The notes under the pieces were generated by a model that saw nothing but the letters and a program-made list of their open reading frames with translations, made no database searches and was not told the origin of the DNA. Below are positions 1 to 64,000 of a stretch of DNA of 64,000 nucleotides, piece after piece; position 1 is the first letter of the stretch; each line of letters begins with the position of its first letter. The stretch comes from Candidatus Woesearchaeota archaeon (GTDB lineage Archaea > Nanobdellota > Nanobdellia > Pacearchaeales > GW2011-AR1): the NCBI GenBank assembly GCA_964419275.1, contig CAYQOY010000001.1, positions 15,218 to 79,217 of the forward strand, written 5' to 3'. The translations under genes were made by a program, and so were the position numbers.

Positions 1-257
1 TAAAGAAAGAACATCTGCTATAGACTTAACATTGAATCCTATCTTCTTAAGTCTAGCGAAAAATGCTTGCTGTTCTTCTTGACTCGCAGTGATAAGGTTT
101 TTTGCCTTCTTTCTGATTAATTTAACTTTAGCATCAGCTTTCCAAATTTCAGTTTTGCTTTTTAATCCGAATTTCTCGATTATTATTGCTTCTTCGTCTA
201 TTCTTGCTTTATCAAAAGGTCTTTTTGGTCGTGAATAAAGTTTATGTTTTCTTTTCA
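1..257 (-). CDS. rps4: 30S ribosomal protein S4 (S9e family), N-terminal part; gene continues past the window start
   Basis: Reverse translation from the ATG at 257 gives MKRKHKLYSRPKRPFDKARIDEE...GFNVKSIADVL, a typical archaeal S4 N-terminus. It lies immediately downstream of S13 as in the conserved S13-S4-S11 operon. Confidence 0.8.
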
Positions 258-263
258 TTTTAT

Positions 264-791
264 TTATTTAGCAGCTGTTTTCTTTTTAATTCCAACACCC
301 TTGCTTCTGTTTCTTCTGAAATGACTCTTTGTTCTTTGTCCCCTTACTGGAAGATTCAAGTAGTGTCTTAACCCTTTGTAACTTCTAATTTGTTTTAATC
401 TTTTAATATCAAACTCTTTTTTTAATTCTAAGTCTGTTCCGACAAGATGCTCATCGTCTCCTGTTTCCCTGTCTTTTCTTCGGTTTAATAAGAATTTAGA
501 AAAAGTGGGTTTTTTGATGAAATCTGAAATTTTTTTTATGTCTACTTCATTTAATGCTCCAACTTTTGTTTTTTTGCTTATCCTTAAAGAAACGCAAACG
601 GCATTAGCAACACTCCAGGAAATTCCTTTTATTTTAGTAAGAGCTGGATAAATTGCCATATTTGCATCTACATCTGTTCCAAGAATTCTAACCATTCTGC
701 CCAAATGTTCTTGTTGCTTAGCTAGCATAGGGTTCATTTTAGGCTTTTGTGCTTCTTTCGTCGCTGTTTCTTGTTTTTCTTTTGCTTCCAT
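264..791 (-). CDS. rps13: 30S ribosomal protein S13 (S18e family)
   Basis: ORF-track protein has the conserved S13 C-terminus GLRHYLNLPVRGQRTKSHFRRNR. Size is 175 aa. Operon context with S4. Confidence 0.9.
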   Translation of the reverse strand: MEAKEKQETATKEAQKPKMNPMLAKQQEHLGRMVRILGTDVDANMAIYPALTKIKGISWSVANAVCVSLRISKKTKVGALNEVDIKKISDFIKKPTFSKFLLNRRKDRETGDDEHLVGTDLELKKEFDIKRLKQIRSYKGLRHYLNLPVRGQRTKSHFRRNRSKGVGIKKKTAAK

Positions 792-800
792 TGTATTTTT

Positions 801-1337
801 TTAATGAACGAACAAATTATATCTTTCCAAATCTACTAGCTCTTTAAAAATCCTTCTCTCAATAGCTTTTTGTGGGTCTGGAAGGTTTGGAACCCTTTTT
901 CGGATATCTTCAAAAGATTTGAAAGGTTCTTCTTCTCTTTGTTTAATTATTTCTTGCATATGCTTTTTTCCTAGTCCTGGCAAAAATTCTAGTTGGTGAA
1001 CTCTTTTGTTTATTGCATCTGATTTATTGTAAAATTCAACAAATTCTGCTTCTCTTTCTCCAACAATTCTTTTAATGAACTCTTCTAGTTGAGCTTTTCC
1101 TGCTTCGGTTAATTTGTCTCTTGCAAGTCTTCCAGAGATATAATAAACCTTGTCTCTTTTTCCTTCTCCGATATAAACTTTTTCTCCGATTTCAAAACTA
1201 GAACCTCTTCTAGGAACTAATTCCAATAGGGTAAGATTCTTTTCTCCGATAGCTTGTACTATGGGAATCATTTTTCTTTCCAAAGGGTATCCGTTTGGTA
1301 AATATTCTAGTACAATTGCATATTCTTCTTTTTCCAT
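801..1337 (-). CDS. DUF655/COG1491-family predicted nucleic-acid-binding protein (OB fold plus HhH)
   Basis: 178 aa protein sitting in the conserved archaeal L21e-RpoF-DUF655 neighbourhood. Helix-hairpin-helix-like LPGLGKKHMQEI segment. Confidence 0.55.
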   Translation of the reverse strand: MEKEEYAIVLEYLPNGYPLERKMIPIVQAIGEKNLTLLELVPRRGSSFEIGEKVYIGEGKRDKVYYISGRLARDKLTEAGKAQLEEFIKRIVGEREAEFVEFYNKSDAINKRVHQLEFLPGLGKKHMQEIIKQREEEPFKSFEDIRKRVPNLPDPQKAIERRIFKELVDLERYNLFVH

Positions 1338-1342
1338 GTTCT

Positions 1343-1645
1343 TTACCTGTAATGTTTAACTATATCCAATATTTTTTGGATTTCATCTTCATCTAATCTT
1401 ACGTCGATAAAGATTTTGTTTAAGTCTTCTGCATTTTCCGGCAAAAGATCTATAACTTTAGAGATATGCTCGGATTTTATTTTTAACAGATTTAGGTCTT
1501 GGAGTTTCGCTCTAAGCTCTTTAGCTTTTTTTGAGTCTATCTGAACAAACTTGTTTATGAAGCCGACTAACTCACTAGCACTATCATTACCTTTAAGGTA
1601 CTCTTCTGCTTCAGCCATACTTAATGATTCTCTATTTCTTATCAT
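1343..1645 (-). CDS. rpoF: DNA-directed RNA polymerase subunit Rpo4/F (Rpb4 homologue)
   Basis: 100 aa, helical. Pattern KELRAKL...KVIDLLPE...IF.D...DE matches the archaeal RpoF layout. Sits between L21e and DUF655 as in other archaea. Confidence 0.6.
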   Translation of the reverse strand: MIRNRESLSMAEAEEYLKGNDSASELVGFINKFVQIDSKKAKELRAKLQDLNLLKIKSEHISKVIDLLPENAEDLNKIFIDVRLDEDEIQKILDIVKHYR

Positions 1646-1938
1646 TTTGTTGTTTTTGGTTTCTTGTCAACTTTTGTTGTTTTTATTTGTTTTATTTTTT
1701 TCAGATGGACTGGATCAATTAAAAACTGTTTTTTTTCGTTTTGATCTTTTAATCCAAGAACATAAAATTTTCCTCGTTTCCCTTCGATGATTCCTGTTTT
1801 TCCTTGAAGTCTTAATGGAAATTTAGAATCTATTGTTGGTTCCTTAACTACTGCGGCGCTATCTCCAACTTCAAATTCTTGAAAGTGCTTGCTAAGCCCC
1901 GGCTTTCCACGACTTATTACTCGATTCATCTTTCCCAT
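1642..1938 (-). CDS. rpl21e: 50S ribosomal protein L21e
   Basis: 98 aa beginning MGKMNRVISRGKPGLSKHFQEFEVGD...GKTGIIEGKRGKFYVL, typical L21e. 4-bp overlap with rpoF. Confidence 0.85.
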   Translation of the reverse strand: MGKMNRVISRGKPGLSKHFQEFEVGDSAAVVKEPTIDSKFPLRLQGKTGIIEGKRGKFYVLGLKDQNEKKQFLIDPVHLKKIKQIKTTKVDKKPKTTK

Positions 1939-2009
1939 GTTTTAAACAAATAGACTTCATTTAAAAAGCTTCGCATGCTAAGTACATGCTAGAATTCTTA
2001 ATTCTGCGA

Positions 2010-2207
2010 TTAAAGCTTAGACATATTTAAACTTCTAGAGGTATTATTAAATAGCTCTAAATCGTTATTGTCTCTTGCATTTTCCATTGATGCGACGATT
2101 GCTTTAAACATTTTTTCGCCCCAAACTCCAACACCACATTTGTCACAAAAGTCAATAACACTGTTGTCTGAAATTTCGCTTTTGCAGTAAATACACTTTT
2201 TTGTCAT
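2010..2207 (-). CDS. small zinc-ribbon protein (CxxC...CxxC), function unknown
   Basis: 65 aa with CIYCKSEI and CDKCG cysteine pairs. No catalytic motifs recognised. Confidence 0.4.
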   Translation of the reverse strand: MTKKCIYCKSEISDNSVIDFCDKCGVGVWGEKMFKAIVASMENARDNNDLELFNNTSRSLNMSKL

Positions 2208-2315
2208 AGTCTCCTCCTTTATTCTGAAACTGTAGCCTCTAAAACCTGTTTTGTTTTTAAAGATTTGTATATCCTAAATAGTAACTTTTAAAAAGCAACC
2301 CGTTTACTAGAAAAT

Positions 2316-2513
2316 ATGATAATTCCAATAAGATGTTTTAGCTGCGGTAAACCAATCGGCCACTTGTGGGAAGAATATAAAAAACGGGTTGAGGCTGGAG
2401 AAAAGTCTGGGAAGGTTTTAGATGACCTGGGCTTGGAAAGATACTGCTGCAGATCAATTTTCTTAGGACAAACAGACTTGGTTAAGCTTGTTGGAAAATT
2501 CAAGAAAGTTTAA
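2316..2513 (+). CDS. rpoN: DNA-directed RNA polymerase subunit Rpo10/N (Rpb10 homologue)
   Basis: 65 aa starting [21 protein letters not shown], the hallmark RpoN N-terminus with a CxxC zinc site. Confidence 0.85.
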
Positions 2514-2531
2514 GTTTTGATTTTTTAAAAT

Positions 2532-2792
2532 CTAGCTCATTTTCCATCGAGAAATTTTTTTGCAATTTTCACATTTCACTGATTTGGTTTTTTTATTTAT
2601 TCTTATTTCCGGGTTTTTGTGAACATTAAAGCAGTATTTACAAAATAATTTCTTGTTTTCGCCTAGTTTGAGATTATGCTTCATTGCAAGAGTTTTTATT
2701 TTCTTAACTTGCTCGGAAGTTTTATTTTTTATATTTGAAAAGAATTCTTGAATTTCTTTTACAGCCTCGGTTTTTGATAATGTTTTTTGCAT
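2532..2792 (-). CDS. rnp4: RNase P protein component 4 (Rpp21/Rpr2 family)
   Basis: 86 aa, Lys-rich N-terminal helix followed by a C-terminal zinc ribbon FCKYC...CENCKK, matching the Rpp21 architecture. Confidence 0.55.
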   Translation of the reverse strand: MQKTLSKTEAVKEIQEFFSNIKNKTSEQVKKIKTLAMKHNLKLGENKKLFCKYCFNVHKNPEIRINKKTKSVKCENCKKISRWKMS

Positions 2793-3030
2793 TTGATTTT
2801 TAATAGGAAAAATTAAAAAATAAAAAAAGGTGAGAGGGCATTACTGTTTCGCACCCTTTTGGGGAACTAACGCAGTAACGTAATTGGCTTGACTTCTGAG
2901 TTCGGAAAGGGATCAGGTATTGTCCAACTACTGTGGCCTTCTACGATTTTTAGATAATCTAGCTGTTTTTAAGGTTTTTGGTATGCTTTGTGTTTGAAAA
3001 TAAAAACTAAGTTTGGAAAAGCTAAGTTTT

Positions 3031-3040
3031 TTATAATGCC
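3031..3040 (+). promoter_or_regulatory. TATA-box-like element (TTTTATAATG) about 20-28 bp upstream of tRNA-Leu
   Basis: Spacing and composition match archaeal tRNA promoters. Confidence 0.4.
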
Positions 3041-3058
3041 TAAAATATCAAACTTTAC

Positions 3059-3142
3059 GCGGAAATGCCGGAGTGGTCAAACGGGCTGGATTAAGGCTCC
3101 AGTGGCTTAGTGCCTGCGAAGGTTCGATCCCTTCTTTCCGCA
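3059..3142 (+). tRNA. tRNA-Leu (class II, long variable arm); anticodon reads AAG in the canonical fold
   Basis: 84 nt. Acceptor stem GCGGAAA/TTTCCGC. D-stem CCG/CGG with a 10-nt D-loop. Anticodon stem CTGGA/TCCAG with loop TTAAGGC. Variable arm GGCTTAGTGCC. T-arm GAAGG-TTCGATC-CCTTC. No encoded CCA. Confidence 0.85.
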
Positions 3143-3291
3143 TTGAACAATTGAAAGCGGCAAATAAGGTTGAATTATCCAAACAAAAACCTTTAAATAA
3201 TGTTATTTTCAAGACATATTGTATAACTCAATAAACCTGCGAGTTAAACGCGTAAGCAGGAGTTTCGACTTCTGTAAACATTATAAGAAAA

Positions 3292-3660
3292 ATGAAATCA
3301 AATACAAAAATAAATGAGCAAACAAGAAAGAAGACTAATCCTGAATTAGTTGGAGCAATTCTTGCTGCAAAGAAAAATGAAGCTTGGAAAAGAGTTGCTG
3401 AAATTCTTTCAAGCCCAAGAAAAAATAAAAGAGAAGAAAATTTAACAAGAATTAATGCTGAAGCTAAAGAGGGAGATGTGATTGTTATTCCGGGAAAAGT
3501 TCTTTCAATGGGAGAATTAAACAAAAAAATCAAAGTTGTCGCACTTAGTTTTTCTAAAGGCGCTGAAGACAAGATATTAAAAGCAAACTCAACAATCTCA
3601 ACAATAGTTGATGAAATTAAAAAGAATCCAGCTGCTAAAGCAGTTAAAATTTTAGAATGA
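3292..3660 (+). CDS. rpl18e: 50S ribosomal protein L18e
   Basis: 122 aa. NPELVGAILAAKKNEAWKRVAEILSSP...VIVIPGKVLSMGEL is typical L18e. Precedes L13-S9 as in the conserved operon. Confidence 0.85.
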   Translation: MKSNTKINEQTRKKTNPELVGAILAAKKNEAWKRVAEILSSPRKNKREENLTRINAEAKEGDVIVIPGKVLSMGELNKKIKVVALSFSKGAEDKILKANSTISTIVDEIKKNPAAKAVKILE

Positions 3661-4049
3661 AAATCATAGATGGGCAAAATGCAGTTTTAGGAAGAGTTGC
3701 TAGCTATGCAGCTAAAGAAGCTCTTAAGGGAGAGGACATCGCAATTGTTAATTGCAAAGATTTGATTATCACTGGAACAAAAAAATTCATTGAAAAAAGC
3801 ATCCAAGAAAGAAGAGGAAGAGTCGGATGGAGTAGACAAGGACAAAGATATTCTCGTTCCACTGAAAAAATGGTTAAAACCGCTATTAGGGGAATGATTC
3901 CTAATTATCGATTAGGAAGGGGAAAAATTGCATTTGAAAAAATAAAATGTTATTCTGATGTTCCAAAAGAATTTGAAAACTCTGAAAAAATTTCTATCGC
4001 AAAAGATAAGAAGAAAATCTTTGTTAAAGTTAAGGAGGTTTCTCAATGA
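3657..4049 (+). CDS. rpl13: 50S ribosomal protein L13
   Basis: MKIIDGQNAVLGRVASYAAKEALKGEDIAIVNC... is canonical archaeal L13. ATGA overlap with L18e. Confidence 0.9.
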   Translation: MKIIDGQNAVLGRVASYAAKEALKGEDIAIVNCKDLIITGTKKFIEKSIQERRGRVGWSRQGQRYSRSTEKMVKTAIRGMIPNYRLGRGKIAFEKIKCYSDVPKEFENSEKISIAKDKKKIFVKVKEVSQ

Positions 4050-4459
4050 AATCTGACAAAAGCAAAATAGTTCAATCAGGTAAAAGAAAAACAGCAGTAG
4101 CTAGAGCAGTTATAATCCCGGGAGAGGGCGTAATAAGATTAAACAAAAGAGATTACAAAACATTACCTTTCTTTGACAAATTAAGAATCGAAGAACCAAT
4201 AAGAATTGCAAAAGAAATTCTAGGAAATATTAACTTTGATGTTCTTATAACTGTTAGGGGCGGGGGACAGAAAGGACAAATTGAAGCTGCAAGAATCGCA
4301 CTTTCTAGGGCAATGGTTGATTTTACAAAATCCAAGGAATTAAAAGAAGCTTTCTTAACTTATGACAGAGGACTTCTTGTTGCAGATGTTAGAAGAAAAG
4401 AAGCTTACAAACCTGGAGACAGTAAGGCTAGAAGTAGAAGACAGAAATCTTATAGATAA
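4046..4459 (+). CDS. rps9: 30S ribosomal protein S9
   Basis: GKRKTAVARAVIIPGEG...GGGQKGQIEAARIALSRA...ARSRRQKSYR are conserved S9 motifs. Confidence 0.9.
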   Translation: MKSDKSKIVQSGKRKTAVARAVIIPGEGVIRLNKRDYKTLPFFDKLRIEEPIRIAKEILGNINFDVLITVRGGGQKGQIEAARIALSRAMVDFTKSKELKEAFLTYDRGLLVADVRRKEAYKPGDSKARSRRQKSYR

Positions 4460-4493
4460 TTATATTTTTATTTTGCTAGTTAATGCACAAGAA

Positions 4494-5054
4494 TTAATCA
4501 CAAGTGTACGCACAATTTGGATGATTCAATAATTCTTCAAGACTTAGATGAGAAAGGTAATACGCAACTCCGTCTGCAATTCTAACAATTCTTGGTTGGC
4601 TTCTTAAGTAAAAATTAGGGTCCGGAGTTTTTGTGTAATTTTTTGCTTGAATCTCAGCAAAATGCAAATAAGAAAGATGATGGATTAATTCTTTATCATA
4701 TCCCTCACAAGGTTCTCCGTCAAAATGAACTCCCAAATGGGCTTTTTCAAAGGTCTTTGTTTCTAAAAACTTTCTTATCAGCTTAGGAGCTTCATATCCT
4801 AAATTACAATGCTTATGTTTATACTTTTCATTTATTAAAAGTGCGAATAGATATTCTCCGCCTTGATTCAACCAGTCTAATGCTCCTTCTCTATCTCTTT
4901 TTGTGTGAAATTCTCTAGGAACTCCATCTTCAAAATCATAAGAAAACGCTGCAACAACGATCTCAGGTTTGTCTGGCTGATTTACTTTGCCTCGTTGGGC
5001 TTCATCTAACCCGCATATCAAATACGAATTTTCTGTTTGAATTTCTTCAATCAT
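4494..5054 (-). CDS. hypothetical protein with an RNase-HII-like N-terminal motif (ICGLDEAQRGKV)
   Basis: 186 aa. Only the N-terminal DEAxRG-like segment resembles RNase HII (IAGIDEAGRGPV). Downstream motifs are not in canonical order. Start overlaps the upstream recombinase-domain ORF by 8 bp (translational coupling). Confidence 0.3.
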   Translation of the reverse strand: MIEEIQTENSYLICGLDEAQRGKVNQPDKPEIVVAAFSYDFEDGVPREFHTKRDREGALDWLNQGGEYLFALLINEKYKHKHCNLGYEAPKLIRKFLETKTFEKAHLGVHFDGEPCEGYDKELIHHLSYLHFAEIQAKNYTKTPDPNFYLRSQPRIVRIADGVAYYLSHLSLEELLNHPNCAYTCD

Positions 5055-5589
5055 TTTGTTTTTCGTTTTTTAATCTTTCAAGTTTGTTTTGAACATGATT
5101 GAATAACGTTGAAGAAATCAAAGCGGGATGATTTCCTTCGTAAATCTGATTGTTGAATTTAACTTTCCCTATATAAGTAAAATTAGTAAGTATTTTTTTC
5201 AATCCATTGACAGAAAGGTTGTGCCTTTGCGCGAGCTGTCTTAAACTAATATTTTCATTTAGAAATTCCTGGAAGATATCTTCAATTTCATTTTTGTTTT
5301 CTGCTGGAATAAGCTTTTTATCTTCCATTTTATAACCGAATGGAACTCGTGACATTACTTTTCCTTTAGATGCTTGAGAAATCATTCCTTTTTTTTGTTT
5401 TTCACCAACTCCCGCATATTTTCTAAAGGAGTCTAGAACACTTCCGTTTATTTTCTCTGAGATATACTCTTGGAATTTTTCGGAATTATTTGGGGAAAAA
5501 TAATGACAGATGTCACAAAGGTAAACTTGGAACTTTTCTTTGTTTTTTTCAGAATCATGCCCACATTTCACACATCTTTTTCCACTCAT
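5047..5589 (-). CDS. zinc-ribbon plus serine-recombinase 'Recombinase'-domain protein lacking the catalytic resolvase domain
   Basis: N-terminal CVKCGH...CDICHY zinc ribbon. Central VPFGYK...IEDIFQEF...SLRQLAQ..N...G..W....V..IL.N..Y.G pattern typical of the Recombinase domain of large serine recombinases. Confidence 0.45.
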   Translation of the reverse strand: MSGKRCVKCGHDSEKNKEKFQVYLCDICHYFSPNNSEKFQEYISEKINGSVLDSFRKYAGVGEKQKKGMISQASKGKVMSRVPFGYKMEDKKLIPAENKNEIEDIFQEFLNENISLRQLAQRHNLSVNGLKKILTNFTYIGKVKFNNQIYEGNHPALISSTLFNHVQNKLERLKNEKQND

Positions 5590-6236
5590 TTGAAACTCAC
5601 TCCTCGGATAGTTAATTGTTTTATTAAATCTTTATTGTTCTTGAAAAGAATAGATGGAATTCCCAATTTTTTTGCTCCGTTAATATTCTCTGGTTTGTCA
5701 TCTATAAACAAAACTTGATTTTCAGATATTTTTAATTTTTTCAATGTTAATTTGAAAATTTCTGGTTCTGGCTTTCTTGTGCGAACCTGGCATGAAAAAA
5801 TTCTTTTTTTAAACAAATGCTTTAAGTGATACTGTTTAGAAAGATATTGCTTGTGAATCTTTCCAAGATTTGAAAGCAAGACTAAGTTATGTTTTCTTTT
5901 CAGTAAAACCAACAATAAAATCAGCTCTTTATTTGGCCAAAAAATAGAATTCCAAGCATTTTTGAAATCTTTATAAGAAACTTTGTTTACACCCAGTTCA
6001 GTTGCAAGGATTTTTAAGTAAACTCTTGGGCTTTTCCCTTTTTCCATCGCGTTGATAAAACTGTTTGTGTTTGAAGAGAGTATATGTGAGATTTTTTTCG
6101 CTGGAACATTCAAAATAGGCTCGAGTTTTTCAGCAGCGATTTTCTGATCATAAAAAACAACCACCCCCCCTAAATCAAATATAAGAGTATTCCTCTTGAA
6201 CTCATTTGCATTGGAATCACCTCTCTTTAGTTTCAT
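5586..6236 (-). CDS. HAD-superfamily hydrolase
   Basis: Motif I LIFDLGGVVV, motif II LLSN, motif IV LFIDDKPENI. Confidence 0.6.
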   Translation of the reverse strand: MKLKRGDSNANEFKRNTLIFDLGGVVVFYDQKIAAEKLEPILNVPAKKISHILSSNTNSFINAMEKGKSPRVYLKILATELGVNKVSYKDFKNAWNSIFWPNKELILLLVLLKRKHNLVLLSNLGKIHKQYLSKQYHLKHLFKKRIFSCQVRTRKPEPEIFKLTLKKLKISENQVLFIDDKPENINGAKKLGIPSILFKNNKDLIKQLTIRGVSFK

Positions 6237-6237
6237 T

Positions 6238-6444
6238 TTATTTTTTACGGATATTCTTACTCTTTTCTTTATTTTTTAAATTGGAATTTTTGAAAAGCTC
6301 TCTTTGATTAAGAATCATCAAAACAATTGCTCCGATAATAAATGCCCAATTAACCAAGAATGTTAAAGCAATGCACGCGAGAGCAATCAAAGAAAAAAAG
6401 AAGACTTTTTTATTTCTCAATTGCATGATATAATTTAGTTTCAA
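6238..6444 (-). CDS. small membrane protein
   Basis: 68 aa with two predicted TM segments. No homology recognised. Confidence 0.3.
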   Translation of the reverse strand: MKLNYIMQLRNKKVFFFSLIALACIALTFLVNWAFIIGAIVLMILNQRELFKNSNLKNKEKSKNIRKK

Positions 6445-6491
6445 GGGTTTTTAATTTTTTATTTCAATAAAATCTTCTTATTTTTTATTTT

Positions 6492-7343
6492 TCAGGTTTT
6501 ATCCTCGGAATTCAACTTTAAGTCGTCGATTGGGCTTTTAATCTTCTTTAATTCTTCTGAAGAAACATGCGCATAAAGCTGGGTTGTGCTAAGATTGCTA
6601 TGCCCTAATAGTTCTTGGATTAATCTTATATCTACTTTATTTTCCAAGAGATGTGTTGCAAAGCTATGCCTTAGCGTGTGGGGATGAACATCTTTCTTTA
6701 TTTTAGCTGCAATTGCTGCTCTTTTGATTATTTTTTGAATGTTTCTTTCTGTAATTTTTCCGTTTCTTCCGCTGAAAAGGTAAATCTCTTTTCTTTGTTT
6801 TTGATTTTCTGCTTGCTGTTTAAGCTCTTCAATTAAAAATTCCGGGATATTAAACAGCCTATCTTTTCTCCCTTTTGCTTGTCTAGCATATCCTGTTTTT
6901 TCTTCAAAAGATAAATCTGAAACTTTTAGGTTAGTTAGTTCAGATACCCGAAATCCGCATGCGTAAAGTAAACTTACAATTAGTTTGCTTTTTTTATTAG
7001 TTATTAAATCAATAAGTCTCGTGACTTCTTCTTTTGTTAAAACGGGGGGAATCCTCCTTTCTTTTTTTGGACGTTTTATGCCCTCAGTAATATCCTCTTT
7101 TAGCAAATTAGAGTAAGCGTATTTTACTGCAGACAAAAAAACAATTATTGAGGGGGAAGACATATTGGATATCTTAGACGCAATAAAGTTCTTAACATCC
7201 TGATTTTTGACTTGTTCTGGGTTCTTACTGCAGAAGTCTAGAAGTTCACTGTTCGCTCTTACATAATTCCTAATAGTATGCTCAGAATTTTTTGAAATCT
7301 TAAGCTCTACTTTTAGTTTATCTAAAAATTCTTGCTTGTTCAT
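6492..7343 (-). CDS. xerA: tyrosine recombinase XerA-like (integrase family)
   Basis: C-terminal catalytic signature: ...ARQAKGRKDR..., HTLRHSFATHLLENKVDIRLIQELLGHSNLSTTQLYAHV (R, HxxR, H, nucleophile Y). Confidence 0.85.
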   Translation of the reverse strand: MNKQEFLDKLKVELKISKNSEHTIRNYVRANSELLDFCSKNPEQVKNQDVKNFIASKISNMSSPSIIVFLSAVKYAYSNLLKEDITEGIKRPKKERRIPPVLTKEEVTRLIDLITNKKSKLIVSLLYACGFRVSELTNLKVSDLSFEEKTGYARQAKGRKDRLFNIPEFLIEELKQQAENQKQRKEIYLFSGRNGKITERNIQKIIKRAAIAAKIKKDVHPHTLRHSFATHLLENKVDIRLIQELLGHSNLSTTQLYAHVSSEELKKIKSPIDDLKLNSEDKT

Positions 7344-7429
7344 CTGTGCCTCTTTTACCCTAAAATTGTACGAACTTTTTATATGTTATGAAATTTCACT
7401 TTTCGTATTTTACTTGTTTCAGACGCGGT

Positions 7430-7457
7430 CCAAACAGCTGTTTAAACAGCTGTTTGG
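7430..7457. promoter_or_regulatory. perfect 28-bp palindrome CCAAACAGCTG-TTTAAA-CAGCTGTTTGG (11-6-11; dif-like or regulator-binding site)
   Basis: Read directly from the sequence. Lies about 90 bp upstream of the xerA start, in the divergent xerA/RRM intergenic region. Confidence 0.4.
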
Positions 7458-7589
7458 CTTTTGATCAACCAATTTATGAATTTTTCAAAAGGCATAACCT
7501 TAAAAATCGTGATTTATTGGAAAATGTAGAATAAGTAAATCTTGTTCTGTAATTAAATAAAACGTAGATTAATCTACAAGGATCGCGAA

Positions 7590-7943
7590 ATGAGTAAGAA
7601 ACTTTATGTAGGAAACTTGAACTTTAGTATGGATCACCAAAAGCTGAAAGACGCTTTCTCTGAATTCGGAGAAATCGAAGAAGCTGTGATTATACAAGAT
7701 AAGTTCTCTGGAAGATCCAAAGGATTCGGTTTCGTAACCTTCAAACAAGATGCAGATGCTGACAAGGCAATTGCTGCAATGAATGAAAAAGAAATTGAAG
7801 GCAGAAAAATAACTGTAAACGAAGCTAGACCAATGGAAGATAGACCATCTAGACCTCCAAGAAGAGACTTTGGTGGAAGAGGCGGAAGAGATGGCGGAAG
7901 ACCAGGTTTTAACAGAGATAGACCCCCTAGAAGATTTAACTAA
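7590..7943 (+). CDS. RRM-domain RNA-binding protein with RGG/Arg-Gly-rich tail
   Basis: RNP-2 LYVGNL and RNP-1 KGFGFVTF motifs. C-terminus PSRPPRRDFGGRGGRDGGRPGFNRDRPPRR. Confidence 0.8.
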   Translation: MSKKLYVGNLNFSMDHQKLKDAFSEFGEIEEAVIIQDKFSGRSKGFGFVTFKQDADADKAIAAMNEKEIEGRKITVNEARPMEDRPSRPPRRDFGGRGGRDGGRPGFNRDRPPRRFN

Positions 7944-8027
7944 AATTAATTAGGAAATATCTTTAGCTAAAAGCTAAATTTTTTAATTTTTATTTTTTAA
8001 TTTTAAATAACAAAAGAGAAGAACAAT

Positions 8028-8783
8028 TTATTTGAACTGATTGTTTAGTTCTTCTTCGTTTTCTTTTAAGTAAACTAAAGAAGACTTAACAAAAGACTCA
8101 AAATCTTTACTTTTTTCATATAACTTGTTAAGTTCTGCTAAAATAAATTTGCCTTTCAGAGTAATATTATCTAAAAAAGAATAGTAAAGCCGTTCTTTAG
8201 GCAAGTTTAGTTCTGAAACTTCTTTGGAAAAAAGAATTCCCGGAGCTATCTCGCTAAGTTTCCAAATTAAATGTGGGTGCTCAAACTCTTGTTCGTTTAC
8301 TTCTGGAAAGATCTCTTTTATTTTCTTAAAAAACAAAAAATGTGAAAGTTCGTGCAAAATTACTATTTTTACCTGTTCTTCATTCATTTTCCAGTAAAGA
8401 TCAAAAGTCTGGTATTTTAGATATCTGGGACAAATTGGATTTAAGGTTATTCTAGCCTTAAACTCTGAAAACTCCGGGCTCCAAGAGGTTTGTATTCTTT
8501 CTTGAATCAGCTTCAAGAAATTCTCGTTTACTTCTTTCCAAGCACGAGTATATCTTCCTTTTGCAAGGGCTAGGTCCTTGCTTCTCTCTTTTTCCTTTTC
8601 TTGAAAAAAATCCCAAATTGTTTGAGACTTATTTTTAGAAGATTTTAAGGATTCTATTAATTCAGGATAAGCTCTTTTAATGGATTCGTGAAAATGATAC
8701 TGGGGGTTTACGACTTTTTCTAAAAAAGAGAGATAATCTTTAATATTAGCTATTTCAAAAGTTACCTTTGGAAAGTCCTGCAT
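8028..8783 (-). CDS. hypothetical protein with HExxH motif (putative zinc metallopeptidase)
   Basis: 251 aa. VILHELSHFLFF contains HELSH. No other recognisable domain. Confidence 0.35.
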   Translation of the reverse strand: MQDFPKVTFEIANIKDYLSFLEKVVNPQYHFHESIKRAYPELIESLKSSKNKSQTIWDFFQEKEKERSKDLALAKGRYTRAWKEVNENFLKLIQERIQTSWSPEFSEFKARITLNPICPRYLKYQTFDLYWKMNEEQVKIVILHELSHFLFFKKIKEIFPEVNEQEFEHPHLIWKLSEIAPGILFSKEVSELNLPKERLYYSFLDNITLKGKFILAELNKLYEKSKDFESFVKSSLVYLKENEEELNNQFK

Positions 8784-8817
8784 ATTATTTTACCTTTTAG
8801 AGAAATAAATATTTTTT

Positions 8818-8848
8818 GGTTGATGTGCACTTAGATTAACTTAGTGAA
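8818..8848. repeat. copy A (partial) of intergenic repeat GGTTG(A)TGCACTTAG(A/G)TTA(A/G)CTTAGTGA
   Basis: Matches the cores of copies B and C with 3 differences. Lies about 35 bp upstream of the 8783 start codon. Confidence 0.5.
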
Positions 8849-8923
8849 CACTGTTTTTTTGAGATGAAATTCTTTAGATTTTTGCCTAAAAATGTCGAGT
8901 TCGCATAATGTACGTTGTACGTA

Positions 8924-9020
8924 CTTTTTTAGTGTTTTTTCAGCTTTTTTCAAGGTTTTTTAGAGTTTTTCGCGGATTTTCTGGGTTTTTGAGATTTTTC
9001 TCAGCTTTTTTGAATTTTTG
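8924..9020. promoter_or_regulatory. about ten T5-6 tracts phased at ~10 bp (predicted intrinsically curved DNA) in a divergent promoter region
   Basis: ...gtactttttt agtgtttttt cagctttttt caaggtttttt agagttttt cgcggatttt ctgggttttt gagattttt ctcagctttttt gaattttt... Confidence 0.5.
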
Positions 9021-9044
9021 TGAGTCTTAATACAGCTTGCTTTC

Positions 9045-9140
9045 AAAAAATTATAAAAAACTATGTTTCTGACTGCGAAATTTTTTATCAATTTTCTCGC
9101 GCTTCCGGCAGGTTGTGCACTTAGGTTAGCTTAGTGAATA
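9045..9140. repeat. copy B of a ~95-bp direct repeat (TATA-like AAAATTATAAAAAAC ... TTTTTATCAATT.TCT...CTTCCGGCAGGTTGTGCACTTAGGTTAGCTTAGTGA)
   Basis: About 85% identical to copy C at 10313-10407. Ends about 38 bp before the ATG at 9178. Confidence 0.55.
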
Positions 9141-9177
9141 AACAGATTTTATTTGATTTTATTTTGTATCCTCTCAG

Positions 9178-10314
9178 ATGTTCTCATATATTTTTTTAAA
9201 TGAATTTTTCTATTTTTTCTGGATGATTATTAATTTAAAGAGCGAGACAGATCTTTCTGGATTTTACGTTGTTTATGAAGGAGCTGCAAATTTCGAGAAA
9301 AAAGGACAGAGGGGGATTTCTCATTTGCTAGAACACCTTATGGCTAATGACCTCTTCTCCGTTGAGGAAGAGATAATCAAAGATGGAATTGACCTTAATG
9401 CAGAAACATCCCAAAACGACATGGTCTTTTTTATTACCGGATTAGAAAAAAACCTTGCTAAGTGGAGGGAACCTCTTCTTTCTTCTTTAAACAGATTAAA
9501 TTTCCCAGAAGAAAATTTTGAAAAAGAAAAAAATGTTGTTTTAGTGGAATATTTACAAGGTGTTTCAGATTTAGAGTCTAATCATCTTTTGAATCTCTGG
9601 AGAAATACATTAAATGTTTATGGTCCTTGGGGGTTAAAGGCTGACTTAGAAGGTTTAACCTGGACAGATTGTCAAGAACATTATAACTCTAGGTTTACCA
9701 AACCTTCAAAAATTATTAATGTTTCAAAAAATTTTAATTATAAAGACGATTCCATTCAATTTGAAACGCGAAAGTCGGAAAAAAGAATTAAACTGGGGGA
9801 TTATTCCGCTCCTTTAGAAGTGCTTGAATTCTCTCCAGAAATGACTTCAATTATCTGTATGTCTCCTATTATTGAAGAAGACTTTGCTTACGTTGATTTT
9901 ATCACCGATTTGATTTCAAGTGACTTAAATTCCCCTCTTTTTAAGAAGATTCGAGATAGGGGGCTTGCTTATGACTTGACTATGTCGGAAGAAAGGATTA
10001 ACAGGCAGGGGATTATTCTTTTAGGAACTTCTGTTTTAACTGAAAAAATAGAAGAAACCCTTGAAACAGTTGAAGAAGTTCTAAAAAACCCGAAAGAGTA
10101 CCTCTCTGAACGCCGAATTGATTTGATTAAATCTTCCTTAAAGGCTAGACAAGAAAAAGAAGAAATTTTAAGATTTGCGAACATTGATGAGTATATTCAT
10201 CCCGCTGAATGGAACGTTTACAACATATTAAATAAGATAGATTTAGCTAAAATCCAGGAAGTTTACAACAAGTATTTTAATTTTGACAATTGGTATATTT
10301 CTTGTTGCCCTTAA
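9178..10314 (+). CDS. M16 (pitrilysin) family peptidase-like protein, short form
   Basis: Inverted zinc motif HxxEH in GISHLLEHLMANDLF with downstream E (NAETSQND). 378 aa. Start may be the internal Met at 9223. Confidence 0.55.
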   Translation: MFSYIFLNEFFYFFWMIINLKSETDLSGFYVVYEGAANFEKKGQRGISHLLEHLMANDLFSVEEEIIKDGIDLNAETSQNDMVFFITGLEKNLAKWREPLLSSLNRLNFPEENFEKEKNVVLVEYLQGVSDLESNHLLNLWRNTLNVYGPWGLKADLEGLTWTDCQEHYNSRFTKPSKIINVSKNFNYKDDSIQFETRKSEKRIKLGDYSAPLEVLEFSPEMTSIICMSPIIEEDFAYVDFITDLISSDLNSPLFKKIRDRGLAYDLTMSEERINRQGIILLGTSVLTEKIEETLETVEEVLKNPKEYLSERRIDLIKSSLKARQEKEEILRFANIDEYIHPAEWNVYNILNKIDLAKIQEVYNKYFNFDNWYISCCP

Positions 10315-10407
10315 AAATTATAAAAAACCCTATTTTTGACACGAGATTTTTTTATCAATTCTCTAGAACTTCCGGCAGGTTGTGCACTTAGGTTAGCTTA
10401 GTGATAA
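10313..10407. repeat. copy C of the ~95-bp direct repeat
   Basis: Alignment to 9045-9140 is visible by eye. The core CTTCCGGCAGGTTGTGCACTTAGGTTAGCTTAGTGA is identical in the two copies. Confidence 0.55.
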
Positions 10408-10415
10408 TGAAAAAA

Positions 10416-10700
10416 GGCTGTTTGTCGCTGTTTTTTTGCTTTTAATTTTTTCTGAAAATTAAATTTTGTGGGTTAATAGAGAAGGTAATTTTATCGACGG
10501 AGAACTGACTGTTTAAGGGTGTTTAAACACCTGTTTAGAATTGCTTTTGGGTGTTTGTCGCTGTTTATCGCTGTTTAAACAGGCTGTTTGCCTTCTTTTT
10601 TTGACATAAACAGCTGTTTAAGTCTGTTTGTTAAGTGTTTATAGCTGTTTGAACTTATTTTTTCTGTAAATTTTATGAAAAATATTATGCTGTTTACGTC
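10416..10700. repeat. array of at least 12 CTGTTT / GTTTAAAC / AAACAGCTGTTT motifs
   Basis: Examples: ggctgtttgtcgctgttt, gtgtttaaacacctgtttag, gctgtttaaacaggctgtttg, aaacagctgtttaag, agctgtttg, gctgtttacg. All lie upstream of the ORF starting at 10716. Confidence 0.6.
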
Positions 10701-10715
10701 GATATTCTCCGACGG

Positions 10716-11372
10716 GTGCAAAACATTTTTAAACTGTTTATTATAATAACTATTATGTTTTGGTTTTTTAATAGAAAAAAAGAGGCAGAAGATATCAAAA
10801 AAGATGTTAAAGCGGGCTTTGAATCTGTAAAAAAAGACATTACATCTATTAGTGGATGGATAAATTACCTTGATTCTGAAAAAAATATTACCAAAAAAGA
10901 TGTTTTAGAGATAAAAGAGGATTTGTCTTCGATAAAAAAGGAACTTGAAGGATTAAAAAACGTTGTTTCTTTTATGGGCGAAGTTAAAACAAACAGGGTG
11001 TTTAAAACACCCGGGCGGGTGTTTGATAAACAAACAGCTGTTTTGCCTGTTCAAACAGCTGTTCAAACAGCTGTTCAAACACCAAATTTAGACAGATTTT
11101 CAACAACTGAAAGAGCAATCGTGTGGGTATTGCTAAATTCAGAGCTAAGGCTAAGTTATGATGACTTAGCTGCTGTCCTGGGAAAAGAGAGATCGACAAT
11201 TAGAGGTCAAATAAATTCGATAAAGCAAAAAAGTGACATAATTGAAGAAGTAGTTGAGTCAAATGGCAAAAAGAGAGTGTTTATACCTGAAGAAATCAAG
11301 GAAAAACTGCTCAAAAAGGCAAAAGTGAGAGTTAGCAGTACTAAAAAAGATAAAAAAAATGAAAAAAGTTGA
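10716..11372 (+). CDS. membrane-anchored coiled-coil protein with C-terminal winged-helix (HTH) domain
   Basis: N-terminal hydrophobic helix (LFIIITIMFWFF). Coiled-coil stretch DIKKDVKAGFESVKKDI...IKKELEGLKN. Low-complexity QTAVLPVQTAVQTAVQT linker. wHTH-like TERAIVWVLLNSELRLSYDDLAAVLGKERSTIRGQINSIKQK. Confidence 0.5.
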   Translation: MQNIFKLFIIITIMFWFFNRKKEAEDIKKDVKAGFESVKKDITSISGWINYLDSEKNITKKDVLEIKEDLSSIKKELEGLKNVVSFMGEVKTNRVFKTPGRVFDKQTAVLPVQTAVQTAVQTPNLDRFSTTERAIVWVLLNSELRLSYDDLAAVLGKERSTIRGQINSIKQKSDIIEEVVESNGKKRVFIPEEIKEKLLKKAKVRVSSTKKDKKNEKS

Positions 11373-11755
11373 GAAAAAATGAATCTGAAAAAGAAAAAAG
11401 TGAGTAATGGAGGGATTATTTCAAAAAACAGTAAAAGTGAGCATAAGGGTTAATTAAAAATCAACAAAAAATATGTAAAAAATGAGGGTTTTGTAGTGGG
11501 TAAAAATCCTTTAGATTCAACGAGAAAACGCCAATAAAGATCGAAAAAAGTCATAGAAATAGTTTATCGGTTAACCGATTAGATTATTTGAGGGCCTAAT
11601 TTCTCTTAGTTTATCGACGAGAAAATTTAAAAAAGAGTGAAAAGAAAATTTCAAAAGAATAAAAAGTTAGACTTTTCTTTGAATTTTTTGAAGGATTTCA
11701 TTTTATTTTTACGACGAGAAAGGGTCTGCTGAGAACAATTAAAAAAGGCTCAAAA

Positions 11756-12592
11756 TCAAAGATCTCTTAGTTGAATTATTGCGTTAAGTGAAGCAATTTT
11801 CTTTAAATTTTCGGAAATAGAAATTTTAATTTGTTTATTATTTACTTTTTCTTTTTGAATAGGGACACCTTTTTTTATCAATTTACCGACGTAATCTCTT
11901 ACAGAACTTTCACTAAGATTCAATTTCTGAGATAAACTTCGGTAATCTGAAAATCCTTGCTCTTCATCATACTGGTAAATTGCAGAAAAAACCAAAAACT
12001 CTTGCTCGGTAAGTTCTTTGAACTTTAACCTAACTTCTTTTTTTAGACTATCTAAGGAATTTAAAATTTCTAAAGCATTGTTAAGAGACTTGCTTTCTTT
12101 GTTGAATCCCCTTGTTTCAGAGATAAACCCTTCTTTTTGTGTCTGTTGGTTTGTCTGTTGGTTTGTCTGTTTGTCTGTTGGAACCCCTCCATTTCCAGTG
12201 GAAAAGCTCATATTTTGAGCCTTAGAAGGCTTAAAAGGGTAATTATCTGTTGGATTATCTGTTGGACTTGTTGGGTTAACCTGTCTGTTTGTCTGTTTTT
12301 CTAAGTTATCTGTCGGACTATCTTTTGAATGCTCTGAATACTTTTCAGAACAATTTTCGTCTAATCTTTCAGGAGAATACTGAAATTTAGAGTTGTATTC
12401 TGCACTATTTAAGTTAAAACCTTCTTTGGAAGAATAATCTGATTTCTTAAGGTAACTCTCTTCTTGATTAAGAAGAATCTCATCAAGTAAATCTCTTAAC
12501 TGATTTAATTGAAATTTAATCAAATCCATCTCGTTTCTCAAAGAAGCGATATCTGTTTTAACCTTGTCAAATGCCTCTTTGATTGGTTCCAT
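11756..12592 (-). CDS. coiled-coil protein with low-complexity linker and C-terminal winged-helix domain
   Basis: N-terminal IASLRNEMDLIKFQLNQLRDLLDE coiled coil. PTDNPTDN / QTNQQTNQQTQ repeats. C-terminal LTEQEFLVFSAIYQ...SDYRSLSQKLNLSESSVRDYVGKLIKKGV wHTH. Confidence 0.5.
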   Translation of the reverse strand: MEPIKEAFDKVKTDIASLRNEMDLIKFQLNQLRDLLDEILLNQEESYLKKSDYSSKEGFNLNSAEYNSKFQYSPERLDENCSEKYSEHSKDSPTDNLEKQTNRQVNPTSPTDNPTDNYPFKPSKAQNMSFSTGNGGVPTDKQTNQQTNQQTQKEGFISETRGFNKESKSLNNALEILNSLDSLKKEVRLKFKELTEQEFLVFSAIYQYDEEQGFSDYRSLSQKLNLSESSVRDYVGKLIKKGVPIQKEKVNNKQIKISISENLKKIASLNAIIQLRDL

Positions 12593-12623
12593 TTAATTGG
12601 TTGAAACAAGGAGTATAAAAAGA

Positions 12624-13403
12624 TTAATGTTGTTTATTAATCAGAATTCGAATTATCCTTTTGGTTTCTTCAGGGTCTTTTACTTGTATGCAGTCAACTC
12701 CTGTGGAAATCACAGGGTAATCATTTCCCCCAGGAAATAAGGCATCGCCTAGGAATAACATCTCTTCTTTTTTAAAGTTTAACTGCTCTTGAATCTTTGC
12801 AATCCCATACGCCTTGTCTATGCCTTTTTTAGTTACATCTAAAGACGTTGACCCTCCGATTCTAACAGAAAAGTCAGGTAATTTTTCTTGGAGTTTTTCT
12901 TGGAGTTTTTTTCTTTTTTCTGTGGTAGGGTCAAAAGACTCTTTTAATTCGCGAGGAGCTAGCTGACCTAGTGCAGAAAATGTGATCTGGCTTTCTCGAT
13001 CTTCAATTACTTCTCCATAAACTTTTTGAGGATGGATATACCCTGTTTCTTTGAAAACTTGGTGAAACGCAGAAAAAATCTTTTCTTTTTCTTCCTGTTG
13101 CAAAACATTTTCATAAACCTTTTGCCAATTTCCTTGATTGTGCTTATAAAAGCTTGTTGAACAGGTGGGAAAGATAAACAACCTCGAAAAGTCTGTTTCT
13201 TGACTCTGGTTTTTCAAGATTCCTAAAAATTGCTTCTCAAACTGAGGAAAACCCCCTCCAGAAATGACTGCGACACTCCTATTTTTCAAAAGCTCACTTA
13301 ATAGCCTTGCCATCTCTTTATCCATTTCAGACTTGCTTAAAGCTAGAGTCCCGTCTAAATCAAAAATAATCAACTTTTTGGAAGTTAATTCAAGATTATA
13401 CAT
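12624..13403 (-). CDS. HAD-IIB (Cof-like) sugar-phosphatase family hydrolase
   Basis: LIIFDLDGTL motif I, VISGG motif II, K...LFLGDALFPGGNDYPV motifs III/IV. Confidence 0.6.
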   Translation of the reverse strand: MYNLELTSKKLIIFDLDGTLALSKSEMDKEMARLLSELLKNRSVAVISGGGFPQFEKQFLGILKNQSQETDFSRLFIFPTCSTSFYKHNQGNWQKVYENVLQQEEKEKIFSAFHQVFKETGYIHPQKVYGEVIEDRESQITFSALGQLAPRELKESFDPTTEKRKKLQEKLQEKLPDFSVRIGGSTSLDVTKKGIDKAYGIAKIQEQLNFKKEEMLFLGDALFPGGNDYPVISTGVDCIQVKDPEETKRIIRILINKQH

Positions 13404-13414
13404 TTTGGTTTTTA

Positions 13415-13681
13415 TTATTGAATCTTTTTATATGCTTCGTAAGACTTACTGGAAAGTTTCCATCTAGCTCTTTTTTTATAACTAACTCCCTGAGGGTTTT
13501 TTTTGATTTGATCAACTAATCCTTTTTTAGATAAATCTATTAAAAGCCTTTTCACAAATTCCTCATCTCTAGCGATTTCTTTGGAAATTTGAGAGATGAA
13601 TAAGGGGCGAGGGTTATTCTCAAATAAAAGTGCCAGGATTTGTTCAGAAATTTTGGTTTTCTTTTCTTCAGAGATTCGCAT
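13415..13681 (-). CDS. small winged-helix DNA-binding protein (putative transcriptional regulator)
   Basis: 88 aa. ISQISKEIARDEEFVKRLLIDLSKKGLV recognition-helix-like segment followed by a basic wing (KKRARWKL). Confidence 0.45.
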   Translation of the reverse strand: MRISEEKKTKISEQILALLFENNPRPLFISQISKEIARDEEFVKRLLIDLSKKGLVDQIKKNPQGVSYKKRARWKLSSKSYEAYKKIQ

Positions 13682-13765
13682 AGGGCTTTAATACCGAATA
13701 ACTTTTTAAACGTATGTTTGATATTAAGAAACTCTTTAAACCAATTTCATCTAAGATTAAATGGA

Positions 13766-14812
13766 ATGAATCTTGAATTTAACTCTGGAAAAAAAGAAGA
13801 CGCTCAAAAATTTATAAGAAAACTGAAAAAAGAAGATAATCTTGCAATAATCAGCCACAACGATTTAGATGGGCTTGCTTCAGCTAAAATTTTAGAAAGA
13901 GTTAGTTCTCCTAGGTTAATTGAATTAGTTTCTTATGATAAAATCTCCGGGTTAGTGCCTTCTCTTAAAAAAAATAAAATAAACAAGATTATTTTTTCAG
14001 ATTTGTCTTTAGATTTTCCTGGAAGCCTTTCTAGCTTTGAATCTCTTGCAGAAATATTAGTTATAGACCATCATCAATTCAAAAACGACCTTAACTCAAA
14101 TAAAACTACTTTCTTGAATGCCCAGGGATATTGTGCTTCGTATATTTGTTATTCTCTTTTCTCAGAAAATGCAAATTTAAAGAACTTAGAATGGCTTGTC
14201 GCTCTTGCTTCTTTATCAGACTGGCTTTATTCAAAGAATGTTGATTGGATTAAACAAGTTTATGAAAGCCAGGGAGAAACATTTGAATTAAATGAAATTC
14301 AAAAAGGAAAGTTTTGGGAAAGTGTTTTAACAGTTTCGGACGGATTAATTTACTTCAAAGATAACCCGACAAAAGCTTACGAATTAATTAATTCCGAAAA
14401 ATTTGATTTAAAAGAAATAACCCCTTATGTTCAGAAAGTCAGGCAAGATTTGGATTTTAATTTAGATAGATTTGAAAAAGAAAAAGAGCCTATTCCCGGA
14501 GGATTTTTTTATGAAATGAAATCTGAATATGATCTGAATTCTAGATTCGCTTCTTTGATTAGTGGAAAAACACCTAATGAGACTTATGTTATTTCTACTA
14601 AGAATCATACCCTTTACAGAATCTCTGCAAGAAGAAGCGACGGAAAAAGGGACATGTCCGAGTTAGTTAAGTATCTCACTGAAGATTTAACTTTGATCAA
14701 TGCCGGAGGGCATGTTGCAGCAGCAGGATGTAATGTTCTTGAAACAGAGTATATTTCTTTTAAAGAAAAATTGAAACAGATTCCCGAAGAGATGTTTGTT
14801 TTGAAAAAATAA
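13766..14812 (+). CDS. DHH/DHHA1 family phosphoesterase (NrnA/RecJ-like nuclease)
   Basis: Motif I ISHNDLDGLASA, motif III LVIDHHQF, DHHA1 GGHVAAAG. Start set at the internal ATG 13766 because the longer ORF overlaps the convergent wHTH gene. Confidence 0.7.
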   Translation: MNLEFNSGKKEDAQKFIRKLKKEDNLAIISHNDLDGLASAKILERVSSPRLIELVSYDKISGLVPSLKKNKINKIIFSDLSLDFPGSLSSFESLAEILVIDHHQFKNDLNSNKTTFLNAQGYCASYICYSLFSENANLKNLEWLVALASLSDWLYSKNVDWIKQVYESQGETFELNEIQKGKFWESVLTVSDGLIYFKDNPTKAYELINSEKFDLKEITPYVQKVRQDLDFNLDRFEKEKEPIPGGFFYEMKSEYDLNSRFASLISGKTPNETYVISTKNHTLYRISARRSDGKRDMSELVKYLTEDLTLINAGGHVAAAGCNVLETEYISFKEKLKQIPEEMFVLKK

Positions 14813-14852
14813 AGCTGTTTTTAATGAGATCTGGAGAAAAAAATAAGAATCT

Positions 14853-15272
14853 TTATTTTTTTGCCTTGTTTTCTTTTCGAATCATTGGCAAGGGAACATG
14901 TAAGGGGAGATTTATTTCCTCTTCTAACTGCATTGCCTTAAGATTTGCTTTTCTTAAAACTGCGTTGAAAACAAAGATCTTGAAATCTTCTTCTACCTTT
15001 TTATCTTTCCACTGTTTTAATACTTCTTTGGACTGTCGTGGATCTAAAGAGATTAACAAATCTCCTTTAAATTCAATTTTAGCATAATTTGGAGAATAAT
15101 TGATTGCGTAAGAGAATTTAACCCCTAAAAATTCGTCTCTAGTTTTAAACAAATCTGCTTTTACTGTAGAAATTTCAGAAATATCAATTTTAGTCTCTAT
15201 TTTAACATTCTCTGCTTTATCTGCAAGCTTTTCTACGCTTATTTTTTTGAAGTTTAAACCGACTAATTTCAT
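14853..15272 (-). CDS. hypothetical protein
   Basis: 139 aa ORF with clean boundaries. No motif recognised. Confidence 0.3.
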   Translation of the reverse strand: MKLVGLNFKKISVEKLADKAENVKIETKIDISEISTVKADLFKTRDEFLGVKFSYAINYSPNYAKIEFKGDLLISLDPRQSKEVLKQWKDKKVEEDFKIFVFNAVLRKANLKAMQLEEEINLPLHVPLPMIRKENKAKK

Positions 15273-15318
15273 TTTATTTTAGTTAATTCTTTTTAATTTG
15301 GTTAGAATCTCTGAAGCT

Positions 15319-15624
15319 TTAAACTAAATCTTCTTCAGAAACGATCACAAAGTCCCCTATTGCAATAATAGAGTTATAAGGGATAAGTATGTCATTTGTG
15401 TGGGTTCTTTCAAGGTTAAGATTCTTGACATAAGCAGTGGAGTCTTTAACTACAAGGTTAATTAACTCTCCAGACTTAGTTTCAAAAGTAATATCCTTTA
15501 CAGCACCTAGTCTTTTTCCCTCTTTTGTGACAATCATCTTGCCCAAAATCGAATTAAATGGGTTTTTTTCTTGTTGCATGATTGATTGAAAGGGAATTGA
15601 TATATAAATTTTTCTATAACTCAA
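15319..15624 (-). CDS. PRC-barrel domain protein
   Basis: 101 aa. GKMIVTKEGKRLGAVKDITFETKSGELINLVV matches the PRC-barrel core pattern. Confidence 0.45.
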   Translation of the reverse strand: MSYRKIYISIPFQSIMQQEKNPFNSILGKMIVTKEGKRLGAVKDITFETKSGELINLVVKDSTAYVKNLNLERTHTNDILIPYNSIIAIGDFVIVSEEDLV

Positions 15625-15755
15625 GATAACGATTGTTTTAATGCTCTCGAAGAAGGTGAGCTAGATTTAATGATTTAGTTCTTCTTTTAGAAACAATTTA
15701 AAAAAAGAAGAAAAAAGGAGATTAATAACGGAGATTTAATTGTAATTAACCTAAA

Positions 15756-16004
15756 CCCCCTCACCCCTCAATTTCCAGTAGAAACATTTAAAAAAGAAAA
15801 ATTGATTTTTATTTTTTATTTTTTATTTATAAAATTATATATTATATATTATATATATTATAATAGTATAATAATATAAAGTTAATCGGTTTTCCATAAG
15901 AAATCTTGGTGTCTTTCTTATTCAGTAGTTATAATCCTTTATATAATATTTTAAGTTTTTTCGTTGGAAAAATTTATAATGAAGATGTTCCACTGGAAAT
16001 GAAC
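15756..16004. promoter_or_regulatory. oriC: replication origin (oriC): two inverted ORB (origin recognition box) elements flanking an AT-rich DUE, immediately upstream of orc1/cdc6
   Basis: Right ORB 15978-16004: GTTCCACTGGAAATGAACGTGTGGGAG. Left ORB (bottom strand of 15756-15788): TTTCTACTGGAAATTGAGGGGTGAGGGG. Both match the archaeal ORB core TTCCAGTGGAAAC followed by a G-string. Between them lies ~190 bp of >85% AT (ttatatattatatattatatatattataat). Confidence 0.65.
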
Positions 16005-16046
16005 GTGTGGGAGATATTATAAAAGTAAAATAAATAAAAAAATAAA

Positions 16047-17276
16047 ATGGGAGTAATTTTAGACGAAATTTTTGAATCTTTTGATAAAAATAAAATCTTC
16101 AAAAATAAAGAAGTTTTACAATCTAATTACAAACCTGAAGATATTCTTCATAGAGATGAGCATATCAAACAAATTGCTTCTATTCTTGCACCGGTGTTAA
16201 GAGGAGAAAAATGCAGTAACCTTTTCCTTTATGGAAAAACCGGAACAGGAAAGACCCTTTCAATTCAATATGTTCGAGACGAGATGCTTAAACGTGTTAA
16301 AAAAGAAGCAGAATTTATTCTCAAGATAGAATATCTTAATTGTAAATTAAAAAAGATCTCAGATACAGATTATAGAATTTTAGCAGAGTTAATTAAAAAA
16401 TTAGGGGGGCAAGTTCCCGACACAGGGCTTCCAACAGAAAGAGTTTATAATAAGTTCATCAATTTAATCGATTCGGAAAAGCAAGTCATTGTTCTTATTT
16501 TAGACGAAATCGATCAGGTTGTTAAAAAGATTTCTAGCGATTTTCTGTATAACTTAACGCGTCTTAATAACGAACTTTCTAAATCTAAACTATGTATTGT
16601 GGGAATAAGTAACGATCTAACTTTCTTAGATGAAATAGACCCCAGAGTTAGGAGTTCTCTTTCTGAAGAAGAGATTGTTTTTTTACCCTATAATGCAATT
16701 CAGCTTCAAGAAATTTTAAGAAAAAGGGCTTCAGAGGCATTCAAGGAGAATGTTCTTCAAGAAGGAGTTATTGAAAAGTGTGCTGCTTTTTCTGCTAAAG
16801 GTTATGGGGATGCTCGAAGAGCATTAGATTTGTTAAGAGTTGCAGGAGAACTTGCAGAGAGAGATAATTCTGAAAAAATAACTTTTAAGCATATAGATGA
16901 AGCAAATAAAAAATTAGAAAGTGACAAAGTTTTAGAAATAATTGAGTCTGAGCCGAAGCCTTTCCATTACGTTCTTAATTCAATAATTCAATTAACCGAG
17001 CAAAGAGTAAAAGAGGGGAAATCTTCTCATGAACCCATTTTTACCGGAGACGTTTATAATAACTATGCAGATTTTTGCAATAGAAATAAAATAGAAGTTC
17101 TAACACAAAGGAGAGTCTCAGATATAATTCAAGAATTTGATATGTTTGGAATAATCAATGTAAGGGTTGTTTCAAAAGGGAGAGGAGGAAGAATGAGAGA
17201 AATTAATTTAGTATTGCCTCAAGAAGTTATCTCTAAGGTAAAAGAGATTATTAGAAATTCAGTAGATTTTAGATGA
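16047..17276 (+). CDS. orc1: Orc1/Cdc6 replication initiator
   Basis: Walker A LYGKTGTGKT, Walker B VLILDEID, sensor ISND. C-terminal winged helix. 409 aa. Confidence 0.9.
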   Translation: MGVILDEIFESFDKNKIFKNKEVLQSNYKPEDILHRDEHIKQIASILAPVLRGEKCSNLFLYGKTGTGKTLSIQYVRDEMLKRVKKEAEFILKIEYLNCKLKKISDTDYRILAELIKKLGGQVPDTGLPTERVYNKFINLIDSEKQVIVLILDEIDQVVKKISSDFLYNLTRLNNELSKSKLCIVGISNDLTFLDEIDPRVRSSLSEEEIVFLPYNAIQLQEILRKRASEAFKENVLQEGVIEKCAAFSAKGYGDARRALDLLRVAGELAERDNSEKITFKHIDEANKKLESDKVLEIIESEPKPFHYVLNSIIQLTEQRVKEGKSSHEPIFTGDVYNNYADFCNRNKIEVLTQRRVSDIIQEFDMFGIINVRVVSKGRGGRMREINLVLPQEVISKVKEIIRNSVDFR

Positions 17277-17321
17277 ATTTTTCAAAACAGTAATAATCTT
17301 GGCAGGCTGCCGAAAATAAAA

Positions 17322-18905
17322 ATGGATGAAAAAGAAATTTTGAAATTTTGTTTGAAAAAAGGGATTCTTTTAGACAAAGAAGTTCTTAGTTTACTTAGTG
17401 AAGCCCTTGAGTCTGAAGCAGAAATGAAAGTTATTGAAAAAATAAGAGAAAATAGCCAAAAAAAGTTTATTACGAAAAATGTTTTCTGCGAGAATATAAA
17501 GCAAGTAAATCAGGTTTTTTCTTCTCTTTCTGAAGATAAAAAGAAAAAACTTGAAACGCTTAAGATTAAATTAGGGTTAGAACTGGAAATTTCTAAAGAA
17601 TCCGTCTCTTTGCAAAAAGCAACCCCGGAAAGTAGAGAATTTGCAGAAAAAAAAGATTTCGATGAAGATGAAAAAGTTAAAATCAAATCTTTGATCTCTT
17701 GTGTAAACAAAAAACCAGAAGTTGACGATTTTGTGAAATTCTTTAAAAGCAGGCTTACAAAAATGAGAACCGTTCTTCAAACTCATGCGAATTTAAAAGA
17801 TTTGGTTTCAATCAATAAACTTTCTGGAAATAGACACAAGGTATGTATTATCGGAATTGTTAGCTCTAAAAAAACAACCCAAAATAAGAACATTCTTTTA
17901 GAAGTTGAAGATTTGACAGGGAAAACAAGAGTATTAATTAATCAGAATCGTCCGGGACTTTACGAGAAAGGGGAAGAGATAGCTTTAGATTCGGTTATAG
18001 GGGTCGTTGGCGCAGGAAATGGAGAGATTATTTTTGCGGAAGATGTTATTTATCCAGATGCGATGATCACTGAAAGAAAAAGAGCGCCAACAGAAGAGAT
18101 TGCTGCATTTATTGGAGATGTTCATTACGGAAGTAAGCTTTTTATGAAAGAAAACTTTGTGAAATTTATAGAATACCTTAATGATGTTTCTTCTCCTAGC
18201 TCAGAAGCATCTAAAATAAAGTATCTTTTTGTTGTCGGAGACTTGGTCGCAGGAGTAGGAATTTATCCAGAGCAAGAGCCAGACTTAGAAGTCAAAGACT
18301 TAGAAAAACAATTTCAAGGCATCGCGGAACTTCTTGGAAATATTAGAAAAGACATAACAATTATTCTTTCTCCGGGAAATCACGACGGAGTTAGATTGAT
18401 GGAACCTCAGCCTCTTTTTGATAAAAGATACGCGGAACCTTTGTATAACTTAAAAAATGTGATCATCACGACAAATCCTGCTTACGCCACTATCGCTTGT
18501 TCAAAAAAGTTTTCTGGTTTCGAGGTTTTAACTTATCATGGATATTCTTATCCTTTTTATGTCGACAAAATTCCTTCTTTAATTAAAGTAGATGCAATAA
18601 ATGCCCCGGATAAAATAATGGCTTATCTTTTGAAAAATCGTCATCTTGCTCCAACCCACGCTTCTGTTCAATATTACCCTCTGGAAGAAGACCCTCTAGT
18701 TATAGAAAAAGTTCCAGATATTTTTGTTTCAGGGCACATTCACAAATCTGCTGTTTCATATTATAATAATATTCTAATGATTTCTTGTTCTGCTTGGGAA
18801 TCGATAACCGCTTTTCAGGAGAAAATGGGAAATAAACCAGATTTTTGTAAAGTCCCTATTGTAAATTTAAAAAATCGAACAGTTAAAATTTTGGATTTTG
18901 AATAA
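17322..18905 (+). CDS. polB: DNA polymerase II (PolD) small subunit DP1
   Basis: OB-fold region plus calcineurin-like phosphoesterase motifs GDVHYG, GDLVAG, GNHD, GHIH. 527 aa. Confidence 0.85.
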   Translation: MDEKEILKFCLKKGILLDKEVLSLLSEALESEAEMKVIEKIRENSQKKFITKNVFCENIKQVNQVFSSLSEDKKKKLETLKIKLGLELEISKESVSLQKATPESREFAEKKDFDEDEKVKIKSLISCVNKKPEVDDFVKFFKSRLTKMRTVLQTHANLKDLVSINKLSGNRHKVCIIGIVSSKKTTQNKNILLEVEDLTGKTRVLINQNRPGLYEKGEEIALDSVIGVVGAGNGEIIFAEDVIYPDAMITERKRAPTEEIAAFIGDVHYGSKLFMKENFVKFIEYLNDVSSPSSEASKIKYLFVVGDLVAGVGIYPEQEPDLEVKDLEKQFQGIAELLGNIRKDITIILSPGNHDGVRLMEPQPLFDKRYAEPLYNLKNVIITTNPAYATIACSKKFSGFEVLTYHGYSYPFYVDKIPSLIKVDAINAPDKIMAYLLKNRHLAPTHASVQYYPLEEDPLVIEKVPDIFVSGHIHKSAVSYYNNILMISCSAWESITAFQEKMGNKPDFCKVPIVNLKNRTVKILDFE

Positions 18906-21900
18906 AATGGAAACAGAAACATATTTTCATGATTTTGAAAAAGAAGTAAGGGTTGCGTACGCGATCGCAGACGTCGCAAGAAAAAAAGGATTGGACCCTG
19001 TTGATAAAATTGAAATACCTTTGGCAAAAAGTCTTGCGGAAAAAACAACGGGGTTGATAGCAACAATATATCCTCAGCTTACTGATTCCGGAGTTGTTCA
19101 ACGAATTCTAGATTTAGAAGAGCTTTATGGAAAATTGGATTCTGCTGTAGCATTTAAACTTGCAGAAGAAGTAGCCAAACAAAAATTTTGTACTTTCTCG
19201 AATCAGTTAGAAGCGATCGAAGCAGGGATTAGAATGGGGTTTGCTTACATCACCCTAGGAGTTGTTTCTTCTCCTATTGAAGGATTCACAGGAATCAAGA
19301 TAAGAAAAACTCGCAACGGAAAAGATTATTTTGAAGTATTTTTCTCTGGCCCAATCAGAAGTGCAGGAACAACCGCTTCTTGCATGGTTTTAATGTTAAT
19401 TGATTACTTAAGAGAGCTCTTCGGATATGCTAAATATGACCCTAGTGAAGATGAAATTAAAAGATATGTTACAGAAAATCACGATTATCATGAGAGGGTA
19501 ACAAATCTTCAGTATATGCCTACAGATGAAGAAATTGTTTTTTTGGCAAAAAACATTCCGATCCAGATTTCCGGGGAGCCAACAGAAAAGATTGAAGTTT
19601 CAAATTATAAAAATCTTGAAAGAATTGAAACAGATTTTGTCAGGGGAGGAATGTGCTTGATTTTTTCAGAGGGACTCGCTCAAAAAGCGGCAAAAGGATT
19701 TAGACTTTTAAAGGGAGTAAAGAAAAAAGATTTTCAAACAACTGGTTTTGATTTTTTAGAACAATATATCGAGCTTCATGATAAAAGAAATTATGGTAAG
19801 AACGTTTCAACAGACACCAGACCAACTTATATTAAAGATATCGTTGCGGGAAGGCCTATTTTTGGGCACCCTTCTCAAAGTGGAAGTTTTAGATTTAGAT
19901 ACGGAAGAAGTAGAGTATCTGGTTTTTCCGCTTCTTCGGTTCATCCAGCTACAATGGGAATCAGTGATAATTTTATTGCTATTGGGACTCAACTTAAAAT
20001 TGAAAAACCAACAAAAGGAACAGTCACCACTGTTTGCGATTTATTAGAAGGACCTATTGTAAAACTTTCCAACGGAAGTGTTAGAAAACCAAAAACTCTT
20101 GAGGAATCTAAAAAAATTTATCCAGATGTAACAGAAATAATTTATCTTGGAGATCTATTAATGCCTTTTAGCGACGTTGCAAATAGAAACGCAGTATTGC
20201 TTAAACCAGGATACGTTGAAGAATGGTGGGAATTAGAATTAAAAGAAAAATTCAAAGAAAAAAACCCGGAGTTAGATTTTAACACCTTGAATATAAATCC
20301 TTTTGAGATTAGTTTAGACCAAGCAATTGAAATCAGCAGAGAATATGGAATTCCTCTTCACCCAAAATTTATTTTATTCTGGACTCAGATTTCATTAGAA
20401 CAATTTTTAGGTTTGCTAGATTGGTTAAGTTATGCAAGACTTGCTGGAAAAATAATTCTTCCTTACAACAAATCTGAAAAAGAAAAATTTGAGTTAGGAA
20501 AGCGGGCATTAGAAGTATTGGGGATTGAACATGAAGTTACCTTAGAAAATGTGGTTTTAGATAAAGATGAAAGTAACATTTTGTTTTTGAACTTAGGTTT
20601 AGACTTGGAAATTTTAAATCAAGAGGGGCATTTATTGCAAGAATTTTTAGATAAATCTAAATTTGAAACAACTAAGATTAATCCAGAAGATAACTCTGAG
20701 GTTAAGAAGACTGTTTTAGAAATTATCAATTCTGTTAGCTTTTTTGTAATTAAAGATAAAGCAGGAGATTTTATTGGAGCAAGAATGGGGAGGCCTGAGA
20801 AATCTAAGCTTAGAAAACTTACAGGAAGCCCAAACACCTTGTTCCCAGTTGGAAAAGAAGGAGGGAGGCTTAGAAATGTTTATGATACTCTTAAAGCAGG
20901 GGAAATTAAGGGAGAATTTCCAATTTATTATTGTGGGAATTGTAATAAGGAAACAATTTATCCTTCTTGTGAAGATTGCGGAACAAAATGCAAAAAAATG
21001 TATTATTGTAAAGAGTGTGATTCTAAAAAAACAGAAGTTTGCCCAGAGCATAAAAATTGTCGTCCTTATGCTTATCAGTCATTAGACATACAGCATTATT
21101 TTCAAAAAGCAAAAGAAAAAATTTCCATAAAAGATGAAGAAATGCCTACATTAATTAAAGGGGTCAGAGGACTTTCGTCTGGGGGAAAACAAACAGAAAA
21201 TCTTGCAAAAGGAATCTTAAGAGCAAAATATGGTTTGCAGGTGAATAAAGATGGAACAATCAGACTAGATGCAACAGAATTGCCTTTAACTGCATTTAAA
21301 CCAAAAGAGATTTTTGTAAGTGTTGAAAAACTGAGAGAGCTGGGATATACAGAAGATATTTATGGAAAGCCCTTGGAAAATGACAACCAAATTTTAGAAT
21401 TAATGCCTCATGACATTCTGCTTCCTTGCTCTCCGGAAGGGACCGATGAAAAAGCAGATGATGTTTTCATTAAAATTGCTCAATTTATGGACGAACTTTT
21501 AGTTAAATTTTATGGATTACAGCCTTTTTACAAAGTTAAGAAAAGAGAAGATTTGGTAGGGAAATTAGGTGTTTGTATGGCCCCCCATAATTGCGCAGGA
21601 GTTGTTTCCAGGATAATTGGATTTTCTCACGCTCAAGGATTATATGCGAGTCCCTATATGCATGCTGCAATTAGAAGAGATTGTGATGGAGATGAAGTTG
21701 CCGTAATGCTTCTATTAGATGTTCTTTTGAACTTCTCAAGAGAATTTTTACCTGGGCATAGAGGTGGAACCCAAGATGCTCCTTTAGTTTTAAATGCTAA
21801 AATTAATGCAGGAGAAGTTGATGATCAAATTTTAGATTTAGAAATGGTTTCAGAATATCCTCTAGCTTTGTATCGTGCGGCAGAGCAGAAGAAACATTCA

Positions 21901-22437
21901 TCAGAAGTTTCTGTTATGAATGTTAAACTTGCACTTAAAGAACATAGAGATCCTTTTGTTAAAATTGGATTTACTCACGATACCTCAAATTTTAATCAGG
22001 GAGTTATGTGTTCTTCATATAAGTTATTTGGAACTATGTCTGAGAAAGTTCAACACCAGATGATGCTTGTTGAAAAACTAAGGGCTGCAGATACTTCAGA
22101 TACAGTTCGGTTAATTATTGAACGCCACTTTATCAGAGACTTGAAAGGTAATCTAAGAAAATTCTCAACACAGGAATTTAGGTGCGTTAAATGCAATGAA
22201 ATTGTAAGAAGGCCTCCTTTAACCGGAAAATGCCCTGCTTGCAAAGTTGGAAAATTAATATTTACAATAAACGAGGGTGGAATCAAGAAATATCTTGAGC
22301 CTGCTCTTGAGCTTGCAGAGAAATATCACCTTTCAGTTTATCTTCGCCAAAATTTAGAGATTACTAAAAGACAGGTGGAAAGTATTTTTGGAAAAGAGCC
22401 AGAAAAACAGGCAGGATTGGAAAGTTGGTGTAAATAA
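18898..22437 (+). CDS. polC: DNA polymerase II (PolD) large subunit DP2
   Basis: 1179 aa. Conserved DP2 blocks, e.g. GGMCLIFSEGLAQKA, CDGDEVAVMLLLD. C-terminal Cys clusters (CGNCNKETIYPSCEDCG; CVKCNE...CPACK). 8-bp overlap with DP1. No intein-sized insertion. Confidence 0.85.
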   Translation: MNKMETETYFHDFEKEVRVAYAIADVARKKGLDPVDKIEIPLAKSLAEKTTGLIATIYPQLTDSGVVQRILDLEELYGKLDSAVAFKLAEEVAKQKFCTFSNQLEAIEAGIRMGFAYITLGVVSSPIEGFTGIKIRKTRNGKDYFEVFFSGPIRSAGTTASCMVLMLIDYLRELFGYAKYDPSEDEIKRYVTENHDYHERVTNLQYMPTDEEIVFLAKNIPIQISGEPTEKIEVSNYKNLERIETDFVRGGMCLIFSEGLAQKAAKGFRLLKGVKKKDFQTTGFDFLEQYIELHDKRNYGKNVSTDTRPTYIKDIVAGRPIFGHPSQSGSFRFRYGRSRVSGFSASSVHPATMGISDNFIAIGTQLKIEKPTKGTVTTVCDLLEGPIVKLSNGSVRKPKTLEESKKIYPDVTEIIYLGDLLMPFSDVANRNAVLLKPGYVEEWWELELKEKFKEKNPELDFNTLNINPFEISLDQAIEISREYGIPLHPKFILFWTQISLEQFLGLLDWLSYARLAGKIILPYNKSEKEKFELGKRALEVLGIEHEVTLENVVLDKDESNILFLNLGLDLEILNQEGHLLQEFLDKSKFETTKINPEDNSEVKKTVLEIINSVSFFVIKDKAGDFIGARMGRPEKSKLRKLTGSPNTLFPVGKEGGRLRNVYDTLKAGEIKGEFPIYYCGNCNKETIYPSCEDCGTKCKKMYYCKECDSKKTEVCPEHKNCRPYAYQSLDIQHYFQKAKEKISIKDEEMPTLIKGVRGLSSGGKQTENLAKGILRAKYGLQVNKDGTIRLDATELPLTAFKPKEIFVSVEKLRELGYTEDIYGKPLENDNQILELMPHDILLPCSPEGTDEKADDVFIKIAQFMDELLVKFYGLQPFYKVKKREDLVGKLGVCMAPHNCAGVVSRIIGFSHAQGLYASPYMHAAIRRDCDGDEVAVMLLLDVLLNFSREFLPGHRGGTQDAPLVLNAKINAGEVDDQILDLEMVSEYPLALYRAAEQKKHSSEVSVMNVKLALKEHRDPFVKIGFTHDTSNFNQGVMCSSYKLFGTMSEKVQHQMMLVEKLRAADTSDTVRLIIERHFIRDLKGNLRKFSTQEFRCVKCNEIVRRPPLTGKCPACKVGKLIFTINEGGIKKYLEPALELAEKYHLSVYLRQNLEITKRQVESIFGKEPEKQAGLESWCK

Positions 22438-22476
22438 TTTGAGAATATTTTACTTTGTAAAAAAGTTTGATTTAAG

Positions 22477-22785
22477 ATGTTTAAAAAATCTGAAAAACTA
22501 GAAAATAAGATCAAGAGGTTTAAGGAAAAAGTTAGCTCGGGATTTTTAGAAAAAGAAATAGGTGAAAAAACAATGTTAGGTGGAGCAACATCTTTTCTTT
22601 TAGGTGTAATGGGAACATTAGATTATATCGATTCCTTTAAAAATCCCGCTCCTCCAGGATATCCTTTCAATAAAGTTTTAGAACATCTTTCAGATTATCA
22701 GCTAGTTTATCTTGGCGTAGGAGTAGGGGCTATCCTTGTTGGAGATTATTTATACAATAAAGGAGTAAGCAAAAAGAAAAATTAG
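22477..22785 (+). CDS. small hypothetical membrane protein
   Basis: 102 aa with two hydrophobic segments. Confidence 0.3.
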   Translation: MFKKSEKLENKIKRFKEKVSSGFLEKEIGEKTMLGGATSFLLGVMGTLDYIDSFKNPAPPGYPFNKVLEHLSDYQLVYLGVGVGAILVGDYLYNKGVSKKKN

Positions 22786-22797
22786 ATTATTTTAAAA

Positions 22798-24036
22798 CTA
22801 CAAAGTCAAATAAAACACAATTGTGGGAATCAATAAACAGCCCATCATATGAGTTCTTCTTACTTGATAAGAAATACAATAAATTCCGGTGAGAGTTGAA
22901 ATTGCAAAAACAACTAGTCCTAAAAAACCAGAGATTATTAAAATTACTAAAGACAAAATGCCGAGGGTTATAATTGAAATCTTAGGGTAATTTACTTGAG
23001 AAATCTTTTTGGAAAAAAATCTGGCAAGCTTTTCAGTAAGAAAAAAAGAAATAATTCCCGAGATAAAAGTTACAACTAAAATAAGAACTAAAAGTTGAAA
23101 TGAAAATTGCCCCATTAAATTGCTTATTGCAGCTGCTGCACCTGTTCGGTTTCTTGAGATTAAATAAAGAGTAACAAATGAAAATCCCATTACAATGGTG
23201 TTTGTTGCTCCTAATAAAACAAGAAATGACTTTTGATCGGTTTTTGAAATAGAGCTTCCAATTACTGCTGCTTGTCCGCTGCCAAGCCCGGGGAGTAAAC
23301 TGGAAATTGGTGAAGCGATTGTAGCTCCAATCAAAGGCAAAATCATTTTTTTATTTGGCTTTAAATGAGTAATCTCTTGTTCTGGAATTTTGGGTTTTGT
23401 TTTAATGCTCATGATTAAAGAAGATGCTCCAAATAGCCCAGAAAGCAAGGGAAGAAGCGGTTCTTTCAATGAATTTAAATTAAGAACAATTAATCCTAAG
23501 ATTCCTGTTAATAAAAAAACAAAAAGTGCTTGGGATTTCCTTTTTTCTGAAAAGATTAGCATGCCCACAACAAAAATAAGAAGCAAAGCCATAAGAGGAA
23601 TTTGCGGAATAAAATTGATTTGAGGAATTTGAATTTTAGTTAAAAGAATTTCTTGAAATTTTGGAAGAATTAGAAAAGCAAGAGGGGTAATTAAAATTAC
23701 AATAAAAATAGCAGCAAGGCTTCCGTAATTTGTTAGCATAACTGCTTGGTAACCTTGTCCTTGGTTTAGCATTTCATGTCCTGGAAGAATTGAGAGTTCT
23801 GTTTCAGTGTCAGGGCAGCCAAGGAAGATTGATGGAATAAAATCAATAAACGTATTAGTTATTGCCATCGCAACAATTAATACAATCAAATAAACTGGTT
23901 GAATCAACCCAGAAACACCTGCTGAAAGTGCAACAAGAAGGGTTCCAACAAGATTTGTGTGAATTCCAGGCATTAAGCCCGTAAAAACACCCGCAACTAT
24001 TCCAAGAAACGCAAATAGAATTATTTCTAAAAGCAT
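22798..24036 (-). CDS. polytopic membrane protein (TctA/DUF112-like)
   Basis: 412 aa with at least 10 predicted TM helices. GLMPGIHTN and PGLGSGQAA motifs reminiscent of the TctA family. Confidence 0.35.
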   Translation of the reverse strand: MLLEIILFAFLGIVAGVFTGLMPGIHTNLVGTLLVALSAGVSGLIQPVYLIVLIVAMAITNTFIDFIPSIFLGCPDTETELSILPGHEMLNQGQGYQAVMLTNYGSLAAIFIVILITPLAFLILPKFQEILLTKIQIPQINFIPQIPLMALLLIFVVGMLIFSEKRKSQALFVFLLTGILGLIVLNLNSLKEPLLPLLSGLFGASSLIMSIKTKPKIPEQEITHLKPNKKMILPLIGATIASPISSLLPGLGSGQAAVIGSSISKTDQKSFLVLLGATNTIVMGFSFVTLYLISRNRTGAAAAISNLMGQFSFQLLVLILVVTFISGIISFFLTEKLARFFSKKISQVNYPKISIITLGILSLVILIISGFLGLVVFAISTLTGIYCISYQVRRTHMMGCLLIPTIVFYLTL

Positions 24037-24081
24037 TAGCTTTTAGAGTTCCCTGTTTGTTTTATAGTTTTCTTTAGTGGA

Positions 24082-24513
24082 TTATATCTTTATTTTTTCC
24101 CAGTAATTCAATTTTGTTTTCAAATTGTATTTTCTTTTCTGAGCTAGATGGTTCATGGAGTCATTCCATTCTCTTACAAGAAAAGTAATTCTTTTCACTC
24201 TATTTTTCTTGGCGTAGTTTTCCATCCATTCAATTAATAAGTTAGCAATCCCCTTTCCTCTGTGTTTTTTTGAAACAGCAACACTTTCCAAGTAAAGAGC
24301 TTTGTCTTTGTTTAAAGAAAACTCATTAAATCCAACAACTTCCTTGTTTATTTCTGCAACAATTAAATGAATTTCCCTGTCTTTCAACATTTTTTCAAAA
24401 AGGTCTTTGTTGTATTCTCCAGGATAATCTTCAATACTTGTTTCTCCTTTTACAATTTTAACTAATTCCGGAATATCTTTTCTTGTTGCCTTTCGGATTT
24501 TGATTTCTTCCAC
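24082..24513 (-). CDS. GNAT family N-acetyltransferase
   Basis: Acetyl-CoA binding motif VSKKHRGKGIANLLI. Confidence 0.7.
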   Translation of the reverse strand: MEEIKIRKATRKDIPELVKIVKGETSIEDYPGEYNKDLFEKMLKDREIHLIVAEINKEVVGFNEFSLNKDKALYLESVAVSKKHRGKGIANLLIEWMENYAKKNRVKRITFLVREWNDSMNHLAQKRKYNLKTKLNYWEKIKI

Positions 24514-24629
24514 TATTAAATTAAGTTTTTAGGGTATTTATTTCTTTTTAGAAATAATAAAAAATTCAAAAATCTCAACAAAATTTAAAAACATCTTTAT
24601 GTTGTTCTAAGAATAAAAGAGTTGAATCG

Positions 24630-27600
24630 ATGAGAAATAAAAATTTCATAAAGGCGTTTGTTTTTCTTTTTGTAGTTGTTGTTTTGCTATTATCTGTTAA
24701 TAGCATTATCACTTTCACCGGAAAAGTTATAACTGAAAGCCAATCCTCCGTACAAAATTCTAATTTCATGCTGGATTCTTTCAGAAGGACAAATCTCGAG
24801 AGCATTAATTCAGTTAATTTGCATGGAGAAATTCCTTCTTCTGTAACTCAAATTAATATGAATACTTTTCAAGAAGGAAATCTTTTTGAAACCGAGTCGC
24901 AAGAGCCTTCTTTGAATTATTCTGGATTTATTGTTGAACTAAAAGAAGAGCCAAGAGTTAAGAAAAGAGTTGAATTAGAAGAATTAGCAAAAAAGAATCA
25001 AGAAATCATAGACACATATCCAGTTTATAGTCCAATTAAGGTGTTAAATTTAATTTCTGGTGTAGATGAAAAAAATTTAGACATTTTCATCGCAAGCGCT
25101 CAACAAAGACAAATCTCTGAGAAAGAAAAAGTTAAGTCTGAGGTTGTTAATCTTGTTCAAGAAAAAATTAATCAAGGAAAAAATCCTTTAACGGGAAATG
25201 CAATATTCGAGGATACACAAATAAACCCGGAGAATATTATTACTGCAGAGTTTCAAGAACTTTTCAATGGTTTTGCAATAAATGTTGATGAAGAAACAGC
25301 AAGAGAAATTGGAGAAATTGAGGGCGTTAAAAGAGTTTGGCCAAATATGATTGTTCAAGCAACTTTAATGGATTCTGTTCCATTGATTCAAGAAGGAATT
25401 CCTTCAGGACAATTAGATTTCGAGGGAAATGATTGTACTATTTCGAGAAAAGAATGCTTAACTGGAAAAGGTGTTAAAATTGCGATACTGGATACGGGTG
25501 TTGATTACACTCATCCAGATTTAGGGGGATGTACTCTGGAGCAAGTTCTAGCTGGAACTTGTGAAAAAGTTATAAGCGGGCAGAATTTTGTTTGGGAAAA
25601 TGGTTTTTTATATCCCAATAAATTTTTAGATGATTATGGTCATGGTACACACTGTGCTGCAACTGCCGCAGGTGAAGGTGTTTTAAAAGGAGTTGCCCCG
25701 GAAGCAAAAATCTTAGCATATAAGGTACTTAATTCTGAAGGTAGTGGGACGTATGGATGGATACTTGGGGGAATTGAAAAATCGATAGAAAATAATGCAG
25801 ATATTTTAAGTTTAAGTTTTGGATCAATTTATGGAAATCCAGATGATCCACTTTCTCAAGCAGTAGATAATGCTGTTTTGGTGGGCAAGGTTGTTGTCGT
25901 TGCTGCAGGAAATGATGGAGAGGATGGGAAAGAGACTATTGGAAGCCCAGGAGTAGCAAGAAGAGTAATAACCGTGGGAGCAGTCACTAAAAATGATTTT
26001 CTTGCATATTTTTCTTCAAAAGGACCCGTAAGATGGAAAAATTCTGAAGGAATCGAGCAAGAATTGGTTAAACCAGATGTTCTTGCACCAGGAGTTTCTA
26101 TTTGCGCAGCGCAAGCTTCTCAAGATAAAATCTGGCAAGAAGTTTACACTTATTATGATGAAAATATTCACTGCATAGATGAAACCCACATATCTATCTC
26201 TGGAACATCTATGGCAACACCTCATGTTGCAGGAACAGCAGCATTATTGAAACAAAAAAATATGAGCTTAAGCCCAGAAGAAATAAAACAGATTCTAAAA
26301 ATGAATTCAATAGACTTGGGGTTAAGTATCTTTGAGCAAGGGATGGGGCGGATTAATGTTTCAAAATCTTTAAGAGAAGAAGTTCCTCTTGTTTCTGTTA
26401 ATGTCTTTCTTTCGGGCGATATCCTTAGATTTCAGGGATCTGTTCAAAGTTTAGAACCACGAAAATATTACTTAGAATACTTTAATAGATACTCCTCTCT
26501 TTGGGAGTCTGTATCTTCTGAGTTAACCTCTGGAGAGTTTGATTTAGAAATGAGCAAGGGACATTTTAATAATGAACGAGGATTATTTAGAATTAAGACT
26601 CTCTTTCCTAATAAAAAAGAATTTTATTACTACTTCTTTAGCCCTTATTTAAACAACTTTGATATTGAACGAGTAGGGCTGATTAGCCCTTATATGACAT
26701 CTCCCCTTGAGCAAGTAACCTTGGATGTTAACACTGATTATATCTATCCTTCTTACGACATTGAAATTAAAAAACCTTTTGAAGAAGACTGGGAGATAAT
26801 TTATTCTTCTTCAGAGCCATTAAAAAAAGGGCAGACAATAACCTTTCAAACAGGCAATTTTTTAGCAGGTAAATATACTTTGAGACTGGTTGCAAAAAGA
26901 GCAGATTCAACTAAGGTGATTAGTCCTTCTTTTTTTGCAGTGTTCATTGAAATGAGTGCCGAGGATAAGATCAAGCCCCTCAATTTTAAGGTTTATCCTC
27001 TCTCACCTTCTTTTTTAAAAGGAGACGATAACTATCTAGTTCTTGCAGAAACCGCAGAAACCTCTGAAATGGATGGTGTTCCTCGTTGGAAGATTCATGT
27101 CTTTAAAGGAGATGAAGAAATCTCTTTGATAGATGAATTAAAAAATAAAAATTTTCATCCTCTTTTAATCTATCCTCTGTCTGATTACGGACATATAGGG
27201 TTTTTACCTTTTTTTAAAGCGGAAGAATTATCTCTTTTCTTGTTAAGTGAAGTAGATGATACTCAAAGATATTCCAGTTATGATAGCTATCTCCGCTTGG
27301 GAGAAGTAAACTTGCAAGGGGAATATCTAGATAGTTGGCCTTATCATCTAGTGGAGGGACTATTAAATCAGTTCTGGTTTAAGCAGTTAATCAAATCCCC
27401 TGAAAAAAATTTCTTTTGGGGTTTTTATGGAAATAACTCTTTTTTCAAGGAATATATGGCTCTCCCTCCGGGAGAGAAGAGCTCAGTTTATTGTTTATAT
27501 ACGAACAAGTACATTCAAAGCTTAGAAAAAGAATTTTTTATTTTTGATAACTCCGGAAATTTAATTAAAAAAATTTCTGATAAAATTTTTAAAGAAGGAG

Positions 27601-29762
27601 AAATCGATTTTGATGATTGTAGTTATAGGTTGGCACATTATAGCATTTATTTCAAAGATAATGAAAGTGAATATCTTCTAAGTTCTTTATGGAGAAGGTC
27701 TAATTCCGATGAAGATCTTTTAGAACCGGGCCAAGTTTCTGTTTGGGATGCGGGAGAGCTTACTTTAGATTTGGTGGATTTAAAAGAAGGGAAAATTATA
27801 GCATCTAAAGAAATAAAAGAAGTGGGCGGAGACTGGATCGAGGCTTCTCCTAATCCTTTGGTTATAAATTCAAGTGGAGAAATTATCTTTGTTTTACCCA
27901 TAAACAAGCACCCTTCAGCAGGAGACGCGTGGTATCTTGATAATCAATCTTCAGAAATGTATCTATTAGATAAAGAACTGCAAATAATCAGAAAAACCAC
28001 TCCTGTTCGAGGTTATGTTTTAAGTACCGAACCCGTAGTCTTGGAACAAGATTCAAAAATATATCTTGTTGCAAGATATTATCGAGGAATTAGCAGACGT
28101 GACTTGAAAACTAAATTGATAATTTCTGATTTAGAGGGAAATATTGTTCGTGAATTTGGGCAAGAACAATCAAGCACCTCTGAATTAACTACGTTACAAT
28201 CGAGGGCTATAGTTACGGGGGACATTAACAATGATGGAATTACAGAGATAATTACTTTTATTGGAGAAGTTGATTCGGAAGGCTCTTCGTGGATCAAAAT
28301 CTATAATTTTTTTGGGGAATTAGTTCGGGAAATAGAAATCCCCAACCTTTATTTTGCTAGTATCACGGATCAAATAAGTTTAGGAGATTATGATAAAAAT
28401 GGTAAACTAGATTTATCTCTTATTCTAAATGAGTATTATCGAGATGGTCCTTTTGGTAAAGAGGGAAATTCTACATTATATCGTTTTGATTTAGGTTATG
28501 ACTATCTTCCTGAAAATCTTTATTGGCCAGACTTTTACGACTCTCAAAATAGCAGATATTACAACTCTGTTCAAAGTCAAATTCAACTACCGTTTTTAGA
28601 TGTAACTGCTCCAATTTATTCAGACGCAAATCATAGCAATACAACTACAGGACAAGCAACTGAGTTTTCTGTTCTCTGGGGGGATGAAACTTCTTTAAAT
28701 CCAAATGGAAAATATATCTTTTCAACTAATAACACGGGAATTTGGATAAATGATTCTGAAGTTAAATTTTCCATGACTCCAATCTGGGCGAATGTCACAA
28801 AAACTTTGGTTTCTCAAGTAGGAGTCACAATAGGTTATAGATGGTATGCTTCAGACAACGCAAGCAACTGGAACTCCACTCCAATTTATTCTTTTGTTAC
28901 AGCTCCTTCTTCACCGATTCCAATTATAGATAAAACAGCTCCAACTTATTCAAATGTAGGACATCAAATAAGTCTTAGTAATTTAAAGTCTACAACCATA
29001 AAATTCTTCTCCTACTGGAACGATGAAACTTCTTTGAATCCAAATGGACAGTATATCTTTTCTACAAATGCTTCAGGTGTATGGAAGAATAATTCTCCAA
29101 TTAAATTTTCAATAACTCCTAGTTGGGCAAATAGCACTTTGACCATTAGCACTGGTGCAAAGGTAATTGGTTATAAATGGTACGCTTCAGATAATGCAAG
29201 TAATTGGAATTCCACCCAAGTTTATTCTTTGAAAGTTGGTAATATTGTACTTCCTCCAGAGAATCCTGTTCCTGTTGAGCCACCTAAAGAAACTCCGAAT
29301 CCTGTAGAACCACCAATAGAAGAAGAACCTATTCCAATAAAACCAACTGAACCAATTAAACAATCCGGAGATGTTTATCCTCCAACATATATGAATGTAG
29401 TTCATTTAAACACTTATGCAGGGCTTCCAGCAGCGTTTTCAATAACCTGGATAGATGAAACTTCATTAACACCTAATGGAGAATATATCTTTTCAACAGA
29501 TAACTCTGGGCAATGGGTAAATGATACTCCTGTTAAATTTGGAACATCTACTTCTGCAATTGTTGGAAAAAGCATAACTGTCCCGGTAACAAAAATATTA
29601 ACTTCTCAATCTGGAAAAACAGTAAGTTATAGGTGGTATGCTTCAGATAATTCTGGAAACTGGAGAGCAACCGAAACTTATTCTTTCGTTACAAAAACTA
29701 ATTGGAGAACTCTTTTGAGCAGAGTCACGGGAAACATTATAAGATTCTTCTTTAAAGAATAA
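24630..29762 (+). CDS. giant secreted subtilisin-like (S8) serine protease with FG-GAP-like repeats and a triplicated ~100-aa C-terminal domain
   Basis: Signal/anchor helix. Catalytic triad VKIAILDTGVD (D), HGTHCAATAAG (H), GTSMATPHVAGTAALL (S). DINNDGITEI and GDYDKNGKLD repeats. Three C-terminal copies of ...WxDETSLxPNGxYIFSTxNxGxWxN...YxWYASDNxxNW..T.xYS. Pro-rich linker PVPVEPPKETPNPVEPP. Many N-x-S/T sequons. Confidence 0.85.
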   Translation: MRNKNFIKAFVFLFVVVVLLLSVNSIITFTGKVITESQSSVQNSNFMLDSFRRTNLESINSVNLHGEIPSSVTQINMNTFQEGNLFETESQEPSLNYSGFIVELKEEPRVKKRVELEELAKKNQEIIDTYPVYSPIKVLNLISGVDEKNLDIFIASAQQRQISEKEKVKSEVVNLVQEKINQGKNPLTGNAIFEDTQINPENIITAEFQELFNGFAINVDEETAREIGEIEGVKRVWPNMIVQATLMDSVPLIQEGIPSGQLDFEGNDCTISRKECLTGKGVKIAILDTGVDYTHPDLGGCTLEQVLAGTCEKVISGQNFVWENGFLYPNKFLDDYGHGTHCAATAAGEGVLKGVAPEAKILAYKVLNSEGSGTYGWILGGIEKSIENNADILSLSFGSIYGNPDDPLSQAVDNAVLVGKVVVVAAGNDGEDGKETIGSPGVARRVITVGAVTKNDFLAYFSSKGPVRWKNSEGIEQELVKPDVLAPGVSICAAQASQDKIWQEVYTYYDENIHCIDETHISISGTSMATPHVAGTAALLKQKNMSLSPEEIKQILKMNSIDLGLSIFEQGMGRINVSKSLREEVPLVSVNVFLSGDILRFQGSVQSLEPRKYYLEYFNRYSSLWESVSSELTSGEFDLEMSKGHFNNERGLFRIKTLFPNKKEFYYYFFSPYLNNFDIERVGLISPYMTSPLEQVTLDVNTDYIYPSYDIEIKKPFEEDWEIIYSSSEPLKKGQTITFQTGNFLAGKYTLRLVAKRADSTKVISPSFFAVFIEMSAEDKIKPLNFKVYPLSPSFLKGDDNYLVLAETAETSEMDGVPRWKIHVFKGDEEISLIDELKNKNFHPLLIYPLSDYGHIGFLPFFKAEELSLFLLSEVDDTQRYSSYDSYLRLGEVNLQGEYLDSWPYHLVEGLLNQFWFKQLIKSPEKNFFWGFYGNNSFFKEYMALPPGEKSSVYCLYTNKYIQSLEKEFFIFDNSGNLIKKISDKIFKEGEIDFDDCSYRLAHYSIYFKDNESEYLLSSLWRRSNSDEDLLEPGQVSVWDAGELTLDLVDLKEGKIIASKEIKEVGGDWIEASPNPLVINSSGEIIFVLPINKHPSAGDAWYLDNQSSEMYLLDKELQIIRKTTPVRGYVLSTEPVVLEQDSKIYLVARYYRGISRRDLKTKLIISDLEGNIVREFGQEQSSTSELTTLQSRAIVTGDINNDGITEIITFIGEVDSEGSSWIKIYNFFGELVREIEIPNLYFASITDQISLGDYDKNGKLDLSLILNEYYRDGPFGKEGNSTLYRFDLGYDYLPENLYWPDFYDSQNSRYYNSVQSQIQLPFLDVTAPIYSDANHSNTTTGQATEFSVLWGDETSLNPNGKYIFSTNNTGIWINDSEVKFSMTPIWANVTKTLVSQVGVTIGYRWYASDNASNWNSTPIYSFVTAPSSPIPIIDKTAPTYSNVGHQISLSNLKSTTIKFFSYWNDETSLNPNGQYIFSTNASGVWKNNSPIKFSITPSWANSTLTISTGAKVIGYKWYASDNASNWNSTQVYSLKVGNIVLPPENPVPVEPPKETPNPVEPPIEEEPIPIKPTEPIKQSGDVYPPTYMNVVHLNTYAGLPAAFSITWIDETSLTPNGEYIFSTDNSGQWVNDTPVKFGTSTSAIVGKSITVPVTKILTSQSGKTVSYRWYASDNSGNWRATETYSFVTKTNWRTLLSRVTGNIIRFFFKE

Positions 29763-29807
29763 TTTCTTTTTAGAAATATTTAATAATCAAATCTGTTTAA
29801 GTTAAAC

Positions 29808-30854
29808 ATGGAAAAGAAATCGCTTAAGAATTCTAAACTAAGCGTTGAAGAAAGATTAGAACTAGTTAAAAGAAACATAGAAGAAATTCTTGGAGAAGAA
29901 CAACTAATTGAGCTTTTAAAATCCAAGAAAACACCAGTAATTTACTGGGGAACTGCAACTACAGGAAAACCTCATGTAGGATATTTATTACCTGCATTGA
30001 AGATAGCTGATTTTTTGAAAGCAGGATTTGAAGTTAAAATACTCTTAGCAGATATTCATGCAACCCTAGATAATGTTCCTTGGGAAATTGTTGAAAAAAA
30101 GTATAATTATTATAAAAAAATAATTCCTCTTTTAATTAAATCTGTTGGAGCAGACACTAAAAATTTGAAGTTCGTCAAGGGAAGCGAGTTAGAGTTAAAT
30201 CCAAAATATATGTATGATCTTTTGAAGCTTTCTTCATTGGTTTCAATTCATGATGCATCCAAAGCTTCTTCAGATGTTGTAAAAGCAATCGAAAATCCTA
30301 AGCTTTCTGGAATTATTTATCCTTTAATGCAGACTCTTGATGAAGAATACTTGAAAGCAGACTGTCAACTCGGAGGAACAGACCAAAGAAAAATTATGGT
30401 TTTAGCTAGAGAGAATCTTCCTAAGATGGGTTACAAACCTCGAGTGGAAATTATGAATCCTTTAATTCCCGGACTTATCGGAGAAAAAATGTCTTCTTCA
30501 GATGAAAAATCTAAAATTGATTTGATGGACTGCCCTGAAACAATTGCAAAAAAAATGATTTGTGCAGAGTGTGTTGCAGGAAATGCAGATAATGGAATAA
30601 TGTCTTTTTTGAAATATATTTTGATGACAATTAAAAAAGACAAAAAAGAAAAGTTCATTGTAAAGAGAGATGCTAAATTTGGAGGAGATCTTTCTTATTC
30701 TAATTACGAGGATATTGAAAGAGATTTTGTAAGCAAAAAACTTCATCCTTTAGACTTGAAAAATGCAGTTTCCAAAGAGATAGCTAAATTATTAGAACCA
30801 ATTGCAAAAGAAAAAGAAGCTTTAGAAAAACTTGCAAAAGCAGCTTATTCTTAA
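29808..30854 (+). CDS. tyrS: tyrosyl-tRNA synthetase (archaeal type)
   Basis: HIGH-class motif GKPHVGY, KMSSS (KMSKS) motif. Strong similarity to the M. jannaschii TyrRS pattern IYPLMQ...GG.DQRKI..LAREL...KMSSS...FGGDL...LHP.DLKNAV. Confidence 0.85.
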   Translation: MEKKSLKNSKLSVEERLELVKRNIEEILGEEQLIELLKSKKTPVIYWGTATTGKPHVGYLLPALKIADFLKAGFEVKILLADIHATLDNVPWEIVEKKYNYYKKIIPLLIKSVGADTKNLKFVKGSELELNPKYMYDLLKLSSLVSIHDASKASSDVVKAIENPKLSGIIYPLMQTLDEEYLKADCQLGGTDQRKIMVLARENLPKMGYKPRVEIMNPLIPGLIGEKMSSSDEKSKIDLMDCPETIAKKMICAECVAGNADNGIMSFLKYILMTIKKDKKEKFIVKRDAKFGGDLSYSNYEDIERDFVSKKLHPLDLKNAVSKEIAKLLEPIAKEKEALEKLAKAAYS

Positions 30855-30874
30855 AAATAATTTAATCTTCAAGG

Positions 30875-31798
30875 TTATCTTGTCTTAAATTCAACAACAT
30901 CCAAATCTTTTAGTTCATGCTTTAATCCAACTTTTTGTCCTGCGAATTTTGAACTTGGGCCCCATATTTTTGTTTCACTAACTTTTTCAGAGAATCCCTT
31001 TAAGATTTTTTCAGCAACATCCCTCACTGTCGATTCTGGTTCCAGAATAACTGGCTTGTCTTTGTCTTTGTTTACTTCTTTTCCCGGTTCTTTGAGATAA
31101 ACTCTAATTTTATCAAAACTTTTGAAAATCTTTTCCTTGAGTTCATCGTAATTTTCTTGAGTTTCACCAGAAATCATTACAAATTCATATTTCTTAGACT
31201 GAAGTGTTGAAGAAATTTTTCTAATTTCATTTGCAGAAAGAGAATCTATCTTGTTGAAAAGAATTATTCTTTTTCCATAAGCTCTTTCTGTTTGTTTTTC
31301 AATTTCAGAAATTTGAGCAATTTCTGTCACGAGAAATAAAAGAGTGTCTGCAGAATTAACAAGCCCTTTGTCATAATATTCTGAGCCTATTGCAGGAATC
31401 TCCATTATCTGAATATTTGTACCAGCATAGTGCATTATTCCTTGAACAGGTTGTTTTGTGGTAAACCCATAATGCGCAATTTCTGGTTTAGTGTTTGTTA
31501 GATTTGCAAGAAGAGTGGATTTTCCCGTGTTAGCAAATCCTACAATAACTGCTTGCATATCCTCTTTTTTTATTCCTGGTTTTTTTGAGCCTTTGCTAGT
31601 TTTTCGCGTTGATTCGATCTTCTCTTTAAGCTTAATATACCTTGTTTTAAGATTAGCTAGCATTTTTTCACTGGATTTGTGCTTAGGGCATTCTTTTATC
31701 ATTTCTTCAAGGCACTTAAGTTTCTCTTCATTTGTTTTAGCCAAGAAAAATTGCGCTTCTGCTTTTTTATACTGGGGAGATTGGTTTGTGGATGCCAT
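30875..31798 (-). CDS. DRG/Obg-family GTPase with C-terminal TGS domain
   Basis: G1 VIVGFANTGKSTL, G2 GFTTKQPV, G4 NKID. DRG-like helical N-terminus. TGS-like C-terminus (VYLKEPGKE...STVRDVAEKI). G3 is atypical (MEIPAI instead of DxPG). Confidence 0.6.
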   Translation of the reverse strand: MASTNQSPQYKKAEAQFFLAKTNEEKLKCLEEMIKECPKHKSSEKMLANLKTRYIKLKEKIESTRKTSKGSKKPGIKKEDMQAVIVGFANTGKSTLLANLTNTKPEIAHYGFTTKQPVQGIMHYAGTNIQIMEIPAIGSEYYDKGLVNSADTLLFLVTEIAQISEIEKQTERAYGKRIILFNKIDSLSANEIRKISSTLQSKKYEFVMISGETQENYDELKEKIFKSFDKIRVYLKEPGKEVNKDKDKPVILEPESTVRDVAEKILKGFSEKVSETKIWGPSSKFAGQKVGLKHELKDLDVVEFKTR

Positions 31799-31857
31799 TT
31801 TGGTGCTTAATTCTCTTTAACCCTTTAATATTTAAATATCTTTTAATTAAAAAAGTT

Positions 31858-32655
31858 ATGAAAATAAAAGAAACAGGACTTTCTAAAGAACAGTTAATAT
31901 CTAAAATAATTGAAAAAAAAGAATTTTCCGAGCTTCCAAAAATTGATGTAGAAAATGTTTTCAATAAATTCAACAAACCAAGTTATTCAGACGAAGAAAA
32001 AATTAAGCTAACGAGGGATTCTTTGCGAAAGATTTTTTCAGGGTTTAGCAGTCAAAAGATTTTCTCTTTGAAAGAAAAGTCTTCGGAATGGCATTTGAAA
32101 AAGCATCTTTCCACCAGAGAAAGGCTGCCTCACTTTTCCAAGATTTATTCTAAGATTTTTTCTGGAATGCCTAAAAAAATAAGTATAATTGATTTAGGAG
32201 CAGGAATAAACGGATTAAGTTACAGCTTTTTTGAAAAAGTTGGCTTTAAAGTAGAATATACTGCAGTAGAATCTGTTGGGCAACTCGTAACTGCTATGAA
32301 TGAATTCTTTGTTAAAGAAAAATTATCCGGGCGTGCTGTCAAAATGAGTTTATTCGACCTAGAAAATCTGAAAAAGTTAATTGAAAAAACTCCCCAACCC
32401 AGATTGACTTTTTTGTTTAAAGTTATTGATTCTCTTGAAGCTATAGAAAAAGATTACTCGAAAAAGCTGATTGACTATTTGGCAGGAAATTCTGAAAAAG
32501 TTGTTGTAAGTTTTGCAACAGAAAGTATGATTAAACGAACTAAATTCCGAGCAAATCGTAATTGGATAATTGAATTTTTAAAAGAGAATTTTAATGTTTT
32601 AGATGACTTTTCCTATGGCGGAGAAAGATTCTTTGTTTTAACTAAGAGAAACTGA
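31858..32655 (+). CDS. FmrO/Rmt-Arm-like rRNA methyltransferase homologue (16S rRNA m7G1405 MTase family)
   Basis: Block similarity to RmtB/ArmA: HLSTRERL...YSKIFS...ISIIDLGAGINGLSY (vs HASTKERL...YDFIFS...RVLDIACGLNPLAL), FLFKVIDSLE, VVVSFATESMIKR (vs MAVSFPTRSLGGR). Start set at the internal ATG 31858. Confidence 0.5.
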   Translation: MKIKETGLSKEQLISKIIEKKEFSELPKIDVENVFNKFNKPSYSDEEKIKLTRDSLRKIFSGFSSQKIFSLKEKSSEWHLKKHLSTRERLPHFSKIYSKIFSGMPKKISIIDLGAGINGLSYSFFEKVGFKVEYTAVESVGQLVTAMNEFFVKEKLSGRAVKMSLFDLENLKKLIEKTPQPRLTFLFKVIDSLEAIEKDYSKKLIDYLAGNSEKVVVSFATESMIKRTKFRANRNWIIEFLKENFNVLDDFSYGGERFFVLTKRN

Positions 32656-32700
32656 GTTAATTGTACAATATTTTAAAAACTAGCAAACCTTTTTTTATTT

Positions 32701-33903
32701 ATGACTAAAATTCAAAGAAAAATTTTGAAAAACGGCATGGTTGTTCTTTTTGAAAAAAGAAATCTTCCTGTAGTGAGCGTGGCATTTGCTTCTAAAGCAG
32801 GGGGAATAAACGAAGCTGTTTATGAAAAGGGAATTTCACATTACATTGAGCATATGCTTTACAAAGGAACACCCAAACGAGACGCAAAAAAGATTGCTGA
32901 AGAAATTGAAAAGAATGGAGGTGTTCTTAATGGATTTACAGATGAAGATTTAACAGCCTTTTGGTGTAAAATGCCCAGCAAACATCTTAAGACTGCATTA
33001 GAAGTTTTAGGAGACATGGTTGAAAATCCTGTTTTTGACGAAAAAGAATTGGAAAAAGAAAGAAAAGTTATTTTTGAAGAAATGAAAATGCGGAAAGACA
33101 ATCCCGGAATTTATGTTTTCGACAAATTAGGAAGTTTGCTTTACGAACCTCCTTTTGGAATCTCACTTATAGGAACAGAAAAAACAATGGGTGCGATTAA
33201 TCGGGAAAAGATTATTGATAAATTCAAGAAGCTTTATCAGCCAAGCAATATGATTTTATGTGTTGTGGGAAAAGCTAACTTTAATGAAATTGTTAAATTT
33301 GCAGAAAAAAGATTTTCATTTAAGAAAGCAGAAGTTCCAAAGCAAAAGATTATTGCAATAAATAAATCTCAAATCGAAAAGCGAACAGGAATTGACCAGG
33401 CAAATCTCGTTTTTGCTTATCATGTTCCAAAAATAAAAGACAAGAGAATCTATGCCTCTATGGTTTTGAATACTTTGCTTGCAGGAGGGATGTCTTCAAG
33501 GCTATTTGCTGAAATCAGGGAAAAAAGAAATCTTGCTTATTCGATTCGAGGAGGATTAGACACAGGAAAAGATTATGGGCATGCCTACATTTATGTTGGA
33601 ACTTCCAAGGAAAATGTCGCTAAAGTTAAACAGTTAATAATCGAAGAATTTCAAAAAGTTTCCCGAGATATTTCAGAAAAAGAATTAAAGCAAGTTAAAG
33701 AGCAAATAATTGGAAATTACAAAATTTCTGTCGAGGATTCTTACTCCCAAATGATTAATCTTCTTTATAGCGAAACTTTTGATAATATAAAAAATTACGA
33801 AAAGTACGAGAAATATATTTCTGAAGTTAAAATAAGCGAGATTAAAGAATTAGCTAAGAAAGCAATTGAGAAATACAGTTTTTTCGCTCTTATCCCTAAA
33901 TAA
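32701..33903 (+). CDS. M16 (pitrilysin) family zinc peptidase
   Basis: HxxEH motif GISHYIEHMLYKGT, downstream E in EEMKMR. 400 aa. Confidence 0.75.
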   Translation: MTKIQRKILKNGMVVLFEKRNLPVVSVAFASKAGGINEAVYEKGISHYIEHMLYKGTPKRDAKKIAEEIEKNGGVLNGFTDEDLTAFWCKMPSKHLKTALEVLGDMVENPVFDEKELEKERKVIFEEMKMRKDNPGIYVFDKLGSLLYEPPFGISLIGTEKTMGAINREKIIDKFKKLYQPSNMILCVVGKANFNEIVKFAEKRFSFKKAEVPKQKIIAINKSQIEKRTGIDQANLVFAYHVPKIKDKRIYASMVLNTLLAGGMSSRLFAEIREKRNLAYSIRGGLDTGKDYGHAYIYVGTSKENVAKVKQLIIEEFQKVSRDISEKELKQVKEQIIGNYKISVEDSYSQMINLLYSETFDNIKNYEKYEKYISEVKISEIKELAKKAIEKYSFFALIPK

Positions 33904-33948
33904 AATTAAGATAGGTAATTATAAATTAAAAATCAAGAGTTAACCAAA

Positions 33949-34764
33949 ATGTTTGTTGTAAAAGTTCCGGGCGTTGATGGATTGGGAAAAACAGATGGAT
34001 GCGAAAAAGCAGGAAATGCTATTTTAAAATCTCTTTACGATATTAAAACTAATGAGCAAGGAAAAAAGATAGATGTCAAAGCATTGGATTTAGAAGAGAT
34101 CCATTTAGACAATTCTAATTTAGATTTCACCAACAAGTTGATCTATGAAAATTCCAGAGAAATTTTTGAAACCAAAGAAAGAACAATTTTTTTAGGAGGA
34201 GATCATTCAGTTAGCTATTCTCTTGTGAATGCTTTCTTAGATTATTGTGCTGAAAATAAGCAACTTCCTTTTTTGATCGTTTTTGATGCTCATGTTGACT
34301 GTATAGAAAGTTCTGAAAAGCAAAAAAGAAAGTTTCCTAGCCATAGAGAATGGCTAAGAAGAATTGTCGAACTAGGCTTTCCTAGTCAGAATATCCTCTT
34401 TGTCGGAGCCCGCGCGTTTCAAGAAAATGAATTTGAGTTTCTAAGACAAAAGAACATTAAAGTGGTTTCAATGAATAATTTTGTTGAGGACATTCAAGAG
34501 ATGGGAGATATAATCACAGAATTTTCCAGAGGCAAGAATCTTTATGTTTCAATAGATCTAGATGTTTTAGATTGCGTTTTTGCTCCGGGAACAAGTTATT
34601 CTGAAAATGGAGGATTTAGCAGCAGAGATTTTCTTTATCTTATCCAAAGAGTAAATAAGATCAAAAATCTTCGTGCAATAGATTTAGTTAATTTAAATCT
34701 TAAAAAAGATGAAAAAGAACAAACAGTCAAGCTTGCTGCAAAAATCCTTTCCGAGATAGTTTAA
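33949..34764 (+). CDS. speB: arginase/agmatinase-family ureohydrolase (probable agmatinase)
   Basis: Mn-binding motifs GGDHS, DAHVD, SIDLDVLDCVFAPG. Confidence 0.7.
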   Translation: MFVVKVPGVDGLGKTDGCEKAGNAILKSLYDIKTNEQGKKIDVKALDLEEIHLDNSNLDFTNKLIYENSREIFETKERTIFLGGDHSVSYSLVNAFLDYCAENKQLPFLIVFDAHVDCIESSEKQKRKFPSHREWLRRIVELGFPSQNILFVGARAFQENEFEFLRQKNIKVVSMNNFVEDIQEMGDIITEFSRGKNLYVSIDLDVLDCVFAPGTSYSENGGFSSRDFLYLIQRVNKIKNLRAIDLVNLNLKKDEKEQTVKLAAKILSEIV

Positions 34765-34806
34765 AGAATTAATACAATTTATAAATCAAATTTATTTTAT
34801 TGATAA

Positions 34807-35436
34807 ATGAATAAAAAATTAGCTTTATTGATACTGTCTGATATTTTAATCGTCAGTAGTTTTGGACTCATTGGCCCGATATTTGCATTATTCATTAATC
34901 AAGACTTAAACGGGGGAGTTCTTTCTGCAGGAATTGCCACCGCAATTTATTGGGGGGTTAAATCTCCAATTCAGTTACCTCTTTCAAAATACTTGATAGA
35001 TAAACACAAGAGAAAGACACAATTGCTTTTGATAGGGACTTTTTTGATGATAACTGTTCCTTTAATGTACGTTCTTGCTCAAGACGTTAAGCTAATTTTT
35101 TTGGCACAAGCAGTTTATGGATTTGGGACAGCTTTAGCTTATCCTTCCTGGTTTAGCTTGTTTACAACTTATATGGACAAAACGAAAAAAGGTTTTGAGT
35201 ATTCTCTTTGGAGCACAAGCATAGGGTTGGGCTCTGGCGCAGCTGCATTTTTTGGAGCAAGTATAGCTAAAGTTCTCGGATTTCGTTCACTTTTCTTGGT
35301 AGTTGGAGCAATTGCTTTCACAGGATTTTTAATCTTGATAATTCTGGATAGAATCGAAAATAAGAAAGGCTTTGCTACCGAAAAAAAGAAAAATTTTCCA
35401 AAAAAAGTTCTTAATTTTTCCAAAATTAAAAAATAA
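34807..35436 (+). CDS. membrane protein (MFS-like six-helix unit)
   Basis: 209 aa, about 6 TM segments. No definitive motif. Confidence 0.35.
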   Translation: MNKKLALLILSDILIVSSFGLIGPIFALFINQDLNGGVLSAGIATAIYWGVKSPIQLPLSKYLIDKHKRKTQLLLIGTFLMITVPLMYVLAQDVKLIFLAQAVYGFGTALAYPSWFSLFTTYMDKTKKGFEYSLWSTSIGLGSGAAAFFGASIAKVLGFRSLFLVVGAIAFTGFLILIILDRIENKKGFATEKKKNFPKKVLNFSKIKK

Positions 35437-35462
35437 AAATCAAATAAATAAAAATAATCAAA

Positions 35463-35984
35463 ATGAGATTATTTATTTCCTTGGACATTCCTGAAAAAAT
35501 AAAAAAAGAAATTCTTGAGATTCAAAACAATCTGCCGGAATTTAAGGGCAAGAAAACCGAGAAACAAAATCTTCATTTAACTTTAAAGTTTCTAGGAGAA
35601 GTATCAGAGAGCAAACTAGAAGAAATCAAAAATAAGCTTTCTGAAATTAAACTTTCAGGGTTTAAAACAAAAATTTCTAAAATAGGATTCTTTTCTAAAT
35701 CTGAGATAAGGATAATTTGGCTTTCTATGGGTGATTGTGAGAAACTTCAAGAAGAAATCGATGAAAAATTAAAAGAAATTTTTCCAAAAGAAAAAAGATT
35801 TATGGGGCATTTGACTATTGCAAGAGTTAAATCTGTGAAGGATAAGAAAGGGTTCATAGAATATCTAAATAAAACAAAAATTTCCGAGATGGAGTTTTCA
35901 GTGAAAGAGTTTAACTTAATGCAGTCAATTCTCAAATCTTCTGGTCTAGATTATAAGGTTCTGAAATCTTATCCCTTGCTTTAA
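35463..35984 (+). CDS. ligT: 2'-5' RNA ligase / 2H phosphoesterase (LigT/ThpR)
   Basis: Two H-x-T/S-x motifs: HLTLKFLG and HLTIARVK. 173 aa. Confidence 0.7.
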   Translation: MRLFISLDIPEKIKKEILEIQNNLPEFKGKKTEKQNLHLTLKFLGEVSESKLEEIKNKLSEIKLSGFKTKISKIGFFSKSEIRIIWLSMGDCEKLQEEIDEKLKEIFPKEKRFMGHLTIARVKSVKDKKGFIEYLNKTKISEMEFSVKEFNLMQSILKSSGLDYKVLKSYPLL

Positions 35985-36679
35985 TTTTTTGGAGAGTATG
36001 TTTCTTCAATAAGTTTGAAGATTTCTGCTTTTTTGCCAATAACTTCATTTAATTGCTCTTGTGAAGCATTGGCAATGTTTTTTATGGTTTTGAATTTTTC
36101 AAGAAGCTTCTTTGCTGTTTTGGGACCTATTCCCGGAAAACCCTCAATAATGAACTGAATCTGCTCGTTTTTGCTTAAAGATTTTCTAGAAATGTTTAGC
36201 GAGTTTTCTTTTTCTTTTTTTTGAAGAATAGTGAAAATGAATCTAGCTGTATCTTCTGGATTTTTTGTGAACAAAACAGGAATTTTGTGTTTCAACATGA
36301 TTGAAAGCAAGAAACCCCTTATGGAATTTGCATGAACCCCGGATTCGTGACTGTCAGAGTATAATTCTTGCTCGTAAATCCCCTCTATGACAAGAAGAGG
36401 CGACTCGTATTGCTTTAGCCCTTCTAACTGAGAAACCAATCTTTGGTTTATCATTGAAGAAATGAAATCTGAAACTGTTTTTCGTTCAATCGCAATTCCA
36501 TTCACTAAATAATCCGCAACTTTTAGCTCTTTGAATTCTATTTCAATCCCTAACTTGGAAAGATTTGCCGGGACAAAAGAATTTTTCTCTCTGTAATCCA
36601 CAATTACTTTCAGGGGTTCTCGGAAAGATTTATTCTCTTTTTTCTTTGAGAATATCTGTGAAAAATTGGAATTTTCCAT
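35981..36679 (-). CDS. XPF/Hef-type ERCC4 nuclease with C-terminal HhH2 (short archaeal XPF / Hef nuclease module)
   Basis: ERK nuclease motif IAIERKTVSDF. Tandem HhH FPGIGPKTAKKLLEKF. Start set at the internal ATG 36679, because the longer ORF to 36847 overlaps the IMPDH gene. Confidence 0.7.
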   Translation of the reverse strand: MENSNFSQIFSKKKENKSFREPLKVIVDYREKNSFVPANLSKLGIEIEFKELKVADYLVNGIAIERKTVSDFISSMINQRLVSQLEGLKQYESPLLVIEGIYEQELYSDSHESGVHANSIRGFLLSIMLKHKIPVLFTKNPEDTARFIFTILQKKEKENSLNISRKSLSKNEQIQFIIEGFPGIGPKTAKKLLEKFKTIKNIANASQEQLNEVIGKKAEIFKLIEETYSPKN

Positions 36680-36740
36680 AGCGTTTTCATTGTGCTTGAG
36701 TTTAATTATATTTTTATACTCTAAAAAACTGAGATTTTTC

Positions 36741-37793
36741 GTGGCAAGAATAATTGGAAAAGGATACACTTTTGATGATGTTTTGGTTATTCCTAAGTAT
36801 AACAAAGTTGTTTCCAGAAAAGATGTTGTATTGAAAACGCGCGTCACAAAAAATCATTTTTTAGATATGCCTTTGGTGGCTTCTAATATGGATACTGTTT
36901 GCGAGGCTAAGATGGCTATCGCTTTTGGAAGAATGGGGGGATTAGGAATTTTGCATAGATTTTGTTTAATCGAAGAGCAGTGCTCCTGGGTTAAAGAGGT
37001 GAAAAAAGCAGGATTGCTTTGCGCAGCAGCTGTTGGCTTGAAAGATTTAGAACAAAGAGTCAGCGCTCTTGTTGAATCAGGAGTTGACATTCTTGTTTTA
37101 GATGTTGCACATGGGCATTCCAAATATGTTGGAAAAGCATTGGATTGGATAAAAGAAAAATATCCAAAAAAAGATGTAATGGTTGGAAATATTGCAACAA
37201 AAGATGCAGCTGAATACTTCATCAGCAAAGGTGCAGATGCGCTTAAGGTAGGAATAGGCCCTGGTTCTTTGTGCACAACAAGGATTATGACTGGCGCAGG
37301 AGTTCCCCAATTAACTGCAATTATGGATGTTTATGAAGCTAGTCAAGGAAGAGTTCCTATCTGCGCAGACGGGGGAATAAGAATTCCGGGAGATTTAACC
37401 AAAGCAATTGGAGCAGGCGCAGATACAATTATGGTTGGAAGCATTATCGCAGGAACTGATGAAACCCCTGGAGAAATTATTGAAGATGAAAAGGGAAAAT
37501 ATAAAATTTATAGGGGAATGGCAAGTTATGAAGCAACAATCAAAAGATATGAAATGGATGGAAAAAAGAAAGATGAAATAATAAGTGTTGAAGGAGAAAA
37601 AACAAAAGTTAAATTCAATGGGCCTGTTGAGCCAATCTTAAAAAAATTCCTTGGAGGGTTAGCTTCAGGAATGACTTATGTTGGAGCAGATTGTATTGAA
37701 AAGTTAAAAGGGAAAGCTGATTTCATCGAAGTCAGTAATGCTGGATATATTGAAGGAACAGCACACAAGTTTAGAGAGATGAATAAAATTTAG
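36741..37793 (+). CDS. guaB: IMP dehydrogenase/GMP reductase family protein (no CBS subdomain)
   Basis: [12 protein letters not shown]-terminus, catalytic loop [19 protein letters not shown]. Probable GTG start at 36741; the ORF-track TTG start at 36666 overlaps the nuclease gene. Confidence 0.75.
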
Positions 37794-37822
37794 TTCTAAT
37801 TTATTTTTTAAATTGATTATTT

Positions 37823-39421
37823 TTAATCTAATTTGTCTAATGTTGTTTGCTTTTCAGATTTTTCTTTTAATGTTTCTTGAGAGTTATCTTCAGAAAAAAT
37901 ATCCATTCCGTTAGTCATATCTTTTTTAATGGAGCTTATTGCTGTTTGCATCTTTTTTTCTCTAGCTCTGGAAACATAATAAAAAGATTCATCCCTAGTA
38001 GCTTTGGTTATCATAATCATCAGTTTTCCCGGTTTAAGTCTAGCTGTTCTTCCTGCTCTTTGAATTGTACGAATTGCAGAAGCAACAGGCTCATAGAAAA
38101 TAACAACACTGACCTCAGGGATATCCAAGCCCTCTTCTCCAATAGAAGTAGCGCAAAGGACATTTAATTCTCCAGAAGAAAAATCTACAATCATTCTTTT
38201 TTGTTCTTTTTGACTTAAGCCTTCCCCTTTCTTTTTTGTTTGCCCAATGAAAACACCTGCTTTTATTCCAGAAATTTTATTTAATGTTTTTGAAATCTGA
38301 AGAGCTGTGTCTCGGAATTGAGAAAACACAATTATCTTTGCAGAAGAATTCTTTGTTTTTTCGAATTCAACTATTTCGGCAAGCTTGTTTATTTTTGGAT
38401 GTTCAATTCCTTTTTTCAAAAGTTCTGCAGAGCGAATAAATGCAAGATTCATCTCTGGGCGTTTCATTAGCTGCTGAACTCCCTTGCTTTTCATTTTCGC
38501 AGCCTGGTCAAATAAGTCTGCAAGATAATCATGGAATCCTTTAAGAGTCTGAGTTTCAAGAAGTTCAATCGCATGCTGAAGTTTGATTGCACTAGCGCAA
38601 GAAGACGCACCTTTCATCACATTGAAATTTTTATTTCCCTTTGAAAGCGAGTTCATAATTCTTTTTTGAAGAAGAATAAGATTTGTTTTTGTTGGAGCCT
38701 CAAATAAAAGATGCCTAGATTTGAGTTCATCGATGTAAATATCATTAACTTGTTTCATCATCCTTCTTATTTCTTCAATCTCTGAAGGAAGTTCGACAAC
38801 AACTTTTTCAAATTCTCTTTCTTGAAGATTATGCTTTACATCTTCACTTTCACGAGTCCTTAGCTCAACTTCTTCAATAGAAAGATTTTTGCAAATCTCT
38901 TTTATCTTTGAAACTTCGCTTCCCGGAGAAGCGGTTAATCCTAAAATTCTGGGGTGTTGTGAGGTTTCTTTGTATTTTTGAGCAACATAAGTGTAATCGT
39001 AATTTTTCATGCATCTGTGCGCTTCATCTTCCACTAAAAGGCAAACATCGCTTAAATCATAAAGTTTTTTTTTCAAATCATTTGCAATACATTGAGGTGT
39101 TGAAAAAATTATGTCTGCAGTTTTCCAAATTTTTTTTCTTTGGTCTGCCTTAACTGTTCCTGTGAAAAGTTGCAAATCTCCGAAAAGTTCAGAAAGATGG
39201 CTTGTGAAAAAATTTAAATGTTGTTCTGCTAGAGGGCGGGTAGGGGCTAAAAATAAAACTTTTTCTCCTGGAAATTGTTTCATTCTTTGAATCGCAAGCA
39301 TTAATGCAATCAAAGTTTTACCTAATCCTGTTGGAAGGACAACCAAGCAGTTTTTTTCAAGACAGCTTTCTAATATCTTTTGTTGATAATCCCTAGGGGA
39401 TATGTCTTTTAAAAATTCCAT
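37823..39421 (-). CDS. hef: Hef/FANCM-like superfamily-2 helicase (helicase module only)
   Basis: Motif I LPTGLGKT, motif II VEDEAHR, motif III LTASP, motif VI QRAGRTAR. Inserted helical domain. 532 aa. No ERCC4 domain in this ORF. Confidence 0.75.
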   Translation of the reverse strand: MEFLKDISPRDYQQKILESCLEKNCLVVLPTGLGKTLIALMLAIQRMKQFPGEKVLFLAPTRPLAEQHLNFFTSHLSELFGDLQLFTGTVKADQRKKIWKTADIIFSTPQCIANDLKKKLYDLSDVCLLVEDEAHRCMKNYDYTYVAQKYKETSQHPRILGLTASPGSEVSKIKEICKNLSIEEVELRTRESEDVKHNLQEREFEKVVVELPSEIEEIRRMMKQVNDIYIDELKSRHLLFEAPTKTNLILLQKRIMNSLSKGNKNFNVMKGASSCASAIKLQHAIELLETQTLKGFHDYLADLFDQAAKMKSKGVQQLMKRPEMNLAFIRSAELLKKGIEHPKINKLAEIVEFEKTKNSSAKIIVFSQFRDTALQISKTLNKISGIKAGVFIGQTKKKGEGLSQKEQKRMIVDFSSGELNVLCATSIGEEGLDIPEVSVVIFYEPVASAIRTIQRAGRTARLKPGKLMIMITKATRDESFYYVSRAREKKMQTAISSIKKDMTNGMDIFSEDNSQETLKEKSEKQTTLDKLD

Positions 39422-39438
39422 TTTATTCTACAAAAAGT

Positions 39439-40071
39439 TTAGATTATAAATATACTGAAAAAGAATCCAATAAAAATAAGAGCCACTAAAAATATCCATA
39501 AAGAAAGATTTCCAAAAAAGATTTTATTTCCGTCCAAATTTGAAACAGGAATCATATTGAACAACGCGTAGAAAATATTAATCCTTGAAAATTCAGGGAA
39601 TCCGAATAAGTATCCTATTAAAGCGAGTAATAGATTCATTGCAATCCCTGATGCTGCAATCCATCCAATTTCCTCTTCTGCCATTTCTGAGAATTTGTAT
39701 AATCCATGCCTTCTGGCAGCCTTGTAAGCTTCAGGTTCTGTGTCAAAAACTAAACAAGCCATCCAGATAAAAATATTTATCGGAAAGAAAAACATCTTAA
39801 AAATAATTGGCATAACAATTCCTCCGGGAATTGGTTGAGTGAAATGGAATTCTTTTCTGAATCCGTATCTATATATCTCCCATATTTTTATTTTAATTTT
39901 AGCGTCAAAGAAATAAGCAACTATTTTTTTGGCAAGAATATTCAAAAAAGACACAAGAAAAAAAGAGACAAACAAAGAGAAGTAAACTTGTTTCCCTCCA
40001 AAAGGATTCATTAAGAAGCTGATGATAACTGAAACTAATAAAATGCTGGTAATCTCTTTTATGCTAAACAT
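39439..40071 (-). CDS. polytopic membrane protein, site-2-protease (M50)-like with LDG motif but no HExxH
   Basis: NMIPVSNLDGNKIF resembles the S2P LDG motif. HExxH is not found. Confidence 0.35.
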   Translation of the reverse strand: MFSIKEITSILLVSVIISFLMNPFGGKQVYFSLFVSFFLVSFLNILAKKIVAYFFDAKIKIKIWEIYRYGFRKEFHFTQPIPGGIVMPIIFKMFFFPINIFIWMACLVFDTEPEAYKAARRHGLYKFSEMAEEEIGWIAASGIAMNLLLALIGYLFGFPEFSRINIFYALFNMIPVSNLDGNKIFFGNLSLWIFLVALIFIGFFFSIFII

Positions 40072-40210
40072 GTTTCACTTAAGCTAGAGATTTTTATAAA
40101 CTTATTCTTTAATTTAATTTAAACCTCCCTCGCAGCTATTCAAATATCCGTTGATGTTATAGATAACAAATAACGGAAAAGTATTTAAATCGTTTACATT
40201 AATTTAATGT

Positions 40211-40492
40211 ATGAAAATCAAAAAAATTACAGAGGTTTTGGGTGTAAAAGTTTACACAGATTCTGGAGATTACTTCGGAGAGATTGAAGAAGCAAATCTT
40301 TACGAAAATAAGATAGATGGTTGGAAAATAAGAGTTGGCGGAGGCATAGCTTCTCTTATTGGAGGCGCTAAAGGAGTTATAATTCCTCACCAGTTTGTTA
40401 AGGCTATGAGTGATATTATCATAATAAACTCTTCTGCATTACCAAGTCCAGCTGAACCAGGATTTGAAGAAATGACCGAAGACTTAATGTAA
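40211..40492 (+). CDS. PRC-barrel domain protein
   Basis: 93 aa. GVKVYTDSGDYFGEIEEANLYENKIDGWKIRV is a PRC-barrel-like pattern. Confidence 0.45.
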   Translation: MKIKKITEVLGVKVYTDSGDYFGEIEEANLYENKIDGWKIRVGGGIASLIGGAKGVIIPHQFVKAMSDIIIINSSALPSPAEPGFEEMTEDLM

Positions 40493-40493
40493 G

Positions 40494-41009
40494 ATGGCTG
40501 CTGAAGAAACTATATTTTTGCAACACTGGTTATTTACCAAATTCCTACTTCCTTTCTTATTAGTATTTTTAATTGCATTTGCTTTATTGGAGAAGACTAA
40601 AGTCCTTGGAGAGGGTAACAAACAGTTAAACGCATTAGTTTCTTTTGTAATTGGATTTATTTTTGTTGGAGTTGCTGGACCTGCTTTGATGGTAAGCAAT
40701 TTAATGCTTTTCTTGAGCGTCGCTTTGGTTATAGTTTTTGTAACTTTACTGATTTGGGGCGCAGTTAGTGGAAAAGCGGATTTAAGCATAGTCACTAATA
40801 ACAAAGTTGCAATTATAGTGTTGTTTGCTTTGGTTATTCTTTCAATTGTTTATGCTAGTCTTTGGGCAGCAGGAATAGAGATAGACAAGTTCATTATAGA
40901 TCCTTTATTTAATCAGTCTGGTAGTGAGGCAATTTGGACAAATGTAGGATTTGTTGTAATAATTGCCTTGGCACTTGCTTTGGTTTTAAGAGGAAAAGCT
41001 AGCTCTTAA
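40494..41009 (+). CDS. membrane protein
   Basis: 171 aa, 4-5 TM helices. Start overlaps the stop of the upstream PRC-barrel gene. Confidence 0.3.
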   Translation: MAAEETIFLQHWLFTKFLLPFLLVFLIAFALLEKTKVLGEGNKQLNALVSFVIGFIFVGVAGPALMVSNLMLFLSVALVIVFVTLLIWGAVSGKADLSIVTNNKVAIIVLFALVILSIVYASLWAAGIEIDKFIIDPLFNQSGSEAIWTNVGFVVIIALALALVLRGKASS

Positions 41010-41058
41010 TTTTATATTTTCTCGAAACATATTTAAATAATAATCCCTATTTTTTTTC

Positions 41059-41664
41059 ATGATTGAGAGGTTAATTTTTTTAGCAGCTTTTGTTGGCGCT
41101 GAAAGTTCTGGAAACTCAATAGGCACTTTTTTAGAGAATGCCGGATTTTACAGTTATATCCTCCCCTTCTTGCTTTTATTTGCTTTAATTTTTGGAGTTC
41201 TTTCTAAGTTAGAATTATTCAAAGATAACAAGGGAGTTATAGTATTAATTGCAATGAGTGTTTCACTGATGGCGTTGCAAGTGCCTTTAGTTCCAAAATT
41301 CTTTGCAGAATTATTTCCTAAAGTCGGAGTCGGACTTTCAATCATCTTAGGAGTACTAATCTTGTTTGGGATGTTTATTGATAAAAATAAGCAATGGATA
41401 TTGTACATACTCTTAGCGATAGGAGCAATCATCACTGCAGTGGTTGTTTATCCTAGTTTTAGCGATGTGTTTGGCATAAAAAGTTCTGCTTCTAGTTATG
41501 ATATTGGAGTTATTTTAGGATGGGTTTTAGTGGGAATTGTTGTTTTGATTGCAATTGCCGCAATCGTGGGATGGAAGCTTCCTGTTCCAAAAAGTTCAGA
41601 AAAATCTAGTTCACAACAGCCATATCACCCTTATTTATTTTATCCTCCTGCTCAATCTTCTTAA
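41059..41664 (+). CDS. membrane protein
   Basis: 201 aa, 5-6 TM helices. C-terminal PYHPYLFYPP. Confidence 0.3.
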   Translation: MIERLIFLAAFVGAESSGNSIGTFLENAGFYSYILPFLLLFALIFGVLSKLELFKDNKGVIVLIAMSVSLMALQVPLVPKFFAELFPKVGVGLSIILGVLILFGMFIDKNKQWILYILLAIGAIITAVVVYPSFSDVFGIKSSASSYDIGVILGWVLVGIVVLIAIAAIVGWKLPVPKSSEKSSSQQPYHPYLFYPPAQSS

Positions 41665-41672
41665 TTTTTTAA

Positions 41673-42488
41673 TTAACTTCTTTTTCTTAATTTTTGCGCA
41701 GGGTCAACTCTATTTGGCTTTTGAAAAGAATTCTCTGCTAAGTCCATTAAAGGATTAAGAGTTTTGCTAAAAGATTCTTGCATCATGGACATTTCTTTTT
41801 TTATTCCTTCAAGTGTGCTAGAATAAGAGCCAACTTTATCTAGAATTGCGATTTGTAACTTGTCTAATGTCAAATCAATTCTTTTGACTCTTTCTGAAAT
41901 GTAATCTATTCTTGTCTGGGCCAATGTTTTGAATTCTTCTAATTCATCTAATCTTTTTCTTATTTCAGCAGTTTTTTCTGAGACAACTTGCTGGGCAATA
42001 TCTATCAAAGTCTCTGTGCTTGTGTTGGGCGCATATCCGGAATAAGCTTGCTGAGCGTAAGGATCTTGATACTGTTCAGGGGCATAACCCTCTTGAGGAT
42101 AAGATTGTTGAGGAACAGCAAGATAATTATCTTGTGCAGCGGGAGTGTAAGTCTCTTGAGGAGAATAATAATCTTTAGGTTCTGGAGATTGAGTTTTGTA
42201 ATTTACAGAAGGAGAATAACTTTCTTCTTGTTCTTCGTTTTCCGGAGCGTATCTTTCTTTAGAAGATTTTTCTGGCAGAGAATAAAACTCTTGAGGAGCA
42301 TAATCTTCATTCTGAGGAGGAACAAGTGAGTCCCCTCTTATTCCTGTTACTGCAGCCTTTATGCTTGCTTGATTAAGCGCGTCACTTATTGCTTTTGGTG
42401 AGATTCCTTGTTCTCTAAGATTGTAAATAATATCTTCGTCGTTCATTCCTTCTTCTCTCATTTTTGTTACTTGTTCTAGTGTTCCCAT
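41673..42488 (-). CDS. P/Y/Q-rich low-complexity protein with small N-terminal helical domain and C-terminal coiled coil
   Basis: Repeats of Y.P.E/Q (YAPQEFY, YAPENEE, YSPSVNY, YSPQETY, YAPEQYQDPYAQQAY). C-terminal heptad-like region. Divergent from the pilus ATPase gene. Confidence 0.35.
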   Translation of the reverse strand: MGTLEQVTKMREEGMNDEDIIYNLREQGISPKAISDALNQASIKAAVTGIRGDSLVPPQNEDYAPQEFYSLPEKSSKERYAPENEEQEESYSPSVNYKTQSPEPKDYYSPQETYTPAAQDNYLAVPQQSYPQEGYAPEQYQDPYAQQAYSGYAPNTSTETLIDIAQQVVSEKTAEIRKRLDELEEFKTLAQTRIDYISERVKRIDLTLDKLQIAILDKVGSYSSTLEGIKKEMSMMQESFSKTLNPLMDLAENSFQKPNRVDPAQKLRKRS

Positions 42489-42489
42489 T

Positions 42490-42810
42490 TTATTGTATTA
42501 ATTGTCTTCTTTCCAAAGGTTGAAACATTCTCGCTTGCTTAGTTAATATCTCTAAATCTTCTTTTCTTGCAAATTTAGATAACTCTCCTGAAAGAGTTTC
42601 TAAAAAAGATACCATCCTGTTTACTTCTTGTTTAAGGAGTTCAACATCTTTTTTTAATGTTAAAACTTCTTGTTTGGTTTTTTCTCTGGTTTCAATAAGA
42701 TTTTTTCCTATTAAAATCATTTGATTTTTCAGCGTTCTTTGTTTGTCATCTAAATCTGTTAATGCGCTGTTAATTCCTTGCATATCTGATGGTTCTGTTT
42801 GATTATTCAC
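42490..42810 (-). CDS. small coiled-coil protein
   Basis: 106 aa. Continuous heptad pattern (LTLKKDVELLKQEVNRMVSFLETLSGEL). Confidence 0.35.
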   Translation of the reverse strand: MNNQTEPSDMQGINSALTDLDDKQRTLKNQMILIGKNLIETREKTKQEVLTLKKDVELLKQEVNRMVSFLETLSGELSKFARKEDLEILTKQARMFQPLERRQLIQ

Positions 42811-42904
42811 GTTATTTAAAAAATGCTAAACTAGTTTAAAATTGTTTTGTTTGTTGAGGTTAATTAATCAATAAAGTTTTAAATCAGAATATCTTAATTT
42901 TATT

Positions 42905-45193
42905 ATGGAATTTGAACAGGGAGCAGCTCTTTATTCTTATCAAGTTAAAAAAGAGGGCGGTGAAGATGTTTTGTATATCAATTATCTAGGTGCGCCCTTT
43001 GTTCCGGATTTAGCTGGTTCTGCAGAGATTATGGAAAGAACAATGGATGCACTTATTGAAAATCCCAATGTTTCTAGAATTGTTTTTGTTCAACAAAAGA
43101 ATTACAATTACGATTTCAAAGAAACTTCTTTGATATTGGAAATTGCTCAACTTTATGTTTACTTAATTAAACAAGAACAAATACTTTCCAGAGAAAAATT
43201 AGTAACATTCAATGAACAATTTCACTCTTCAAGGTACAAGGAAATGTTTTCTTTTCTTTATTTGTTGAAAAGAGACCCGGTCTCAGCATACGCTACTCTG
43301 GAAGACACTATTGTTCACGCGAAGGTCATCTTAGAAAGAATGGGTGATGAAATGGCAAGAGACCAAGCTAATTATGTAAGACTTCTAGAGAAAATTTTCA
43401 TTTTATTAAGCTCAACAAAACTCATTTCTCAAGTCAAAGATTACATATCAGATTATTCCAAGGGAAGCAGAGAAATTTATTACCGCGTTTTCAAAGCAGA
43501 TGTAATTCCCAATTTCACTTTCACAAGGCTTGTTTCCGAATTGCCAGAAGATGCAGAGATTGTAGACCAATACAAAATTTCCAGCGGAGAGTATGATGAA
43601 TCTCTTGTTACAATTTTAAGAAGCAAAGAAGAAGCTAAAATGATTTACCATATTGTTCCTCCAGAAAATAATTTAAATGAATCTCAGAATATGCTTTTGA
43701 ATTTAGCTAAGAATGTTTTAATTGAGCACCAGCCTCGTGCAGAAGAATTTACAGACACTGAAAGAACAAGACATGTTTTTTTTAACATTGCCCGAGATTT
43801 ATTGCAAGATTTAGCGCAAACAAAAAAGATTCTCCTTAAGTATCCTGATTTAAACACCTTAGCAACAATTCTTGTAAGGCATACAATCGGTTTCGGAGTT
43901 ATCGAGGTTCTTTTGCAAGACAAAAAAATTCAGGATATTGTTTTGAATGCGCCTATTCCTTTGACTAAGATTTTTTTAAGGCATCAGGATTATGAAGAGT
44001 GTGCAACAAATATTCTTCCAAGCCAGGAAGAGGTTGACTCTTGGGCTTCAAAATTCAGAATGATTTCTGGAAGGCCTTTAGATGAAGCTAATCCTATTTT
44101 AGACACCCAATTGGAAATAGAAAAACTTAGAGCCAGAATTGCAATTGTTCAGCAGCCTCTTTCTCCAATGGGGATATCTTATGCAATTAGAAAACACAGA
44201 GAAGAGCCTTGGACATTGCCGCTGTTTATTAGAAATAGAACCCTGAATTCTTTTGCTGCAGGATTATTGAGTTTTCTTATTGATGGAGCAAGAACAATGC
44301 TTATTGCTGGAACAAGAAGCTCTGGTAAAACTTCTTTGCTGGGAAGTTTAATGCTTGAAATTTTGCCTAAAACTAGAATCATCGTTATTGAAGATTCTTT
44401 GGAGCTGCCATTGGATGCTTTAAGAAAATTAAACTACGATGTTCTCAGAATGAAGGTTCGTTCTGCTTTGCTTAAAACAACAACAGAAGTTTCAGCTTCA
44501 GATGGAATCAGAACCAGTTTAAGACTTGGAGATTCTTCTTTGATTATCGGTGAAGTTAGAAGCGCAGAAGCAAAAGCTCTTTATGAAGCAATGAGAATTG
44601 GTGCGCTTGCAAATGTCGTGGCTGGAACAATTCACGGTGCTTCACCTTATGATGTTTTTGACAGGGTTGTAAATGATTTGAATGTCCCAACAACAAGTTT
44701 CAAAGCAACAGACATAATTGTAGTTACAAATCCGATTAAATCTGCAGATGGGCTTTCTTCTAAAAAAAGAGTTTTGCTTGTAACAGAAGTTAGAAAGCAC
44801 TGGACAAAAGATCCTCTTCTTGAAAAAGGGTTTGTTGATTTGCTTAGATACAATGTTGAAAAAGATGAATTAGAACCCACAGAAGATTTGATTAATGGAG
44901 ACAGTGAAATAATCAAAAGCATTGCGTCAAGTGTTAAGGGCTGGGCTGGAAATTGGGATGCGGTTTATGATAATATTCTTTTAAGAGCTAAAATTAAGCA
45001 AGAGATAGTTGATGTTGCTGAAAGAATAGGCAATGAAAGGTTGCTTGAGGCTAAATTCAATGTTTTTGCTAATCAAGTCTTCCACAGGATTTCCAGCGAA
45101 GTTAGAGAAGAATTTGGATTGCCTTATTCAGATAAAGTTTTCCCTCGCTGGCAGAAATGGCTTAATGAGGAAATTAAGAGCGGCAAATGGTAA
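42905..45193 (+). CDS. FlaI/VirB11/GspE-family secretion ATPase with ~300-aa N-terminal extension (pilus assembly ATPase)
   Basis: Walker A AGTRSSGKTS, Asp box IIVIEDSLEL, Walker B/His box GEVRSAEA...AGTIHG. 762 aa. Confidence 0.8.
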   Translation: MEFEQGAALYSYQVKKEGGEDVLYINYLGAPFVPDLAGSAEIMERTMDALIENPNVSRIVFVQQKNYNYDFKETSLILEIAQLYVYLIKQEQILSREKLVTFNEQFHSSRYKEMFSFLYLLKRDPVSAYATLEDTIVHAKVILERMGDEMARDQANYVRLLEKIFILLSSTKLISQVKDYISDYSKGSREIYYRVFKADVIPNFTFTRLVSELPEDAEIVDQYKISSGEYDESLVTILRSKEEAKMIYHIVPPENNLNESQNMLLNLAKNVLIEHQPRAEEFTDTERTRHVFFNIARDLLQDLAQTKKILLKYPDLNTLATILVRHTIGFGVIEVLLQDKKIQDIVLNAPIPLTKIFLRHQDYEECATNILPSQEEVDSWASKFRMISGRPLDEANPILDTQLEIEKLRARIAIVQQPLSPMGISYAIRKHREEPWTLPLFIRNRTLNSFAAGLLSFLIDGARTMLIAGTRSSGKTSLLGSLMLEILPKTRIIVIEDSLELPLDALRKLNYDVLRMKVRSALLKTTTEVSASDGIRTSLRLGDSSLIIGEVRSAEAKALYEAMRIGALANVVAGTIHGASPYDVFDRVVNDLNVPTTSFKATDIIVVTNPIKSADGLSSKKRVLLVTEVRKHWTKDPLLEKGFVDLLRYNVEKDELEPTEDLINGDSEIIKSIASSVKGWAGNWDAVYDNILLRAKIKQEIVDVAERIGNERLLEAKFNVFANQVFHRISSEVREEFGLPYSDKVFPRWQKWLNEEIKSGKW

Positions 45194-45235
45194 GTTTATA
45201 GCAAGATTTATATATTTCTTAAGTTATTTTTACCT

Positions 45236-45454
45236 ATGAAACAATCAAGAAAAAAGAAATTTGACAAATCTTTATTTCTAGCCTGGCTCGCCGTGGTTAG
45301 TTATGTTATAGCTTTAATTTTTATTTCTGTGAATATAACCGGAAATGTGATAAATAATTCTGGTGCTCCAGACAGTTCCAGAATAATCAGTATCGGAACC
45401 TTTTTCTTAGGGCTTTGCTTTACTTTTTTTTATTTTAAAACTAAGAACAGATAG
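45236..45454 (+). CDS. small membrane protein between ATPase and platform genes
   Basis: 72 aa, two TM segments. Confidence 0.3.
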   Translation: MKQSRKKKFDKSLFLAWLAVVSYVIALIFISVNITGNVINNSGAPDSSRIISIGTFFLGLCFTFFYFKTKNR

Positions 45455-45511
45455 CCACAAAGATTTATTAATTGTTTTTACATTTTTAAGATAGTTTAAC
45501 CGAGGTGCTAA

Positions 45512-47677
45512 ATGTCTTTACCTAATCAAAATCCGCCAAGCGTAGATGATATTTTAAAAAAATACGGAAGAAAAATTGAAAAGCAAATCAACAGTTCGCC
45601 TCTTTCTTACCAAAAAGGAAATTACAGCCAGTCTTATTCCAAGTTCAAGCAAGAAATGGCTCCAGAATGGTCAAGATATGAACGATGGTGCAACATCCTT
45701 GGAAACACTTTGAAAGTAAAAGCTTCAAAAAAAGATGAAGAAAAAATCAAGAAATACTTAGAGATAGCTCATCTTGACGTTGAACCCTGGCAAGCAATTA
45801 CTCTCGGGTTAACTGCTTTTATCGGTGTTTTTTTTCTTAATTTAATTCTTTCTTTGTCTATATTTTTTATAACAACCAGTTTTCCAGGAACATTTTTTCT
45901 TTTGATGTTAATTTTTTCTTTGTTTATTTATTCTTACGTGAACAGTTATCCAGAAAGATTTGCCAACAAATGGAGGCTTAAAGCTTCATCTCAAATGGTC
46001 CCTGCTATTTTGTATGTTGTTGTTTACATGAGGCATACTCCTAATCTTGAAAAAGCAATTGCTTTTGCCGCAGAAAATATAGAATACCCCCTTTCCTTGG
46101 ATTTAAGAAAGGTTTTTTATGATGTTGAAATAGGAAAATTCTCAACAATAAAAGAAAGCTTAGATAATTACTTGGAAGTTTGGAGAGATTATTCTCCGGA
46201 ATTTATTGAGTCTTTCCATTTAATTGAAAGCAGCCTCTTTGAGCCCGGAGAAGACAGAAGAATTTCTGTTTTAGAAAAATCTATTCAAGTTGTTTTGGAT
46301 GGTGTTTATGACAGAATGCTTAAGTTTGTTCATGAAACAAAAGGCCCTGTTCAAAATACTTACATGTTGGGAACTGTTCTTCCTGTTTTAGGATTAGCGT
46401 TGCTTCCTTTAGCTTCGGTTATGATTGCAGATATGCTTAATGCAGATCATGTTTTCATGCTTTACAACTTAATTATTCCCTTTTTAGCTTTTTTCTTAAT
46501 GAATAAATACATGATGATGCGTCCAGGAGGACATGGAGAAACTTCTTTTTTAGAAAGAAACCCTAAGTATTCTTCTTTTAAAAATAATAGACATTATGTT
46601 AAAGCTTCTTTAATCGCAATTCCTTTAATTATTCTCGGATTTTTGCCTTTGATATTTCAGTATACCCCTCTTCCCGAACTTTTAGGATTACAAAAAGATT
46701 ATACTCTTGCTCAGTTGAAATTAGGCAGTTCTGAAGATCAAATGTTTTTTGGATTTGTTGGAAAACCCGGAGAACCGGTTAAAGGTCCATTTGGAATTGG
46801 TGCATCTATTCTAAGCATGTTTGTTCCTTTAGGAATCGCTCTATTCTTTTCTATTGCTTATACCAGTAAAACTAAGGAAATGATAAAAGAAAGAAATAAA
46901 ACCAAAGAGTTAGAAAAAGAATTCAACAGTTCACTTTTCCAGCTAGGAAATAGAATCGGAAATGGAACGCCTCCAGAGCTGGTTTTTAGCAAAGTTGCTG
47001 AATCTTCCAGAGGAATGAAAACTGAGGATTTCTTTAGAAAAGTTAGCTATAATATTCAAAGACTTGGAATGAGTGTTGAAAACGCTTTGTTTGAGAACAG
47101 AAGGGGAGTTATGAATGAGTACCCTTCCGGGTTAATTGCAACAAGCATGAGAATCTTAGTTGAGGCAGCCAAAAAAGGATTGCACATTGCAGCAGTTAGT
47201 TTGATGAGCATTTCAGAGTATATTAAAAATATTCAGAAAATTAATGATAGGCTAAAGGATATGCTTGCTGAAACTGTTTCAGATATGAAAAGTAATATGA
47301 CTTTCTTAACGCCTCTTCTAGCAGGTGTTGTTGTCGGACTTTCAACAATGATCACTAATATTCTGGGAAAAGTTAATCTTTTAGAAAGTTTGCAAGACCA
47401 GGAAATTTCGGGTATTGGCAATGTCTTAAAGATGATGGATATTAAATTAATGATTCCTCCTTATTTCCTTCAACTTGCAATCGGAATTTATTTGGTTCAA
47501 ATAATCTTTATTTTAACGCAAACTTTAGTCACAATAGACGCCGGTGAAGATGAGCTTGAAAGACTTAATAAAACTGGAAAAAACCTTAAGGCCGGAATGT
47601 TGTTTTACTTTTTCACTGCAGCAATTACCACTCTGATTTTATTTGCAATATCTTCTTCAGTTTTATCTGGAATGTGA
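45512..47677 (+). CDS. FlaJ/TadC-like polytopic membrane platform protein (T2SS-F-like)
   Basis: 721 aa. Two blocks of TM helices separated by cytoplasmic helical domains. Position immediately after the FlaI-like ATPase. Confidence 0.6.
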   Translation: MSLPNQNPPSVDDILKKYGRKIEKQINSSPLSYQKGNYSQSYSKFKQEMAPEWSRYERWCNILGNTLKVKASKKDEEKIKKYLEIAHLDVEPWQAITLGLTAFIGVFFLNLILSLSIFFITTSFPGTFFLLMLIFSLFIYSYVNSYPERFANKWRLKASSQMVPAILYVVVYMRHTPNLEKAIAFAAENIEYPLSLDLRKVFYDVEIGKFSTIKESLDNYLEVWRDYSPEFIESFHLIESSLFEPGEDRRISVLEKSIQVVLDGVYDRMLKFVHETKGPVQNTYMLGTVLPVLGLALLPLASVMIADMLNADHVFMLYNLIIPFLAFFLMNKYMMMRPGGHGETSFLERNPKYSSFKNNRHYVKASLIAIPLIILGFLPLIFQYTPLPELLGLQKDYTLAQLKLGSSEDQMFFGFVGKPGEPVKGPFGIGASILSMFVPLGIALFFSIAYTSKTKEMIKERNKTKELEKEFNSSLFQLGNRIGNGTPPELVFSKVAESSRGMKTEDFFRKVSYNIQRLGMSVENALFENRRGVMNEYPSGLIATSMRILVEAAKKGLHIAAVSLMSISEYIKNIQKINDRLKDMLAETVSDMKSNMTFLTPLLAGVVVGLSTMITNILGKVNLLESLQDQEISGIGNVLKMMDIKLMIPPYFLQLAIGIYLVQIIFILTQTLVTIDAGEDELERLNKTGKNLKAGMLFYFFTAAITTLILFAISSSVLSGM

Positions 47678-47739
47678 TAAGATTCTAAACGCAATTCAGA
47701 AAGAAAAACATTTATTAATTATTTGTCTTTGATAACCTT

Positions 47740-47886
47740 ATGAAGAAAAGAGGACTTGTTATAAGCTATACAACTAAAATTGTTATTCTGGCTATTCTGC
47801 TTTTGCTGATGTTGATAGGGTATGCTGCATTAAAAGAAACAGGGGTTTCATTTGTGGATAGAATAGGAGATATCTTTAAGGGTTAA
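47740..47886 (+). CDS. very small pilin-like ORF (48 aa; not in ORF track)
   Basis: MKKRG|LVISYTTKIVILAILLLLMLIGYAAL has a class-III-like N-terminus. Hand-translated; below the 60-aa track threshold. Confidence 0.25.
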   Translation: MKKRGLVISYTTKIVILAILLLLMLIGYAALKETGVSFVDRIGDIFKG

Positions 47887-47887
47887 A

Positions 47888-48913
47888 ATGGGAGAGCTTA
47901 TTCCAAACACAACAACCAAGTTTATTTTGTCTGCAGCTTTGATTATAATAATAACAGTTGCTATTGGCGCTTTGTTTTCAAATTCTTTTCTTCCTTGGAT
48001 TAAAGGTTTTATTACAGAATGGAATCCCTTCCGCCCAGCAGAAGGATGGGAATTGACAATAATAAGTAAAACTGATTTCACAGAGCCAATCCCCGAATGG
48101 GTTATTGATAGATATTTAGAAGAAACTTTTGAAGAATTAACTGAAAAAAATATCTTAAATACTGTTGGTCAAGGTTCTTCTTGTTATAACGAACCCTATC
48201 CCCTCAGAACGAATGTAAACAAAATTGAAGAAGGAAGAGACTTAACAGCTCTTTGGAAGGAATACAAAGAAAACGTAGACACAACTAATCCCTGCACCTC
48301 AAGTTGCTCTTTGAATTGGAAGTTACTTAATCAAAATGAACAAGATCGAGAAAAACTTAAAGAATATCTTTTTTTATGGGGCTTTTGTAAGAATCATAAT
48401 AATTTAGGAAATCTGCAATTCAGTAAATTATCTGACATTTCTGTTCAACCTAATTTAATTCATTTTAGAAATATGATTATTCATAAAAAAGTGTTTGAAG
48501 TAGGTTCGGATTATATCAAAAATATTCTCATTTCTCAAGGAACAGACGCATATAAAATAATTTACCCCTCTTTTTCTGGAACATATGAAAAAGTTTATTC
48601 TGAATTAATCACCGGAAGGGATTATAATGATAAAATCTATTGTCCTCTTTGGAGCAATGGGCAAATAAAAGAGGGGGGAATTTGTAAAGATTCTCGAGTT
48701 AAATCCAACGTTGTGACCTTAGTTTCTAAGGGCGGATTAAATAGAGAAGTTTCTCTTTTTATGGTTTGGACAAATGATGAAGGAAAGCTTATCTGTGAAG
48801 AAGATAAAACTGACAAGTTACTTTCTCCTCGTAGCTCTTGTACTATTAAAATGAATGGAAATAAAGAAATATTTGTTAAAGCAGCTCCTCTCGGACTTTT
48901 AGAAGGCTTTTAA
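47888..48913 (+). CDS. secreted/membrane-anchored Cys-rich protein
   Basis: N-terminal hydrophobic anchor (FILSAALIIIITVAIGALF). Multiple Cys pairs (SSCYNEP, CTSSCSLNWK, CPLWSNGQIKEGGICKD). Confidence 0.4.
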   Translation: MGELIPNTTTKFILSAALIIIITVAIGALFSNSFLPWIKGFITEWNPFRPAEGWELTIISKTDFTEPIPEWVIDRYLEETFEELTEKNILNTVGQGSSCYNEPYPLRTNVNKIEEGRDLTALWKEYKENVDTTNPCTSSCSLNWKLLNQNEQDREKLKEYLFLWGFCKNHNNLGNLQFSKLSDISVQPNLIHFRNMIIHKKVFEVGSDYIKNILISQGTDAYKIIYPSFSGTYEKVYSELITGRDYNDKIYCPLWSNGQIKEGGICKDSRVKSNVVTLVSKGGLNREVSLFMVWTNDEGKLICEEDKTDKLLSPRSSCTIKMNGNKEIFVKAAPLGLLEGF

Positions 48914-48921
48914 TTAACAAA

Positions 48922-49533
48922 ATGAAAAATAAAAAAGGATTTTTTTTAGCAGAAGAAACGATTCGGTTGATTGTAGGGGCTCTTATTTTAGTAAGTTTAG
49001 TTTCCCTTCTTGCTTTTTTATACTACTCTTCTCAACAAGATCAAGAACTTAAATTTGCAGAGAGTTCTTTAATCTATCTCGTGAGTCGTCTTGAAGCAGG
49101 AGATAAAGAGGTTATTCTTTTTGGACCTAAAGGATGGTACCTCATAGTAAACTCTGCTTGCAGGAATCTTGAAAATGTTCCTTGTATGTGCTTGCAAAAA
49201 GGACTTGGTTTTGGAGATTCTCCTGGAGAAGCCCAAAAAAGTGTTTGCATCAAAAATGATTTGAACATTAAAGTTTATCACGGCGAGACAGTATATGAAG
49301 AGATTTCCTCAGGTGTACAAGTGATTTGCGAAAGCGCTATTATGCTTAGTCCCCCTCAAAAAATCTGGGTTAAATCTTCTCCAGATAAAAAAATTCCATA
49401 TATTTTAACATTACAAGAATCTATAGAAATTTCAAATAACGCAGAATTTAAAGAGGGATGTAAATCTTCAATAGTAGAGTCCCCTTCAAATTCAAATGAA
49501 GTTAGACCTCGTATAGAAGGGAGTGATGCATAA
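48922..49533 (+). CDS. pilin-like protein with class III signal peptide
   Basis: MKNKKG|FFLAEETIRLIVGALILVSLVSLLAFLYY (Glu at +5 after the putative cleavage site). Cys-rich mature part. Confidence 0.55.
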   Translation: MKNKKGFFLAEETIRLIVGALILVSLVSLLAFLYYSSQQDQELKFAESSLIYLVSRLEAGDKEVILFGPKGWYLIVNSACRNLENVPCMCLQKGLGFGDSPGEAQKSVCIKNDLNIKVYHGETVYEEISSGVQVICESAIMLSPPQKIWVKSSPDKKIPYILTLQESIEISNNAEFKEGCKSSIVESPSNSNEVRPRIEGSDA

Positions 49534-49634
49534 TGGAATTTGAAACTTTAATAAAATATTTAATATGGATTATTTTTGTAGGGATAGCCTTAGCTGCAAT
49601 TTATTCCTTATTTAATAAAGCAGGAGTTATCTAA

Positions 49635-50630
49635 ATGAAATTCAATAAAAAAGGAGAAGTCGATGCGCAGATATTGAAAATAATCTTAGTAATAGCAGCA
49701 TTTTTGATAATTATTCTTTTAGTTATAAGATTTAATTTCACTAAGTCTATTGAGGATAATGTTTGTCGAGCTTCTATTTCTTTACAGTCTAAAGGAGGAA
49801 TTATTGGGGGCATTGCGAATAATGCTTTTTCTGCAAACTGTAAAACAAATTATGTTTGCATTTCTGGAGGAAAAAAGTGTTTGGGAATAAATCCAACAGA
49901 AACAATCAAGGTTGACGCCTCAGATAAAACTGAAATTATGAAAGCGATTGCAGATGAAATGGTTGATTGCTGGTGGGCTTATGGTGAAGGTAAAATGGCT
50001 TTTGCCGAAAGAGAAACTTGGAAAACAAATCTTGCTTGTGCAGCTTGTTCAAGAATTGTTTTTGACGAAAAAATTCAACAAACACAAGCAGAGATTTCTT
50101 ATCAAGATTTTTATAACTTTTTAACAGATTTTAAAAAATCCCCTTCTGAAACTTATTCTCAGTATATGTATAACACTAATAATGTAGACTATATCAATAA
50201 CCAATTTTCTGGAATTCGTTATAATTCAGTTTTTAGGCTTAGTTATATAAAAGATTATATCAAAAGCGAGGATTTAACTTTTAATCGAAAATTAGATTTT
50301 AAAAAAGATTATTACATCATAATTGGTTCTGCAAGACAGTCTTGGTTTGATGATAATTCTAATTGGATTTTTGGAGCAGCTGCAACAATTGTAGTTGGAG
50401 GAACATTACTTGCTACTGGCGGGACTGCTGCCCCTATTGTTATGGGAATCTCCACTGTTGCAAAAGGGACTGCGATAGGATTAGCTGGAGCAGGAACAGT
50501 TGGGGCAACTTTGATTTATAACTCGGTATTTAAACCAACAGATGATTCATACATTTTTTCTCCGATTATTTTAGAAGCTGATTCTTTAAAAGAAGTTCAG
50601 TGCCAAGAATACATAACTCTCCCCGGATAA
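49635..50630 (+). CDS. pilin-like protein with class III signal peptide and Gly-rich hydrophobic C-terminus
   Basis: MKFNKKG|EVDAQILKIILVIAAFLIIILLVI. C-terminal GAAATIVVGGTLLATGGTAAPIVMGISTVAKGTAIGLAGAGTVG. Confidence 0.55.
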   Translation: MKFNKKGEVDAQILKIILVIAAFLIIILLVIRFNFTKSIEDNVCRASISLQSKGGIIGGIANNAFSANCKTNYVCISGGKKCLGINPTETIKVDASDKTEIMKAIADEMVDCWWAYGEGKMAFAERETWKTNLACAACSRIVFDEKIQQTQAEISYQDFYNFLTDFKKSPSETYSQYMYNTNNVDYINNQFSGIRYNSVFRLSYIKDYIKSEDLTFNRKLDFKKDYYIIIGSARQSWFDDNSNWIFGAAATIVVGGTLLATGGTAAPIVMGISTVAKGTAIGLAGAGTVGATLIYNSVFKPTDDSYIFSPIILEADSLKEVQCQEYITLPG

Positions 50631-50686
50631 GCAGCTTCTTTATTTTCTATAAACATTTATTAATCTGTTTTTGTATTTTTTATAGT

Positions 50687-51106
50687 ATGAAATTATTAGG
50701 GATTAAGAGTAAAAGAGGAGAAAGTCTTTTGATGGAGAATATAATGTTTATTCTTATAACTGCTGTTTTTTTGGCAATGTTGATTACTTTTCTTGTTTCC
50801 AAGATGAATAGCCTTGCGATTTATGAAGAAATTTATGCAAAGAAAATAGCTTTGATATTAGATTATGCAAAGCCTGAGATGAAGATAGAAATTAATCTGG
50901 ATGATATCATGCCCAAAGAGAAATTAGAAAAAGAAGGCATAAGTTTTGATGGTTCTGTTTTTATTCAAGGTAATTTAGTTAATGTTAAACTTTATCCTGA
51001 AGGTAAAGGCTATTCTTATGCTTTTTTCAGTGATGTAAAAATTACTAGTTATTATTACAGTGCAGATAGAAACTCTTATGTTTTTATAATCGGGGGGTAT
51101 AACTGA
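50687..51106 (+). CDS. pilin-like protein with class III signal peptide
   Basis: MKLLGIKSKRG|ESLLMENIMFILITAVFLAMLITFLV. Start at internal ATG 50687, after the stop of the previous gene. Confidence 0.5.
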   Translation: MKLLGIKSKRGESLLMENIMFILITAVFLAMLITFLVSKMNSLAIYEEIYAKKIALILDYAKPEMKIEINLDDIMPKEKLEKEGISFDGSVFIQGNLVNVKLYPEGKGYSYAFFSDVKITSYYYSADRNSYVFIIGGYN

Positions 51107-51107
51107 A

Positions 51108-51623
51108 ATGCTCAATAAAAAAGGGGGACAAAAAGTTCTTTTTGTTTACTGGTTTGCGATATTCGTTATTATCACTGGCGGAGTGGTGTATATGGCTTCT
51201 GTTTTTTACGGAGCTCCTCACAATGTAAGAGAAGTTGAGTCCCAAGCACTTTTAGAAAGGGCTGTTGATTGTATTTCTGAAAAAGGGTATATTCATGAAG
51301 ATTTTTTAAATAAAAAAATAACTGATGAAACTCTCCTGGATTTTTGTCATTTCAATTTTGAAATTCCTTCCTCGGAAAAAAATCCGGTTGGTCAATATTA
51401 TCTTAAAATTGAATTTTTCAAATTTGATTCTTCTAAAGATTTAGCGATGGGAGAAAAAGTTTTAAGTTTAAACGCAGGAAATCCAAATCTTGATGCACCC
51501 CGGGAAATTTTAAAAGAGAATTATATTTCTCCGAAATTTGTTTATCTTTTAGACAAACAAGGCAATCCTTATGTAATTAAAATTAGCTCTATTGTGGGAA
51601 AGTTCAACGAAAATGTTAAATAA
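51108..51623 (+). CDS. pilin-like protein with class III signal peptide
   Basis: MLNKKG|GQKVLFVYWFAIFVIITGGVVYMA. Confidence 0.5.
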   Translation: MLNKKGGQKVLFVYWFAIFVIITGGVVYMASVFYGAPHNVREVESQALLERAVDCISEKGYIHEDFLNKKITDETLLDFCHFNFEIPSSEKNPVGQYYLKIEFFKFDSSKDLAMGEKVLSLNAGNPNLDAPREILKENYISPKFVYLLDKQGNPYVIKISSIVGKFNENVK

Positions 51624-52098
51624 AAAAGCTCAAGTTGGAGAAGGAATAACCTGGATTTTCACAACAATTGTGATAATTGTTTTTTTAGTTGCAGCAGTTC
51701 TTATAACTGACAAACTAGTGGAGGTAAAAGGATGGGCAACTAAAGCGCGAGAGATTTTTTCTCTTAAAGAGCAAACAGAAAAAATTGATAAGGATTTTAT
51801 TTTTTCCAAGTCTGTTTCAAGTTTTTTGTTAGTTAAAAGTTCAGACTCTGAAAAATTGTTTGGTTTGAAACCAAGAATAATCTCTTCGGGGATAGTTGAA
51901 GTTTCGGAATTTATCTTTGGAAATCTAGACCCCGTTCATTTAGGGCCAATTGGCAATCTTATCTCTGTATTAATTAATGAAGAAGCCGGAGTTTTCAGCG
52001 GTCCGCAATCAGAGAATCTCCCTTTGAAAAATTTAGAAAATCTATTCAGCACAATTAAATCTCAAGCAAATCTCGGAGGTATTGGTGAGAAATTATAA
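51613..52098 (+). CDS. pilin-like protein with class III signal peptide
   Basis: MLNKKA|QVGEGITWIFTTIVIIVFLVAAVLIT. Start set at internal ATG 51613. Confidence 0.5.
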   Translation: MLNKKAQVGEGITWIFTTIVIIVFLVAAVLITDKLVEVKGWATKAREIFSLKEQTEKIDKDFIFSKSVSSFLLVKSSDSEKLFGLKPRIISSGIVEVSEFIFGNLDPVHLGPIGNLISVLINEEAGVFSGPQSENLPLKNLENLFSTIKSQANLGGIGEKL

Positions 52099-52106
52099 TT
52101 TTTAAA

Positions 52107-52454
52107 ATGATGAATCGAAAAAAAGCAACATCAATTCCGATTATGGTTTTAGTTATAGGTGCTTTAGTGGTTTTCACTTTTGCAATAATGAGCTTTGTGA
52201 AAAATTTATCTAGCACTAGAAGCACTTCTTTAGATTTAGAGCCATTGAAAGAAGTTTATATCGATGCAGTAGGATTTTATTTTTACAGGAATCTAGGGCA
52301 GTCAAACGAAGAAGCTTTCAATAAGATAAATAACCCTGAATCAGGAAAGTCTGTGAAATTAGAAAAAGATTATTTGACAATCTCTCGTTCAAAAGGTTCT
52401 GTTTCTGTTCTTTATCGCATTAATATTAAAGAGATTTCTTCTGAAGGTGAATAA
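52107..52454 (+). CDS. small pilin-like protein with class III signal peptide (major-pilin candidate by size)
   Basis: MMNRKKA|TSIPIMVLVIGALVVFTFAIMSF. 115 aa. Confidence 0.5.
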   Translation: MMNRKKATSIPIMVLVIGALVVFTFAIMSFVKNLSSTRSTSLDLEPLKEVYIDAVGFYFYRNLGQSNEEAFNKINNPESGKSVKLEKDYLTISRSKGSVSVLYRINIKEISSEGE

Positions 52455-52509
52455 TCCAAGGAAAGCAAATCATAGAAATATTTATAAATCCCTACTGAAT
52501 ATTCTTGAT

Positions 52510-53436
52510 ATGCACAACAAAAGAGGTCAAGAATTTGGAATAAATTCTGCTGTACTTATTGTTATAGTTATCATTGTTCTTGGAATAATTGTTGCTGGAG
52601 TTTCCATGGGCTGGGAAAATTTAACTGCCTGGATTCAGCCAGACACTGTTTCTATAACTGCAGGAAAATGCTCTACTTCTTGTGGAGTGAATAATCAAAT
52701 AGATTTTTGTTCAAGTCCTAAATCCTTTAAAGCAAGCAGAGCAACAGTTCGCGCAGTTACAAGTGACGAAGCTCTTGCAACATATAACCTTTCATATAAA
52801 AATGAGCAAAAACTATTCCAATCAGTAAGAGAAGAATATCTTAAGAAAACATTTGAATATCAGATTTATAATACTAGTGCAGGAATATATCAAATTCCTA
52901 CAGATTATAATCCTACCAAATACACACATCCAGATAATAATTCTATTAATATCTCTGATTTCCTTAAAAATAAAGGTGTCACAGACCCAGAAAATTATCT
53001 TTCTCCTTCAAAGTTAATTAAACTAATTCCTAAAGCAGGTGAAGAAGGTTACTTAAAATCTAATGCAATTTTCCCAGAATTGTTTGCACTCGATGCTTCA
53101 CCAACAGACGGGAAGAGCATTAAATTTAAGAGTTTAGATTCTTCAACAGGAGAGGACACAGAACTTAGAAATACCTTAATCGAGTTAGCTAAAGATTCTG
53201 CTACCCGAAATTATTTAACAGCAGCAAAAAATTTAATGTATTATATGCAAGTAAAAGAAAAAGAAGGTTCTATAACTGGAATTAAAGTTAATGAATTTTC
53301 TTGCGCAGCTTTATCCGAACACCCTGTTTGGAAAGAATACTTCAAGAAATGTAGAGAGGATAACTTACTTTGTGAAGGGAAAAGTGCAGCAAGCAGTTCA
53401 GACTTAGAGACCTACTTAAAGATTAAACAAAGATAG
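52510..53436 (+). CDS. pilin-like protein with class III signal peptide
   Basis: MHNKRG|QEFGINSAVLIVIVIIVLGIIVAGV. Start at internal ATG 52510. Cys-containing extracellular part. Confidence 0.5.
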   Translation: MHNKRGQEFGINSAVLIVIVIIVLGIIVAGVSMGWENLTAWIQPDTVSITAGKCSTSCGVNNQIDFCSSPKSFKASRATVRAVTSDEALATYNLSYKNEQKLFQSVREEYLKKTFEYQIYNTSAGIYQIPTDYNPTKYTHPDNNSINISDFLKNKGVTDPENYLSPSKLIKLIPKAGEEGYLKSNAIFPELFALDASPTDGKSIKFKSLDSSTGEDTELRNTLIELAKDSATRNYLTAAKNLMYYMQVKEKEGSITGIKVNEFSCAALSEHPVWKEYFKKCREDNLLCEGKSAASSSDLETYLKIKQR

Positions 53437-53504
53437 ATATAGCCATTTAATCTATTTTTTATCTTTCTTAAACTCGCAAGAATTATAAACTAGATTTTAT
53501 TTTT

Positions 53505-54869
53505 TTGTTTATGAAATATCAAAGAGGACAAGCTGTAGTTTCGCATAGTTTAATTTATTTTATTATTGCTTTAATGGTTCTTGTAGGCTTGTTGGTTTAC
53601 TTAACCTTGGGCAAGGAGATTATTCCTAGGCAAGACACTAATTTAGATGATTTAGCTTCTCAGTGCGATACATTGTGTTCTCTTAAAGATCAAGAAGGAT
53701 TTTGCGAGAATATCCGTCCATTAGTAATAAAAGGCAAGAAAGTGGAAACAGAAACTTGCGCTTCTCTTGCAAGAGATTATCCAAATATCTTCCAAGGATG
53801 TTCTTTTTTTAGTTGCTCTAATTCTCAGGCATACTCTTTTTATTCCTATGTCAGTTCAGGCGGGTTTATTCAACAAAGCACAGGGTTGCTTGAAAATGGG
53901 GTTATATTAAATGTATTTAATACTCAGATGGAAGATGTCCTTCCAGATGCTTTTAAAGTTAGTCTTGATGATATAACCGAAGCAAGAGCAATATTAAATA
54001 ATAAAGGCATACTTTCAGGAGCAGACATTGATGCAGGAATTGGCCCGCGATTTTCTTCTGCACTTATTCTTTTCCAGTTGGAATATCTTGGAAAAGATAA
54101 GGTTACAGGGCTTCCAAATAAAGAAACTTTAGATGAGCTAGCAAAGTTAAAAAATTCCGACGGAACAATAAACTTGCCTTCCTTTCAAAGTTGGGGCAAA
54201 CCAGAACCCACAGATTGGAGCAAGAGTCAGGGCAGTTTAAATATAAACGACTTAGTGGTTTTGCCTTCTGCAGAAAAATCCGCTTCTGGGAAAACACTAT
54301 ACGCTTTTGTCGAAAAAGAAACAGCAATTGCTTGGGCGTTTTTAATCCGAGAAGCTATGGAAGAAACAGAGCCAGAATTAGATTTAGAAAGATTTGTTTT
54401 AGTCGATGCAGACGGGGGCTATAGGCCTTTGTATAACCAAATGGTAGTGTTGTTACAATATGGGTGTTGCAAGTATAAAGATTCTTGTAAATCTTTTCCT
54501 AGCCCTCAATTAAGCACTTATGTAAATATTCCTGCTTGGGATAATAAAGATTCTGCTAAAAACTGGATTGAGAAAAATTATAATGCTTACTGCAACAACC
54601 CTGGAGAATTGGAGTTTAATAATCTCTTATCGCAGATTAATACCGGAGCTTTAAAAGGAACAGCCACTGGAGCTCATTCAAGAGGAACAGCATTAGATTT
54701 TAATTTGAAAAATAATCAGAATATAATGTCAGATGTTCAAGGAAAATGGTTAGAAGAAAATGGGAGAAATTTTGGTTTTTGCCCTTATCTAAATAAAGAC
54801 ACACCCGAACCTAATGATTATATTGAAACTTGGCATTGGGAGTATAAAGGCGTTGATGGTTGTTCTTAA
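53505..54869 (+). CDS. pilin-like N-terminus fused to peptidoglycan-binding domain and VanY/M15-like (LAS) metallopeptidase domain
   Basis: MFMKYQRG|QAVVSHSLIYFIIALMVLVGLLVYL. PG_binding_1-like AGIGPRFSSALILFQLEYLGKDKVTGLPNKETLDEL. LAS motifs H..G.A.D (AHSRGTALDF) and E.WHWEY (IETWHWEYKG). Confidence 0.6.
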   Translation: MFMKYQRGQAVVSHSLIYFIIALMVLVGLLVYLTLGKEIIPRQDTNLDDLASQCDTLCSLKDQEGFCENIRPLVIKGKKVETETCASLARDYPNIFQGCSFFSCSNSQAYSFYSYVSSGGFIQQSTGLLENGVILNVFNTQMEDVLPDAFKVSLDDITEARAILNNKGILSGADIDAGIGPRFSSALILFQLEYLGKDKVTGLPNKETLDELAKLKNSDGTINLPSFQSWGKPEPTDWSKSQGSLNINDLVVLPSAEKSASGKTLYAFVEKETAIAWAFLIREAMEETEPELDLERFVLVDADGGYRPLYNQMVVLLQYGCCKYKDSCKSFPSPQLSTYVNIPAWDNKDSAKNWIEKNYNAYCNNPGELEFNNLLSQINTGALKGTATGAHSRGTALDFNLKNNQNIMSDVQGKWLEENGRNFGFCPYLNKDTPEPNDYIETWHWEYKGVDGCS

Positions 54870-54908
54870 TTGCGAAATTATTATAAACTCTTTTTTATTT
54901 TAATAAAC

Positions 54909-55643
54909 ATGAACAAAAGAGGACAAGAGTATGTAATTACTATGATTGTAGTTCTCGCTTTAATGACTTTAATTCTTGGGCTTTATATGGGTTGGATTGA
55001 CACAAGCATTCCAGTGATAAATAGTCTTATAGGAAAAGAAAACCTTGATTTGAGAGTGCAAGAGTGTAATAATGCTTGCAATAGCATTCCTCCCCAATCA
55101 TATGCTTATTGCCAAAAAACTAGAAAGCTTACACTTCCCGATAAAAAGAAAACAGAAGGAACTTGTTACGAATTTTCTAGGGGAGAAAATATCCCCGCAG
55201 AATATAAATCTTATTTTCAATCTTGCGAAAAAATAAATTGTGAAGAATTTTTAGGTGGAGTAGAAGCAGAGGAGGAAGATGGGGGGGAAGATGAAGAAGC
55301 TGAATCGCCTTTAAATCCGGAAAATCTTATTCTCAAGATGAATGCGTATACCTTAAAAAGCGGAGAAAGTAGAGTACTAGATTTAAATAATAATAATTTA
55401 TACAAAATTATAGGATCTAATAGTGCTGCAATTCCTTTAGCAACAATCATTCTTTCTAAAGATATAAACAGCTGTGATTATCCCCCTATTAAGATTAATG
55501 CAGGAACCTATTCCCTTTTGTCAATGGTGTACGATCTTAATAACCACCAAAACGTTAAATATTTTATTGATGACACTATTGATAATGGTAAAAATCCTTG
55601 TGTTCGTTTAAATCAGTTTACCTTTAAAGAATGGCTTATCTAA
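54909..55643 (+). CDS. pilin-like protein with class III signal peptide and acidic stretch
   Basis: MNKRG|QEYVITMIVVLALMTLILGLYMGW. EAEEEDGGEDEEAES. Cys-rich. Confidence 0.5.
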   Translation: MNKRGQEYVITMIVVLALMTLILGLYMGWIDTSIPVINSLIGKENLDLRVQECNNACNSIPPQSYAYCQKTRKLTLPDKKKTEGTCYEFSRGENIPAEYKSYFQSCEKINCEEFLGGVEAEEEDGGEDEEAESPLNPENLILKMNAYTLKSGESRVLDLNNNNLYKIIGSNSAAIPLATIILSKDINSCDYPPIKINAGTYSLLSMVYDLNNHQNVKYFIDDTIDNGKNPCVRLNQFTFKEWLI

Positions 55644-55697
55644 TTCTCTTTGTTGTTTCTTTTCTCCGAAAATGTTTATAAATTCTCGAAGGCTCTA

Positions 55698-56666
55698 ATG
55701 GCTATGAGGGGAATTGAAAACAAACGAGCGCAGGGTGCATCCATTGAAACAGTCATAGGTTTTGTTTTAGGTGCAATAGTTTTGGTTTTAGCAATTTTTT
55801 ATTTCACTGGAAACTTTGATTTAATATTAAATTTGTTTTTTAGGGAGAATGTTGATAAAATTATTGCAAAATGTGATTCTTTTTGCGATTTAAAGCAAAC
55901 ATATAACTATTGCGAGTTAAATCAAAAAGTTGTTTTTTCATCAAAAGAAAAAGAACAAGGTTCTTGCTATGCTCTTTCACTGGCTTATTCATATTTTCCT
56001 AGCTGTCCTTCTTTGGATTGTCAAACTAGAGCACGACAACTTTTAAGTGATTCAAAATATGACCTTGTCGAGGGGAATACAATGAGAGGTGATAAATCTA
56101 AGATTTCCCAAGTTCTTGAATCAGCGAAAAATCTTGAAACAACAAAATCCAGCCGTTCTTGTAATTGTGGAACAAGTTGTGATGATTATGCGGGATATTT
56201 AATTGCTGCAGCACAACAAGTAAATTCAGCTGGATTTTCCAAAGATCCTTTAGATCCTTTGTTGATTGCTGCTTTGTTGATGCAAGAAACAAATTGCAAT
56301 GCTCAAGCAGGATTTCCCTACACGACTTCTGGAAAAGCATATGGGATTGCTCAAATTGTTCCGAGTGTTTGGTGTGGACAGACGCCCCTCTTAAGTGTTC
56401 AAACATCTGCTTGTGTAAACCAGCTTAAATCTGCTGAAACAAGCATACTTTCTGCTGCAGATATTTTAAAAAAGAATTATCGAGTAGGAGATAAACTGTT
56501 TGAAGGTGCTTGTATTGTTGAGTATTCTTCTAAAAAATATTCTGGCTGGGCAGCTGCATTAAGAGGCTATGTTGGTTGGGGATGTGCTGAAGGGCATGAC
56601 TCTTATGTAACAGATGTTATACTTCTTTACACTCAATTAAAAGAAAAGTATAATTCCTTGAACTAA
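55698..56666 (+). CDS. pilin-like N-terminus fused to lytic-transglycosylase (SLT/lysozyme-like) domain
   Basis: MAMRGIENKRA|QGASIETVIGFVLGAIVLVLAIFYF. SLT motifs LLMQETNCNAQAGFP (E-S/T catalytic block) and SGKAYGIAQIVPSV (G.A.GLMQ.MP.T block). Confidence 0.55.
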   Translation: MAMRGIENKRAQGASIETVIGFVLGAIVLVLAIFYFTGNFDLILNLFFRENVDKIIAKCDSFCDLKQTYNYCELNQKVVFSSKEKEQGSCYALSLAYSYFPSCPSLDCQTRARQLLSDSKYDLVEGNTMRGDKSKISQVLESAKNLETTKSSRSCNCGTSCDDYAGYLIAAAQQVNSAGFSKDPLDPLLIAALLMQETNCNAQAGFPYTTSGKAYGIAQIVPSVWCGQTPLLSVQTSACVNQLKSAETSILSAADILKKNYRVGDKLFEGACIVEYSSKKYSGWAAALRGYVGWGCAEGHDSYVTDVILLYTQLKEKYNSLN

Positions 56667-56814
56667 ATTCAAATTTCCAATTAAAAACTAAGATGTCAGA
56701 TTATGCTGTTCCGGACAAGAGAAATAAGGGAAAAGATAAGAAAAAGAATAGAAAGAAGTATCCTTACAGGCATGGCGGGAAGCAAAGAACAAAAGAGGAG
56801 ATTTAATCGTATCT

Positions 56815-57687
56815 ATGATTGAAATAATTGTTTTGGTTGCTCTTGCATTAATCTGGCTGGTATTTGCCAGTGTTCATGATGTTCGAACAACAGAAGTTCC
56901 TGACTGGCTTAATTTTTCTTTGATTGCTTTTGCACTTGGCTTCAGGTTTTTTTACTCTTTATTTGCTTTGGTAAATTTTAGTTTCTTTTTTCAAGGCTTA
57001 ATTGGATTGGGAATATTCTTTGTTTTGGGAAATTTATTTTATCATGGAAAAATGTTTGCAGGTGGAGATGCAAAGCTTATGATTGCCTTGGGAACAATTT
57101 TGCCTTTTTCCTTTAGTTTAGTTGAAAATTTGAAGCTGTTTGTCGCATTTTTGCTCGTTTTCTTTTTAACAGCTTCTATTTTTGGGATTTCCACTAGCAT
57201 TTATTTTGCAATTAAAAACAAAAACAATTTCAAAAAAGAATTCATTAAAACTTATCAGAAAAATAAAAAAATAAGCTTGGTTGTTCAAGCATTGGCTTTA
57301 ATTGTGATGATGCTTGGGTTGATTAATCAACAAGGATTATTTTATCTTGGAATTTTTGTTTTTCTAAGCCCCTTGCTTTTTAATTTTGCAAAATCTGTCG
57401 ACGAGGCTTGTATGGTTAAGCTTGTCGATTCCAATAAGCTGATGGAAGGAGACTGGCTTTACAAACCTATTTTAGTTGGAAATAAAAAAATACTTGCAAA
57501 ATGGGATGGATTAAGCAAACAAGAAATAAAGCTCATTCAAAAACATAAAAAATTTGTATGGATTAAAAAAGGAGTTCCCTTCGTGCCTGTTTTTTTGATT
57601 AGTTTTATTATACTCTGCGTTTTATTTTTGTTTTTTAAGGAATTCTTCTTGGAAACCAGATACTTTTTTCTTGCTCTGGGTGCTTAG
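56815..57687 (+). CDS. prepilin peptidase (A24 family; PibD/FlaK-like)
   Basis: Polytopic membrane protein. First catalytic Asp region SVHDVRTTEVPD. Second catalytic motif GGDAKLMIALG. Confidence 0.7.
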   Translation: MIEIIVLVALALIWLVFASVHDVRTTEVPDWLNFSLIAFALGFRFFYSLFALVNFSFFFQGLIGLGIFFVLGNLFYHGKMFAGGDAKLMIALGTILPFSFSLVENLKLFVAFLLVFFLTASIFGISTSIYFAIKNKNNFKKEFIKTYQKNKKISLVVQALALIVMMLGLINQQGLFYLGIFVFLSPLLFNFAKSVDEACMVKLVDSNKLMEGDWLYKPILVGNKKILAKWDGLSKQEIKLIQKHKKFVWIKKGVPFVPVFLISFIILCVLFLFFKEFFLETRYFFLALGA

Positions 57688-58231
57688 GATTGTCTTCAAC
57701 TGTTGATTCTTTAGAATTGTCTTTAGCTTCTTGTTTTTCATTTTTTGAATTTTCTTTTTTTTCTTGTTTATCTTCTTCTTGTTTATTCTCTTTTTCCGAG
57801 TTTGTTTTATTTTCTGATTTTTCAACTTCGTGGCTTTTAGTTTCATCTTCTTTGATGAATAAGCTTCGTACTTCTTCAAGCTCTTCTTGGGTTGCTTTGT
57901 ATCTTTCTGAAGAAATGCTTTCATCGTTGTAAACAGGAATTAAATTAATTATCCCATGTCCCTGGAAATCCACAGTGGCAATTTCAATATCCTTGGAATT
58001 TAATTTTTCTTTGAGCTGAGAGGCAAGCTTTTGGGCAAAAAGGATAATCTTGCTTTTCATTTCTTTTAGCTGAAGATGCTCTTTTGGCAAAACCATCGTA
58101 TGCCCTTTGGAAACAGGATTAATTTCCAGAACTGCCACAGCCTCTTGAATCTCAGAAATTTTGTAGCCAGCAATTTTTTCAGAAGCGATAAGGCAGAAAA
58201 CACAATTTTGATTTTCAGATTCTTGTGCCAT
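57635..58231 (-). CDS. HIT-family protein with Lys/Glu-rich C-terminal tail
   Basis: N-terminal CVFCLI. Histidine-triad-like DFQGHGIINLIP. Low-complexity tail EKENKQEEDKQEKKENSKNEKQE. Overlaps the 3' end of the prepilin peptidase gene convergently. Confidence 0.5.
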   Translation of the reverse strand: MAQESENQNCVFCLIASEKIAGYKISEIQEAVAVLEINPVSKGHTMVLPKEHLQLKEMKSKIILFAQKLASQLKEKLNSKDIEIATVDFQGHGIINLIPVYNDESISSERYKATQEELEEVRSLFIKEDETKSHEVEKSENKTNSEKENKQEEDKQEKKENSKNEKQEAKDNSKESTVEDNPKHPEQEKSIWFPRRIP

Positions 58232-58277
58232 TAAAAATTAACAACTAATTGGTATTAAAATTTATCCAATTGAGTGT

Positions 58278-58550
58278 TTATCCAATTGCTCTTCTTAAAT
58301 CAATAACTTCCACAGAATTAACATTCTCAATTGTTCTTAACTCTTGCTCTAAATCCTCAAGTTCGTTTTCTTCTGGCCAAGCAAATCCCGCTATAACTGC
58401 AATTAATCCAAACGCAATTGGCTGCTGTTCAAAAACAGGATTAAGAACTTTTTTTGATTCAATAATCTTTTTAGCGTCTTCGGTTATCTTGTCTAAGTCT
58501 ACGCCAGGGGCTGTAGGCATTATTTTCATTTTAACTAAAGCTGTTCCCAT
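58278..58550 (-). CDS. ef1b: translation elongation factor aEF-1 beta
   Basis: 90 aa. MGTALVKMKIMPTAPGVDLDKI...IAFGLIAVIAG...NVNSVEVIDLRR matches the aEF-1beta family pattern. Confidence 0.8.
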   Translation of the reverse strand: MGTALVKMKIMPTAPGVDLDKITEDAKKIIESKKVLNPVFEQQPIAFGLIAVIAGFAWPEENELEDLEQELRTIENVNSVEVIDLRRAIG

Positions 58551-58646
58551 GAGGTTTTTTATGAGGTTTCTTTTATAAATGTTTTGAAAAATTAGTGGGT
58601 TTTAAACTATCGCAATACTTAAAAAATAGCTTCTGTTTTTCTTGGA

Positions 58647-59588
58647 ATGTTAGAAAATTATTCCAAGCTTCTTGAGAGGATTTCCAGACATTCAGGAATC
58701 GATAAAGAGGAAATTGAAAGAAGAGTTGAAGCTAAAAGAGCAAAGCTTTCAGGGCTTATTAGCAAAGAGGGTGCTGCTCAAATTGTCGCTAGTGAATTGG
58801 GAATCTCCTTTGATAATGAGATGCTTAAAATAAATGAGCTTTTGCCTGGAATGAAAAAGGTTAATGTTATTGGAAAAGTAATCCACCTTTCCCCTGTAAG
58901 AAGCTTTATGAGAAAAGGCCAAGAAGGAAAAGTTGTGAATTTAACTTTAGCAGATGAAACAGCTAACATAAAAGTTGTGCTTTGGGATATGAATCATATT
59001 ATTCTTGTTGAAAATAATGACTTAAAGCTGGGAGATGTGATTGAAATTTCAAATGGAACAATGCGAGACAATGAGCTTCACTTAGGAAGTTTTTCTAATC
59101 TTAAGCGTTCTTCAGAAGAAATTAAGACCGTTGTAACTCAAAAAGCAGTTCATGAAAAAAAGATTTCTGAAAGCGTTGCTTCAGAGACAGTCAAGCTGCG
59201 AGCTTTTGTTGTAAGTGTACTGGGCCCAAGATTCTTTGAAACTTGCCCTGAATGCAGAAAAAAAGTTCAGAAAGAGTCTGATGGTTTTATTTGCGCAGAG
59301 CACGGAAAAGTTATTGCCGACAAAAGAGCCCTGGTAAATCTTGTTTTAGACGATGGCACAGAAACAATCCGAGCAGTGGTGTTCTCAGATAATTTTTCTA
59401 AACTAGGATTAACTGATTTGGAAGATATAGAAAAGACTTCAGTACAAAAAGAAGAGCTTTTAGGAAAAGAAATGTTTTTTTCTGGAGAAATAAGAGTAAA
59501 CAAATTCTTTAACAACAACGAATTGAATATTGAATCAATGGAATTTGTTGATGTTGATAAACTTCTTTCAGATTTAGAAAAAAATTAA
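58647..59588 (+). CDS. rpa: replication protein A-like ssDNA-binding protein (OB folds plus zinc ribbon)
   Basis: OB-fold blocks (VNVIGKVIHLSPVRSF...KVVNLTLADETANIKVVLW). CPECRKKV...CAEHGKV zinc ribbon. Confidence 0.6.
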   Translation: MLENYSKLLERISRHSGIDKEEIERRVEAKRAKLSGLISKEGAAQIVASELGISFDNEMLKINELLPGMKKVNVIGKVIHLSPVRSFMRKGQEGKVVNLTLADETANIKVVLWDMNHIILVENNDLKLGDVIEISNGTMRDNELHLGSFSNLKRSSEEIKTVVTQKAVHEKKISESVASETVKLRAFVVSVLGPRFFETCPECRKKVQKESDGFICAEHGKVIADKRALVNLVLDDGTETIRAVVFSDNFSKLGLTDLEDIEKTSVQKEELLGKEMFFSGEIRVNKFFNNNELNIESMEFVDVDKLLSDLEKN

Positions 59589-59592
59589 GCAT

Positions 59593-60063
59593 ATGCTTAT
59601 TAGAACCCATTTAGCGATCTCAATCTTTTTTATCTTACTATTTTTTCCTTTTTTCGAAAACAAAATCCTTTTTTGCATTGTGATGATTGTTGCAACTTTT
59701 CTTCCAGACATCGATAGCTCTCGTTCCAAAATTGGAAAAAGCTTTTTGTTGCGCCCATTGCAATTATTTTTTGGGCATCGCGGAATTTTGCACAGTTTTA
59801 CTTTTGCATTAATGTTGAGCGTGTTAATTTTCTTTTTTTCGCAAGAAGTTTCAATAGCATTCTTTTTAGGATATGGATTGCATTTGATTGCAGACAGCTT
59901 TACTTTTATGGGAATAACTCCCTTTTACCCTATTTCTAAAAAATGGAAAGGGTTAATTAAAACAGGTGGTTGGACAGAAGCAATTATTTTCATGATCCTT
60001 GTTTTGTTGAACTTGGGATTGCTGTATTTTAGACTGGTTGAATGGATTAATTTTCCTCGATAA
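59593..60063 (+). CDS. membrane-bound metal-dependent hydrolase (DUF457/YdjM-like)
   Basis: LPDIDSSRS, HRGILHSFTF, HLIADSFT motifs. 156 aa, 4 TM. Confidence 0.5.
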   Translation: MLIRTHLAISIFFILLFFPFFENKILFCIVMIVATFLPDIDSSRSKIGKSFLLRPLQLFFGHRGILHSFTFALMLSVLIFFFSQEVSIAFFLGYGLHLIADSFTFMGITPFYPISKKWKGLIKTGGWTEAIIFMILVLLNLGLLYFRLVEWINFPR

Positions 60064-60128
60064 TTGCTTTTTGAAATATATATCTTAATCCGAACAATCT
60101 TTATAAACAGACTAAAGGTAGAAAAGAT

Positions 60129-61193
60129 ATGGCTGAAGATTATGAAGAAGATGAGGAATTAGAAGAAGAGGTTGAAGAAAAAGAAGAGAAATCTGAAAAA
60201 AAATCTAAATCTACTAAAGAAAAAGGCAAAGAAAAAGAGCCTACTTTAACTGATTTGCCCGGCGTTGGACCTGCTGTTGCAGCGAAATTAGAATCTGCAG
60301 GAATTTTTGATCTAATGTCTTTAGCTGTTATGGGGCCCACGGAATTAGGCGATATTGCTGGAGTTAGCCCTGCTGTTGCAAGAAAAGCTATTCAAGCAGC
60401 TAGAAAGATGATGGATTTGGGATTTGTTGATGGCGCTGAATATGCTAAAAAAAGAGAATCTGTTCATTTTATTACAACTGGAAGTAAAAATCTTGACGAA
60501 CTCTTGGGTGGAAGAGGTGTTGAAAGCCGAGCAATCACAGAAGCTTTTGGAGCATATGGAAGTGGTAAAACTCAGCTAGGTTTATCGCTTGCTGTTAATG
60601 TCCAGTTACCTTTAGAAAAAGGAGGGGCAGAAGGAAAATGTGTGTTTATTGATACAGAGGGAACATTCAGACCTTCAAGAATAAAGCAGATTGCTGAAGC
60701 TCTCGGAGCAAATCCTGACAAGGTATTGAAAAATATACTTGTTGCTCGTGCCTTCAACTCAGATCATCAGATTTTACTTTTAGATAGAATTTCTGAAATG
60801 ATTAAAGAAGGCGAGCCAATTAAACTGATTATTGTCGATTCTTTAACAGCACACTTCAGAGCTGAATTTTCTGGAAGAGGACAATTAGCAGACAGGCAGC
60901 AGAAGCTTAATCAGTATATTCATAATTTAATGAAAATAGCAGAGCAATTTAATTTAGCAATTTATGTTACAAATCAGGTTATGGCAAATCCTGCTCAAAT
61001 GTTTGGAGACCCAACTGTTGCTGTTGGAGGGAATATTGTTGCACACGCTTCGACTTACAGAATTTATTTGAGAAGAGGTAAAAAAGATTCCAGAGTTGCA
61101 AAGTTAATTGACAGTCCTAATCTTCCAGACAATGAAACAATCTTTTATCTCAGTGAAGGTGGGTTGAAAGATGATTCAAAGGAAAAAGACTAA
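60129..61193 (+). CDS. radA: DNA repair and recombination protein RadA, with acidic/Lys-rich N-terminal extension
   Basis: HhH LPGVGPAVAAKL. Walker A GAYGSGKTQ. Walker B LIIVDSL. Typical RadA C-terminus. First ~40 aa are E/K-rich low complexity. Confidence 0.9.
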   Translation: MAEDYEEDEELEEEVEEKEEKSEKKSKSTKEKGKEKEPTLTDLPGVGPAVAAKLESAGIFDLMSLAVMGPTELGDIAGVSPAVARKAIQAARKMMDLGFVDGAEYAKKRESVHFITTGSKNLDELLGGRGVESRAITEAFGAYGSGKTQLGLSLAVNVQLPLEKGGAEGKCVFIDTEGTFRPSRIKQIAEALGANPDKVLKNILVARAFNSDHQILLLDRISEMIKEGEPIKLIIVDSLTAHFRAEFSGRGQLADRQQKLNQYIHNLMKIAEQFNLAIYVTNQVMANPAQMFGDPTVAVGGNIVAHASTYRIYLRRGKKDSRVAKLIDSPNLPDNETIFYLSEGGLKDDSKEKD

Positions 61194-61232
61194 ATAAATA
61201 ATTTTAAAAAATAAAATAACCCTTCTAATCCC

Positions 61233-62393
61233 ATGAAAACCTACATAACTTCTGAGTCTGTAACAGAAGGACATCCTGACAAAATTTGTGATCAAATTTC
61301 AGATGCAATACTAGATAAACTTATTGCACAGGATCCCAGTTCTAGAGTAGCTGTTGAAACTCTTGTGACAACTGGGAGTGTTCACGTTGCTGGAGAAGTT
61401 ACCAGCGAAGGATTTGCAGATATTCATGAGATTGTAAGAAATACCCTTAAAAGAATAGGATATAATGATCCTGAGTTTGGAATGGATTATGAAGATGCAG
61501 GCGTTTGGGTAAGTATTCATTCTCAAAGTCTAGATATTTCTCAAGGAGTTAATGAAAAAACAAACGGAGAACAAAAAGAACAAGGTGCAGGAGATCAAGG
61601 AATGATGTACGGCTTTGCTTGCAATGAAACTCCTGAATTAATGCCTATGCCGATTATTTATGCTCATAAACTCGCAAAAGCTCTTGCGAGTTTCAGAAGA
61701 TCTGGCGCGTTAAATAAGGGATTGGGCCCAGATGGAAAAACTCAAGTTACAGTGGAATATGAAAACGGAAAACCAAAAAGAATCGACACTATTGTAATTG
61801 CTCAACAGCATAAAAAACAAGTTAGTGAGAATAAGCTAAGAAAAGAAATTTACAGAAAAGTTATTGTACCGGTTTGTGGAAAGTTAATTGATAGACAAAC
61901 TAAAATTCATATTAACGCTACAGGAAGATTTGTCATCGGTGGGCCTGAAGGAGATACCGGATTAACTGGAAGAAAAATTATTGTGGACAGCTATGGGGGC
62001 GTTGGAAGAGTCGGCGGAGGATGTTTTAGTGGAAAAGATCCTTCAAAAGTCGACAGAAGTGGTGCTTATATTGCAAGGCATATCGCAAAGAATATCGTTG
62101 CTGCAAAACTTGCTGACAAATGTGAGATTCAAATAAGTTATGCGATTGGAATAGCCAAGCCTGTTTCAGTTCACATAGACTGCTTTAATACAAATAAAAT
62201 TCCAGAAGAGCAAATAAGAAAAATTGTTGCTGAAACATTTGACTTGCGCCCTAAGGCAGTTATTGAGTATCTTGATTTGAAAAAACCAATTTATGAAAAA
62301 ACAGCCAGCTACGGCCATTTTGGAAGAAGCGAATTTTCTTGGGAAAAAACCGACAAAGTTGAAGAATTGAGAAAAAAAGCAGGTTTAGCTTAA
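61233..62393 (+). CDS. metK: S-adenosylmethionine synthetase, bacterial/eukaryotic MetK type
   Basis: [97 protein letters not shown]. Near-identical blocks to E. coli MetK. Confidence 0.9.
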
Positions 62394-62470
62394 AGGTATT
62401 CTTTTCTATTTTTATCTTCGGCAACAAAAAGATAATTTTATAATCTTGTTTTGATTGATTCTTATACCAC

Positions 62471-62911
62471 ATGAAATCTTTGGTAATTTATTATTCACAT
62501 TTTGGAAATACTCGAGTTATTGCAGAAAGAATTGCAAGGCAGCTCGGAGAGGATTCTCGAGCAATTTCCATAGATTCTTTTGATATGAGTTATCTTAAGG
62601 GAGTTAAATTATTGGTTGTTGGGAGCCCTATTTTAGGTTGGATGCCTTACGAAAAAATTCAAACATTTTTGAATAGCCTTAAACCCGGAGAATTAAGGGG
62701 AGTTAAGGCTGTTAGTTTTGACACTCGTGTTAAGCTTTTCATTCATGGTGATGCAGCATCAAAAATTTCAAAAAAATTAGAAGAAGCTGGAGCAGAAATT
62801 ATTATCCAACCTCAAGCATTTTATGTTAAAGGACAAAGCGGTCCCCTTTTTCCAGGGGAAATTGAGAAAGCGAAAGCTTGGGCGGATATGATTAAAATAA
62901 ATTTTAAGTGA
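62471..62911 (+). CDS. flavodoxin-like fold protein
   Basis: MKSLVIYYSHFGNTRVIAERIA is an FMN-binding-loop-like N-terminus. 146 aa. Confidence 0.45.
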   Translation: MKSLVIYYSHFGNTRVIAERIARQLGEDSRAISIDSFDMSYLKGVKLLVVGSPILGWMPYEKIQTFLNSLKPGELRGVKAVSFDTRVKLFIHGDAASKISKKLEEAGAEIIIQPQAFYVKGQSGPLFPGEIEKAKAWADMIKINFK

Positions 62912-62971
62912 GCAAGCTAACAAATTCAAATAGATTTAAAATTGTTTGAAACAATATAAAAAAGGTGAAGT

Positions 62972-63712
62972 ATGTCAAGATCAAAAATTCCTAAGGATAT
63001 TGAAGAATTTCCTAAAAGATTAAAAGCCTTTGTTTGGATTATCCTTTTATTAATTCTTTTTGGAACAGTAGGATTCAGAATCATCTCTGAAAAAACATTC
63101 AAAGCGGCGTTCATTAGAACTTTTCAGACTCTTGCAGTAATGTTTCGCCCAGATAGCACAACTCCCGAAAGGATATTAGAGATTTTCCTCGCTCTTGTAG
63201 GCGTTTTCTTGATTTGGTGGGTTTTATGGAGCTTTGCAGATATGGTGCTTGAAGGAAGTCTAAAAAAGTATTTAAAAACAAGATTCTATTCTGCTAAAAT
63301 GGAGAGTATGAAAAATCACACAATTATTGTTGGCGCCGGAAGAGTTGGCGAGGAAATCGCACAAAGTTTGGCTAAAAAGAAAAAGGATTTTATTCTGATT
63401 GAATCAGATACCAAAGTCACTTCAGGTTTAAGGAAAAGTAAATATGTTTTCATTGAAGGAGATGCTTTAAATGAGGATATTCTTAAACGAGCAGGAATTG
63501 AAAAAGCTTCTAGAATAATTTTGACATTGCCTAAAACTGAGCAAAATATTTTGATTACTTTAACTGCTAAAGAATTGAATTCTAAAATCGAAGTGCATTC
63601 CAGATGTGAAAGCCCGGGATTGGTTTCAAAATTAAAACGAGCCGGAGCAAAAATCGTTGTTGTTCCTGAAATTGTCGCAGCAGATAAGATTGCCGACGAA
63701 TTGGGGCTTTAA
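62972..63712 (+). CDS. TrkA-N (RCK) domain protein with N-terminal membrane helices
   Basis: Two N-terminal TM helices, then Rossmann GxGxxG IIVGAGRVGEEIAQSL. No GYGD selectivity filter seen. Confidence 0.55.
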   Translation: MSRSKIPKDIEEFPKRLKAFVWIILLLILFGTVGFRIISEKTFKAAFIRTFQTLAVMFRPDSTTPERILEIFLALVGVFLIWWVLWSFADMVLEGSLKKYLKTRFYSAKMESMKNHTIIVGAGRVGEEIAQSLAKKKKDFILIESDTKVTSGLRKSKYVFIEGDALNEDILKRAGIEKASRIILTLPKTEQNILITLTAKELNSKIEVHSRCESPGLVSKLKRAGAKIVVVPEIVAADKIADELGL

Positions 63713-63725
63713 TTTAATTTTTAAA

Positions 63726-64000
63726 ATGAATCATTCTTGGAAAGTTGGATTTAATTTCGGAGTAACTTCGGGGATTATTACAACTCTTGGACTTATGGTG
63801 GGATTAAACACTGCAACAAGTTCTAAACTAGCAATTGTCGGAGGAATTTTAACAATCGCTGTTGCCGATGCTTGTTCTGACGCATTGGGGATTCACATCT
63901 CAGAAGAAGGAGAAAACAAACACACTCGAAAGCAAATTTGGGAGTCTACTTTTGCAACTTTCTTTTTCAAATTTATTTTTGCTTCGATTTTTATTGTTCC
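63726..64000 (+). CDS. VIT1/CCC1-family-like membrane protein (partial; runs off the window end)
   Basis: GVTSGIITTLGLMVGLNTATSS...GGILTIAVADACSDALGIHISEE resembles the VIT-family N-terminal half. Confidence 0.35.
   Translation, partial: MNHSWKVGFNFGVTSGIITTLGLMVGLNTATSSKLAIVGGILTIAVADACSDALGIHISEEGENKHTRKQIWESTFATFFFKFIFASIFIV

Follow-up and report, generated by a model that had tools for sequence, protein, structure and literature searches.

A homologue of the FmrO/Arm-family 16S rRNA methyltransferases is a conserved core gene of Nanoarchaeota

The methyltransferases that produce m7G1405 in 16S rRNA are known almost entirely as determinants of high-level, pan-aminoglycoside resistance in pathogens and antibiotic producers, and it is on their evolutionary origin and possible native housekeeping role that the locus described here bears. 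One archaeal member has been noted before. In 2010, Husain et al. described NEQ545 of Nanoarchaeum equitans as the 'first archaeal ortholog' of the Arm family, its C-terminal motifs being perfectly conserved and its helical N-terminal domain having diverged strongly; this one archaeal sequence was placed as derived from the pathogen group, and its function was left open (PMC2896518). Beyond this paper on Sgm, nothing relevant was found in the literature on FmrO in archaea or on aminoglycoside methyltransferases in DPANN. The FmrO family is not mentioned in a preprint on CPR methyltransferases, and no report of m7G1405 in an archaeon was found in the searchable literature.

The window, i.e. the whole stretch of 64,000 nucleotides that was analysed, is archaeal, as judged by its genes for PolD DP1 and DP2, Cdc6/Orc1, and an archaeal-type DRG GTPase, and its host is a tiny symbiotic DPANN archaeon. 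The gene under study lies on the forward strand at 31858..32655 and encodes 265 amino acids plus the stop codon, as defined by the list of open reading frames and by matches to Pfam PF07091 and NCBIfam NF000466. The mechanically derived reading frame (31786-32655) opens with TTG. This start was rejected, because it would overlap the start codon of the divergent DRG gene (31796-31798), and because the ATG at 31858 is close to where both the structure model and the homologues start; the homologue alignments start at about residue 8. In the sequence of the 59-bp divergent intergenic region between the DRG and methyltransferase genes (31799..31857), the AT-rich TTTAAATA at 31831-31838, about 23 nt 5' of the ATG, is a candidate archaeal TATA box and may direct a leaderless or short-leader mRNA. 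The GC content of the gene is that of the rest of the window, and no second FmrO paralogue was found within the window. An identical protein (P0001) exists in public data, together with more than 875 homologues.

The preliminary description of this DNA had taken the gene for a homologue of the FmrO/Rmt/Arm m7G1405 methyltransferases, and this reading is borne out. The protein scores 44.3 bits (E = 2e-11, residues 79-230) with the Pfam FmrO model (PF07091), well above the gathering cut-off of 27 bits, and PF07091 is precomputed for nearly all of the homologues listed. With the NCBIfam Rmt model (NF000466), residues 11-261 align to positions 1-253 of 254; despite this full-length alignment, the score of 80.6 bits misses by far the equivalog cut-off of 250 bits for the Rmt resistance enzymes. 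A phmmer search of the PDB retrieved Sgm (7e-10), RmtC (4e-5), ArmA (2e-4), and RmtB (9e-4), and a search of the PDB with a family profile retrieved solely m7G1405 methyltransferases at E ≤ 0.01, the best at 5e-12. RmtB was also aligned by tblastn with residues 3-263. Identity to RmtB, RmtC, and ArmA is 20-23%.

The predicted structure leads to the same family. The AlphaFold (AF2) model (pLDDT 90.6, pTM 0.88) is helical over residues 10-100, after which strands and helices alternate in a beta/alpha domain. When it was compared with the PDB by Foldseek, as the preliminary description had suggested for RmtB and Sgm, the first 15 matches were all to RmtC, RmtB, RmtF, Sgm, or ArmA (E from 6e-15 to 9e-10), and not to unrelated Rossmann enzymes. 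Fourteen of these are full-length m7G1405 methyltransferase chains, with TM scores of 0.63-0.76 over about 270-290 columns that include the N-terminal domain; the other is a shortened ArmA chain (TMq 0.55 over 194 columns). The next match has E = 8e-7 with TM ≤ 0.5, so that about three orders of magnitude separate these enzymes from all other methyltransferases. Family membership follows from the Pfam score above threshold, the full-length profile and structure matches, and the conserved catalytic residues considered below; the protein is a two-domain member of the FmrO/Arm (Kgm/Rmt) family and, by its predicted activity, a SAM-dependent rRNA methyltransferase.

All the motifs named in the preliminary description are present, viz. 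HLSTRERL (residues 83-90), YSKIFS (97-102), IIDLGAGINGLSY, FLFKVIDSLE (185-194), and VVVSFATESM (215-224), and the strings VLDIACGLNPLAL and MAVSFPTRSL, which it had given for RmtB, agree with the real rmtB1 gene. In an alignment of 120 homologues with RmtB, RmtC, and ArmA, the motif HLSTRER (residues 83-89; 32104..32124, forward strand) contains four invariant residues (H83, S85, E88, and R89) and one near-invariant residue (T86), and the same residues occur in the three bacterial enzymes. S85 corresponds to Ser107 of RmtC, which contacts the SAM carboxylate, and R89 to Arg108 of Sgm, or Arg111 of RmtC (PMC2896518, PMC10054953). The strand and loop of SAM-binding motif I, IIDLGAGINGLSY, span residues 110-122 (32185..32223, forward strand), where only G114 among the residues D112 (the motif I Asp134 of RmtC), G114, G116, and N118 falls just short of invariance; the family has 'NG' at this motif, versus 'NP' in the bacterial enzymes.

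The acidic residue that ends strand beta2, E138 (32269..32271, forward strand), is Glu in 119 of the 120 homologues and aligns with D160, D131, and D137 of RmtC, RmtB, and ArmA, respectively, a conservative change from Asp to Glu; Asp160 of RmtC and its counterpart in Sgm, Asp156, bind the ribose hydroxyls of SAM. K188 in FLFKVIDSLE (32419..32421, forward strand), which is Lys in all 120 close homologues, corresponds to RmtC Lys204; this residue is conserved universally and makes contact with N7 of G1405 in its flipped state, and the K204A variant is inactive (PMC10054953). F63, in the column of RmtC Y60, is Phe in 118 of the 120, and the Y60F variant of RmtC is almost fully active (PMC10054953).

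The all-helical N-terminal domain (residues 1-100; 31858..32157, forward strand), delimited by the AF2 helices and the span of the Foldseek matches, corresponds to the N1 and N2 subdomains with which RmtB and RmtC dock on the 30S subunit. Besides the aromatic F63, it carries the conserved basic residues K16, K20, K48, K50, R53, K67, K72, and K82. The model has only two stretches of low confidence, residues 64-66 and 227-229 (pLDDT < 50). The second lies in a loop (residues 222-231; 32521..32550, forward strand) that is equivalent, by alignment and low confidence, to Loop237-246 of RmtC, and so matches a bacterial loop that lacks order in the free enzymes; in RmtC it becomes ordered only on the 30S subunit, where Arg241, the equivalent of R227 (Arg or Lys in 115 of the 120 homologues), contacts the phosphate of U1495 (PMC10054953).

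Considering sequence and model together, the protein is probably a constitutive enzyme that acts on small subunits close to maturity and methylates N7 of G1405, at the top of helix 44. With its basic, helical N-terminal domain it would dock on the conserved surface of h24, h27, h44, and h45 of the assembled or nearly mature small subunit, and the flexible loop 222-231 with R227, together with adjacent residues, would distort helix 44 at its top, flipping G1405 out. F63 would then be stacked between the guanine and the SAM adenine, K188 would position N7, and SAM, held by S85, R89, D112, and E138, would donate its methyl group to yield m7G1405. The cell would modify its own ribosomes in this way constitutively, at a late stage of small-subunit maturation, and would gain insensitivity to the 4,6-disubstituted deoxystreptamine aminoglycosides as a by-product or a secondary benefit. 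That the protein is active as a methyltransferase, that it acts on the 30S subunit and there on G1405, and when and to what physiological end it does so, are all inferred here. G1405 lies within the universally conserved 1392-1406 stretch of 16S rRNA. No 16S rRNA gene was found in the window with Rfam (only a 5S rRNA and a tRNA-Leu), and none of the 169 loci fetched contains the universal 1392-1406 motif.

A protein of the same family and fold could instead act on another target, such as another guanine of 16S or 23S rRNA, a pre-rRNA intermediate, or a tRNA, its N-terminal recognition domain having diverged. The low score relative to the NCBIfam equivalog cut-off points in this direction, as does the function left open for NEQ545. 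So do four positions of RmtC, K20, Y21, H54, and M245, which are each individually essential in that enzyme (PMC10054953) and are consistently replaced in the archaeal clade, although at about 20% identity the mapping of N-terminal residues is not certain to the residue. The K20 column holds Glu or Asp in 117 of the 120 homologues (E22), with a Lys one residue earlier (K21, in the motif K-K-E-F, or K-K-E-[FL] over the clade); the Y21 column is Phe in 111 (F23) and the H54 column is Arg in 95 (R57), whereas the R39 column is variable. M245 is not kept as Met or Leu, its column falling on either R231 or F230, according to the alignment used.

Against a different target, however, the residues predicted to contact the flipped guanine and SAM (K188, F63, S85, and E138) are all kept. 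The entire N-terminal domain of the model superposes on the bacterial structures, and the conservation of the h24/h27/h44/h45 surface holds across the domains of life. The columns of RmtC R50 and K47 are also retained, as Arg or Lys in 120 (R53) and 116 (K50) of the 120 homologues; the RmtC counterparts of R53, K50, and R227 contact h45, h27/h44, and U1495, respectively, and the docking surface has been described as highly conserved (PMC10054953). A change of target is thus considered unlikely, and methylation of G1405 is retained as the preferred reading.

The neighbourhood of the gene is that of a chromosomal core gene. In 72 of 80 related genomes the DRG-type GTPase (30875..31798, reverse strand; MMR_HSR1, MMR_HSR1_Xtn, and TGS domains in Pfam) is the upstream neighbour, encoded on the opposite strand, and a pitrilysin-type M16 peptidase (32701..33903, forward strand; Pfam) follows downstream in 71 of the 80. 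The conserved order is TyrRS, DRG GTPase, FmrO, and M16 peptidase, and at least 80 species-level genomes, with identities of 47-77%, show this synteny. The gene is carried by at least 219 GTDB species-level genomes of Nanoarchaeota (Pacearchaeota/Woesearchaeota), the best 80 of which all belong to Nanoarchaeota, Pacearchaeota, or Woesearchaeota; among ten intermediate cluster representatives, two have informative member names, both Nanoarchaeota. The median identity of the FmrO homologue (54%) is similar to those of its housekeeping neighbours (53-61%), and the dN/dS ratio of about 0.09, as estimated from the sequences, indicates purifying selection. A locus labelled 'Bacillota bacterium' has the full archaeal synteny and was treated as a mis-binned contig rather than as a bacterial occurrence.

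In other lineages the gene is found in different company. It overlaps the Pelota gene by 13 nt, with PheRS next, in some of these, and in another lineage it follows the genes for RIO1 kinase and a Pno1/Dim2-like KH protein with a 4-nt overlap, downstream of eIF-1A. The gene belongs to the core of Nanoarchaeota (Pacearchaeota-type DPANN archaea), where it is inherited vertically and is not mobile. Owing to its phylum-wide vertical inheritance, its conserved synteny, and its neighbours in translation and small-subunit biogenesis, a housekeeping gene is strongly favoured over an acquired resistance determinant, in line with the suggestion of the preliminary description that it may simply be a housekeeping rRNA methyltransferase.

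In a sister sub-lineage, the positional orthologues, with the M16 peptidase downstream in 62 of 80 loci, have Gln or Asn at the 'universal' catalytic Lys and have also lost the Glu of STxER, while fold and motif I are retained. This substitution counts against the preferred reading, in that the conserved role of the family may not strictly depend on the canonical chemistry.

These orthologues would also fit the view that the protein is mainly a non-catalytic factor in assembly or quality control of the small subunit, for which binding to the decoding-centre surface of the late pre-30S particle outweighs methyl transfer, a possibility discussed for KsgA/Dim1. The sharing of an operon with the late small-subunit factors RIO1 and the Pno1/Dim2-like protein in one lineage, and the adjacency of Pelota or DRG elsewhere, would fit such a role. 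Conservation of the cofactor- and base-binding residues in the window protein and in the 120 homologues nearest to it, however, is hard to explain without catalysis, and the low dN/dS also argues against this view, which is regarded as improbable; an active methyltransferase is still preferred for the window protein.

A horizontally acquired aminoglycoside-resistance gene, like armA and rmt on plasmids, or a producer self-resistance gene, like sgm and kgm of actinomycetes, is very improbable. The gene does belong to the same Pfam family, and m7G1405, if made, would block the 4,6-disubstituted deoxystreptamine aminoglycosides. Its synteny and taxonomic breadth, together with a base composition that matches its flanks, nevertheless effectively refute mobility. 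No close relative was found on 72,556 plasmids, the best match being RmtB at 22.9% identity (E = 0.01). Neither transposase, integrase, nor aminoglycoside-biosynthesis domains were found in the immediate neighbours and ten larger reading frames scanned, about half of the window's 42 reading frames of at least 180 amino acids. Finally, chance resemblance of an unrelated class I Rossmann methyltransferase, for which nothing beyond the generic fold speaks (a weak Methyltransf_31 match, E = 0.018), is refuted to a practical certainty by the Foldseek gap, by the N-terminal helical domain, and by the motifs HxSTxER, FK..D.LE, and SF.T.S, which lie outside the SAM site and are held in common with the family.

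The locus shows the FmrO family to be a conserved, syntenic, and strongly constrained core gene in genome-reduced DPANN archaea, and in various lineages it is wired to genes of small-subunit biogenesis and ribosome rescue. A broader proposal, which we put forward tentatively as a serious possibility short of an expectation, is that m7G1405, or a methylation at the same site of the decoding centre, is a constitutive housekeeping mark of the small-subunit rRNA throughout Nanoarchaeota/DPANN, added at a late step of 30S maturation in company with Rio1, Pno1/Dim2, Pelota, and DRG; that the clinically important ArmA and Rmt enzymes branched off from an ancient housekeeping lineage, or are its sisters, and were not invented by antibiotic producers; and that one sub-lineage has rewired its active site from Lys to Gln or Asn. 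Confirmation of the activity would mean one more modification for the archaeal ribosome, would lead one to expect the carrier archaea to be intrinsically insensitive to aminoglycosides, and would provide a natural housekeeping reference for how the resistance enzymes recognise the 30S subunit. The importance is tempered by the mechanistically unsurprising nature of the protein. The preliminary description had called an archaeal copy notable; it is a true archaeal member of the family, but NEQ545 was reported in 2010 (PMC2896518), and JGI already auto-names many homologues '16S rRNA (guanine(1405)-N(7))-methyltransferase'.

Among known systems, the analogy with KsgA/Dim1 (m6,2A1518/1519, h45) is functional only, since family, target base, and chemistry differ and only the Rossmann fold is common. 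KsgA/Dim1 is a housekeeping SAM methyltransferase that acts on the decoding-centre face of the late small-subunit precursor and is linked to Pno1/Dim2 and the Rio kinases. NpmA and KamB (m1A1408) dock on mature 30S subunits at the same 16S tertiary surface and flip a base of helix 44 (PMC10054953), but they form a separate family without the N1/N2 domain, and they are absent from the listed sequence and profile matches in the PDB and from the best 50 of 470 significant Foldseek matches.

The Woesearchaeota-type homologues align with the window protein from end to end (hhalign probability 100%, E = 2.6e-52) and share with it the archaeal N1 signature K-K-E-[LF], Arg at the His54 column, and the Lys204 equivalent. 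They differ in their identity of about 30%, a motif I that has 'NP' as in bacteria, an N2 insert of greater length (270-295 amino acids), and their neighbourhood, being the lineages with the Pelota overlap or with RIO1 and the Pno1/Dim2-like protein upstream. NEQ545, compared here by its published description, is likewise a nanoarchaeal member of the same family; that one sequence can now be set against hundreds of species with conserved synteny.

Like RmtB, RmtC, RmtF, ArmA, and Sgm (PF07091, EC 2.1.1.179; 251-281 amino acids versus 265 here), the window protein combines N-terminal helical N1/N2 subdomains with a C-terminal class I methyltransferase domain, and it has in common with them HxSTxER, D-x-G-x-G-x-N, the acidic ribose binder, F-K-x-x-D/P-x-L-E with the Lys that contacts N7, SF-x-T-x-S, an aromatic residue at Y60, Arg or Lys at the R50 and R241 columns, and, ahead of the last strands, a flexible loop. 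It differs from them by its low identity and its score under the Rmt equivalog cut-off, and by the archaeal states at K20 (Glu), Y21 (Phe), H54 (Arg), and D160 (Glu), the loss of M245, and 'NG' for 'NP'. The archaeal gene is chromosomal, core, and syntenic throughout an archaeal phylum, and it lies neither on a plasmid or transposon nor within a cluster of antibiotic genes.

The methyltransferase gene was located at 31858-32655 (+), with an ATG start and a product of 265 aa. The mechanically delimited reading frame (31786-32655, +) opens at TTG, and this start was set aside. The TTG version would run over the start codon (CAT, 31796-31798) of the divergent upstream gene, the alignment to homologues starts at about residue 8, and residues 1-9 have no structure in the AlphaFold2 model; the coordinates of the preliminary description are therefore accepted. 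The five motifs quoted there are all present (residues 83-90, 97-102, 110-122, 185-194, and 215-224), and the RmtB strings given there agree with the real rmtB1 gene of plasmid CP046971.1. A public 93-kb contig already encodes the identical protein (P0001). The divergent intergenic region between the DRG and methyltransferase genes (31799-31857, 59 bp) contains the near-palindromic ATATTTAAATAT at 31829-31840, about 23 nt 5' of the methyltransferase ATG. Judged by its sequence, this is a possible archaeal TATA element, shared or bidirectional, which would give a leaderless transcript.

The window is archaeal chromosome of about 32% GC, without composition anomaly at the methyltransferase gene, and codes for PolD DP1/DP2, Cdc6/Orc1, TyrRS, DRG GTPase, XPF/ERCC4 nuclease, and LigT. 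A stand-alone 5S rRNA gene (2830-2944, -) divergently adjoins tRNA-Leu(AAG) (3059-3142, +). No 16S or 23S gene was found anywhere within the 64 kb, which, beside the stand-alone 5S gene, fits unlinked rRNA genes; no 16S rRNA gene was found in any fetched homologue locus either. A T2SSE/PilB-like ATPase (42905-45193) lies upstream of two ORFs of 721 aa (45512-47677, +) and 341 aa (47888-48913, +), for which no Pfam family was found at E ≤ 1e-5. The window also encodes a secreted-looking subtilisin of 1710 aa (24630-29762, +), in which an I9 propeptide accompanies Peptidase_S8. The C-terminal region of this protein is long, is without Pfam match, and has three similar repeats ('...TAP.YS...NPNG.YIFSTN..G.W.N...KFS.TP.WAN.T...YRWYASDNA.NWNST..YS..'), and a homologue was detectable nearby in only one of 80 related genomes.

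Residues were compared in an alignment of the real RmtB, RmtC, and ArmA genes with the 120 closest archaeal homologues, and in a second with 101 more distant representatives; residue roles follow a cryo-EM study of RmtC on the 30S subunit (PMC10054953) and the paper on the structure of Sgm (PMC2896518). RmtC Ser107, which contacts the SAM carboxylate, and Lys204, which contacts N7 of the flipped G1405, correspond to S85 and K188, each kept in 120/120 homologues. Arg111 (STxER; Sgm R108; SAM binding) and Asp134 (motif I) correspond to R89 and D112, likewise invariant in the 120. The ribose binder Asp160 is represented by E138 (E in 119/120), and Tyr60, which stacks between SAM and G1405, by F63 (F in 118/120). 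In RmtC, K204A is inactive and Y60F nearly wild type (PMC10054953). Similarly, R53 (R/K in 120/120) matches Arg50, which contacts the h45 G1516 phosphate, K50 (K/R in 116/120) matches Lys47 (30S docking), and R227 (R/K in 115/120) matches Arg241, which contacts the U1495 phosphate. The low-confidence loop 227-229 is the counterpart of RmtC Loop237-246, a loop that becomes ordered only on the 30S subunit and is disordered in free enzyme (PMC10054953). In contrast, RmtC Lys20 is replaced by Glu/Asp in 117/120 archaeal homologues, with Lys one residue earlier (signature K-K-E-F), Tyr21 by Phe in 111/120, and His54 by Arg in 95/120; Met245 is not retained, the Arg211 column is variable, and motif I has 'NG' instead of the bacterial 'NP'. 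From these kept and changed residues, the catalytic pocket of the window protein is canonical, and its 30S-docking surface appears partly archaeon-specific.

G1405 belongs to the universally conserved segment 1392-1406 of 16S rRNA. From the observed homology and fold, the conserved pocket, the selection on the gene, its inheritance, and its context, we infer an activity together with its substrate, site, timing, and role: the protein probably methylates N7 of G1405, as a constitutive self-modification late in 30S maturation, a proposal held with moderate confidence. By homology with the bacterial enzymes, the basic N-terminal domain would dock on the h24/h27/h44/h45 face of the assembled small subunit, and the 222-231 loop would flip out G1405; SAM would be held by S85, R89, D112, and E138, and F63 and K188 would position the flipped base. 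Any insensitivity to aminoglycosides would then be a by-product or a secondary gain. The main rival, an enzyme of the same family with another target, is favored by the diverged docking residues; given the conserved pocket, it is considered unlikely.

A sister DPANN sub-lineage (33-40% identity; metagenome contigs L090-L169, representatives P0140-P0185; for example, L092:3989-4756 and L100:3995-4705) departs from the family in the column of the universally conserved catalytic Lys (RmtC Lys204): of its 80 loci, 58 have Gln there, 10 have Asn, and 1 has Leu. It has HxSS[KS]xR where others have HxSTxER, plus a 2-residue deletion, and keeps SAM motif I. These genes lie upstream of an M16 peptidase gene with DRG and XPF nearby, and this slot, the same as in the window, indicates positional orthologues, not paralogues. 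Their active site has been either changed or lost; either the chemistry can bear the change in an archaeal context, or this lineage has moved to another target or role. The Lys to Gln/Asn orthologues slightly lower confidence in strictly canonical m7G1405 methylation as the family function. A mainly non-catalytic assembly role would accord with a lost active site; the window protein is of the canonical Lys type, and for it such a role is improbable, more so than another target.

A word-indexed search returned 875 homologue clusters, the best 120 of which have 52-77% identity and 250-290 aa and, where named, belong to Pacearchaeota or Nanoarchaeota. An exhaustive search of 1.84 billion representatives gave 645 clusters at E ≤ 1e-3, of which 252 reached ≤ 1e-10 and 34 reached ≤ 1e-30. 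Among one-genome-per-species GTDB contigs, relatives detectable by two Pacearchaeota-type peptide patterns are encoded in 219 genomes; the best 80 of these are, barring one 'Bacillota' label, all MAGs of Nanoarchaeota, Pacearchaeota, or Woesearchaeota. That contig (L082, DATKUW010000085.1, 'Bacillota bacterium'; 52% identity) carries the full archaeal synteny of TyrRS, DRG, FmrO, M16, arginase, LigT, and XPF, and almost certainly comes from a DPANN archaeon and was mis-binned into a MAG of a bacterium. The order TyrRS(+), DRG(-), FmrO(+), M16 peptidase(+), arginase-family(+), LigT(+), XPF(-) is kept across the 80 loci, with DRG upstream on the opposite strand in 72, M16 peptidase downstream in 71, TyrRS in 56, XPF in 47, the arginase-family gene in 46, and LigT in 37. 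The median identity of the methyltransferase (54%) falls in the range of its neighbors (DRG 59%, M16 61%, XPF 61%, LigT 53%, TyrRS 38%), and dN/dS is about 0.09 relative to the nearest orthologue (L004, 77% identity), with dS near saturation. The gene is a vertically inherited, constrained core gene, which strongly favors the housekeeping option of the preliminary description. The bacterial relatives confer aminoglycoside resistance; a mobile resistance cassette is ruled out here by the conserved synteny, the breadth of distribution, the base composition, and the lack of close relatives among 72,556 plasmids, and an acquired resistance gene is effectively excluded.

The Woesearchaeota-type homologues (A2; about 30% identity) are archaeal too (named Woesearchaeota, Nanoarchaeota, or 'archaeon'), and several carry the JGI name '16S rRNA (guanine(1405)-N(7))-methyltransferase'. 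Their homology to the window type extends along the whole protein (hhalign probability 100%, E = 2.6e-52), and the archaeal N1 signature is common to both, but their motif I reads 'NP', as in bacteria, and their Asp160 column holds D/E. Their neighborhoods are unlike that of the window, yet again translational. In four loci (L084:3967-5822, L086:3964-5870, L087:2901-4849, and L089:2587-4828) the FmrO homologue is linked to the ribosome-rescue gene Pelota, whose 3' end it overlaps by 13 nt in three, an arrangement suggestive of translational coupling; in L089 the two are separated by a 140-aa ORF. A TrmB-type regulator is next on the same strand in three, whereas in L089 it is found on the opposite strand, about 1.5 kb downstream, and PheRS alpha is further downstream in all four, with PheRS beta seen in L084 and L086. 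In one genome (L088:2767-4789; GCA_043814545.1, JBDRJY010000007.1), RIO1 kinase, a KH protein of Pno1/Dim2 type, and finally FmrO form a run with 4-nt overlaps, downstream of eIF-1A and near the ribosomal protein genes S15 and S3Ae. This run connects the family with the late steps of small-subunit biogenesis, since Rio1 and Pno1/Dim2 serve in late maturation of that subunit, near h44/h45 and the 3' end of 16S rRNA. Pelota and DRG are ribosome-associated. Therefore, three independent gene contexts point the family to the small subunit.

The similarity to the m7G1405 methyltransferases is real. The window protein scores 44.3 bits (E = 2e-11) against Pfam FmrO (PF07091; gathering cut-off 27), with no other Pfam family close, and aligns end to end with the general NCBIfam Rmt model (residues 11-261 against positions 1-253 of 254). 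Phmmer against the PDB found Sgm (7e-10), RmtC (4e-5), ArmA (2e-4), and RmtB (9e-4), and the 60-sequence family profile (A1) retrieved, also from the PDB, m7G1405 methyltransferases alone at E ≤ 0.01 (best RmtC, 5e-12). By tblastn against 72,556 plasmids, residues 3-263 align to RmtB at 22.9% identity, and no closer plasmid relative was found among them. The AlphaFold2 model, built on A1, has mean pLDDT 90.6 and pTM 0.88, with pLDDT < 50 in only residues 64-66 and 227-229. Foldseek ranks 1-15 in the PDB are RmtC, RmtB, RmtF, Sgm, and ArmA (E 6e-15 to 9e-10); 14 full-length chains give TM 0.63-0.76 across about 270-290 columns, so that the N-terminal helical domain is included, and for a truncated ArmA chain TMq is 0.55 across 194 columns. 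The first match outside these enzymes is AzeJ (E = 8e-7, TM ≤ 0.5). The FmrO/Rmt/Arm homology claimed in the preliminary description, for which a profile search and a structure comparison had been proposed, thus holds by both, and chance resemblance can be dismissed.

By its Pfam score, fold, and SAM- and guanine-binding residues, the window protein belongs to the FmrO/Arm/Kgm family. It falls outside the curated Rmt resistance equivalog, scoring 80.6 bits against a cut-off of 250 and lacking a mobile-element context. Archaeal membership of the family has been known since 2010, when NEQ545 of Nanoarchaeum equitans was described as 'the first archaeal ortholog', with conserved C-terminal motifs and a diverged N-terminal domain, its function being left unclear by the authors (Husain et al. 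2010, PMC2896518). No later publication taking up NEQ545 or archaeal family members was found in the literature searched. To the report of NEQ545 the present analysis adds the phylum-wide scale and the synteny, as well as the link to ribosome biogenesis and the archaeal N1 signature.

What the first reader, a model, noticed from the sequence alone, without database searches (positions are those of the whole stretch)
42905..57687. A ~15 kb type-IV-pilus-like locus: secretion ATPase, platform, ten tandem class-III-signal proteins, and a prepilin peptidase, with murein hydrolases among the pilin-like proteins
The locus reads as FlaI/VirB11-like ATPase (762 aa), small TM protein, FlaJ/TadC-like platform (721 aa), a 48-aa mini-ORF, a Cys-rich anchored protein, then ten consecutive ORFs (48922-56666). 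Each of the ten begins with [KR][KR][GA] followed by a polar/acidic residue and ~20 hydrophobic residues, which is the class III (prepilin) signal-peptide pattern. An A24 prepilin peptidase (GGDAKLM) follows. Two coiled-coil/low-complexity genes lie divergently upstream. No archaellum-specific components (FlaH, FlaF/G, FlaCDE) are present, so this is a pilus or secretion system rather than a motility apparatus. Archaea do not make murein, so any peptidoglycan-directed cargo would act on bacterial cell walls (or was inherited from bacteria). The locus therefore looks like either a surface fibre displaying murein hydrolases or a type-II-secretion-like pathway exporting them. This fits a DPANN-type organism that attaches to, feeds on, or defends against bacteria.
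Basis: partly seen in the sequence, partly recalled or inferred. Interest (0 to 1): 0.85.

Follow-up and report, generated by a model that had tools for sequence, protein, structure and literature searches.

The report
Archaeal pilus locus carrying cell-wall-cutting pilins
A tiny (DPANN, Pacearchaeota-like) archaeon encodes a type-IV-pilus-like machine in which some pilus subunits are fused to enzymes that cut bacterial cell wall, and related archaea share this design, which suggests a concrete tool for attacking or attaching to bacteria.

Summary
On the + strand at 42905-57687 lie a GspE/FlaI-type ATPase, a small membrane protein, a ~9-TM platform-like protein, eleven (not ten) proteins with class-III-like N-termini, one signal-anchored Cys-rich protein and an A24 prepilin peptidase. 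The motif occurs in 11 of 12 genes here against 1 of 65 elsewhere in the window (p=2e-11). The chromosome is archaeal (PolD, Cdc6, RadA, aEF-1beta).

Protein M carries a VanY/M15 peptidase with intact metal and catalytic motifs and a weak PG_binding_1 match. Protein O carries a GH23/SLT lytic transglycosylase, supported by orthologues and a confident structure model.

Three further results:
- L, M, N and O are modular pilins. Their first ~115 residues form a complete small Cys-rich pilin that exists alone in about 1,100 protein clusters.
- Homologous operons in Pacearchaeota, Aenigmatarchaeota and unnamed archaeal genomes also encode class-III proteins with SLT, M23, M15_4, GDSL or glucosaminidase-like domains. 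The SLT domain sits on different pilin scaffolds (F, H, I, K).
- The whole pilin block is a strain-variable island flanked by 99-100% identical DNA.

Best reading: a pilus or pseudopilus that presents murein hydrolases to bacterial walls. I found no paper linking DPANN murein hydrolases to pili. It is a new variant of known kinds, and its function is inferred.

The parts
41673..42488 (-). 271-aa protein, low-complexity (Q/P/Y-rich) with a C-terminal coiled-coil-like region, divergent from the operon. Possibly associated; function unknown.
   Evidence: ORF. Only a weak Tektin-type match. 100% identical in strain contig L012.
42490..42810 (-). 106-aa coiled-coil-like protein, divergent from the ATPase gene.
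   Evidence: ORF. Weak DivIC match. 98% identical in L012. A 106-aa minus-strand gene sits in the same place in L009.
42905..45193 (+). A: 762-aa secretion/assembly ATPase of the GspE/CpaF/FlaI superfamily with a long N-terminal extension.
   Evidence: Pfam T2SSE 8.5e-14, above cut-off. PDB 2oap 2e-27, CpaF 3e-22, FlaI 4e-15. NCBIfam TadA/FlaI/BasE partial hits, all below cut-offs. Walker A GTRSSGKT is readable in the translation. 47-72% identical ATPases head the related operons.
45236..45454 (+). B: 72-aa two-helix membrane protein between ATPase and platform.
   Evidence: 38% identical to the C-terminal part of the gene in the same position in L009. 100% identical in L012.
45512..47677 (+). 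C: 721-aa polytopic (~9 TM) platform-like protein (FlaJ/TadC/GspF-like, assignment probable).
   Evidence: Pfam T2SSF 22.6 bits at aa 477-590, below the 25.2 cut-off. The L006 homologue hits T2SSF with its first cytoplasmic domain, E=0.012. TM scan. Always directly downstream of the ATPase in L005, L006, L009 and L012. No PDB sequence hit.
47740..47886 (+). D: 48-aa class-III-like mini-pilin (MKKRG|LVISYTTKIVILAILLLLMLIGY...), Flp-sized. Candidate major subunit.
   Evidence: Conserved 49-59-aa gene at the same position in L002, L009, L010 and L012.
47888..48913 (+). E: 341-aa N-terminally anchored protein with 8 Cys and no [KR][GA] site. This slot varies between genomes.
   Evidence: No Pfam or NCBIfam hit. 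The same slot holds an SLT-pilin in L002.
48922..49533 (+). F: 203-aa pilin-like protein, MKNKKG|FFLAEE (bacterial-style F+1/E+5).
   Evidence: F-like genes in L002, L009, L010 and L012. F-like scaffold fused to SLT in P0027 and P0031.
49635..50630 (+). G: 331-aa pilin-like protein with 8 Cys and a C-terminal Gly/Ala-rich hydrophobic segment.
   Evidence: G-like genes in L002, L009, L010 and L012.
50687..51106 (+). H: 139-aa pilin-like protein (..SKRG|ESLL..). The model is a ~50-residue N-terminal helix plus a 6-strand beta head.
51108..51623 (+). I: 171-aa pilin-like protein (MLNKKG|GQKV..).
   Evidence: I-like genes in L002, L009, L010 and L012. I-like scaffold with an inserted SLT in P0005.
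51613..52098 (+). J: 161-aa pilin-like protein (MLNKKA|QVGE..). Overlaps I by 11 nt.
52107..52454 (+). K: 115-aa pilin-like protein (MMNRKKA|TSIP..).
   Evidence: K-like N-terminus (38% identity over 65 aa) is fused to SLT in L009.
52510..53436 (+). L: 308-aa modular pilin. Cys-rich pilin module plus a C-terminal domain of unknown function that varies between strains.
   Evidence: Module similarity to M, N and O. Orthologue P0128. The middle part has no nucleotide similarity in L001.
53511..54869 (+). M: 452-aa modular pilin. Pilin module (aa 1-~115), PG_binding_1-like segment (aa ~153-210), VanY/M15 zinc peptidase (aa ~295-452).
   Evidence: Pfam VanY 29.9 bits, above cut-off 25. PG_binding_1 16.7 bits, below cut-off 23, spanning the whole model. 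Alignment to VanY structures 5hnm, 6a6a and 5zhf with H-x6-D and E-x2-H conserved. Motifs kept in P0002, P0003 and P0274.
54909..55643 (+). N: 244-aa modular pilin. Pilin module plus acidic linker plus a small C-terminal domain that is swapped between strains.
   Evidence: The N-terminal 400 nt are 100% identical to L001, while the C-terminal part has no similarity. Three different C-termini in N/P0127, P0126 and P0129.
55698..56666 (+). O: 322-aa modular pilin. Pilin module plus a GH23/SLT lytic-transglycosylase domain (aa ~150-322; catalytic Glu197 in LMQETN).
   Evidence: Pfam SLT 16.9 bits, below cut-off. Orthologue P0172 31.5 bits and most of ~53 subfamily members carry PF01464. Glu197 invariant in 45 sequences. 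Model pLDDT mostly above 90 over aa 130-322. Nearly all Foldseek hits are GH23 enzymes or other lysozymes.
56815..57687 (+). P: 290-aa class III signal (prepilin) peptidase, family A24, with extra C-terminal TM segments.
   Evidence: Pfam Peptidase_A24 6.5e-13. NCBIfam FlaK 36 bits, far below cut-off. Both aspartate motifs (..VHDVR.. and ..AGGDAK..) are readable. Same gene followed by the HIT gene in L001, L010 and L011.

Best explanation
This is an archaeal type-IV-filament (pilus or pseudopilus) operon of a Pacearchaeota-like DPANN archaeon, and its subunit set includes enzyme-bearing modular pilins.

Proposed mechanism:
1. The eleven precursors (D, F-O) insert into the membrane. The A24 peptidase P removes their short basic leaders after [KR][GA].
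2. ATPase A, with platform C (and B), polymerises them through their N-terminal helices.
3. The conserved set D and F-K forms the fibre and its priming or tip complex.
4. L, M, N and O are complete small Cys-rich pilins with a C-terminal effector module attached. O carries a GH23 lytic transglycosylase that cuts murein glycan strands. M carries a peptidoglycan-binding-like segment plus an M15/VanY zinc peptidase that cuts stem peptides. L and N carry variable modules of unknown activity.
5. Presented on or at the base of the fibre, outside a cell that has no murein of its own, these enzymes would open or trim the sacculus of a bacterium that the archaeon contacts. That could give attachment, access to the membrane, or release of muropeptides.

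Shown here: gene content, domain identities, intact catalytic motifs, pilin-module fusion, recurrence across DPANN lineages, and strain-level hypervariability.

Inferred: leader cleavage, assembly into a fibre, enzyme activity, and bacterial walls as the target.
For: Machinery:
- ATPase and A24 peptidase pass Pfam cut-offs.
- ATPase relatives are archaeal GspE, CpaF and FlaI.
- Class-III-like N-termini are in 11 of 12 genes of the block against 1 of 65 outside it.
- The model of H has a ~50-residue N-terminal helix plus a beta head.

Enzymes:
- M: VanY above cut-off, with H-x6-D, E-x2-H and DADxxYR motifs conserved in four diverged homologues. There is a weak PG_binding_1 match covering the whole model.
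- O: the catalytic Glu is invariant across 45 homologues, the domain model is confident, and nearly all structural neighbours are GH23 enzymes or other lysozymes. Orthologue P0172 passes the SLT cut-off.

Fusion to true pilins:
- The shared N-terminal ~115 aa of L/M/N/O finds 1,127 clusters at E<=1e-3. Most are 100-200-aa stand-alone proteins with M.NKRGQGLS.. leaders. A minority are extended with SLT, VanY or an HExxH domain.

Recurrence:
- L005 and L006 (Aenigmatarchaeota and an unnamed archaeon) have ATPase (47-55% identity), platform, class-III genes, an SLT class-III protein, plus M23 (1.3e-24), GDSL (1.5e-13), M15_4 (9.5e-17) and glucosaminidase-like (28 bits) class-III proteins.
- L009 and L010 keep the operon order, with SLT on the K-like or the H-like pilin.
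- 33 of 53 SLT-subfamily proteins have class-III-like N-termini, and several of the remaining 20 are visibly N-terminally truncated fragments.

Selection pattern:
- A same-species strain is 99-100% identical on both sides, but its pilin genes are only 30-54% identical.
- C-terminal modules are swapped between relatives while catalytic motifs persist.

The organism is archaeal. By established knowledge, archaea do not make murein.
Against: - No experiment and no dedicated class-III predictor (FlaFind, SignalP) could be run. Cleavage is inferred from a home-made pattern.
- The platform's T2SSF hit is sub-threshold. It has no PDB sequence relative and no detectable internal repeat.
- O's own SLT score is below the cut-off, and Foldseek E-values are weak (0.03-0.3).
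- GH23 also includes a chitinase, so the glycan substrate is not proven.
- H's structural matches to pilins are weak and mixed with unrelated folds.
- No obvious major pilin of the Cys-rich family without an extension lies in the locus.
- Only 64 kb of the genome was seen, so absence of murein or pseudomurein synthesis genes in this organism was not checked.
- In bacteria, lytic transglycosylases encoded in pilus and secretion operons serve the cell's own wall. The mere presence of one in the operon therefore does not by itself indicate attack.
Confidence: 0.65

Rival explanations
1. Bindosome-like surface array for scavenging. The class-III enzymes are not carried on a long pilus. They stay anchored near the membrane in a short pseudopilus-like assembly, like the class-III sugar-binding proteins of the Sulfolobus bindosome. 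There they digest free peptidoglycan debris from dead bacteria to supply amino sugars and amino acids.
For: - The ATPase has a partial match to bindosome BasE, 77 bits.
- Archaeal class-III signals on non-pilin functional proteins are a known theme (preprint 10.64898/2026.04.22.720090).
- Published work on Pacearchaeota proposes peptidoglycan from dead cells as an amino-acid source (PMC11537232).
- No stand-alone major pilin of the Cys-rich family lies in the locus.
Against: - The BasE match is far below its cut-off of 1000 bits.
- The locus keeps a conserved set of six to seven small pilin-like genes plus a Flp-sized mini-pilin, as expected for a real fibre with a priming complex.
- The strain-level replacement of the whole pilin block is what exposed, partner- or phage-contacted structures show. 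It is less expected for a purely digestive array.
Confidence: 0.2
2. Type-II-secretion-like export. The small pilin-like proteins form a piston-like pseudopilus that releases the hydrolases into the medium as soluble bacteriolytic or defensive enzymes.
For: - The locus resembles the inner-membrane core of T2SS (ATPase, platform, several pseudopilin-like proteins, prepilin peptidase).
Against: - Bacterial T2SS cargo carries Sec or Tat signals and is soluble. Here the enzymes themselves carry the class-III leader and the hydrophobic helix, and they sit behind a complete pilin module.
- The SLT domain is fused to at least five different pilin scaffolds. That makes sense for display, not for release.
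- Release would need an additional protease, for which there is no evidence.
Confidence: 0.07
3. Housekeeping role for the archaeon's own envelope. The transglycosylase and peptidase open a path through the cell's own wall polymer for pilus assembly, as VirB1, BfpH, FlgJ or EtgA do in bacteria. Alternatively, the operon is a bacterial import that kept these genes as relics.
For: - Dedicated lytic transglycosylases in bacterial pilus, flagellar and secretion operons are well established (background knowledge).
- The SLT domain is present in every related operon examined, as expected of a machine component.
Against: - The chromosome is archaeal, and archaea are not known to make murein (established knowledge; also stated in PMC8204110).
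- Pseudomurein has beta-1,3 links and L-amino acids, so it is not a GH23 or VanY substrate.
- The leaders ([KR]G|Q), the FlaK-like peptidase and the archaeal-GspE-like ATPase are of archaeal type.
- Operons carry up to three different wall hydrolases plus a lipase-family enzyme, more than a gap-maker needs.
- Catalytic motifs are conserved while sequences diversify, so these are not relics.
Confidence: 0.05

Closest known systems
Archaeal type IV pili / type IV filament systems (Aap, Ups, Epd, haloarchaeal Pil; Makarova, Koonin & Albers 2016, PMC4858521; Sivabalasarma & Albers 2026 preprint)
   Same: A GspE/FlaI-family ATPase next to a polytopic platform gene, several class-III-signal subunits, and an A24 (PibD/FlaK/EppA-type) peptidase. 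No archaellum accessory genes.
   Different: Four subunits carry C-terminal modules, two of them murein hydrolases. The ATPase has a ~400-aa N-terminal extension, and its NCBIfam matches fall far below every family cut-off. Neither survey contains any of the words hydrolase, peptidoglycan, murein or transglycosylase.
Modular type IV pilins of bacteria (S. sanguinis PilB/PilC; Raynaud et al. 2021, PMC8179133)
   Same: A small pilin module carries a functional module at its C-terminus for presentation by the fibre. L-O show exactly this: the module alone is a widespread stand-alone pilin.
   Different: The bacterial census was based on the bacterial IPR012902 motif and listed mostly binding modules and one peptidase. 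The words 'archaea' and 'hydrolase' do not occur in that paper. Here the pilins are archaeal, the modules are cell-wall hydrolases, and the same enzyme domain moves between scaffolds.
Murein-type lytic transglycosylase (GH23) proteins of Woesearchaeota/Pacearchaeota (Castelle 2015/2021, PMC8204110; Vigneron 2022, PMC9723730)
   Same: GH23/SLT domains in small-genome DPANN archaea, interpreted as tools for binding or degrading bacterial walls. L008 carries such a large (1,326-aa) protein.
   Different: Those reports describe large extracellular proteins or CAZy counts and never mention pili (0 occurrences). Here the domain sits on 250-480-aa class-III/pilin proteins inside a type-IV-filament operon, together with M15, M23 and other hydrolases.
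Specialised lytic transglycosylases of bacterial envelope-spanning machines (VirB1, BfpH, R64 PilT, FlgJ, EtgA)
   Same: An SLT-family enzyme encoded inside the operon of a filament or secretion machine.
   Different: The bacterial enzymes act on the producer's own sacculus and are Sec-exported, not pilin fusions. This comparison rests on background knowledge and was not tested here.
Sulfolobus bindosome (BasEF with class-III-signal sugar-binding proteins)
   Same: Functional, non-structural proteins receive class-III signals and depend on a type-IV-filament-type ATPase and platform. The ATPase has a partial BasE match.
   Different: The cargo here is enzymes rather than binding proteins. The BasE match is 77 bits against a cut-off of 1000, and a full set of small pilin-like genes is present.

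Membership tests
Type IV filament (TFF) superfamily, archaeal pilus-type | Cytoplasmic assembly ATPase of the GspE/PilB/FlaI family | tested here: met
   Pfam T2SSE 51.4 bits against cut-off 24.9. PDB 2oap 2e-27, CpaF 3e-22, FlaI 4e-15. Walker A GTRSSGKT is visible in the translation.
Type IV filament (TFF) superfamily, archaeal pilus-type | Polytopic platform protein of the GspF/PilC/TadC/FlaJ family | tested here: inconclusive
   T2SSF 22.6 bits, below cut-off 25.2. The homologue in L006 hits with its other cytoplasmic domain at E=0.012. No PDB sequence hit with the single sequence or the profile. No internal repeat by hhalign, and ~9 TM segments. Conserved position after the ATPase in five loci.
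Type IV filament (TFF) superfamily, archaeal pilus-type | Class III signal (prepilin) peptidase, family A24, with two catalytic aspartates | tested here: met
   Peptidase_A24 49.5 bits against cut-off 26.5. HD(V)R and GGDAK motifs are visible. FlaK-like by NCBIfam, though far below the equivalog cut-off.
Type IV filament (TFF) superfamily, archaeal pilus-type | Subunits with a class III signal peptide (short basic leader ending in G/A, then ~20 hydrophobic residues forming alpha-1N) | tested here: met
   Eleven proteins match. 11 of 12 in the block against 1 of 65 outside, p=2e-11. The H model has the long N-terminal helix plus a beta head. The pattern is home-made. FlaFind and SignalP were not available.
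Type IV filament (TFF) superfamily, archaeal pilus-type | Leader cleavage and polymerisation into a filament | not testable with these tools
   Needs biochemistry or imaging.
Archaellum | FlaH, FlaF/FlaG, FlaC/D/E or FlaX, and archaellin genes next to FlaI/FlaJ | tested here: not met
   No such Pfam or NCBIfam family in any of the 16 locus proteins or the four upstream ones. The FlaI model scores 127 bits against a cut-off of 550.
GH23 / SLT lytic transglycosylase (protein O) | SLT-domain sequence signature with the catalytic Glu (E-S/T motif) | tested here: met
   O alone is sub-threshold at 16.9 against 21.3 bits. Orthologue P0172 scores 31.5 bits, L005 22.5 and L008 40 bits, and most subfamily members are pre-annotated PF01464. 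Glu197 is invariant in 45 sequences.
GH23 / SLT lytic transglycosylase (protein O) | Lysozyme-like alpha-helical fold | tested here: met
   Model pLDDT is mostly above 90 over aa 130-322. Top Foldseek PDB hits are Slt70, MltF, MltE, goose-type lysozymes and a GH23 chitinase, with probabilities up to 1.0 but E-values of only 0.03-0.3.
GH23 / SLT lytic transglycosylase (protein O) | Cleavage of MurNAc-GlcNAc bonds in murein | not testable with these tools
   Enzyme assay needed. GH23 also contains a chitinase.
Peptidase M15 / VanY (LAS zinc peptidases) (protein M) | Family HMM above cut-off, plus the zinc ligands H-x6-D...H and the catalytic Glu (E-x2-H) | tested here: met
   VanY 29.9 bits against cut-off 25. 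HSRGTALD (389-396) and ETWH (439-442) align to the VanY structure 5hnm, with 6a6a and 5zhf matching the same residues in the hit table. Conserved in P0002, P0003 and P0274. Only the C-terminal half of the model is matched.
Modular type IV pilins | A complete pilin module that also exists on its own, followed by a separable functional module | tested here: met
   L/M/N/O share aa 1-~115. The profile finds 1,127 clusters, mostly 100-200-aa stand-alone proteins, with some carrying SLT, VanY or HExxH extensions.
Type II secretion system | Soluble Sec/Tat-exported cargo distinct from the pseudopilins; outer-membrane secretin | tested here: not met
   The hydrolases themselves carry class-III leaders and pilin modules. 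No secretin family was found.
Bindosome assembly system (BasEF) | BasE/BasF equivalogs with class-III substrate-binding proteins | tested here: not met
   BasE model scores 77.5 bits against a cut-off of 1000. No substrate-binding-protein domains in the locus.

The most novel reading that the evidence does not exclude
Small-genome DPANN archaea (Pacearchaeota, Aenigmatarchaeota, probably Woesearchaeota) use a dedicated type-IV-filament organelle as a wall-breaching device against bacteria. Its pilins carry interchangeable cell-wall hydrolases (GH23, M15, M23, glucosaminidase, SGNH/GDSL, zincin). The strain-variable pilin and cargo island sets which bacteria can be attached to or parasitised. 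This would be a cross-domain episymbiosis or predation apparatus with no described counterpart.
Probability: 0.4. Interest if true: 0.88.

Novelty: new variant of a known kind. Interest (0 to 1): 0.72.

Why it matters
No host is known for most Pacearchaeota and Woesearchaeota. Whether some DPANN archaea live on bacteria rather than on archaea is an open question. So far it is argued only from the presence of GH23 genes (PMC8204110, PMC9723730, PMC11537232).

This locus ties those enzymes physically to a surface machine. The hydrolases are pilin fusions encoded inside a type-IV-filament operon, and the arrangement recurs in at least two named DPANN lineages. The enzyme domain hops between pilin scaffolds. 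That turns a vague inference into concrete experiments:
- leader cleavage by the in-locus peptidase;
- murein hydrolysis by two small domains;
- fibre labelling in enrichments.

It also extends the 'modular pilin' idea to archaea and to enzymatic, wall-degrading modules. In addition it identifies a large unannotated family of small Cys-rich archaeal pilins (about 1,100 clusters at 50% identity).

The sharp strain-level replacement of the pilin block inside otherwise identical DNA marks it as a candidate determinant of partner or phage specificity.

Tried and rejected
- The look-up of encoding contigs for the exact M protein found nothing on record. The listing of cluster members gave no names or accessions for the window's own contig, so the organism is named only through relatives.
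- PDB sequence searches for O and for the platform, both as a single sequence and as a 5-sequence profile, gave nothing useful.
- hhalign of the two halves of the platform found no internal repeat.
- NCBIfam gave no hit for any pilin-like protein or hydrolase, and only far-sub-cut-off hits for the ATPase and peptidase.
- The N-terminal Cys-rich module of O was modelled at low confidence, so its fold is not established.
- Considered and rejected:
  - CPR bacterium: PolD, Cdc6, RadA and aEF-1beta are present.
  - Archaellum: no accessory genes.
  - Classical T2SS: the cargo carries pilin modules.
  - Sec-type signal peptides: the basic residues and G/A lie before, not after, the hydrophobic stretch, and an A24 peptidase is in the locus. 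No dedicated predictor could be run.
- Not used: the metagenome contigs and viral-contig scans.

Full report
**1. What is in the sequence**

The window is AT-rich (31-36% G+C throughout) and archaeal. It encodes the two PolD subunits, Cdc6/Orc1 and TyrRS. In the syntenic contig L001 the genes downstream of the locus are aEF-1beta, an RPA-like OB protein, RadA and MetK. A 5S rRNA and one tRNA are present.

Sixteen genes lie head to tail on the + strand between 42905 and 57687, with gaps of -11 to 148 nt:
- A, ATPase, 762 aa.
- B, membrane protein, 72 aa.
- C, membrane protein with about nine hydrophobic segments, 721 aa.
- D, 48 aa.
- E, 341 aa.
- F to O, ten proteins.
- P, 290 aa.

**2. Core machinery**

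A passes Pfam's T2SSE cut-off (51.4 bits). Its best solved relatives are the Archaeoglobus GspE (2oap, 2e-27), the Tad ATPase CpaF and FlaI. NCBIfam models for TadA, FlaI and BasE match only in part and far below their cut-offs. A is therefore a member of the superfamily but of no named equivalog.

P passes Peptidase_A24 (49.5 bits). It shows both aspartate motifs in the translation.

C is the weak point:
- T2SSF scores 22.6 bits against a cut-off of 25.2.
- A homologue in L006 hits the same model with its other cytoplasmic domain.
- PDB searches with the sequence and with a five-member profile found nothing.
- hhalign found no internal repeat.

Its size, topology and invariant position directly after the ATPase in five related loci make 'platform' the probable assignment, but not a proven one. 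No archaellum-specific family was found in any locus protein.

**3. The class-III pattern**

D and F-O all begin with a short basic leader ending in [KR][GA], followed at once by about 20 hydrophobic residues. Five of them have Q at +1. A simple pattern of my own finds this in 11 of 12 gene-like ORFs of 47.7-56.7 kb and in 1 of 65 elsewhere (a 1,710-aa subtilase). Fisher p is 2e-11.

A gene of 49-59 aa sits in the same place in L002, L009, L010 and L012. Its mature size recalls Flp/Tad pilins, so it is a candidate major subunit (inference). E has a signal anchor but no cleavage motif.

**4. The hydrolases**

*Protein M.* It scores 29.9 bits on VanY (cut-off 25). It aligns to solved VanY D,D-carboxypeptidases (5hnm, 6a6a, 5zhf) with the H-x6-D and E-x2-H motifs in place (HSRGTALD 389-396, ETWH 439-442). 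An upstream DADGGYR motif is also kept. All three motifs persist in P0002, P0003 and the distant P0274. Residues ~153-210 match PG_binding_1 over the whole model, but below the cut-off (16.7 against 23 bits).

*Protein O.* It scores only 16.9 bits on SLT (cut-off 21.3) and has no PDB sequence hit. Other evidence supports the assignment:
- A profile of seven relatives retrieves a sharply bounded subfamily of about 53 proteins (E<1e-17, then a gap to fungal GH23 at 1e-9). Most are pre-annotated PF01464.
- Glu197 of the LMQE[ST] motif is invariant in 45 sequences.
- The modelled domain (aa 130-322) is confident, with pLDDT mostly above 90.
- Nearly all its Foldseek neighbours are GH23 enzymes or other lysozymes: Slt70, MltF, MltE, goose-type and hen/human lysozymes, and a GH23 chitinase. 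Probabilities are high but E-values weak.
- An orthologue with the same architecture, P0172, passes the SLT cut-off (31.5 bits).

**5. L, M, N and O are modular pilins**

The four proteins share their first ~115 residues. This comprises the leader, the helix and a Cys-rich head with C-x3-C...C...C...C spacing (blastp 1e-5 to 1e-13).

A profile of this module was searched against 1.84 billion representative proteins. It found 1,127 clusters at E<=1e-3 and 399 at E<=1e-10. Most hits are 100-200-aa proteins that consist of the module alone and begin M.NKRGQGLS.... Pfam does not cover them. The module is therefore a complete, widespread small pilin.

About 10 of the best 150 hits are extended:
- with SLT (P0172);
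- with VanY (P0274, P0002);
- with a ~430-aa domain containing HExxH (P0196, P0232);
- with Cys-rich tails.

This is the 'modular pilin' design described for bacteria (PMC8179133), here in archaea and with enzymes as modules.

**6. The arrangement recurs**

A scan of GTDB species genomes with the SLT-domain alignment returned five loci, in Pacearchaeota, Aenigmatarchaeota, Woesearchaeota and an unnamed archaeon.

L005 and L006 have the following order:
- an ATPase 55% and 47% identical to A;
- a platform 27% identical to C (E about 1e-85);
- a large class-III protein;
- a small Cys-rich pilin;
- more class-III genes;
- an SLT class-III protein of 476-483 aa.

The neighbouring class-III proteins carry further hydrolase domains:

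| Locus | Domain | Score |
|---|---|---|
| L005 | Peptidase_M23 | 1.3e-24 |
| L005 | GDSL/SGNH hydrolase | 1.5e-13 |
| L006 | Peptidase_M15_4 | 9.5e-17 |
| L006 | glucosaminidase-like | 28 bits, cut-off 30.2 |

L009 (ATPase 72%, platform 61% identical) keeps the order A-B-C-D-F-G-H-I-J. Its next gene has a K-like N-terminus fused to SLT. L010 (peptidase 53%, followed by the same HIT gene) has SLT on the H-like gene.

Among the subfamily, SLT is fused to several scaffolds:
- H-like (P0026, P0029, P0034, P0040, P0042, P0047, P0049, P0051);
- F-like (P0027, P0031);
- an I-like scaffold (P0005);
- the Cys-rich module (O, P0172).

Of the 53 proteins, 33 show a class-III-like N-terminus by my pattern, and several of the remaining 20 are visibly N-terminally truncated fragments. 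The domain is thus retained in the operon while its carrier changes. This argues that what is selected is its presentation by the filament machinery.

**7. Strain variation**

Two contigs from one sample (L012, L011) belong to the same species.

| Window region | Identity to L012/L011 |
|---|---|
| up to 42.1 kb | 100% (nt) |
| ATPase gene | 94-99% (nt) |
| platform gene, from ~45.7 kb | falls to 69-90% (nt) |
| 47.7-56.69 kb | almost none (four short 66-76% HSPs); E-M proteins 30-54% identical (aa) |
| 56,689 to the window end | 99% (nt) |

The 3' part of the platform gene and the whole pilin block therefore form an ~11-kb replacement island.

A more distant relative (L001, background 84-87% nucleotide identity) behaves differently. 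The C-terminal parts of L, M and N have no nucleotide similarity, while the first 400 nt of N are 100% identical. M's VanY part is closer to the distant P0274 (40-57%) than to the close P0003 (21-47%). Its N-terminus shows the reverse pattern.

In the L011 strain the genes before the peptidase are:
- a Cys-rich-module protein with a zincin HEIGH motif (M64-like, sub-threshold);
- a 202-aa protein;
- a NAGPA phosphodiester glycosidase (59 bits).

Module swapping with conserved catalytic motifs is the pattern expected of exposed proteins that meet a variable partner, such as a host, prey or virus. This is inference.

**8. Mechanism and rivals**

The best-supported reading (confidence 0.65) is a type-IV filament whose subunits include enzyme-bearing pilins that act on murein outside a cell with no murein of its own. 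The target would then be bacterial wall.

A bindosome-like, membrane-proximal digestive array (0.2) fits the class-III-on-enzymes theme and published ideas on peptidoglycan scavenging. It explains the conserved multi-pilin set and the hypervariable island less well.

T2SS-like release (0.07) is disfavoured because the enzymes are themselves pilin fusions.

A self-directed wall-remodelling role (0.05) conflicts with the archaeal identity. It also conflicts with the number of hydrolases per operon and with the archaeal type of leaders, peptidase and ATPase.

Nothing here shows cleavage, assembly, activity or contact with bacteria.

**9. What is known**

GH23 genes in Pacearchaeota and Woesearchaeota, and the idea that they point to bacterial partners, are published (PMC8204110, PMC9723730, PMC11537232). 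DPANN genome surveys list extracellular M23 or GH23 enzymes and type IV pili side by side without linking them (PMC8561730).

The archaeal type IV pilus surveys do not mention hydrolases. Full-text searches that combined archaea or DPANN with pili or pilins and murein-hydrolase terms returned no paper describing this link. The search covers open-access papers and bioRxiv only, so an earlier description elsewhere cannot be excluded.

I rate the finding as a new variant of known kinds (archaeal type IV filaments, modular pilins, DPANN GH23 proteins), with interest 0.72.

Noticed in passing
window 45700-56690 (compared with L012 and L011): The 3' part of the platform gene plus all pilin-like genes form an ~11-kb island with almost no nucleotide similarity to a same-species strain. 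That strain's flanks are 99-100% identical, and its proteins E-M are only 30-54% identical.
   Followed up: yes
window 54861-55260 vs L001 2290-2689: A 400-nt block (the N-terminal pilin module of N) is 100% identical to a relative whose background identity is 84-87%, and the sequence on both sides is unalignable. This looks like recent recombination or gene conversion.
   Followed up: partly
window 24630-29762 (+): A 1,710-aa subtilase (Peptidase_S8 2.9e-59, Inhibitor_I9, weak FG-GAP repeats). It is the only protein outside the locus whose N-terminus (MRNKNFIKA|FVFLFVVVVLLL) fits my class-III pattern. It may be another surface enzyme handled by the same peptidase, or just a Sec signal.
   Followed up: partly
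window 49635-50630 (G); also L002 12043-13128, L009 7675-8628, L010 8611-9723: The G family has, besides the class-III N-terminus, a conserved Gly/Ala-rich hydrophobic stretch of ~50 residues near the C-terminus (GGTLLATGGTAAPIVMGISTVAKGTAIGLAGAGTVGATL). This is glycine-zipper-like. It could be a second membrane anchor or a membrane-inserting element. The large class-III proteins of L005 and L006 also end Gly-rich.
   Followed up: no
window 40494-41009 and 41059-41664 (+); L002 9104-9676 (-): Two paralogous polytopic membrane proteins without family hits lie just upstream of the divergent coiled-coil genes. A homologue sits next to the pilin cluster in the Pacearchaeota contig L002, although the ATPase and platform are absent there.
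   Followed up: partly
L005 10503-13066; L006 7131-7778 and 10467-11441: Class-III proteins in homologous operons of other DPANN genomes carry Peptidase_M23, a GDSL/SGNH hydrolase, Peptidase_M15_4 and a glucosaminidase-like domain.
   Followed up: yes
L011 1-4083: In a same-species strain the genes before the peptidase are a Cys-rich-module protein with a zincin HEIGH motif (M64-like, 23.7 bits against cut-off 26), a 202-aa secreted-looking protein, and a NAGPA phosphodiester glycosidase (59 bits). NAGPA enzymes cut GlcNAc-1-phosphodiester links, a bond type used to attach bacterial wall polymers; that link to wall polymers is my inference.
   Followed up: partly
P0130-P0274 (one search hits); L005 7159-7494, L006 6745-7071: A large family of small (100-200 aa) Cys-rich archaeal pilins (M.NKRGQGLSTNAIILIVLG... 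C-x3-C...), with about 1,100 clusters at 50% identity and no Pfam model.
   Followed up: partly
window 48922-49533 (F); P0027: F and its relatives have a bacterial-style prepilin site, G|F-x-L-x-E with Phe at +1 and Glu at +5. The other ten have archaeal-style sites, often G/A|Q.
   Followed up: no
window 57635-58231 (-) vs 56815-57687 (+): The convergent HIT-family gene overlaps the 3' end of the peptidase gene by ~50 nt and has a long Lys/Glu-rich tail. The peptidase-HIT pairing is conserved in L001, L010 and L011.
   Followed up: no
window 16047-22437 (+): Cdc6/Orc1 is directly followed by the PolD small and large subunits, a typical neighbourhood of an archaeal replication origin. The cumulative GC skew rises almost monotonically across the window with no turning point.
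   Followed up: no

Follow-up and report, generated by a model that had tools for sequence, protein, structure and literature searches.

What would a symbiotic archaeon do with a cell wall peptidase joined to a pilin? The question is raised by one gene in the window, by which we mean the whole 64,000-nt stretch of DNA analyzed here. The host, a tiny symbiotic archaeon of the Pacearchaeota, should have no bacterial-type cell wall; self-made murein-like polymers may be conceivable, our view of the genome being 64 kb. The reading that we prefer, and to which we give a probability of roughly 55%, is that the gene product is a minor type IV pilin of the modular kind, through which a DPANN pilus displays a captured antibacterial cell wall enzyme.

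The open reading frame (ORF) at 53505..54869 (forward strand) gives 454 aa when counted from the TTG at 53505. All homologues begin at MKYQRGQ, two codons after this TTG, and thus translation probably begins with the ATG at 53511, which gives a protein of 452 aa. An earlier note on this DNA, made from the sequence, had the protein begin MFMKYQRG; the class III signal that it saw there stands, but the start that it used is two codons upstream of the likely one. The peptidase strings that it quoted, HSRGTALD and ETWHWEY, are in the sequence at the positions given below, and its PG-binding-like segment lies inside 53958-54155. The parts of the gene, all on the forward strand, are as follows.

53511..54869, forward strand: focal gene; its predicted product (452 aa) is a modular prepilin that carries a PG-binding-like domain followed by a VanY/LdcB-like zinc peptidase.
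53511..53606, forward strand: class III signal, with the leader MKYQRG, predicted cleavage after G6, and then the hydrophobic helix QAVVSHSLIYFIIALMVLVGLLVYLT (from the sequence, the family motif, and a model helix at residues 5-33).
53634..53822, forward strand: 6-cysteine (6-Cys) module of the pilin family, with C52, C56, C65, C83, C97, and C102 (from profile matches to small pilin-like proteins).
53958..54155, forward strand: PG_binding_1-like domain, about aa 150-215.
54243..54860, forward strand: VanY/LdcB-like M15B (LAS) catalytic domain, about aa 245-450 (from Pfam and profile alignments).
54414-54440, forward strand: motif GGYRPLYNQ, with R305.
54441..54668, forward strand: insertion of about 76 to 80 aa, mostly helical, between the GYR..Q and H-x6-D motifs, common to the bacterial toxin-type homologues.
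54675-54698, forward strand: motif HSRGTALD, with H389 and D396.
54825-54845, forward strand: motif ETWHWEY, with E439 and H442.

The M15/VanY assignment proposed earlier was confirmed by an HMM search, in which Pfam VanY (PF02557) matched above its gathering cutoff (29.9 bits versus 25; E = 5.6e-7). Only profile positions 64-131 of 132 are matched, because the catalytic domain is interrupted by the insertion of about 80 aa. This insertion is seen in single-stretch alignments over aa 157-443 and in alignment A2, and a structural model predicts helices at residues 307-377 in the same region. Pfam VanY is matched by 29 of 32 homologues. When the PDB was searched with phmmer, AHSRGTALD and ETWHW aligned with SEHxxGxAxD and EPWH of VanY-B (E = 2e-3). 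The family profile matched LdcB/YodJ (1.9e-13), DacB, and VanY-B (3.5e-12), in alignments that cover the GYR..Q motif (GYRSY..Q, aligned to LdcB and DacB), H-x6-D, and E-x2-H; a profile of the archaeal sequences only still found LdcB (1.9e-4) and VanY in the PDB. [quoted passage not shown] The counterparts of R305, H389, D396, E439, and H442 in Streptococcus pneumoniae LdcB, whose zinc ligands have been defined, are R120, H153, D160, E204, and H207 (PMC4087270). These five residues are invariant in the 32 homologues, and the fold assigned to the domain is that of VanY/LdcB. The NCBIfam LdcB and VanY models gave no match to the focal protein at an E value of ≤0.01. On sequence grounds, the domain is a member of the superfamily and of the Pfam family and not an orthologue of LdcB or of the resistance VanY enzymes. 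The insertion could alter the specificity of the peptidase.

For the PG-binding domain, the focal sequence by itself scored 13.2 bits with Pfam PG_binding_1 (PF01471), below the gathering threshold of 23 (E = 0.1), and the archaeal-only profile found no PG-binding match in the PDB. Membership was found through homology via intermediate sequences and through the fold. The PG-binding claim of the earlier note therefore held at the level of family and fold, but not in the single-sequence Pfam search or the archaeal-only profile search; the domain is supported at those two levels and has diverged from PG_binding_1. With the peptidase motifs aligned and PG-binding homology found, the three-part architecture (pilin end, PG-binding-like domain, and VanY/M15 domain) survived testing, and as a statement about domains (prepilin signal, PG-binding-like domain, and VanY/LdcB-like peptidase) we hold it to be correct with high confidence.

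The combination is very rare. A word-indexed protein search gave only 3 close relatives, and an exhaustive profile search was hence used; among 1.84 billion representatives, two 50%-identity clusters carry the combination. A profile search of genome contigs with the archaeal alignment found only two Acidobacteriota VanY-like loci and no new fusions. A look-up of the exact focal protein gave no record. Relatives are present in the runs SRR28749648 and ERR3094301. So few homologues, a handful in all, and a catalytic module of bacterial type might indicate an artefact, i.e., a chimeric assembly, a contig from a bacterial contaminant (for example, CPR), or a decaying, inactive transferred gene. 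However, the same fusion occurs in at least four independent assemblies at 39% to 89% identity, and all the catalytic residues and all six cysteines are kept across the archaeal fusion proteins from these assemblies. The surroundings are archaeal as well: the contig that carries the focal gene also carries Orc1/Cdc6, PolD, and RadA, cluster mates at ≥90% identity are annotated as Candidatus Pacearchaeota, in two relatives (L001 and L002) the locus keeps synteny with the archaeal genes for aEF-1beta, RPA, and RadA, and the GC content is uniform at about 0.32 to 0.34. An artefact is thus extremely improbable. An assembly chimera or a bacterial contig was rejected as largely refuted by the repeated fusion, the archaeal synteny, and the uniform GC content, and an inactive, adhesin-only relic was rejected because the catalytic residues are conserved in 4 of 4 archaeal sequences.

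At the N terminus, the charged leader MKYQRG, which ends in the [KR][GA] pattern of class III signals, is followed by QAVVSHSLIYFIIALMVLVGLLVYL, with about 20 to 25 hydrophobic residues. The focal protein has R at −2, G at −1, and Q at +1; the [KR][GA]Q motif is kept throughout the pilin family, and Q+1 is nearly invariant. The pattern recurs in ten consecutive ORFs, and an A24 peptidase gene lies 2 kb downstream, which is far beyond chance and bears out the class III signal claimed earlier. In a profile search the N-terminal 105 aa matched small pilin-like proteins of 110 to 190 aa, a 6-Cys family of the Pacearchaeota/Nanoarchaeota (one member is annotated as Nanoarchaeota). The 6-Cys module, modeled with pLDDT values of 80 to 97 in a paralogue, found no fold match in the PDB and matched no known pilin HMM or pilin globular fold. 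For this reason we base the label "pilin" on the signal motif, the surrounding operon, and homology to the small paralogues. The neighboring genes are as follows.

42905..45193, forward strand: pilus assembly ATPase of the T2SSE/VirB11 family (Pfam T2SSE, E = 8.5e-14; syntenic in L013).
45512..47677, forward strand: polytopic membrane protein, probably a TadC/FlaJ-like platform (Pfam T2SSF, E = 1.1e-4, just under the cutoff; its position beside the ATPase is conserved).
48922..52454, forward strand: six prepilin-like ORFs, starting at 48922, 49635, 50600, 51108, 51592, and 52107, all of them having a [KR][GA] leader followed by a hydrophobic helix.
52510..53436, forward strand: 6-Cys pilin paralogue of 308 aa with a C-terminal domain without an assigned function; identical to P0098.
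54909..55643, forward strand: 6-Cys pilin paralogue of 244 aa with an acidic linker and a C-terminal domain without an assigned function; identical to P0105.
55698..56666, forward strand: 6-Cys pilin paralogue with a putative lysozyme/SLT-like C-terminal domain (QETNC...GIAQI...ALRGYVGWG).
56815..57687, forward strand: A24 prepilin peptidase, PibD/FlaK-like (Pfam Peptidase_A24, E = 6.5e-13; syntenic in L001, L010, L013, and L014).

The focal gene thus sits in an archaeal type IV pilus operon with an ATPase, a platform, about 10 prepilins, and an A24 peptidase, and the synteny of this operon is kept in five other loci. (Loci were retrieved for P0002, P0003, and P0005; those for P0005 were shorter than 2 kb and uninformative.) BLAST classification placed none of the six ORFs in 48922..52454 in the 6-Cys family. 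L013 and L014 have a single 6-Cys pilin of 152 to 167 aa just upstream of the A24 peptidase gene, whereas the window has four enlarged 6-Cys paralogues at that slot. In L010, the 3' end of the upstream neighbor is not VanY-like. Because the wider syntenic locus of the relatives lacks a VanY pilin, we consider the VanY pilin to be an accessory of a narrow lineage. The window also encodes a secreted subtilase of 1,710 aa. The paralogue expansion, the lysozyme-like pilin, the insertion in the catalytic domain, and the toxin ancestry described below go beyond the earlier note.

The class III signal could instead serve for export and membrane anchoring only, and the enzyme would then be anchored at the surface or shed and would not be a filament subunit. 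Archaeal PibD does process nonpilin substrates, such as substrate-binding proteins (PMC4858521), the 6-Cys module lacks a recognizable pilin fold, and a 452-aa subunit is bulky for the body of a filament. On the other hand, the small homologues (108 to 181 aa) of the N-terminal 105 aa hold the pilin slot in a conserved ATPase-platform-peptidase operon, and bacterial filaments do take up large modular pilins (PMC8179133). We judge export without incorporation to be somewhat unlikely and retain the modular minor pilin as our reading.

One neighboring pilin may carry a second wall-directed enzyme. The product of 55698..56666 matched Pfam SLT with an E value of 5e-3, under the cutoff, and the SLT match of its orthologue P0026 was likewise marked as weak. 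The family profile of this pilin matches C-type lysozyme around Glu35 (E of about 0.02), and the structural model of the pilin has low confidence in the C-terminal part. These matches weakly suggest a lysozyme/SLT-like protein.

The effector module of the focal protein (aa ~157-443), insertion included, aligns to bacterial proteins in one stretch, with 23% to 35% identity and E values down to 1.7e-25. As judged from these alignments, it is most closely related to the cargo domains found at the C terminus of Rhs-type polymorphic toxins of bacteria. In P0012, an Rhs-associated core (Rhs_assc_core; 84.7 bits versus a cutoff of 32.5) lies directly N-terminal to the module, at least seven other homologues have YD repeats or the tail of an Rhs core at their N terminus, and one homologue carries the PAAR-like DUF4280. 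VanY-like domains are recognized polymorphic-toxin domains (PMC12419801). An LXG/T7SS identity for the helical N termini of P0006, P0007, P0013, P0014, and P0025 was rejected, as none matched Pfam LXG, and thus we claim only Rhs and PAAR-like domains as delivery domains; P0007 had a weak ESAT-6-like match (27 bits versus a cutoff of 100). The four archaeal sequences group as a clade of their own. The focal protein has the C-terminal homology to toxin domains that marks polymorphic-toxin cargo, but it has no trafficking domain (Rhs, PAAR, or LXG), a prepilin N terminus being in its place, and no adjacent immunity gene was seen, the downstream gene being another pilin paralogue. [quoted passage not shown] The A24 prepilin peptidase, whose gene lies 2 kb downstream, would cut off the leader MKYQRG. 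The protein would then be held in the membrane by its hydrophobic helix and 6-Cys module, through which the ATPase and platform of the operon could load it into the pilus or onto the pilus tip. The C-terminal effector (the PG_binding_1-like domain and the VanY/LdcB-type peptidase) would thus be presented outside the cell, with the stem peptide of bacterial peptidoglycan as its target. H389, D396, and H442 would bind zinc, E439 would be the catalytic Glu, and R305 would hold the substrate carboxylate. Characterized VanY/LdcB enzymes are carboxypeptidases, which trim stems and do not lyse walls; the most likely reaction would be removal of the C-terminal D-Ala from penta- or tetrapeptide stems. 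Together with the neighboring lysozyme/SLT-like pilin, the peptidase might attach to the wall of a bacterial cell, be it partner or prey, and weaken that wall locally.

The same pair of enzymes could instead feed the cell by digesting free peptidoglycan debris or muropeptides for D-Ala, amino acids, and amino sugars, which would suit an auxotrophic DPANN cell with no specific bacterial host. Pacearchaeota have very limited biosynthesis and are thought to depend on scavenged compounds (PMC8204110), carboxypeptidase action frees D-Ala, and the secreted subtilase in the window would fit such a life. Yet the nearest relatives of the module are toxin cargo domains and not recycling enzymes, a pilin tether and a PG-binding domain fit an intact wall better than soluble fragments, and an unsystematic look near the locus showed no genes for uptake or catabolism of D-Ala or muropeptides. 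Scavenging is, in our estimate, unlikely.

An archaeal polymer could also be the substrate, either the envelope of the cell itself or pseudomurein of a host methanogen, with a role in pilus assembly or in attachment to an archaeal host. To our knowledge, all DPANN hosts cultured so far are archaea, and bacterial pilus and secretion operons frequently include a wall hydrolase devoted to assembling their own machinery. The chemistry is against this: the stem peptides of pseudomurein have only L-amino acids, and the pseudomurein endoisopeptidases that we know of are cysteine peptidases; the active site here has the residues of enzymes that act specifically on a C-terminal D-Ala. For this reason, and because the binding domain is PG_binding_1-like, a pseudomurein-directed enzyme was rejected. 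The homologous operons of the relatives also function without the focal gene, and we regard an archaeal substrate as very unlikely.

The fusion within a pilus operon suggests that pili are used to grip or breach bacteria. A pilus armed with both the Rhs-toxin-derived VanY/LdcB peptidase and the lysozyme-like enzyme could allow contact-dependent attachment to living bacteria, breach of the wall, and feeding or killing, a scenario that we put forward tentatively. If true, it would explain for the first time, at the molecular level, how an archaeon can live on a bacterial host, and polymorphic-toxin cargo would have a new means of delivery, a pilin replacing Rhs, T6SS, or T7SS. Published hints of bacterial hosts for DPANN archaea rest on lytic transglycosylase domains (PMC8204110, PMC9723730). 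With two predicted wall-directed enzymes, one of them traceable to interbacterial toxin cargo, hard-wired to pilin modules in the conserved pilus operon of a Pacearchaeote, the locus offers a sharper, directly testable handle on whether any DPANN archaea live on bacteria. It would extend the modular-pilin principle to archaea and to predicted enzymatic, wall-degrading cargo, and would show that toxin modules can cross from one domain of life to another and be mounted on a new scaffold for delivery; the VanY-type enzyme, diverged and bearing an unexplored insertion, could also have antibacterial use.

Each ingredient of the protein has precedent (modular pilins, and peptidoglycan hydrolases of archaea and of DPANN), and none was found for the combination. 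Compared with the LdcB/DacB LD-carboxypeptidases and VanY/VanXY DD-peptidases (MEROPS M15B), the catalytic domain contains a helical insertion of about 80 aa and has a PG_binding_1-like domain and a pilin N-terminal to it, and it is found in an archaeal host with no context of wall maturation or vancomycin resistance. The Rhs/PAAR-type toxins (P0012, P0008, P0017, and P0006) share the whole effector module, insertion included; their delivery part is an Rhs core or a PAAR-like or helical N terminus, whereas here it is a class III prepilin, with which no immunity gene is expected.

The earlier note called a murein peptidase on a prepilin scaffold unexpected in an archaeon, which has to be softened: Woldo and Danwoldo of Halogranum are archaeal peptidoglycan hydrolases (PMC12352652), and Pacearchaeota and Woesearchaeota have large murein-like lytic transglycosylase proteins (PMC8204110, PMC9723730, PMC10936187). 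These too are secreted enzymes directed against a bacterial polymer, and they are read as serving antagonism or attachment to bacterial hosts. They differ in having Sec/Tat signals or being giant surface proteins, and in their classes (M23, glucosaminidase, and GH23); the four papers make no mention of pili or pilins with these enzymes. The Sulfolobus bindosome likewise combines export by a prepilin-type signal with an assembly system of its own that resembles type IV pili (PMC4858521), but its cargo consists of sugar- and solute-binding proteins for uptake, not hydrolases, with no sequence relationship to the focal protein.

The view that a murein peptidase on a prepilin scaffold is unusual in any organism was overstated: archaeal class III signals also export nonpilins, and modular pilins, including some with peptidase modules (S74 and M26), are widespread in bacteria, as in the PilB (vWA) and PilC (lectin) pilins of Streptococcus sanguinis and the 264 architectures of an InterPro survey (PMC8179133). 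None of the InterPro entries for VanY, PG_binding, or SLT appears in 32 kb of the supplement text of that survey on bacterial modular pilins. The design is common to both: a bulky functional module is attached to a small pilin module, and the gene stands among those for minor pilins; what sets the protein in the window apart is an archaeal signal ([KR]G before Q, without Glu5), an unrelated 6-Cys domain, and a grafted cell wall peptidase.

The window is archaeal: its genes include Orc1/Cdc6, both PolD subunits, RPA, and RadA. Since the 90%-identity cluster mates of the window's RadA, Orc1/Cdc6, RPA, and Hef helicase carry the NCBI name "Candidatus Pacearchaeota archaeon," the source is a Pacearchaeote or very closely related to one (DPANN). 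GC content is even, at about 0.31-0.36. The RNA genes are a 5S rRNA gene (2830-2944, -) and an adjoining tRNA-Leu(AAG) gene (3059-3142, +); no 16S or 23S rRNA gene was detected across the whole window. A giant 1710-aa protein (24630-29762, +) combines an I9 propeptide with an S8 subtilase domain and weakly matches the FG-GAP repeat; it is probably a large protease that this organism secretes or holds at its surface.

The earlier note described a prepilin-type N terminus fused to a peptidoglycan (PG)-binding domain and a VanY/M15 peptidase. That fusion ORF is indeed present, and the sequence motifs cited for it lie where the note had placed them. Begun at TTG, the ORF (53505-54869, +) would encode 454 aa. 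MKYQRGQ, two codons downstream, is the start of the identical NCBI protein and of three metagenomic homologues (89%, 63%, and 39% identity); because all of them begin there, the ATG at 53511 is likely the true start (452 aa), and we number residues from this Met. An AT-rich element (53470-53510) contains TTATAAA ~25 nt 5' of the ATG, compatible with an archaeal TATA-type promoter of the gene's own and a very short leader.

The focal gene lies within a type IV pilus operon on the + strand, in which we found the following.

42905-45193, +, T2SSE-family ATPase (E 8.5e-14)
45512-47677, +, 721-aa polytopic protein (probably the platform) with a T2SSF match near threshold
48922 to 56666, +, ten ORFs whose translations begin with Lys or Arg, then Gly or Ala, then ~20 hydrophobic residues
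56815-57687, +, A24 prepilin peptidase (E 6.5e-13)

The gene order ATPase, platform, row of small pilin-like genes, A24 peptidase, HIT, aEF-1beta, RPA, and RadA recurs in five further loci from metagenomes or MAGs, one of which (L014) belongs to a Nanoarchaeota MAG. That the fusion is an artefact or a relic is hardly credible, given this synteny and the conservation of the fusion across independent assemblies. Divergent pilins have been noted in DPANN pilus loci (PMC6393860). The HIT-family protein (57635-58231, -) has a long Lys/Glu-rich C-terminal tail, and the 3' ends of its gene and the convergent prepilin peptidase gene overlap by ~50 nt. RadA in L014 (15198-17684) is 828 aa long and contains an intein carrying a LAGLIDADG endonuclease; the window RadA (354 aa) has no intein. 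Two small genes divergent from the pilus ATPase (41673-42810, -) encode a 106-aa coiled-coil-like protein and a 271-aa protein whose low-complexity centre is rich in Pro, Gln, and Tyr; they could act on the pilus locus as regulators or in an accessory role.

The focal N terminus, MKYQRG followed by QAVVSHSLIYFIIALMVLVGLLVYL, fits an archaeal class III signal, in that position -2 is basic, -1 is Gly, and +1 is Gln. In an exhaustive profile search, residues 1-105 matched a family of proteins of mostly 108-190 aa (profile E down to 1e-9); the family profile raised the best match of this small pilin-like family to 3e-56. The common pattern is NKRGQGLS...GFTxGW...NVD..C..AC....YDFC...C...C...C, with all six cysteines conserved. 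Directly upstream of the prepilin peptidase, two relatives' loci (L013 and L014) have one small 6-Cys protein (167 and 152 aa, respectively). The same slot in the window holds four 6-Cys pilin paralogues in a row, each extended at its C terminus by a different domain.

52510-53436, +, 308 aa
53511-54869, +, the focal gene
54909-55643, +, 244 aa
55698-56666, +, 322 aa, with a lysozyme/SLT-like C-terminal domain

For the C-terminal domains of the 308-aa and 244-aa paralogues, no homology to any annotated sequence could be detected. L010, the locus of a more distant relative, encodes forms of 457 aa and 342 aa, the latter SLT-like, and lacks a VanY form. The resident pilin gene has thus undergone duplication, and its copies bear varied C-terminal modules; the VanY-bearing version is a narrow-lineage addition.

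The 322-aa paralogue carries QETNC...YGIAQI...ALRGYVGWG. Its Pfam SLT match was below the cut-off (E 5e-3), its orthologue P0026 has a precomputed SLT match labelled "weak" (E <= 1e-3), and a four-sequence profile aligned the region to the C-type lysozyme Glu35...GILQINSRYWC segment (E about 0.02); structure prediction for this domain was poor. The domain is probably, though not certainly, a muramidase or lytic transglycosylase of the lysozyme superfamily.

For the focal protein, the assignment to VanY/M15 held. Pfam VanY scored 29.9 bits (cut-off, 25), but the match is confined to the latter half of the profile, because an ~80-aa insertion (aa ~311-386) splits the domain, separating GGYRPLYNQ from HSRGTALD. 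Invariant in a 32-sequence alignment were R305, H389, A394, D396, W413, E439, and H442. The profile from this alignment matched B. subtilis LdcB/YodJ (1.9e-13), pneumococcal DacB/LdcB (3.5e-13), and VanY-B (3.5e-12), aligning the GYRSY..Q, SEHxxGxAxD, and EPWH of LdcB/DacB/VanY-B; a profile from the four archaeal sequences alone still matched LdcB (1.9e-4) and VanY (7.7e-4). In S. pneumoniae LdcB, His153, Asp160, and His207 are the zinc ligands, Glu204 serves in catalysis, and Arg120 forms a salt bridge with the carboxylate of the substrate (PMC4087270). The focal equivalents are H389, D396, H442, E439, and R305, respectively, with H-x6-D and E-x2-H aligned to the LdcB/VanY-B zinc ligands and catalytic Glu; by this alignment, the active-site residues are intact. 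None of the NCBIfam LdcB or VanY models matched at E <= 0.01, and we regard the protein as a VanY/LdcB family member that is not orthologous to the enzymes characterised so far.

The exhaustive profile search returned only 75 matches in 1.84 billion representatives: two clusters (P0002 and P0005) matched at full length, ~40 over aa ~157-443 only (the effector module), and ~30 over the pilin part only. The effector-only matches are of bacterial type. In P0012, an Rhs-associated core domain (84.7 bits versus a cut-off of 32.5) lies directly N-terminal to the module, the N termini of P0008 and P0017 are the end of such a core, and those of P0032, P0037, P0065, P0067, and P0068 have YD-repeat or core-end motifs. 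One homologue carries a PAAR-like DUF4280, and several have long helical N termini, to which an LXG identity could not be assigned. Among the recognised cargoes of polymorphic toxin systems are VanY-like domains (PMC12419801). Because alignments to the bacterial homologues traverse the insertion in a single stretch, the archaeal module descends from this toxin subfamily and not from a housekeeping LdcB. The four archaeal sequences formed one clade in a neighbour-joining tree, and among the search matches only they combined a class III signal with VanY motifs. Since the bacterial representatives are many and diverse and the archaeal clade is single and small, we favour transfer from bacterium to archaeon. 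In a relative's locus (L001), 8720-9880, syntenic to window 61233-62393 (+), encodes an S-adenosylmethionine synthetase of the bacterial/eukaryotic type (S-AdoMet_synt_N/M/C), not the archaeal type; judged on that copy, the source archaeon may have here a further gene of bacterial type.

In the mechanism that we propose, the A24 peptidase would cut the focal prepilin after Gly6, the hydrophobic helix and 6-Cys module would insert the protein into the membrane, and the ATPase and platform would load it into or onto the filament, like bacterial modular pilins (PMC8179133). Export and anchoring without filament incorporation, in the manner of a bindosome (PMC4858521), is less likely, though the strongest of the competing readings. 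The PG-binding domain would dock on murein, and the zinc peptidase would trim stem peptides. To our knowledge, Pacearchaeota have no murein, and the relatives' pilus operon does without the VanY pilin; therefore, the most plausible substrate is a foreign wall, that of a bacterium. That the enzyme acts on pseudomurein or on the archaeon's own envelope is very improbable. A VanY/LdcB-type carboxypeptidase deployed as toxin cargo would deplete the stems available for cross-linking, or the insertion might confer endopeptidase specificity instead. We consider nutrient scavenging from wall debris unlikely. A stronger reading, tentative at a probability of about 0.35, is that the pilus bears a wall-breaching apparatus with which the archaeon lives on bacteria; it would be of high interest if true.

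Archaeal peptidoglycan hydrolases are documented, in a study that considered Sec and Tat signals only and left pili unmentioned (PMC12352652). Large murein-like lytic transglycosylase proteins reported from Pacearchaeota and Woesearchaeota have been taken to hint at bacterial hosts or at "vampiristic" ways of life (PMC8204110, PMC9723730, PMC10936187), and modular pilins are widespread in bacteria (PMC8179133). The architecture proposed in the earlier note stands; with both kinds of protein already on record, its view that such a protein is unusual in any organism and unexpected in an archaeon must be tempered. In the literature searched, which covered few subscription journals, we found no report from bacteria or archaea of a VanY/PG-binding module joined to a pilin, or of a pilin that carries toxin cargo. 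The focal protein joins two known kinds, the modular pilin, as in bacteria, and the archaeal peptidoglycan hydrolase.
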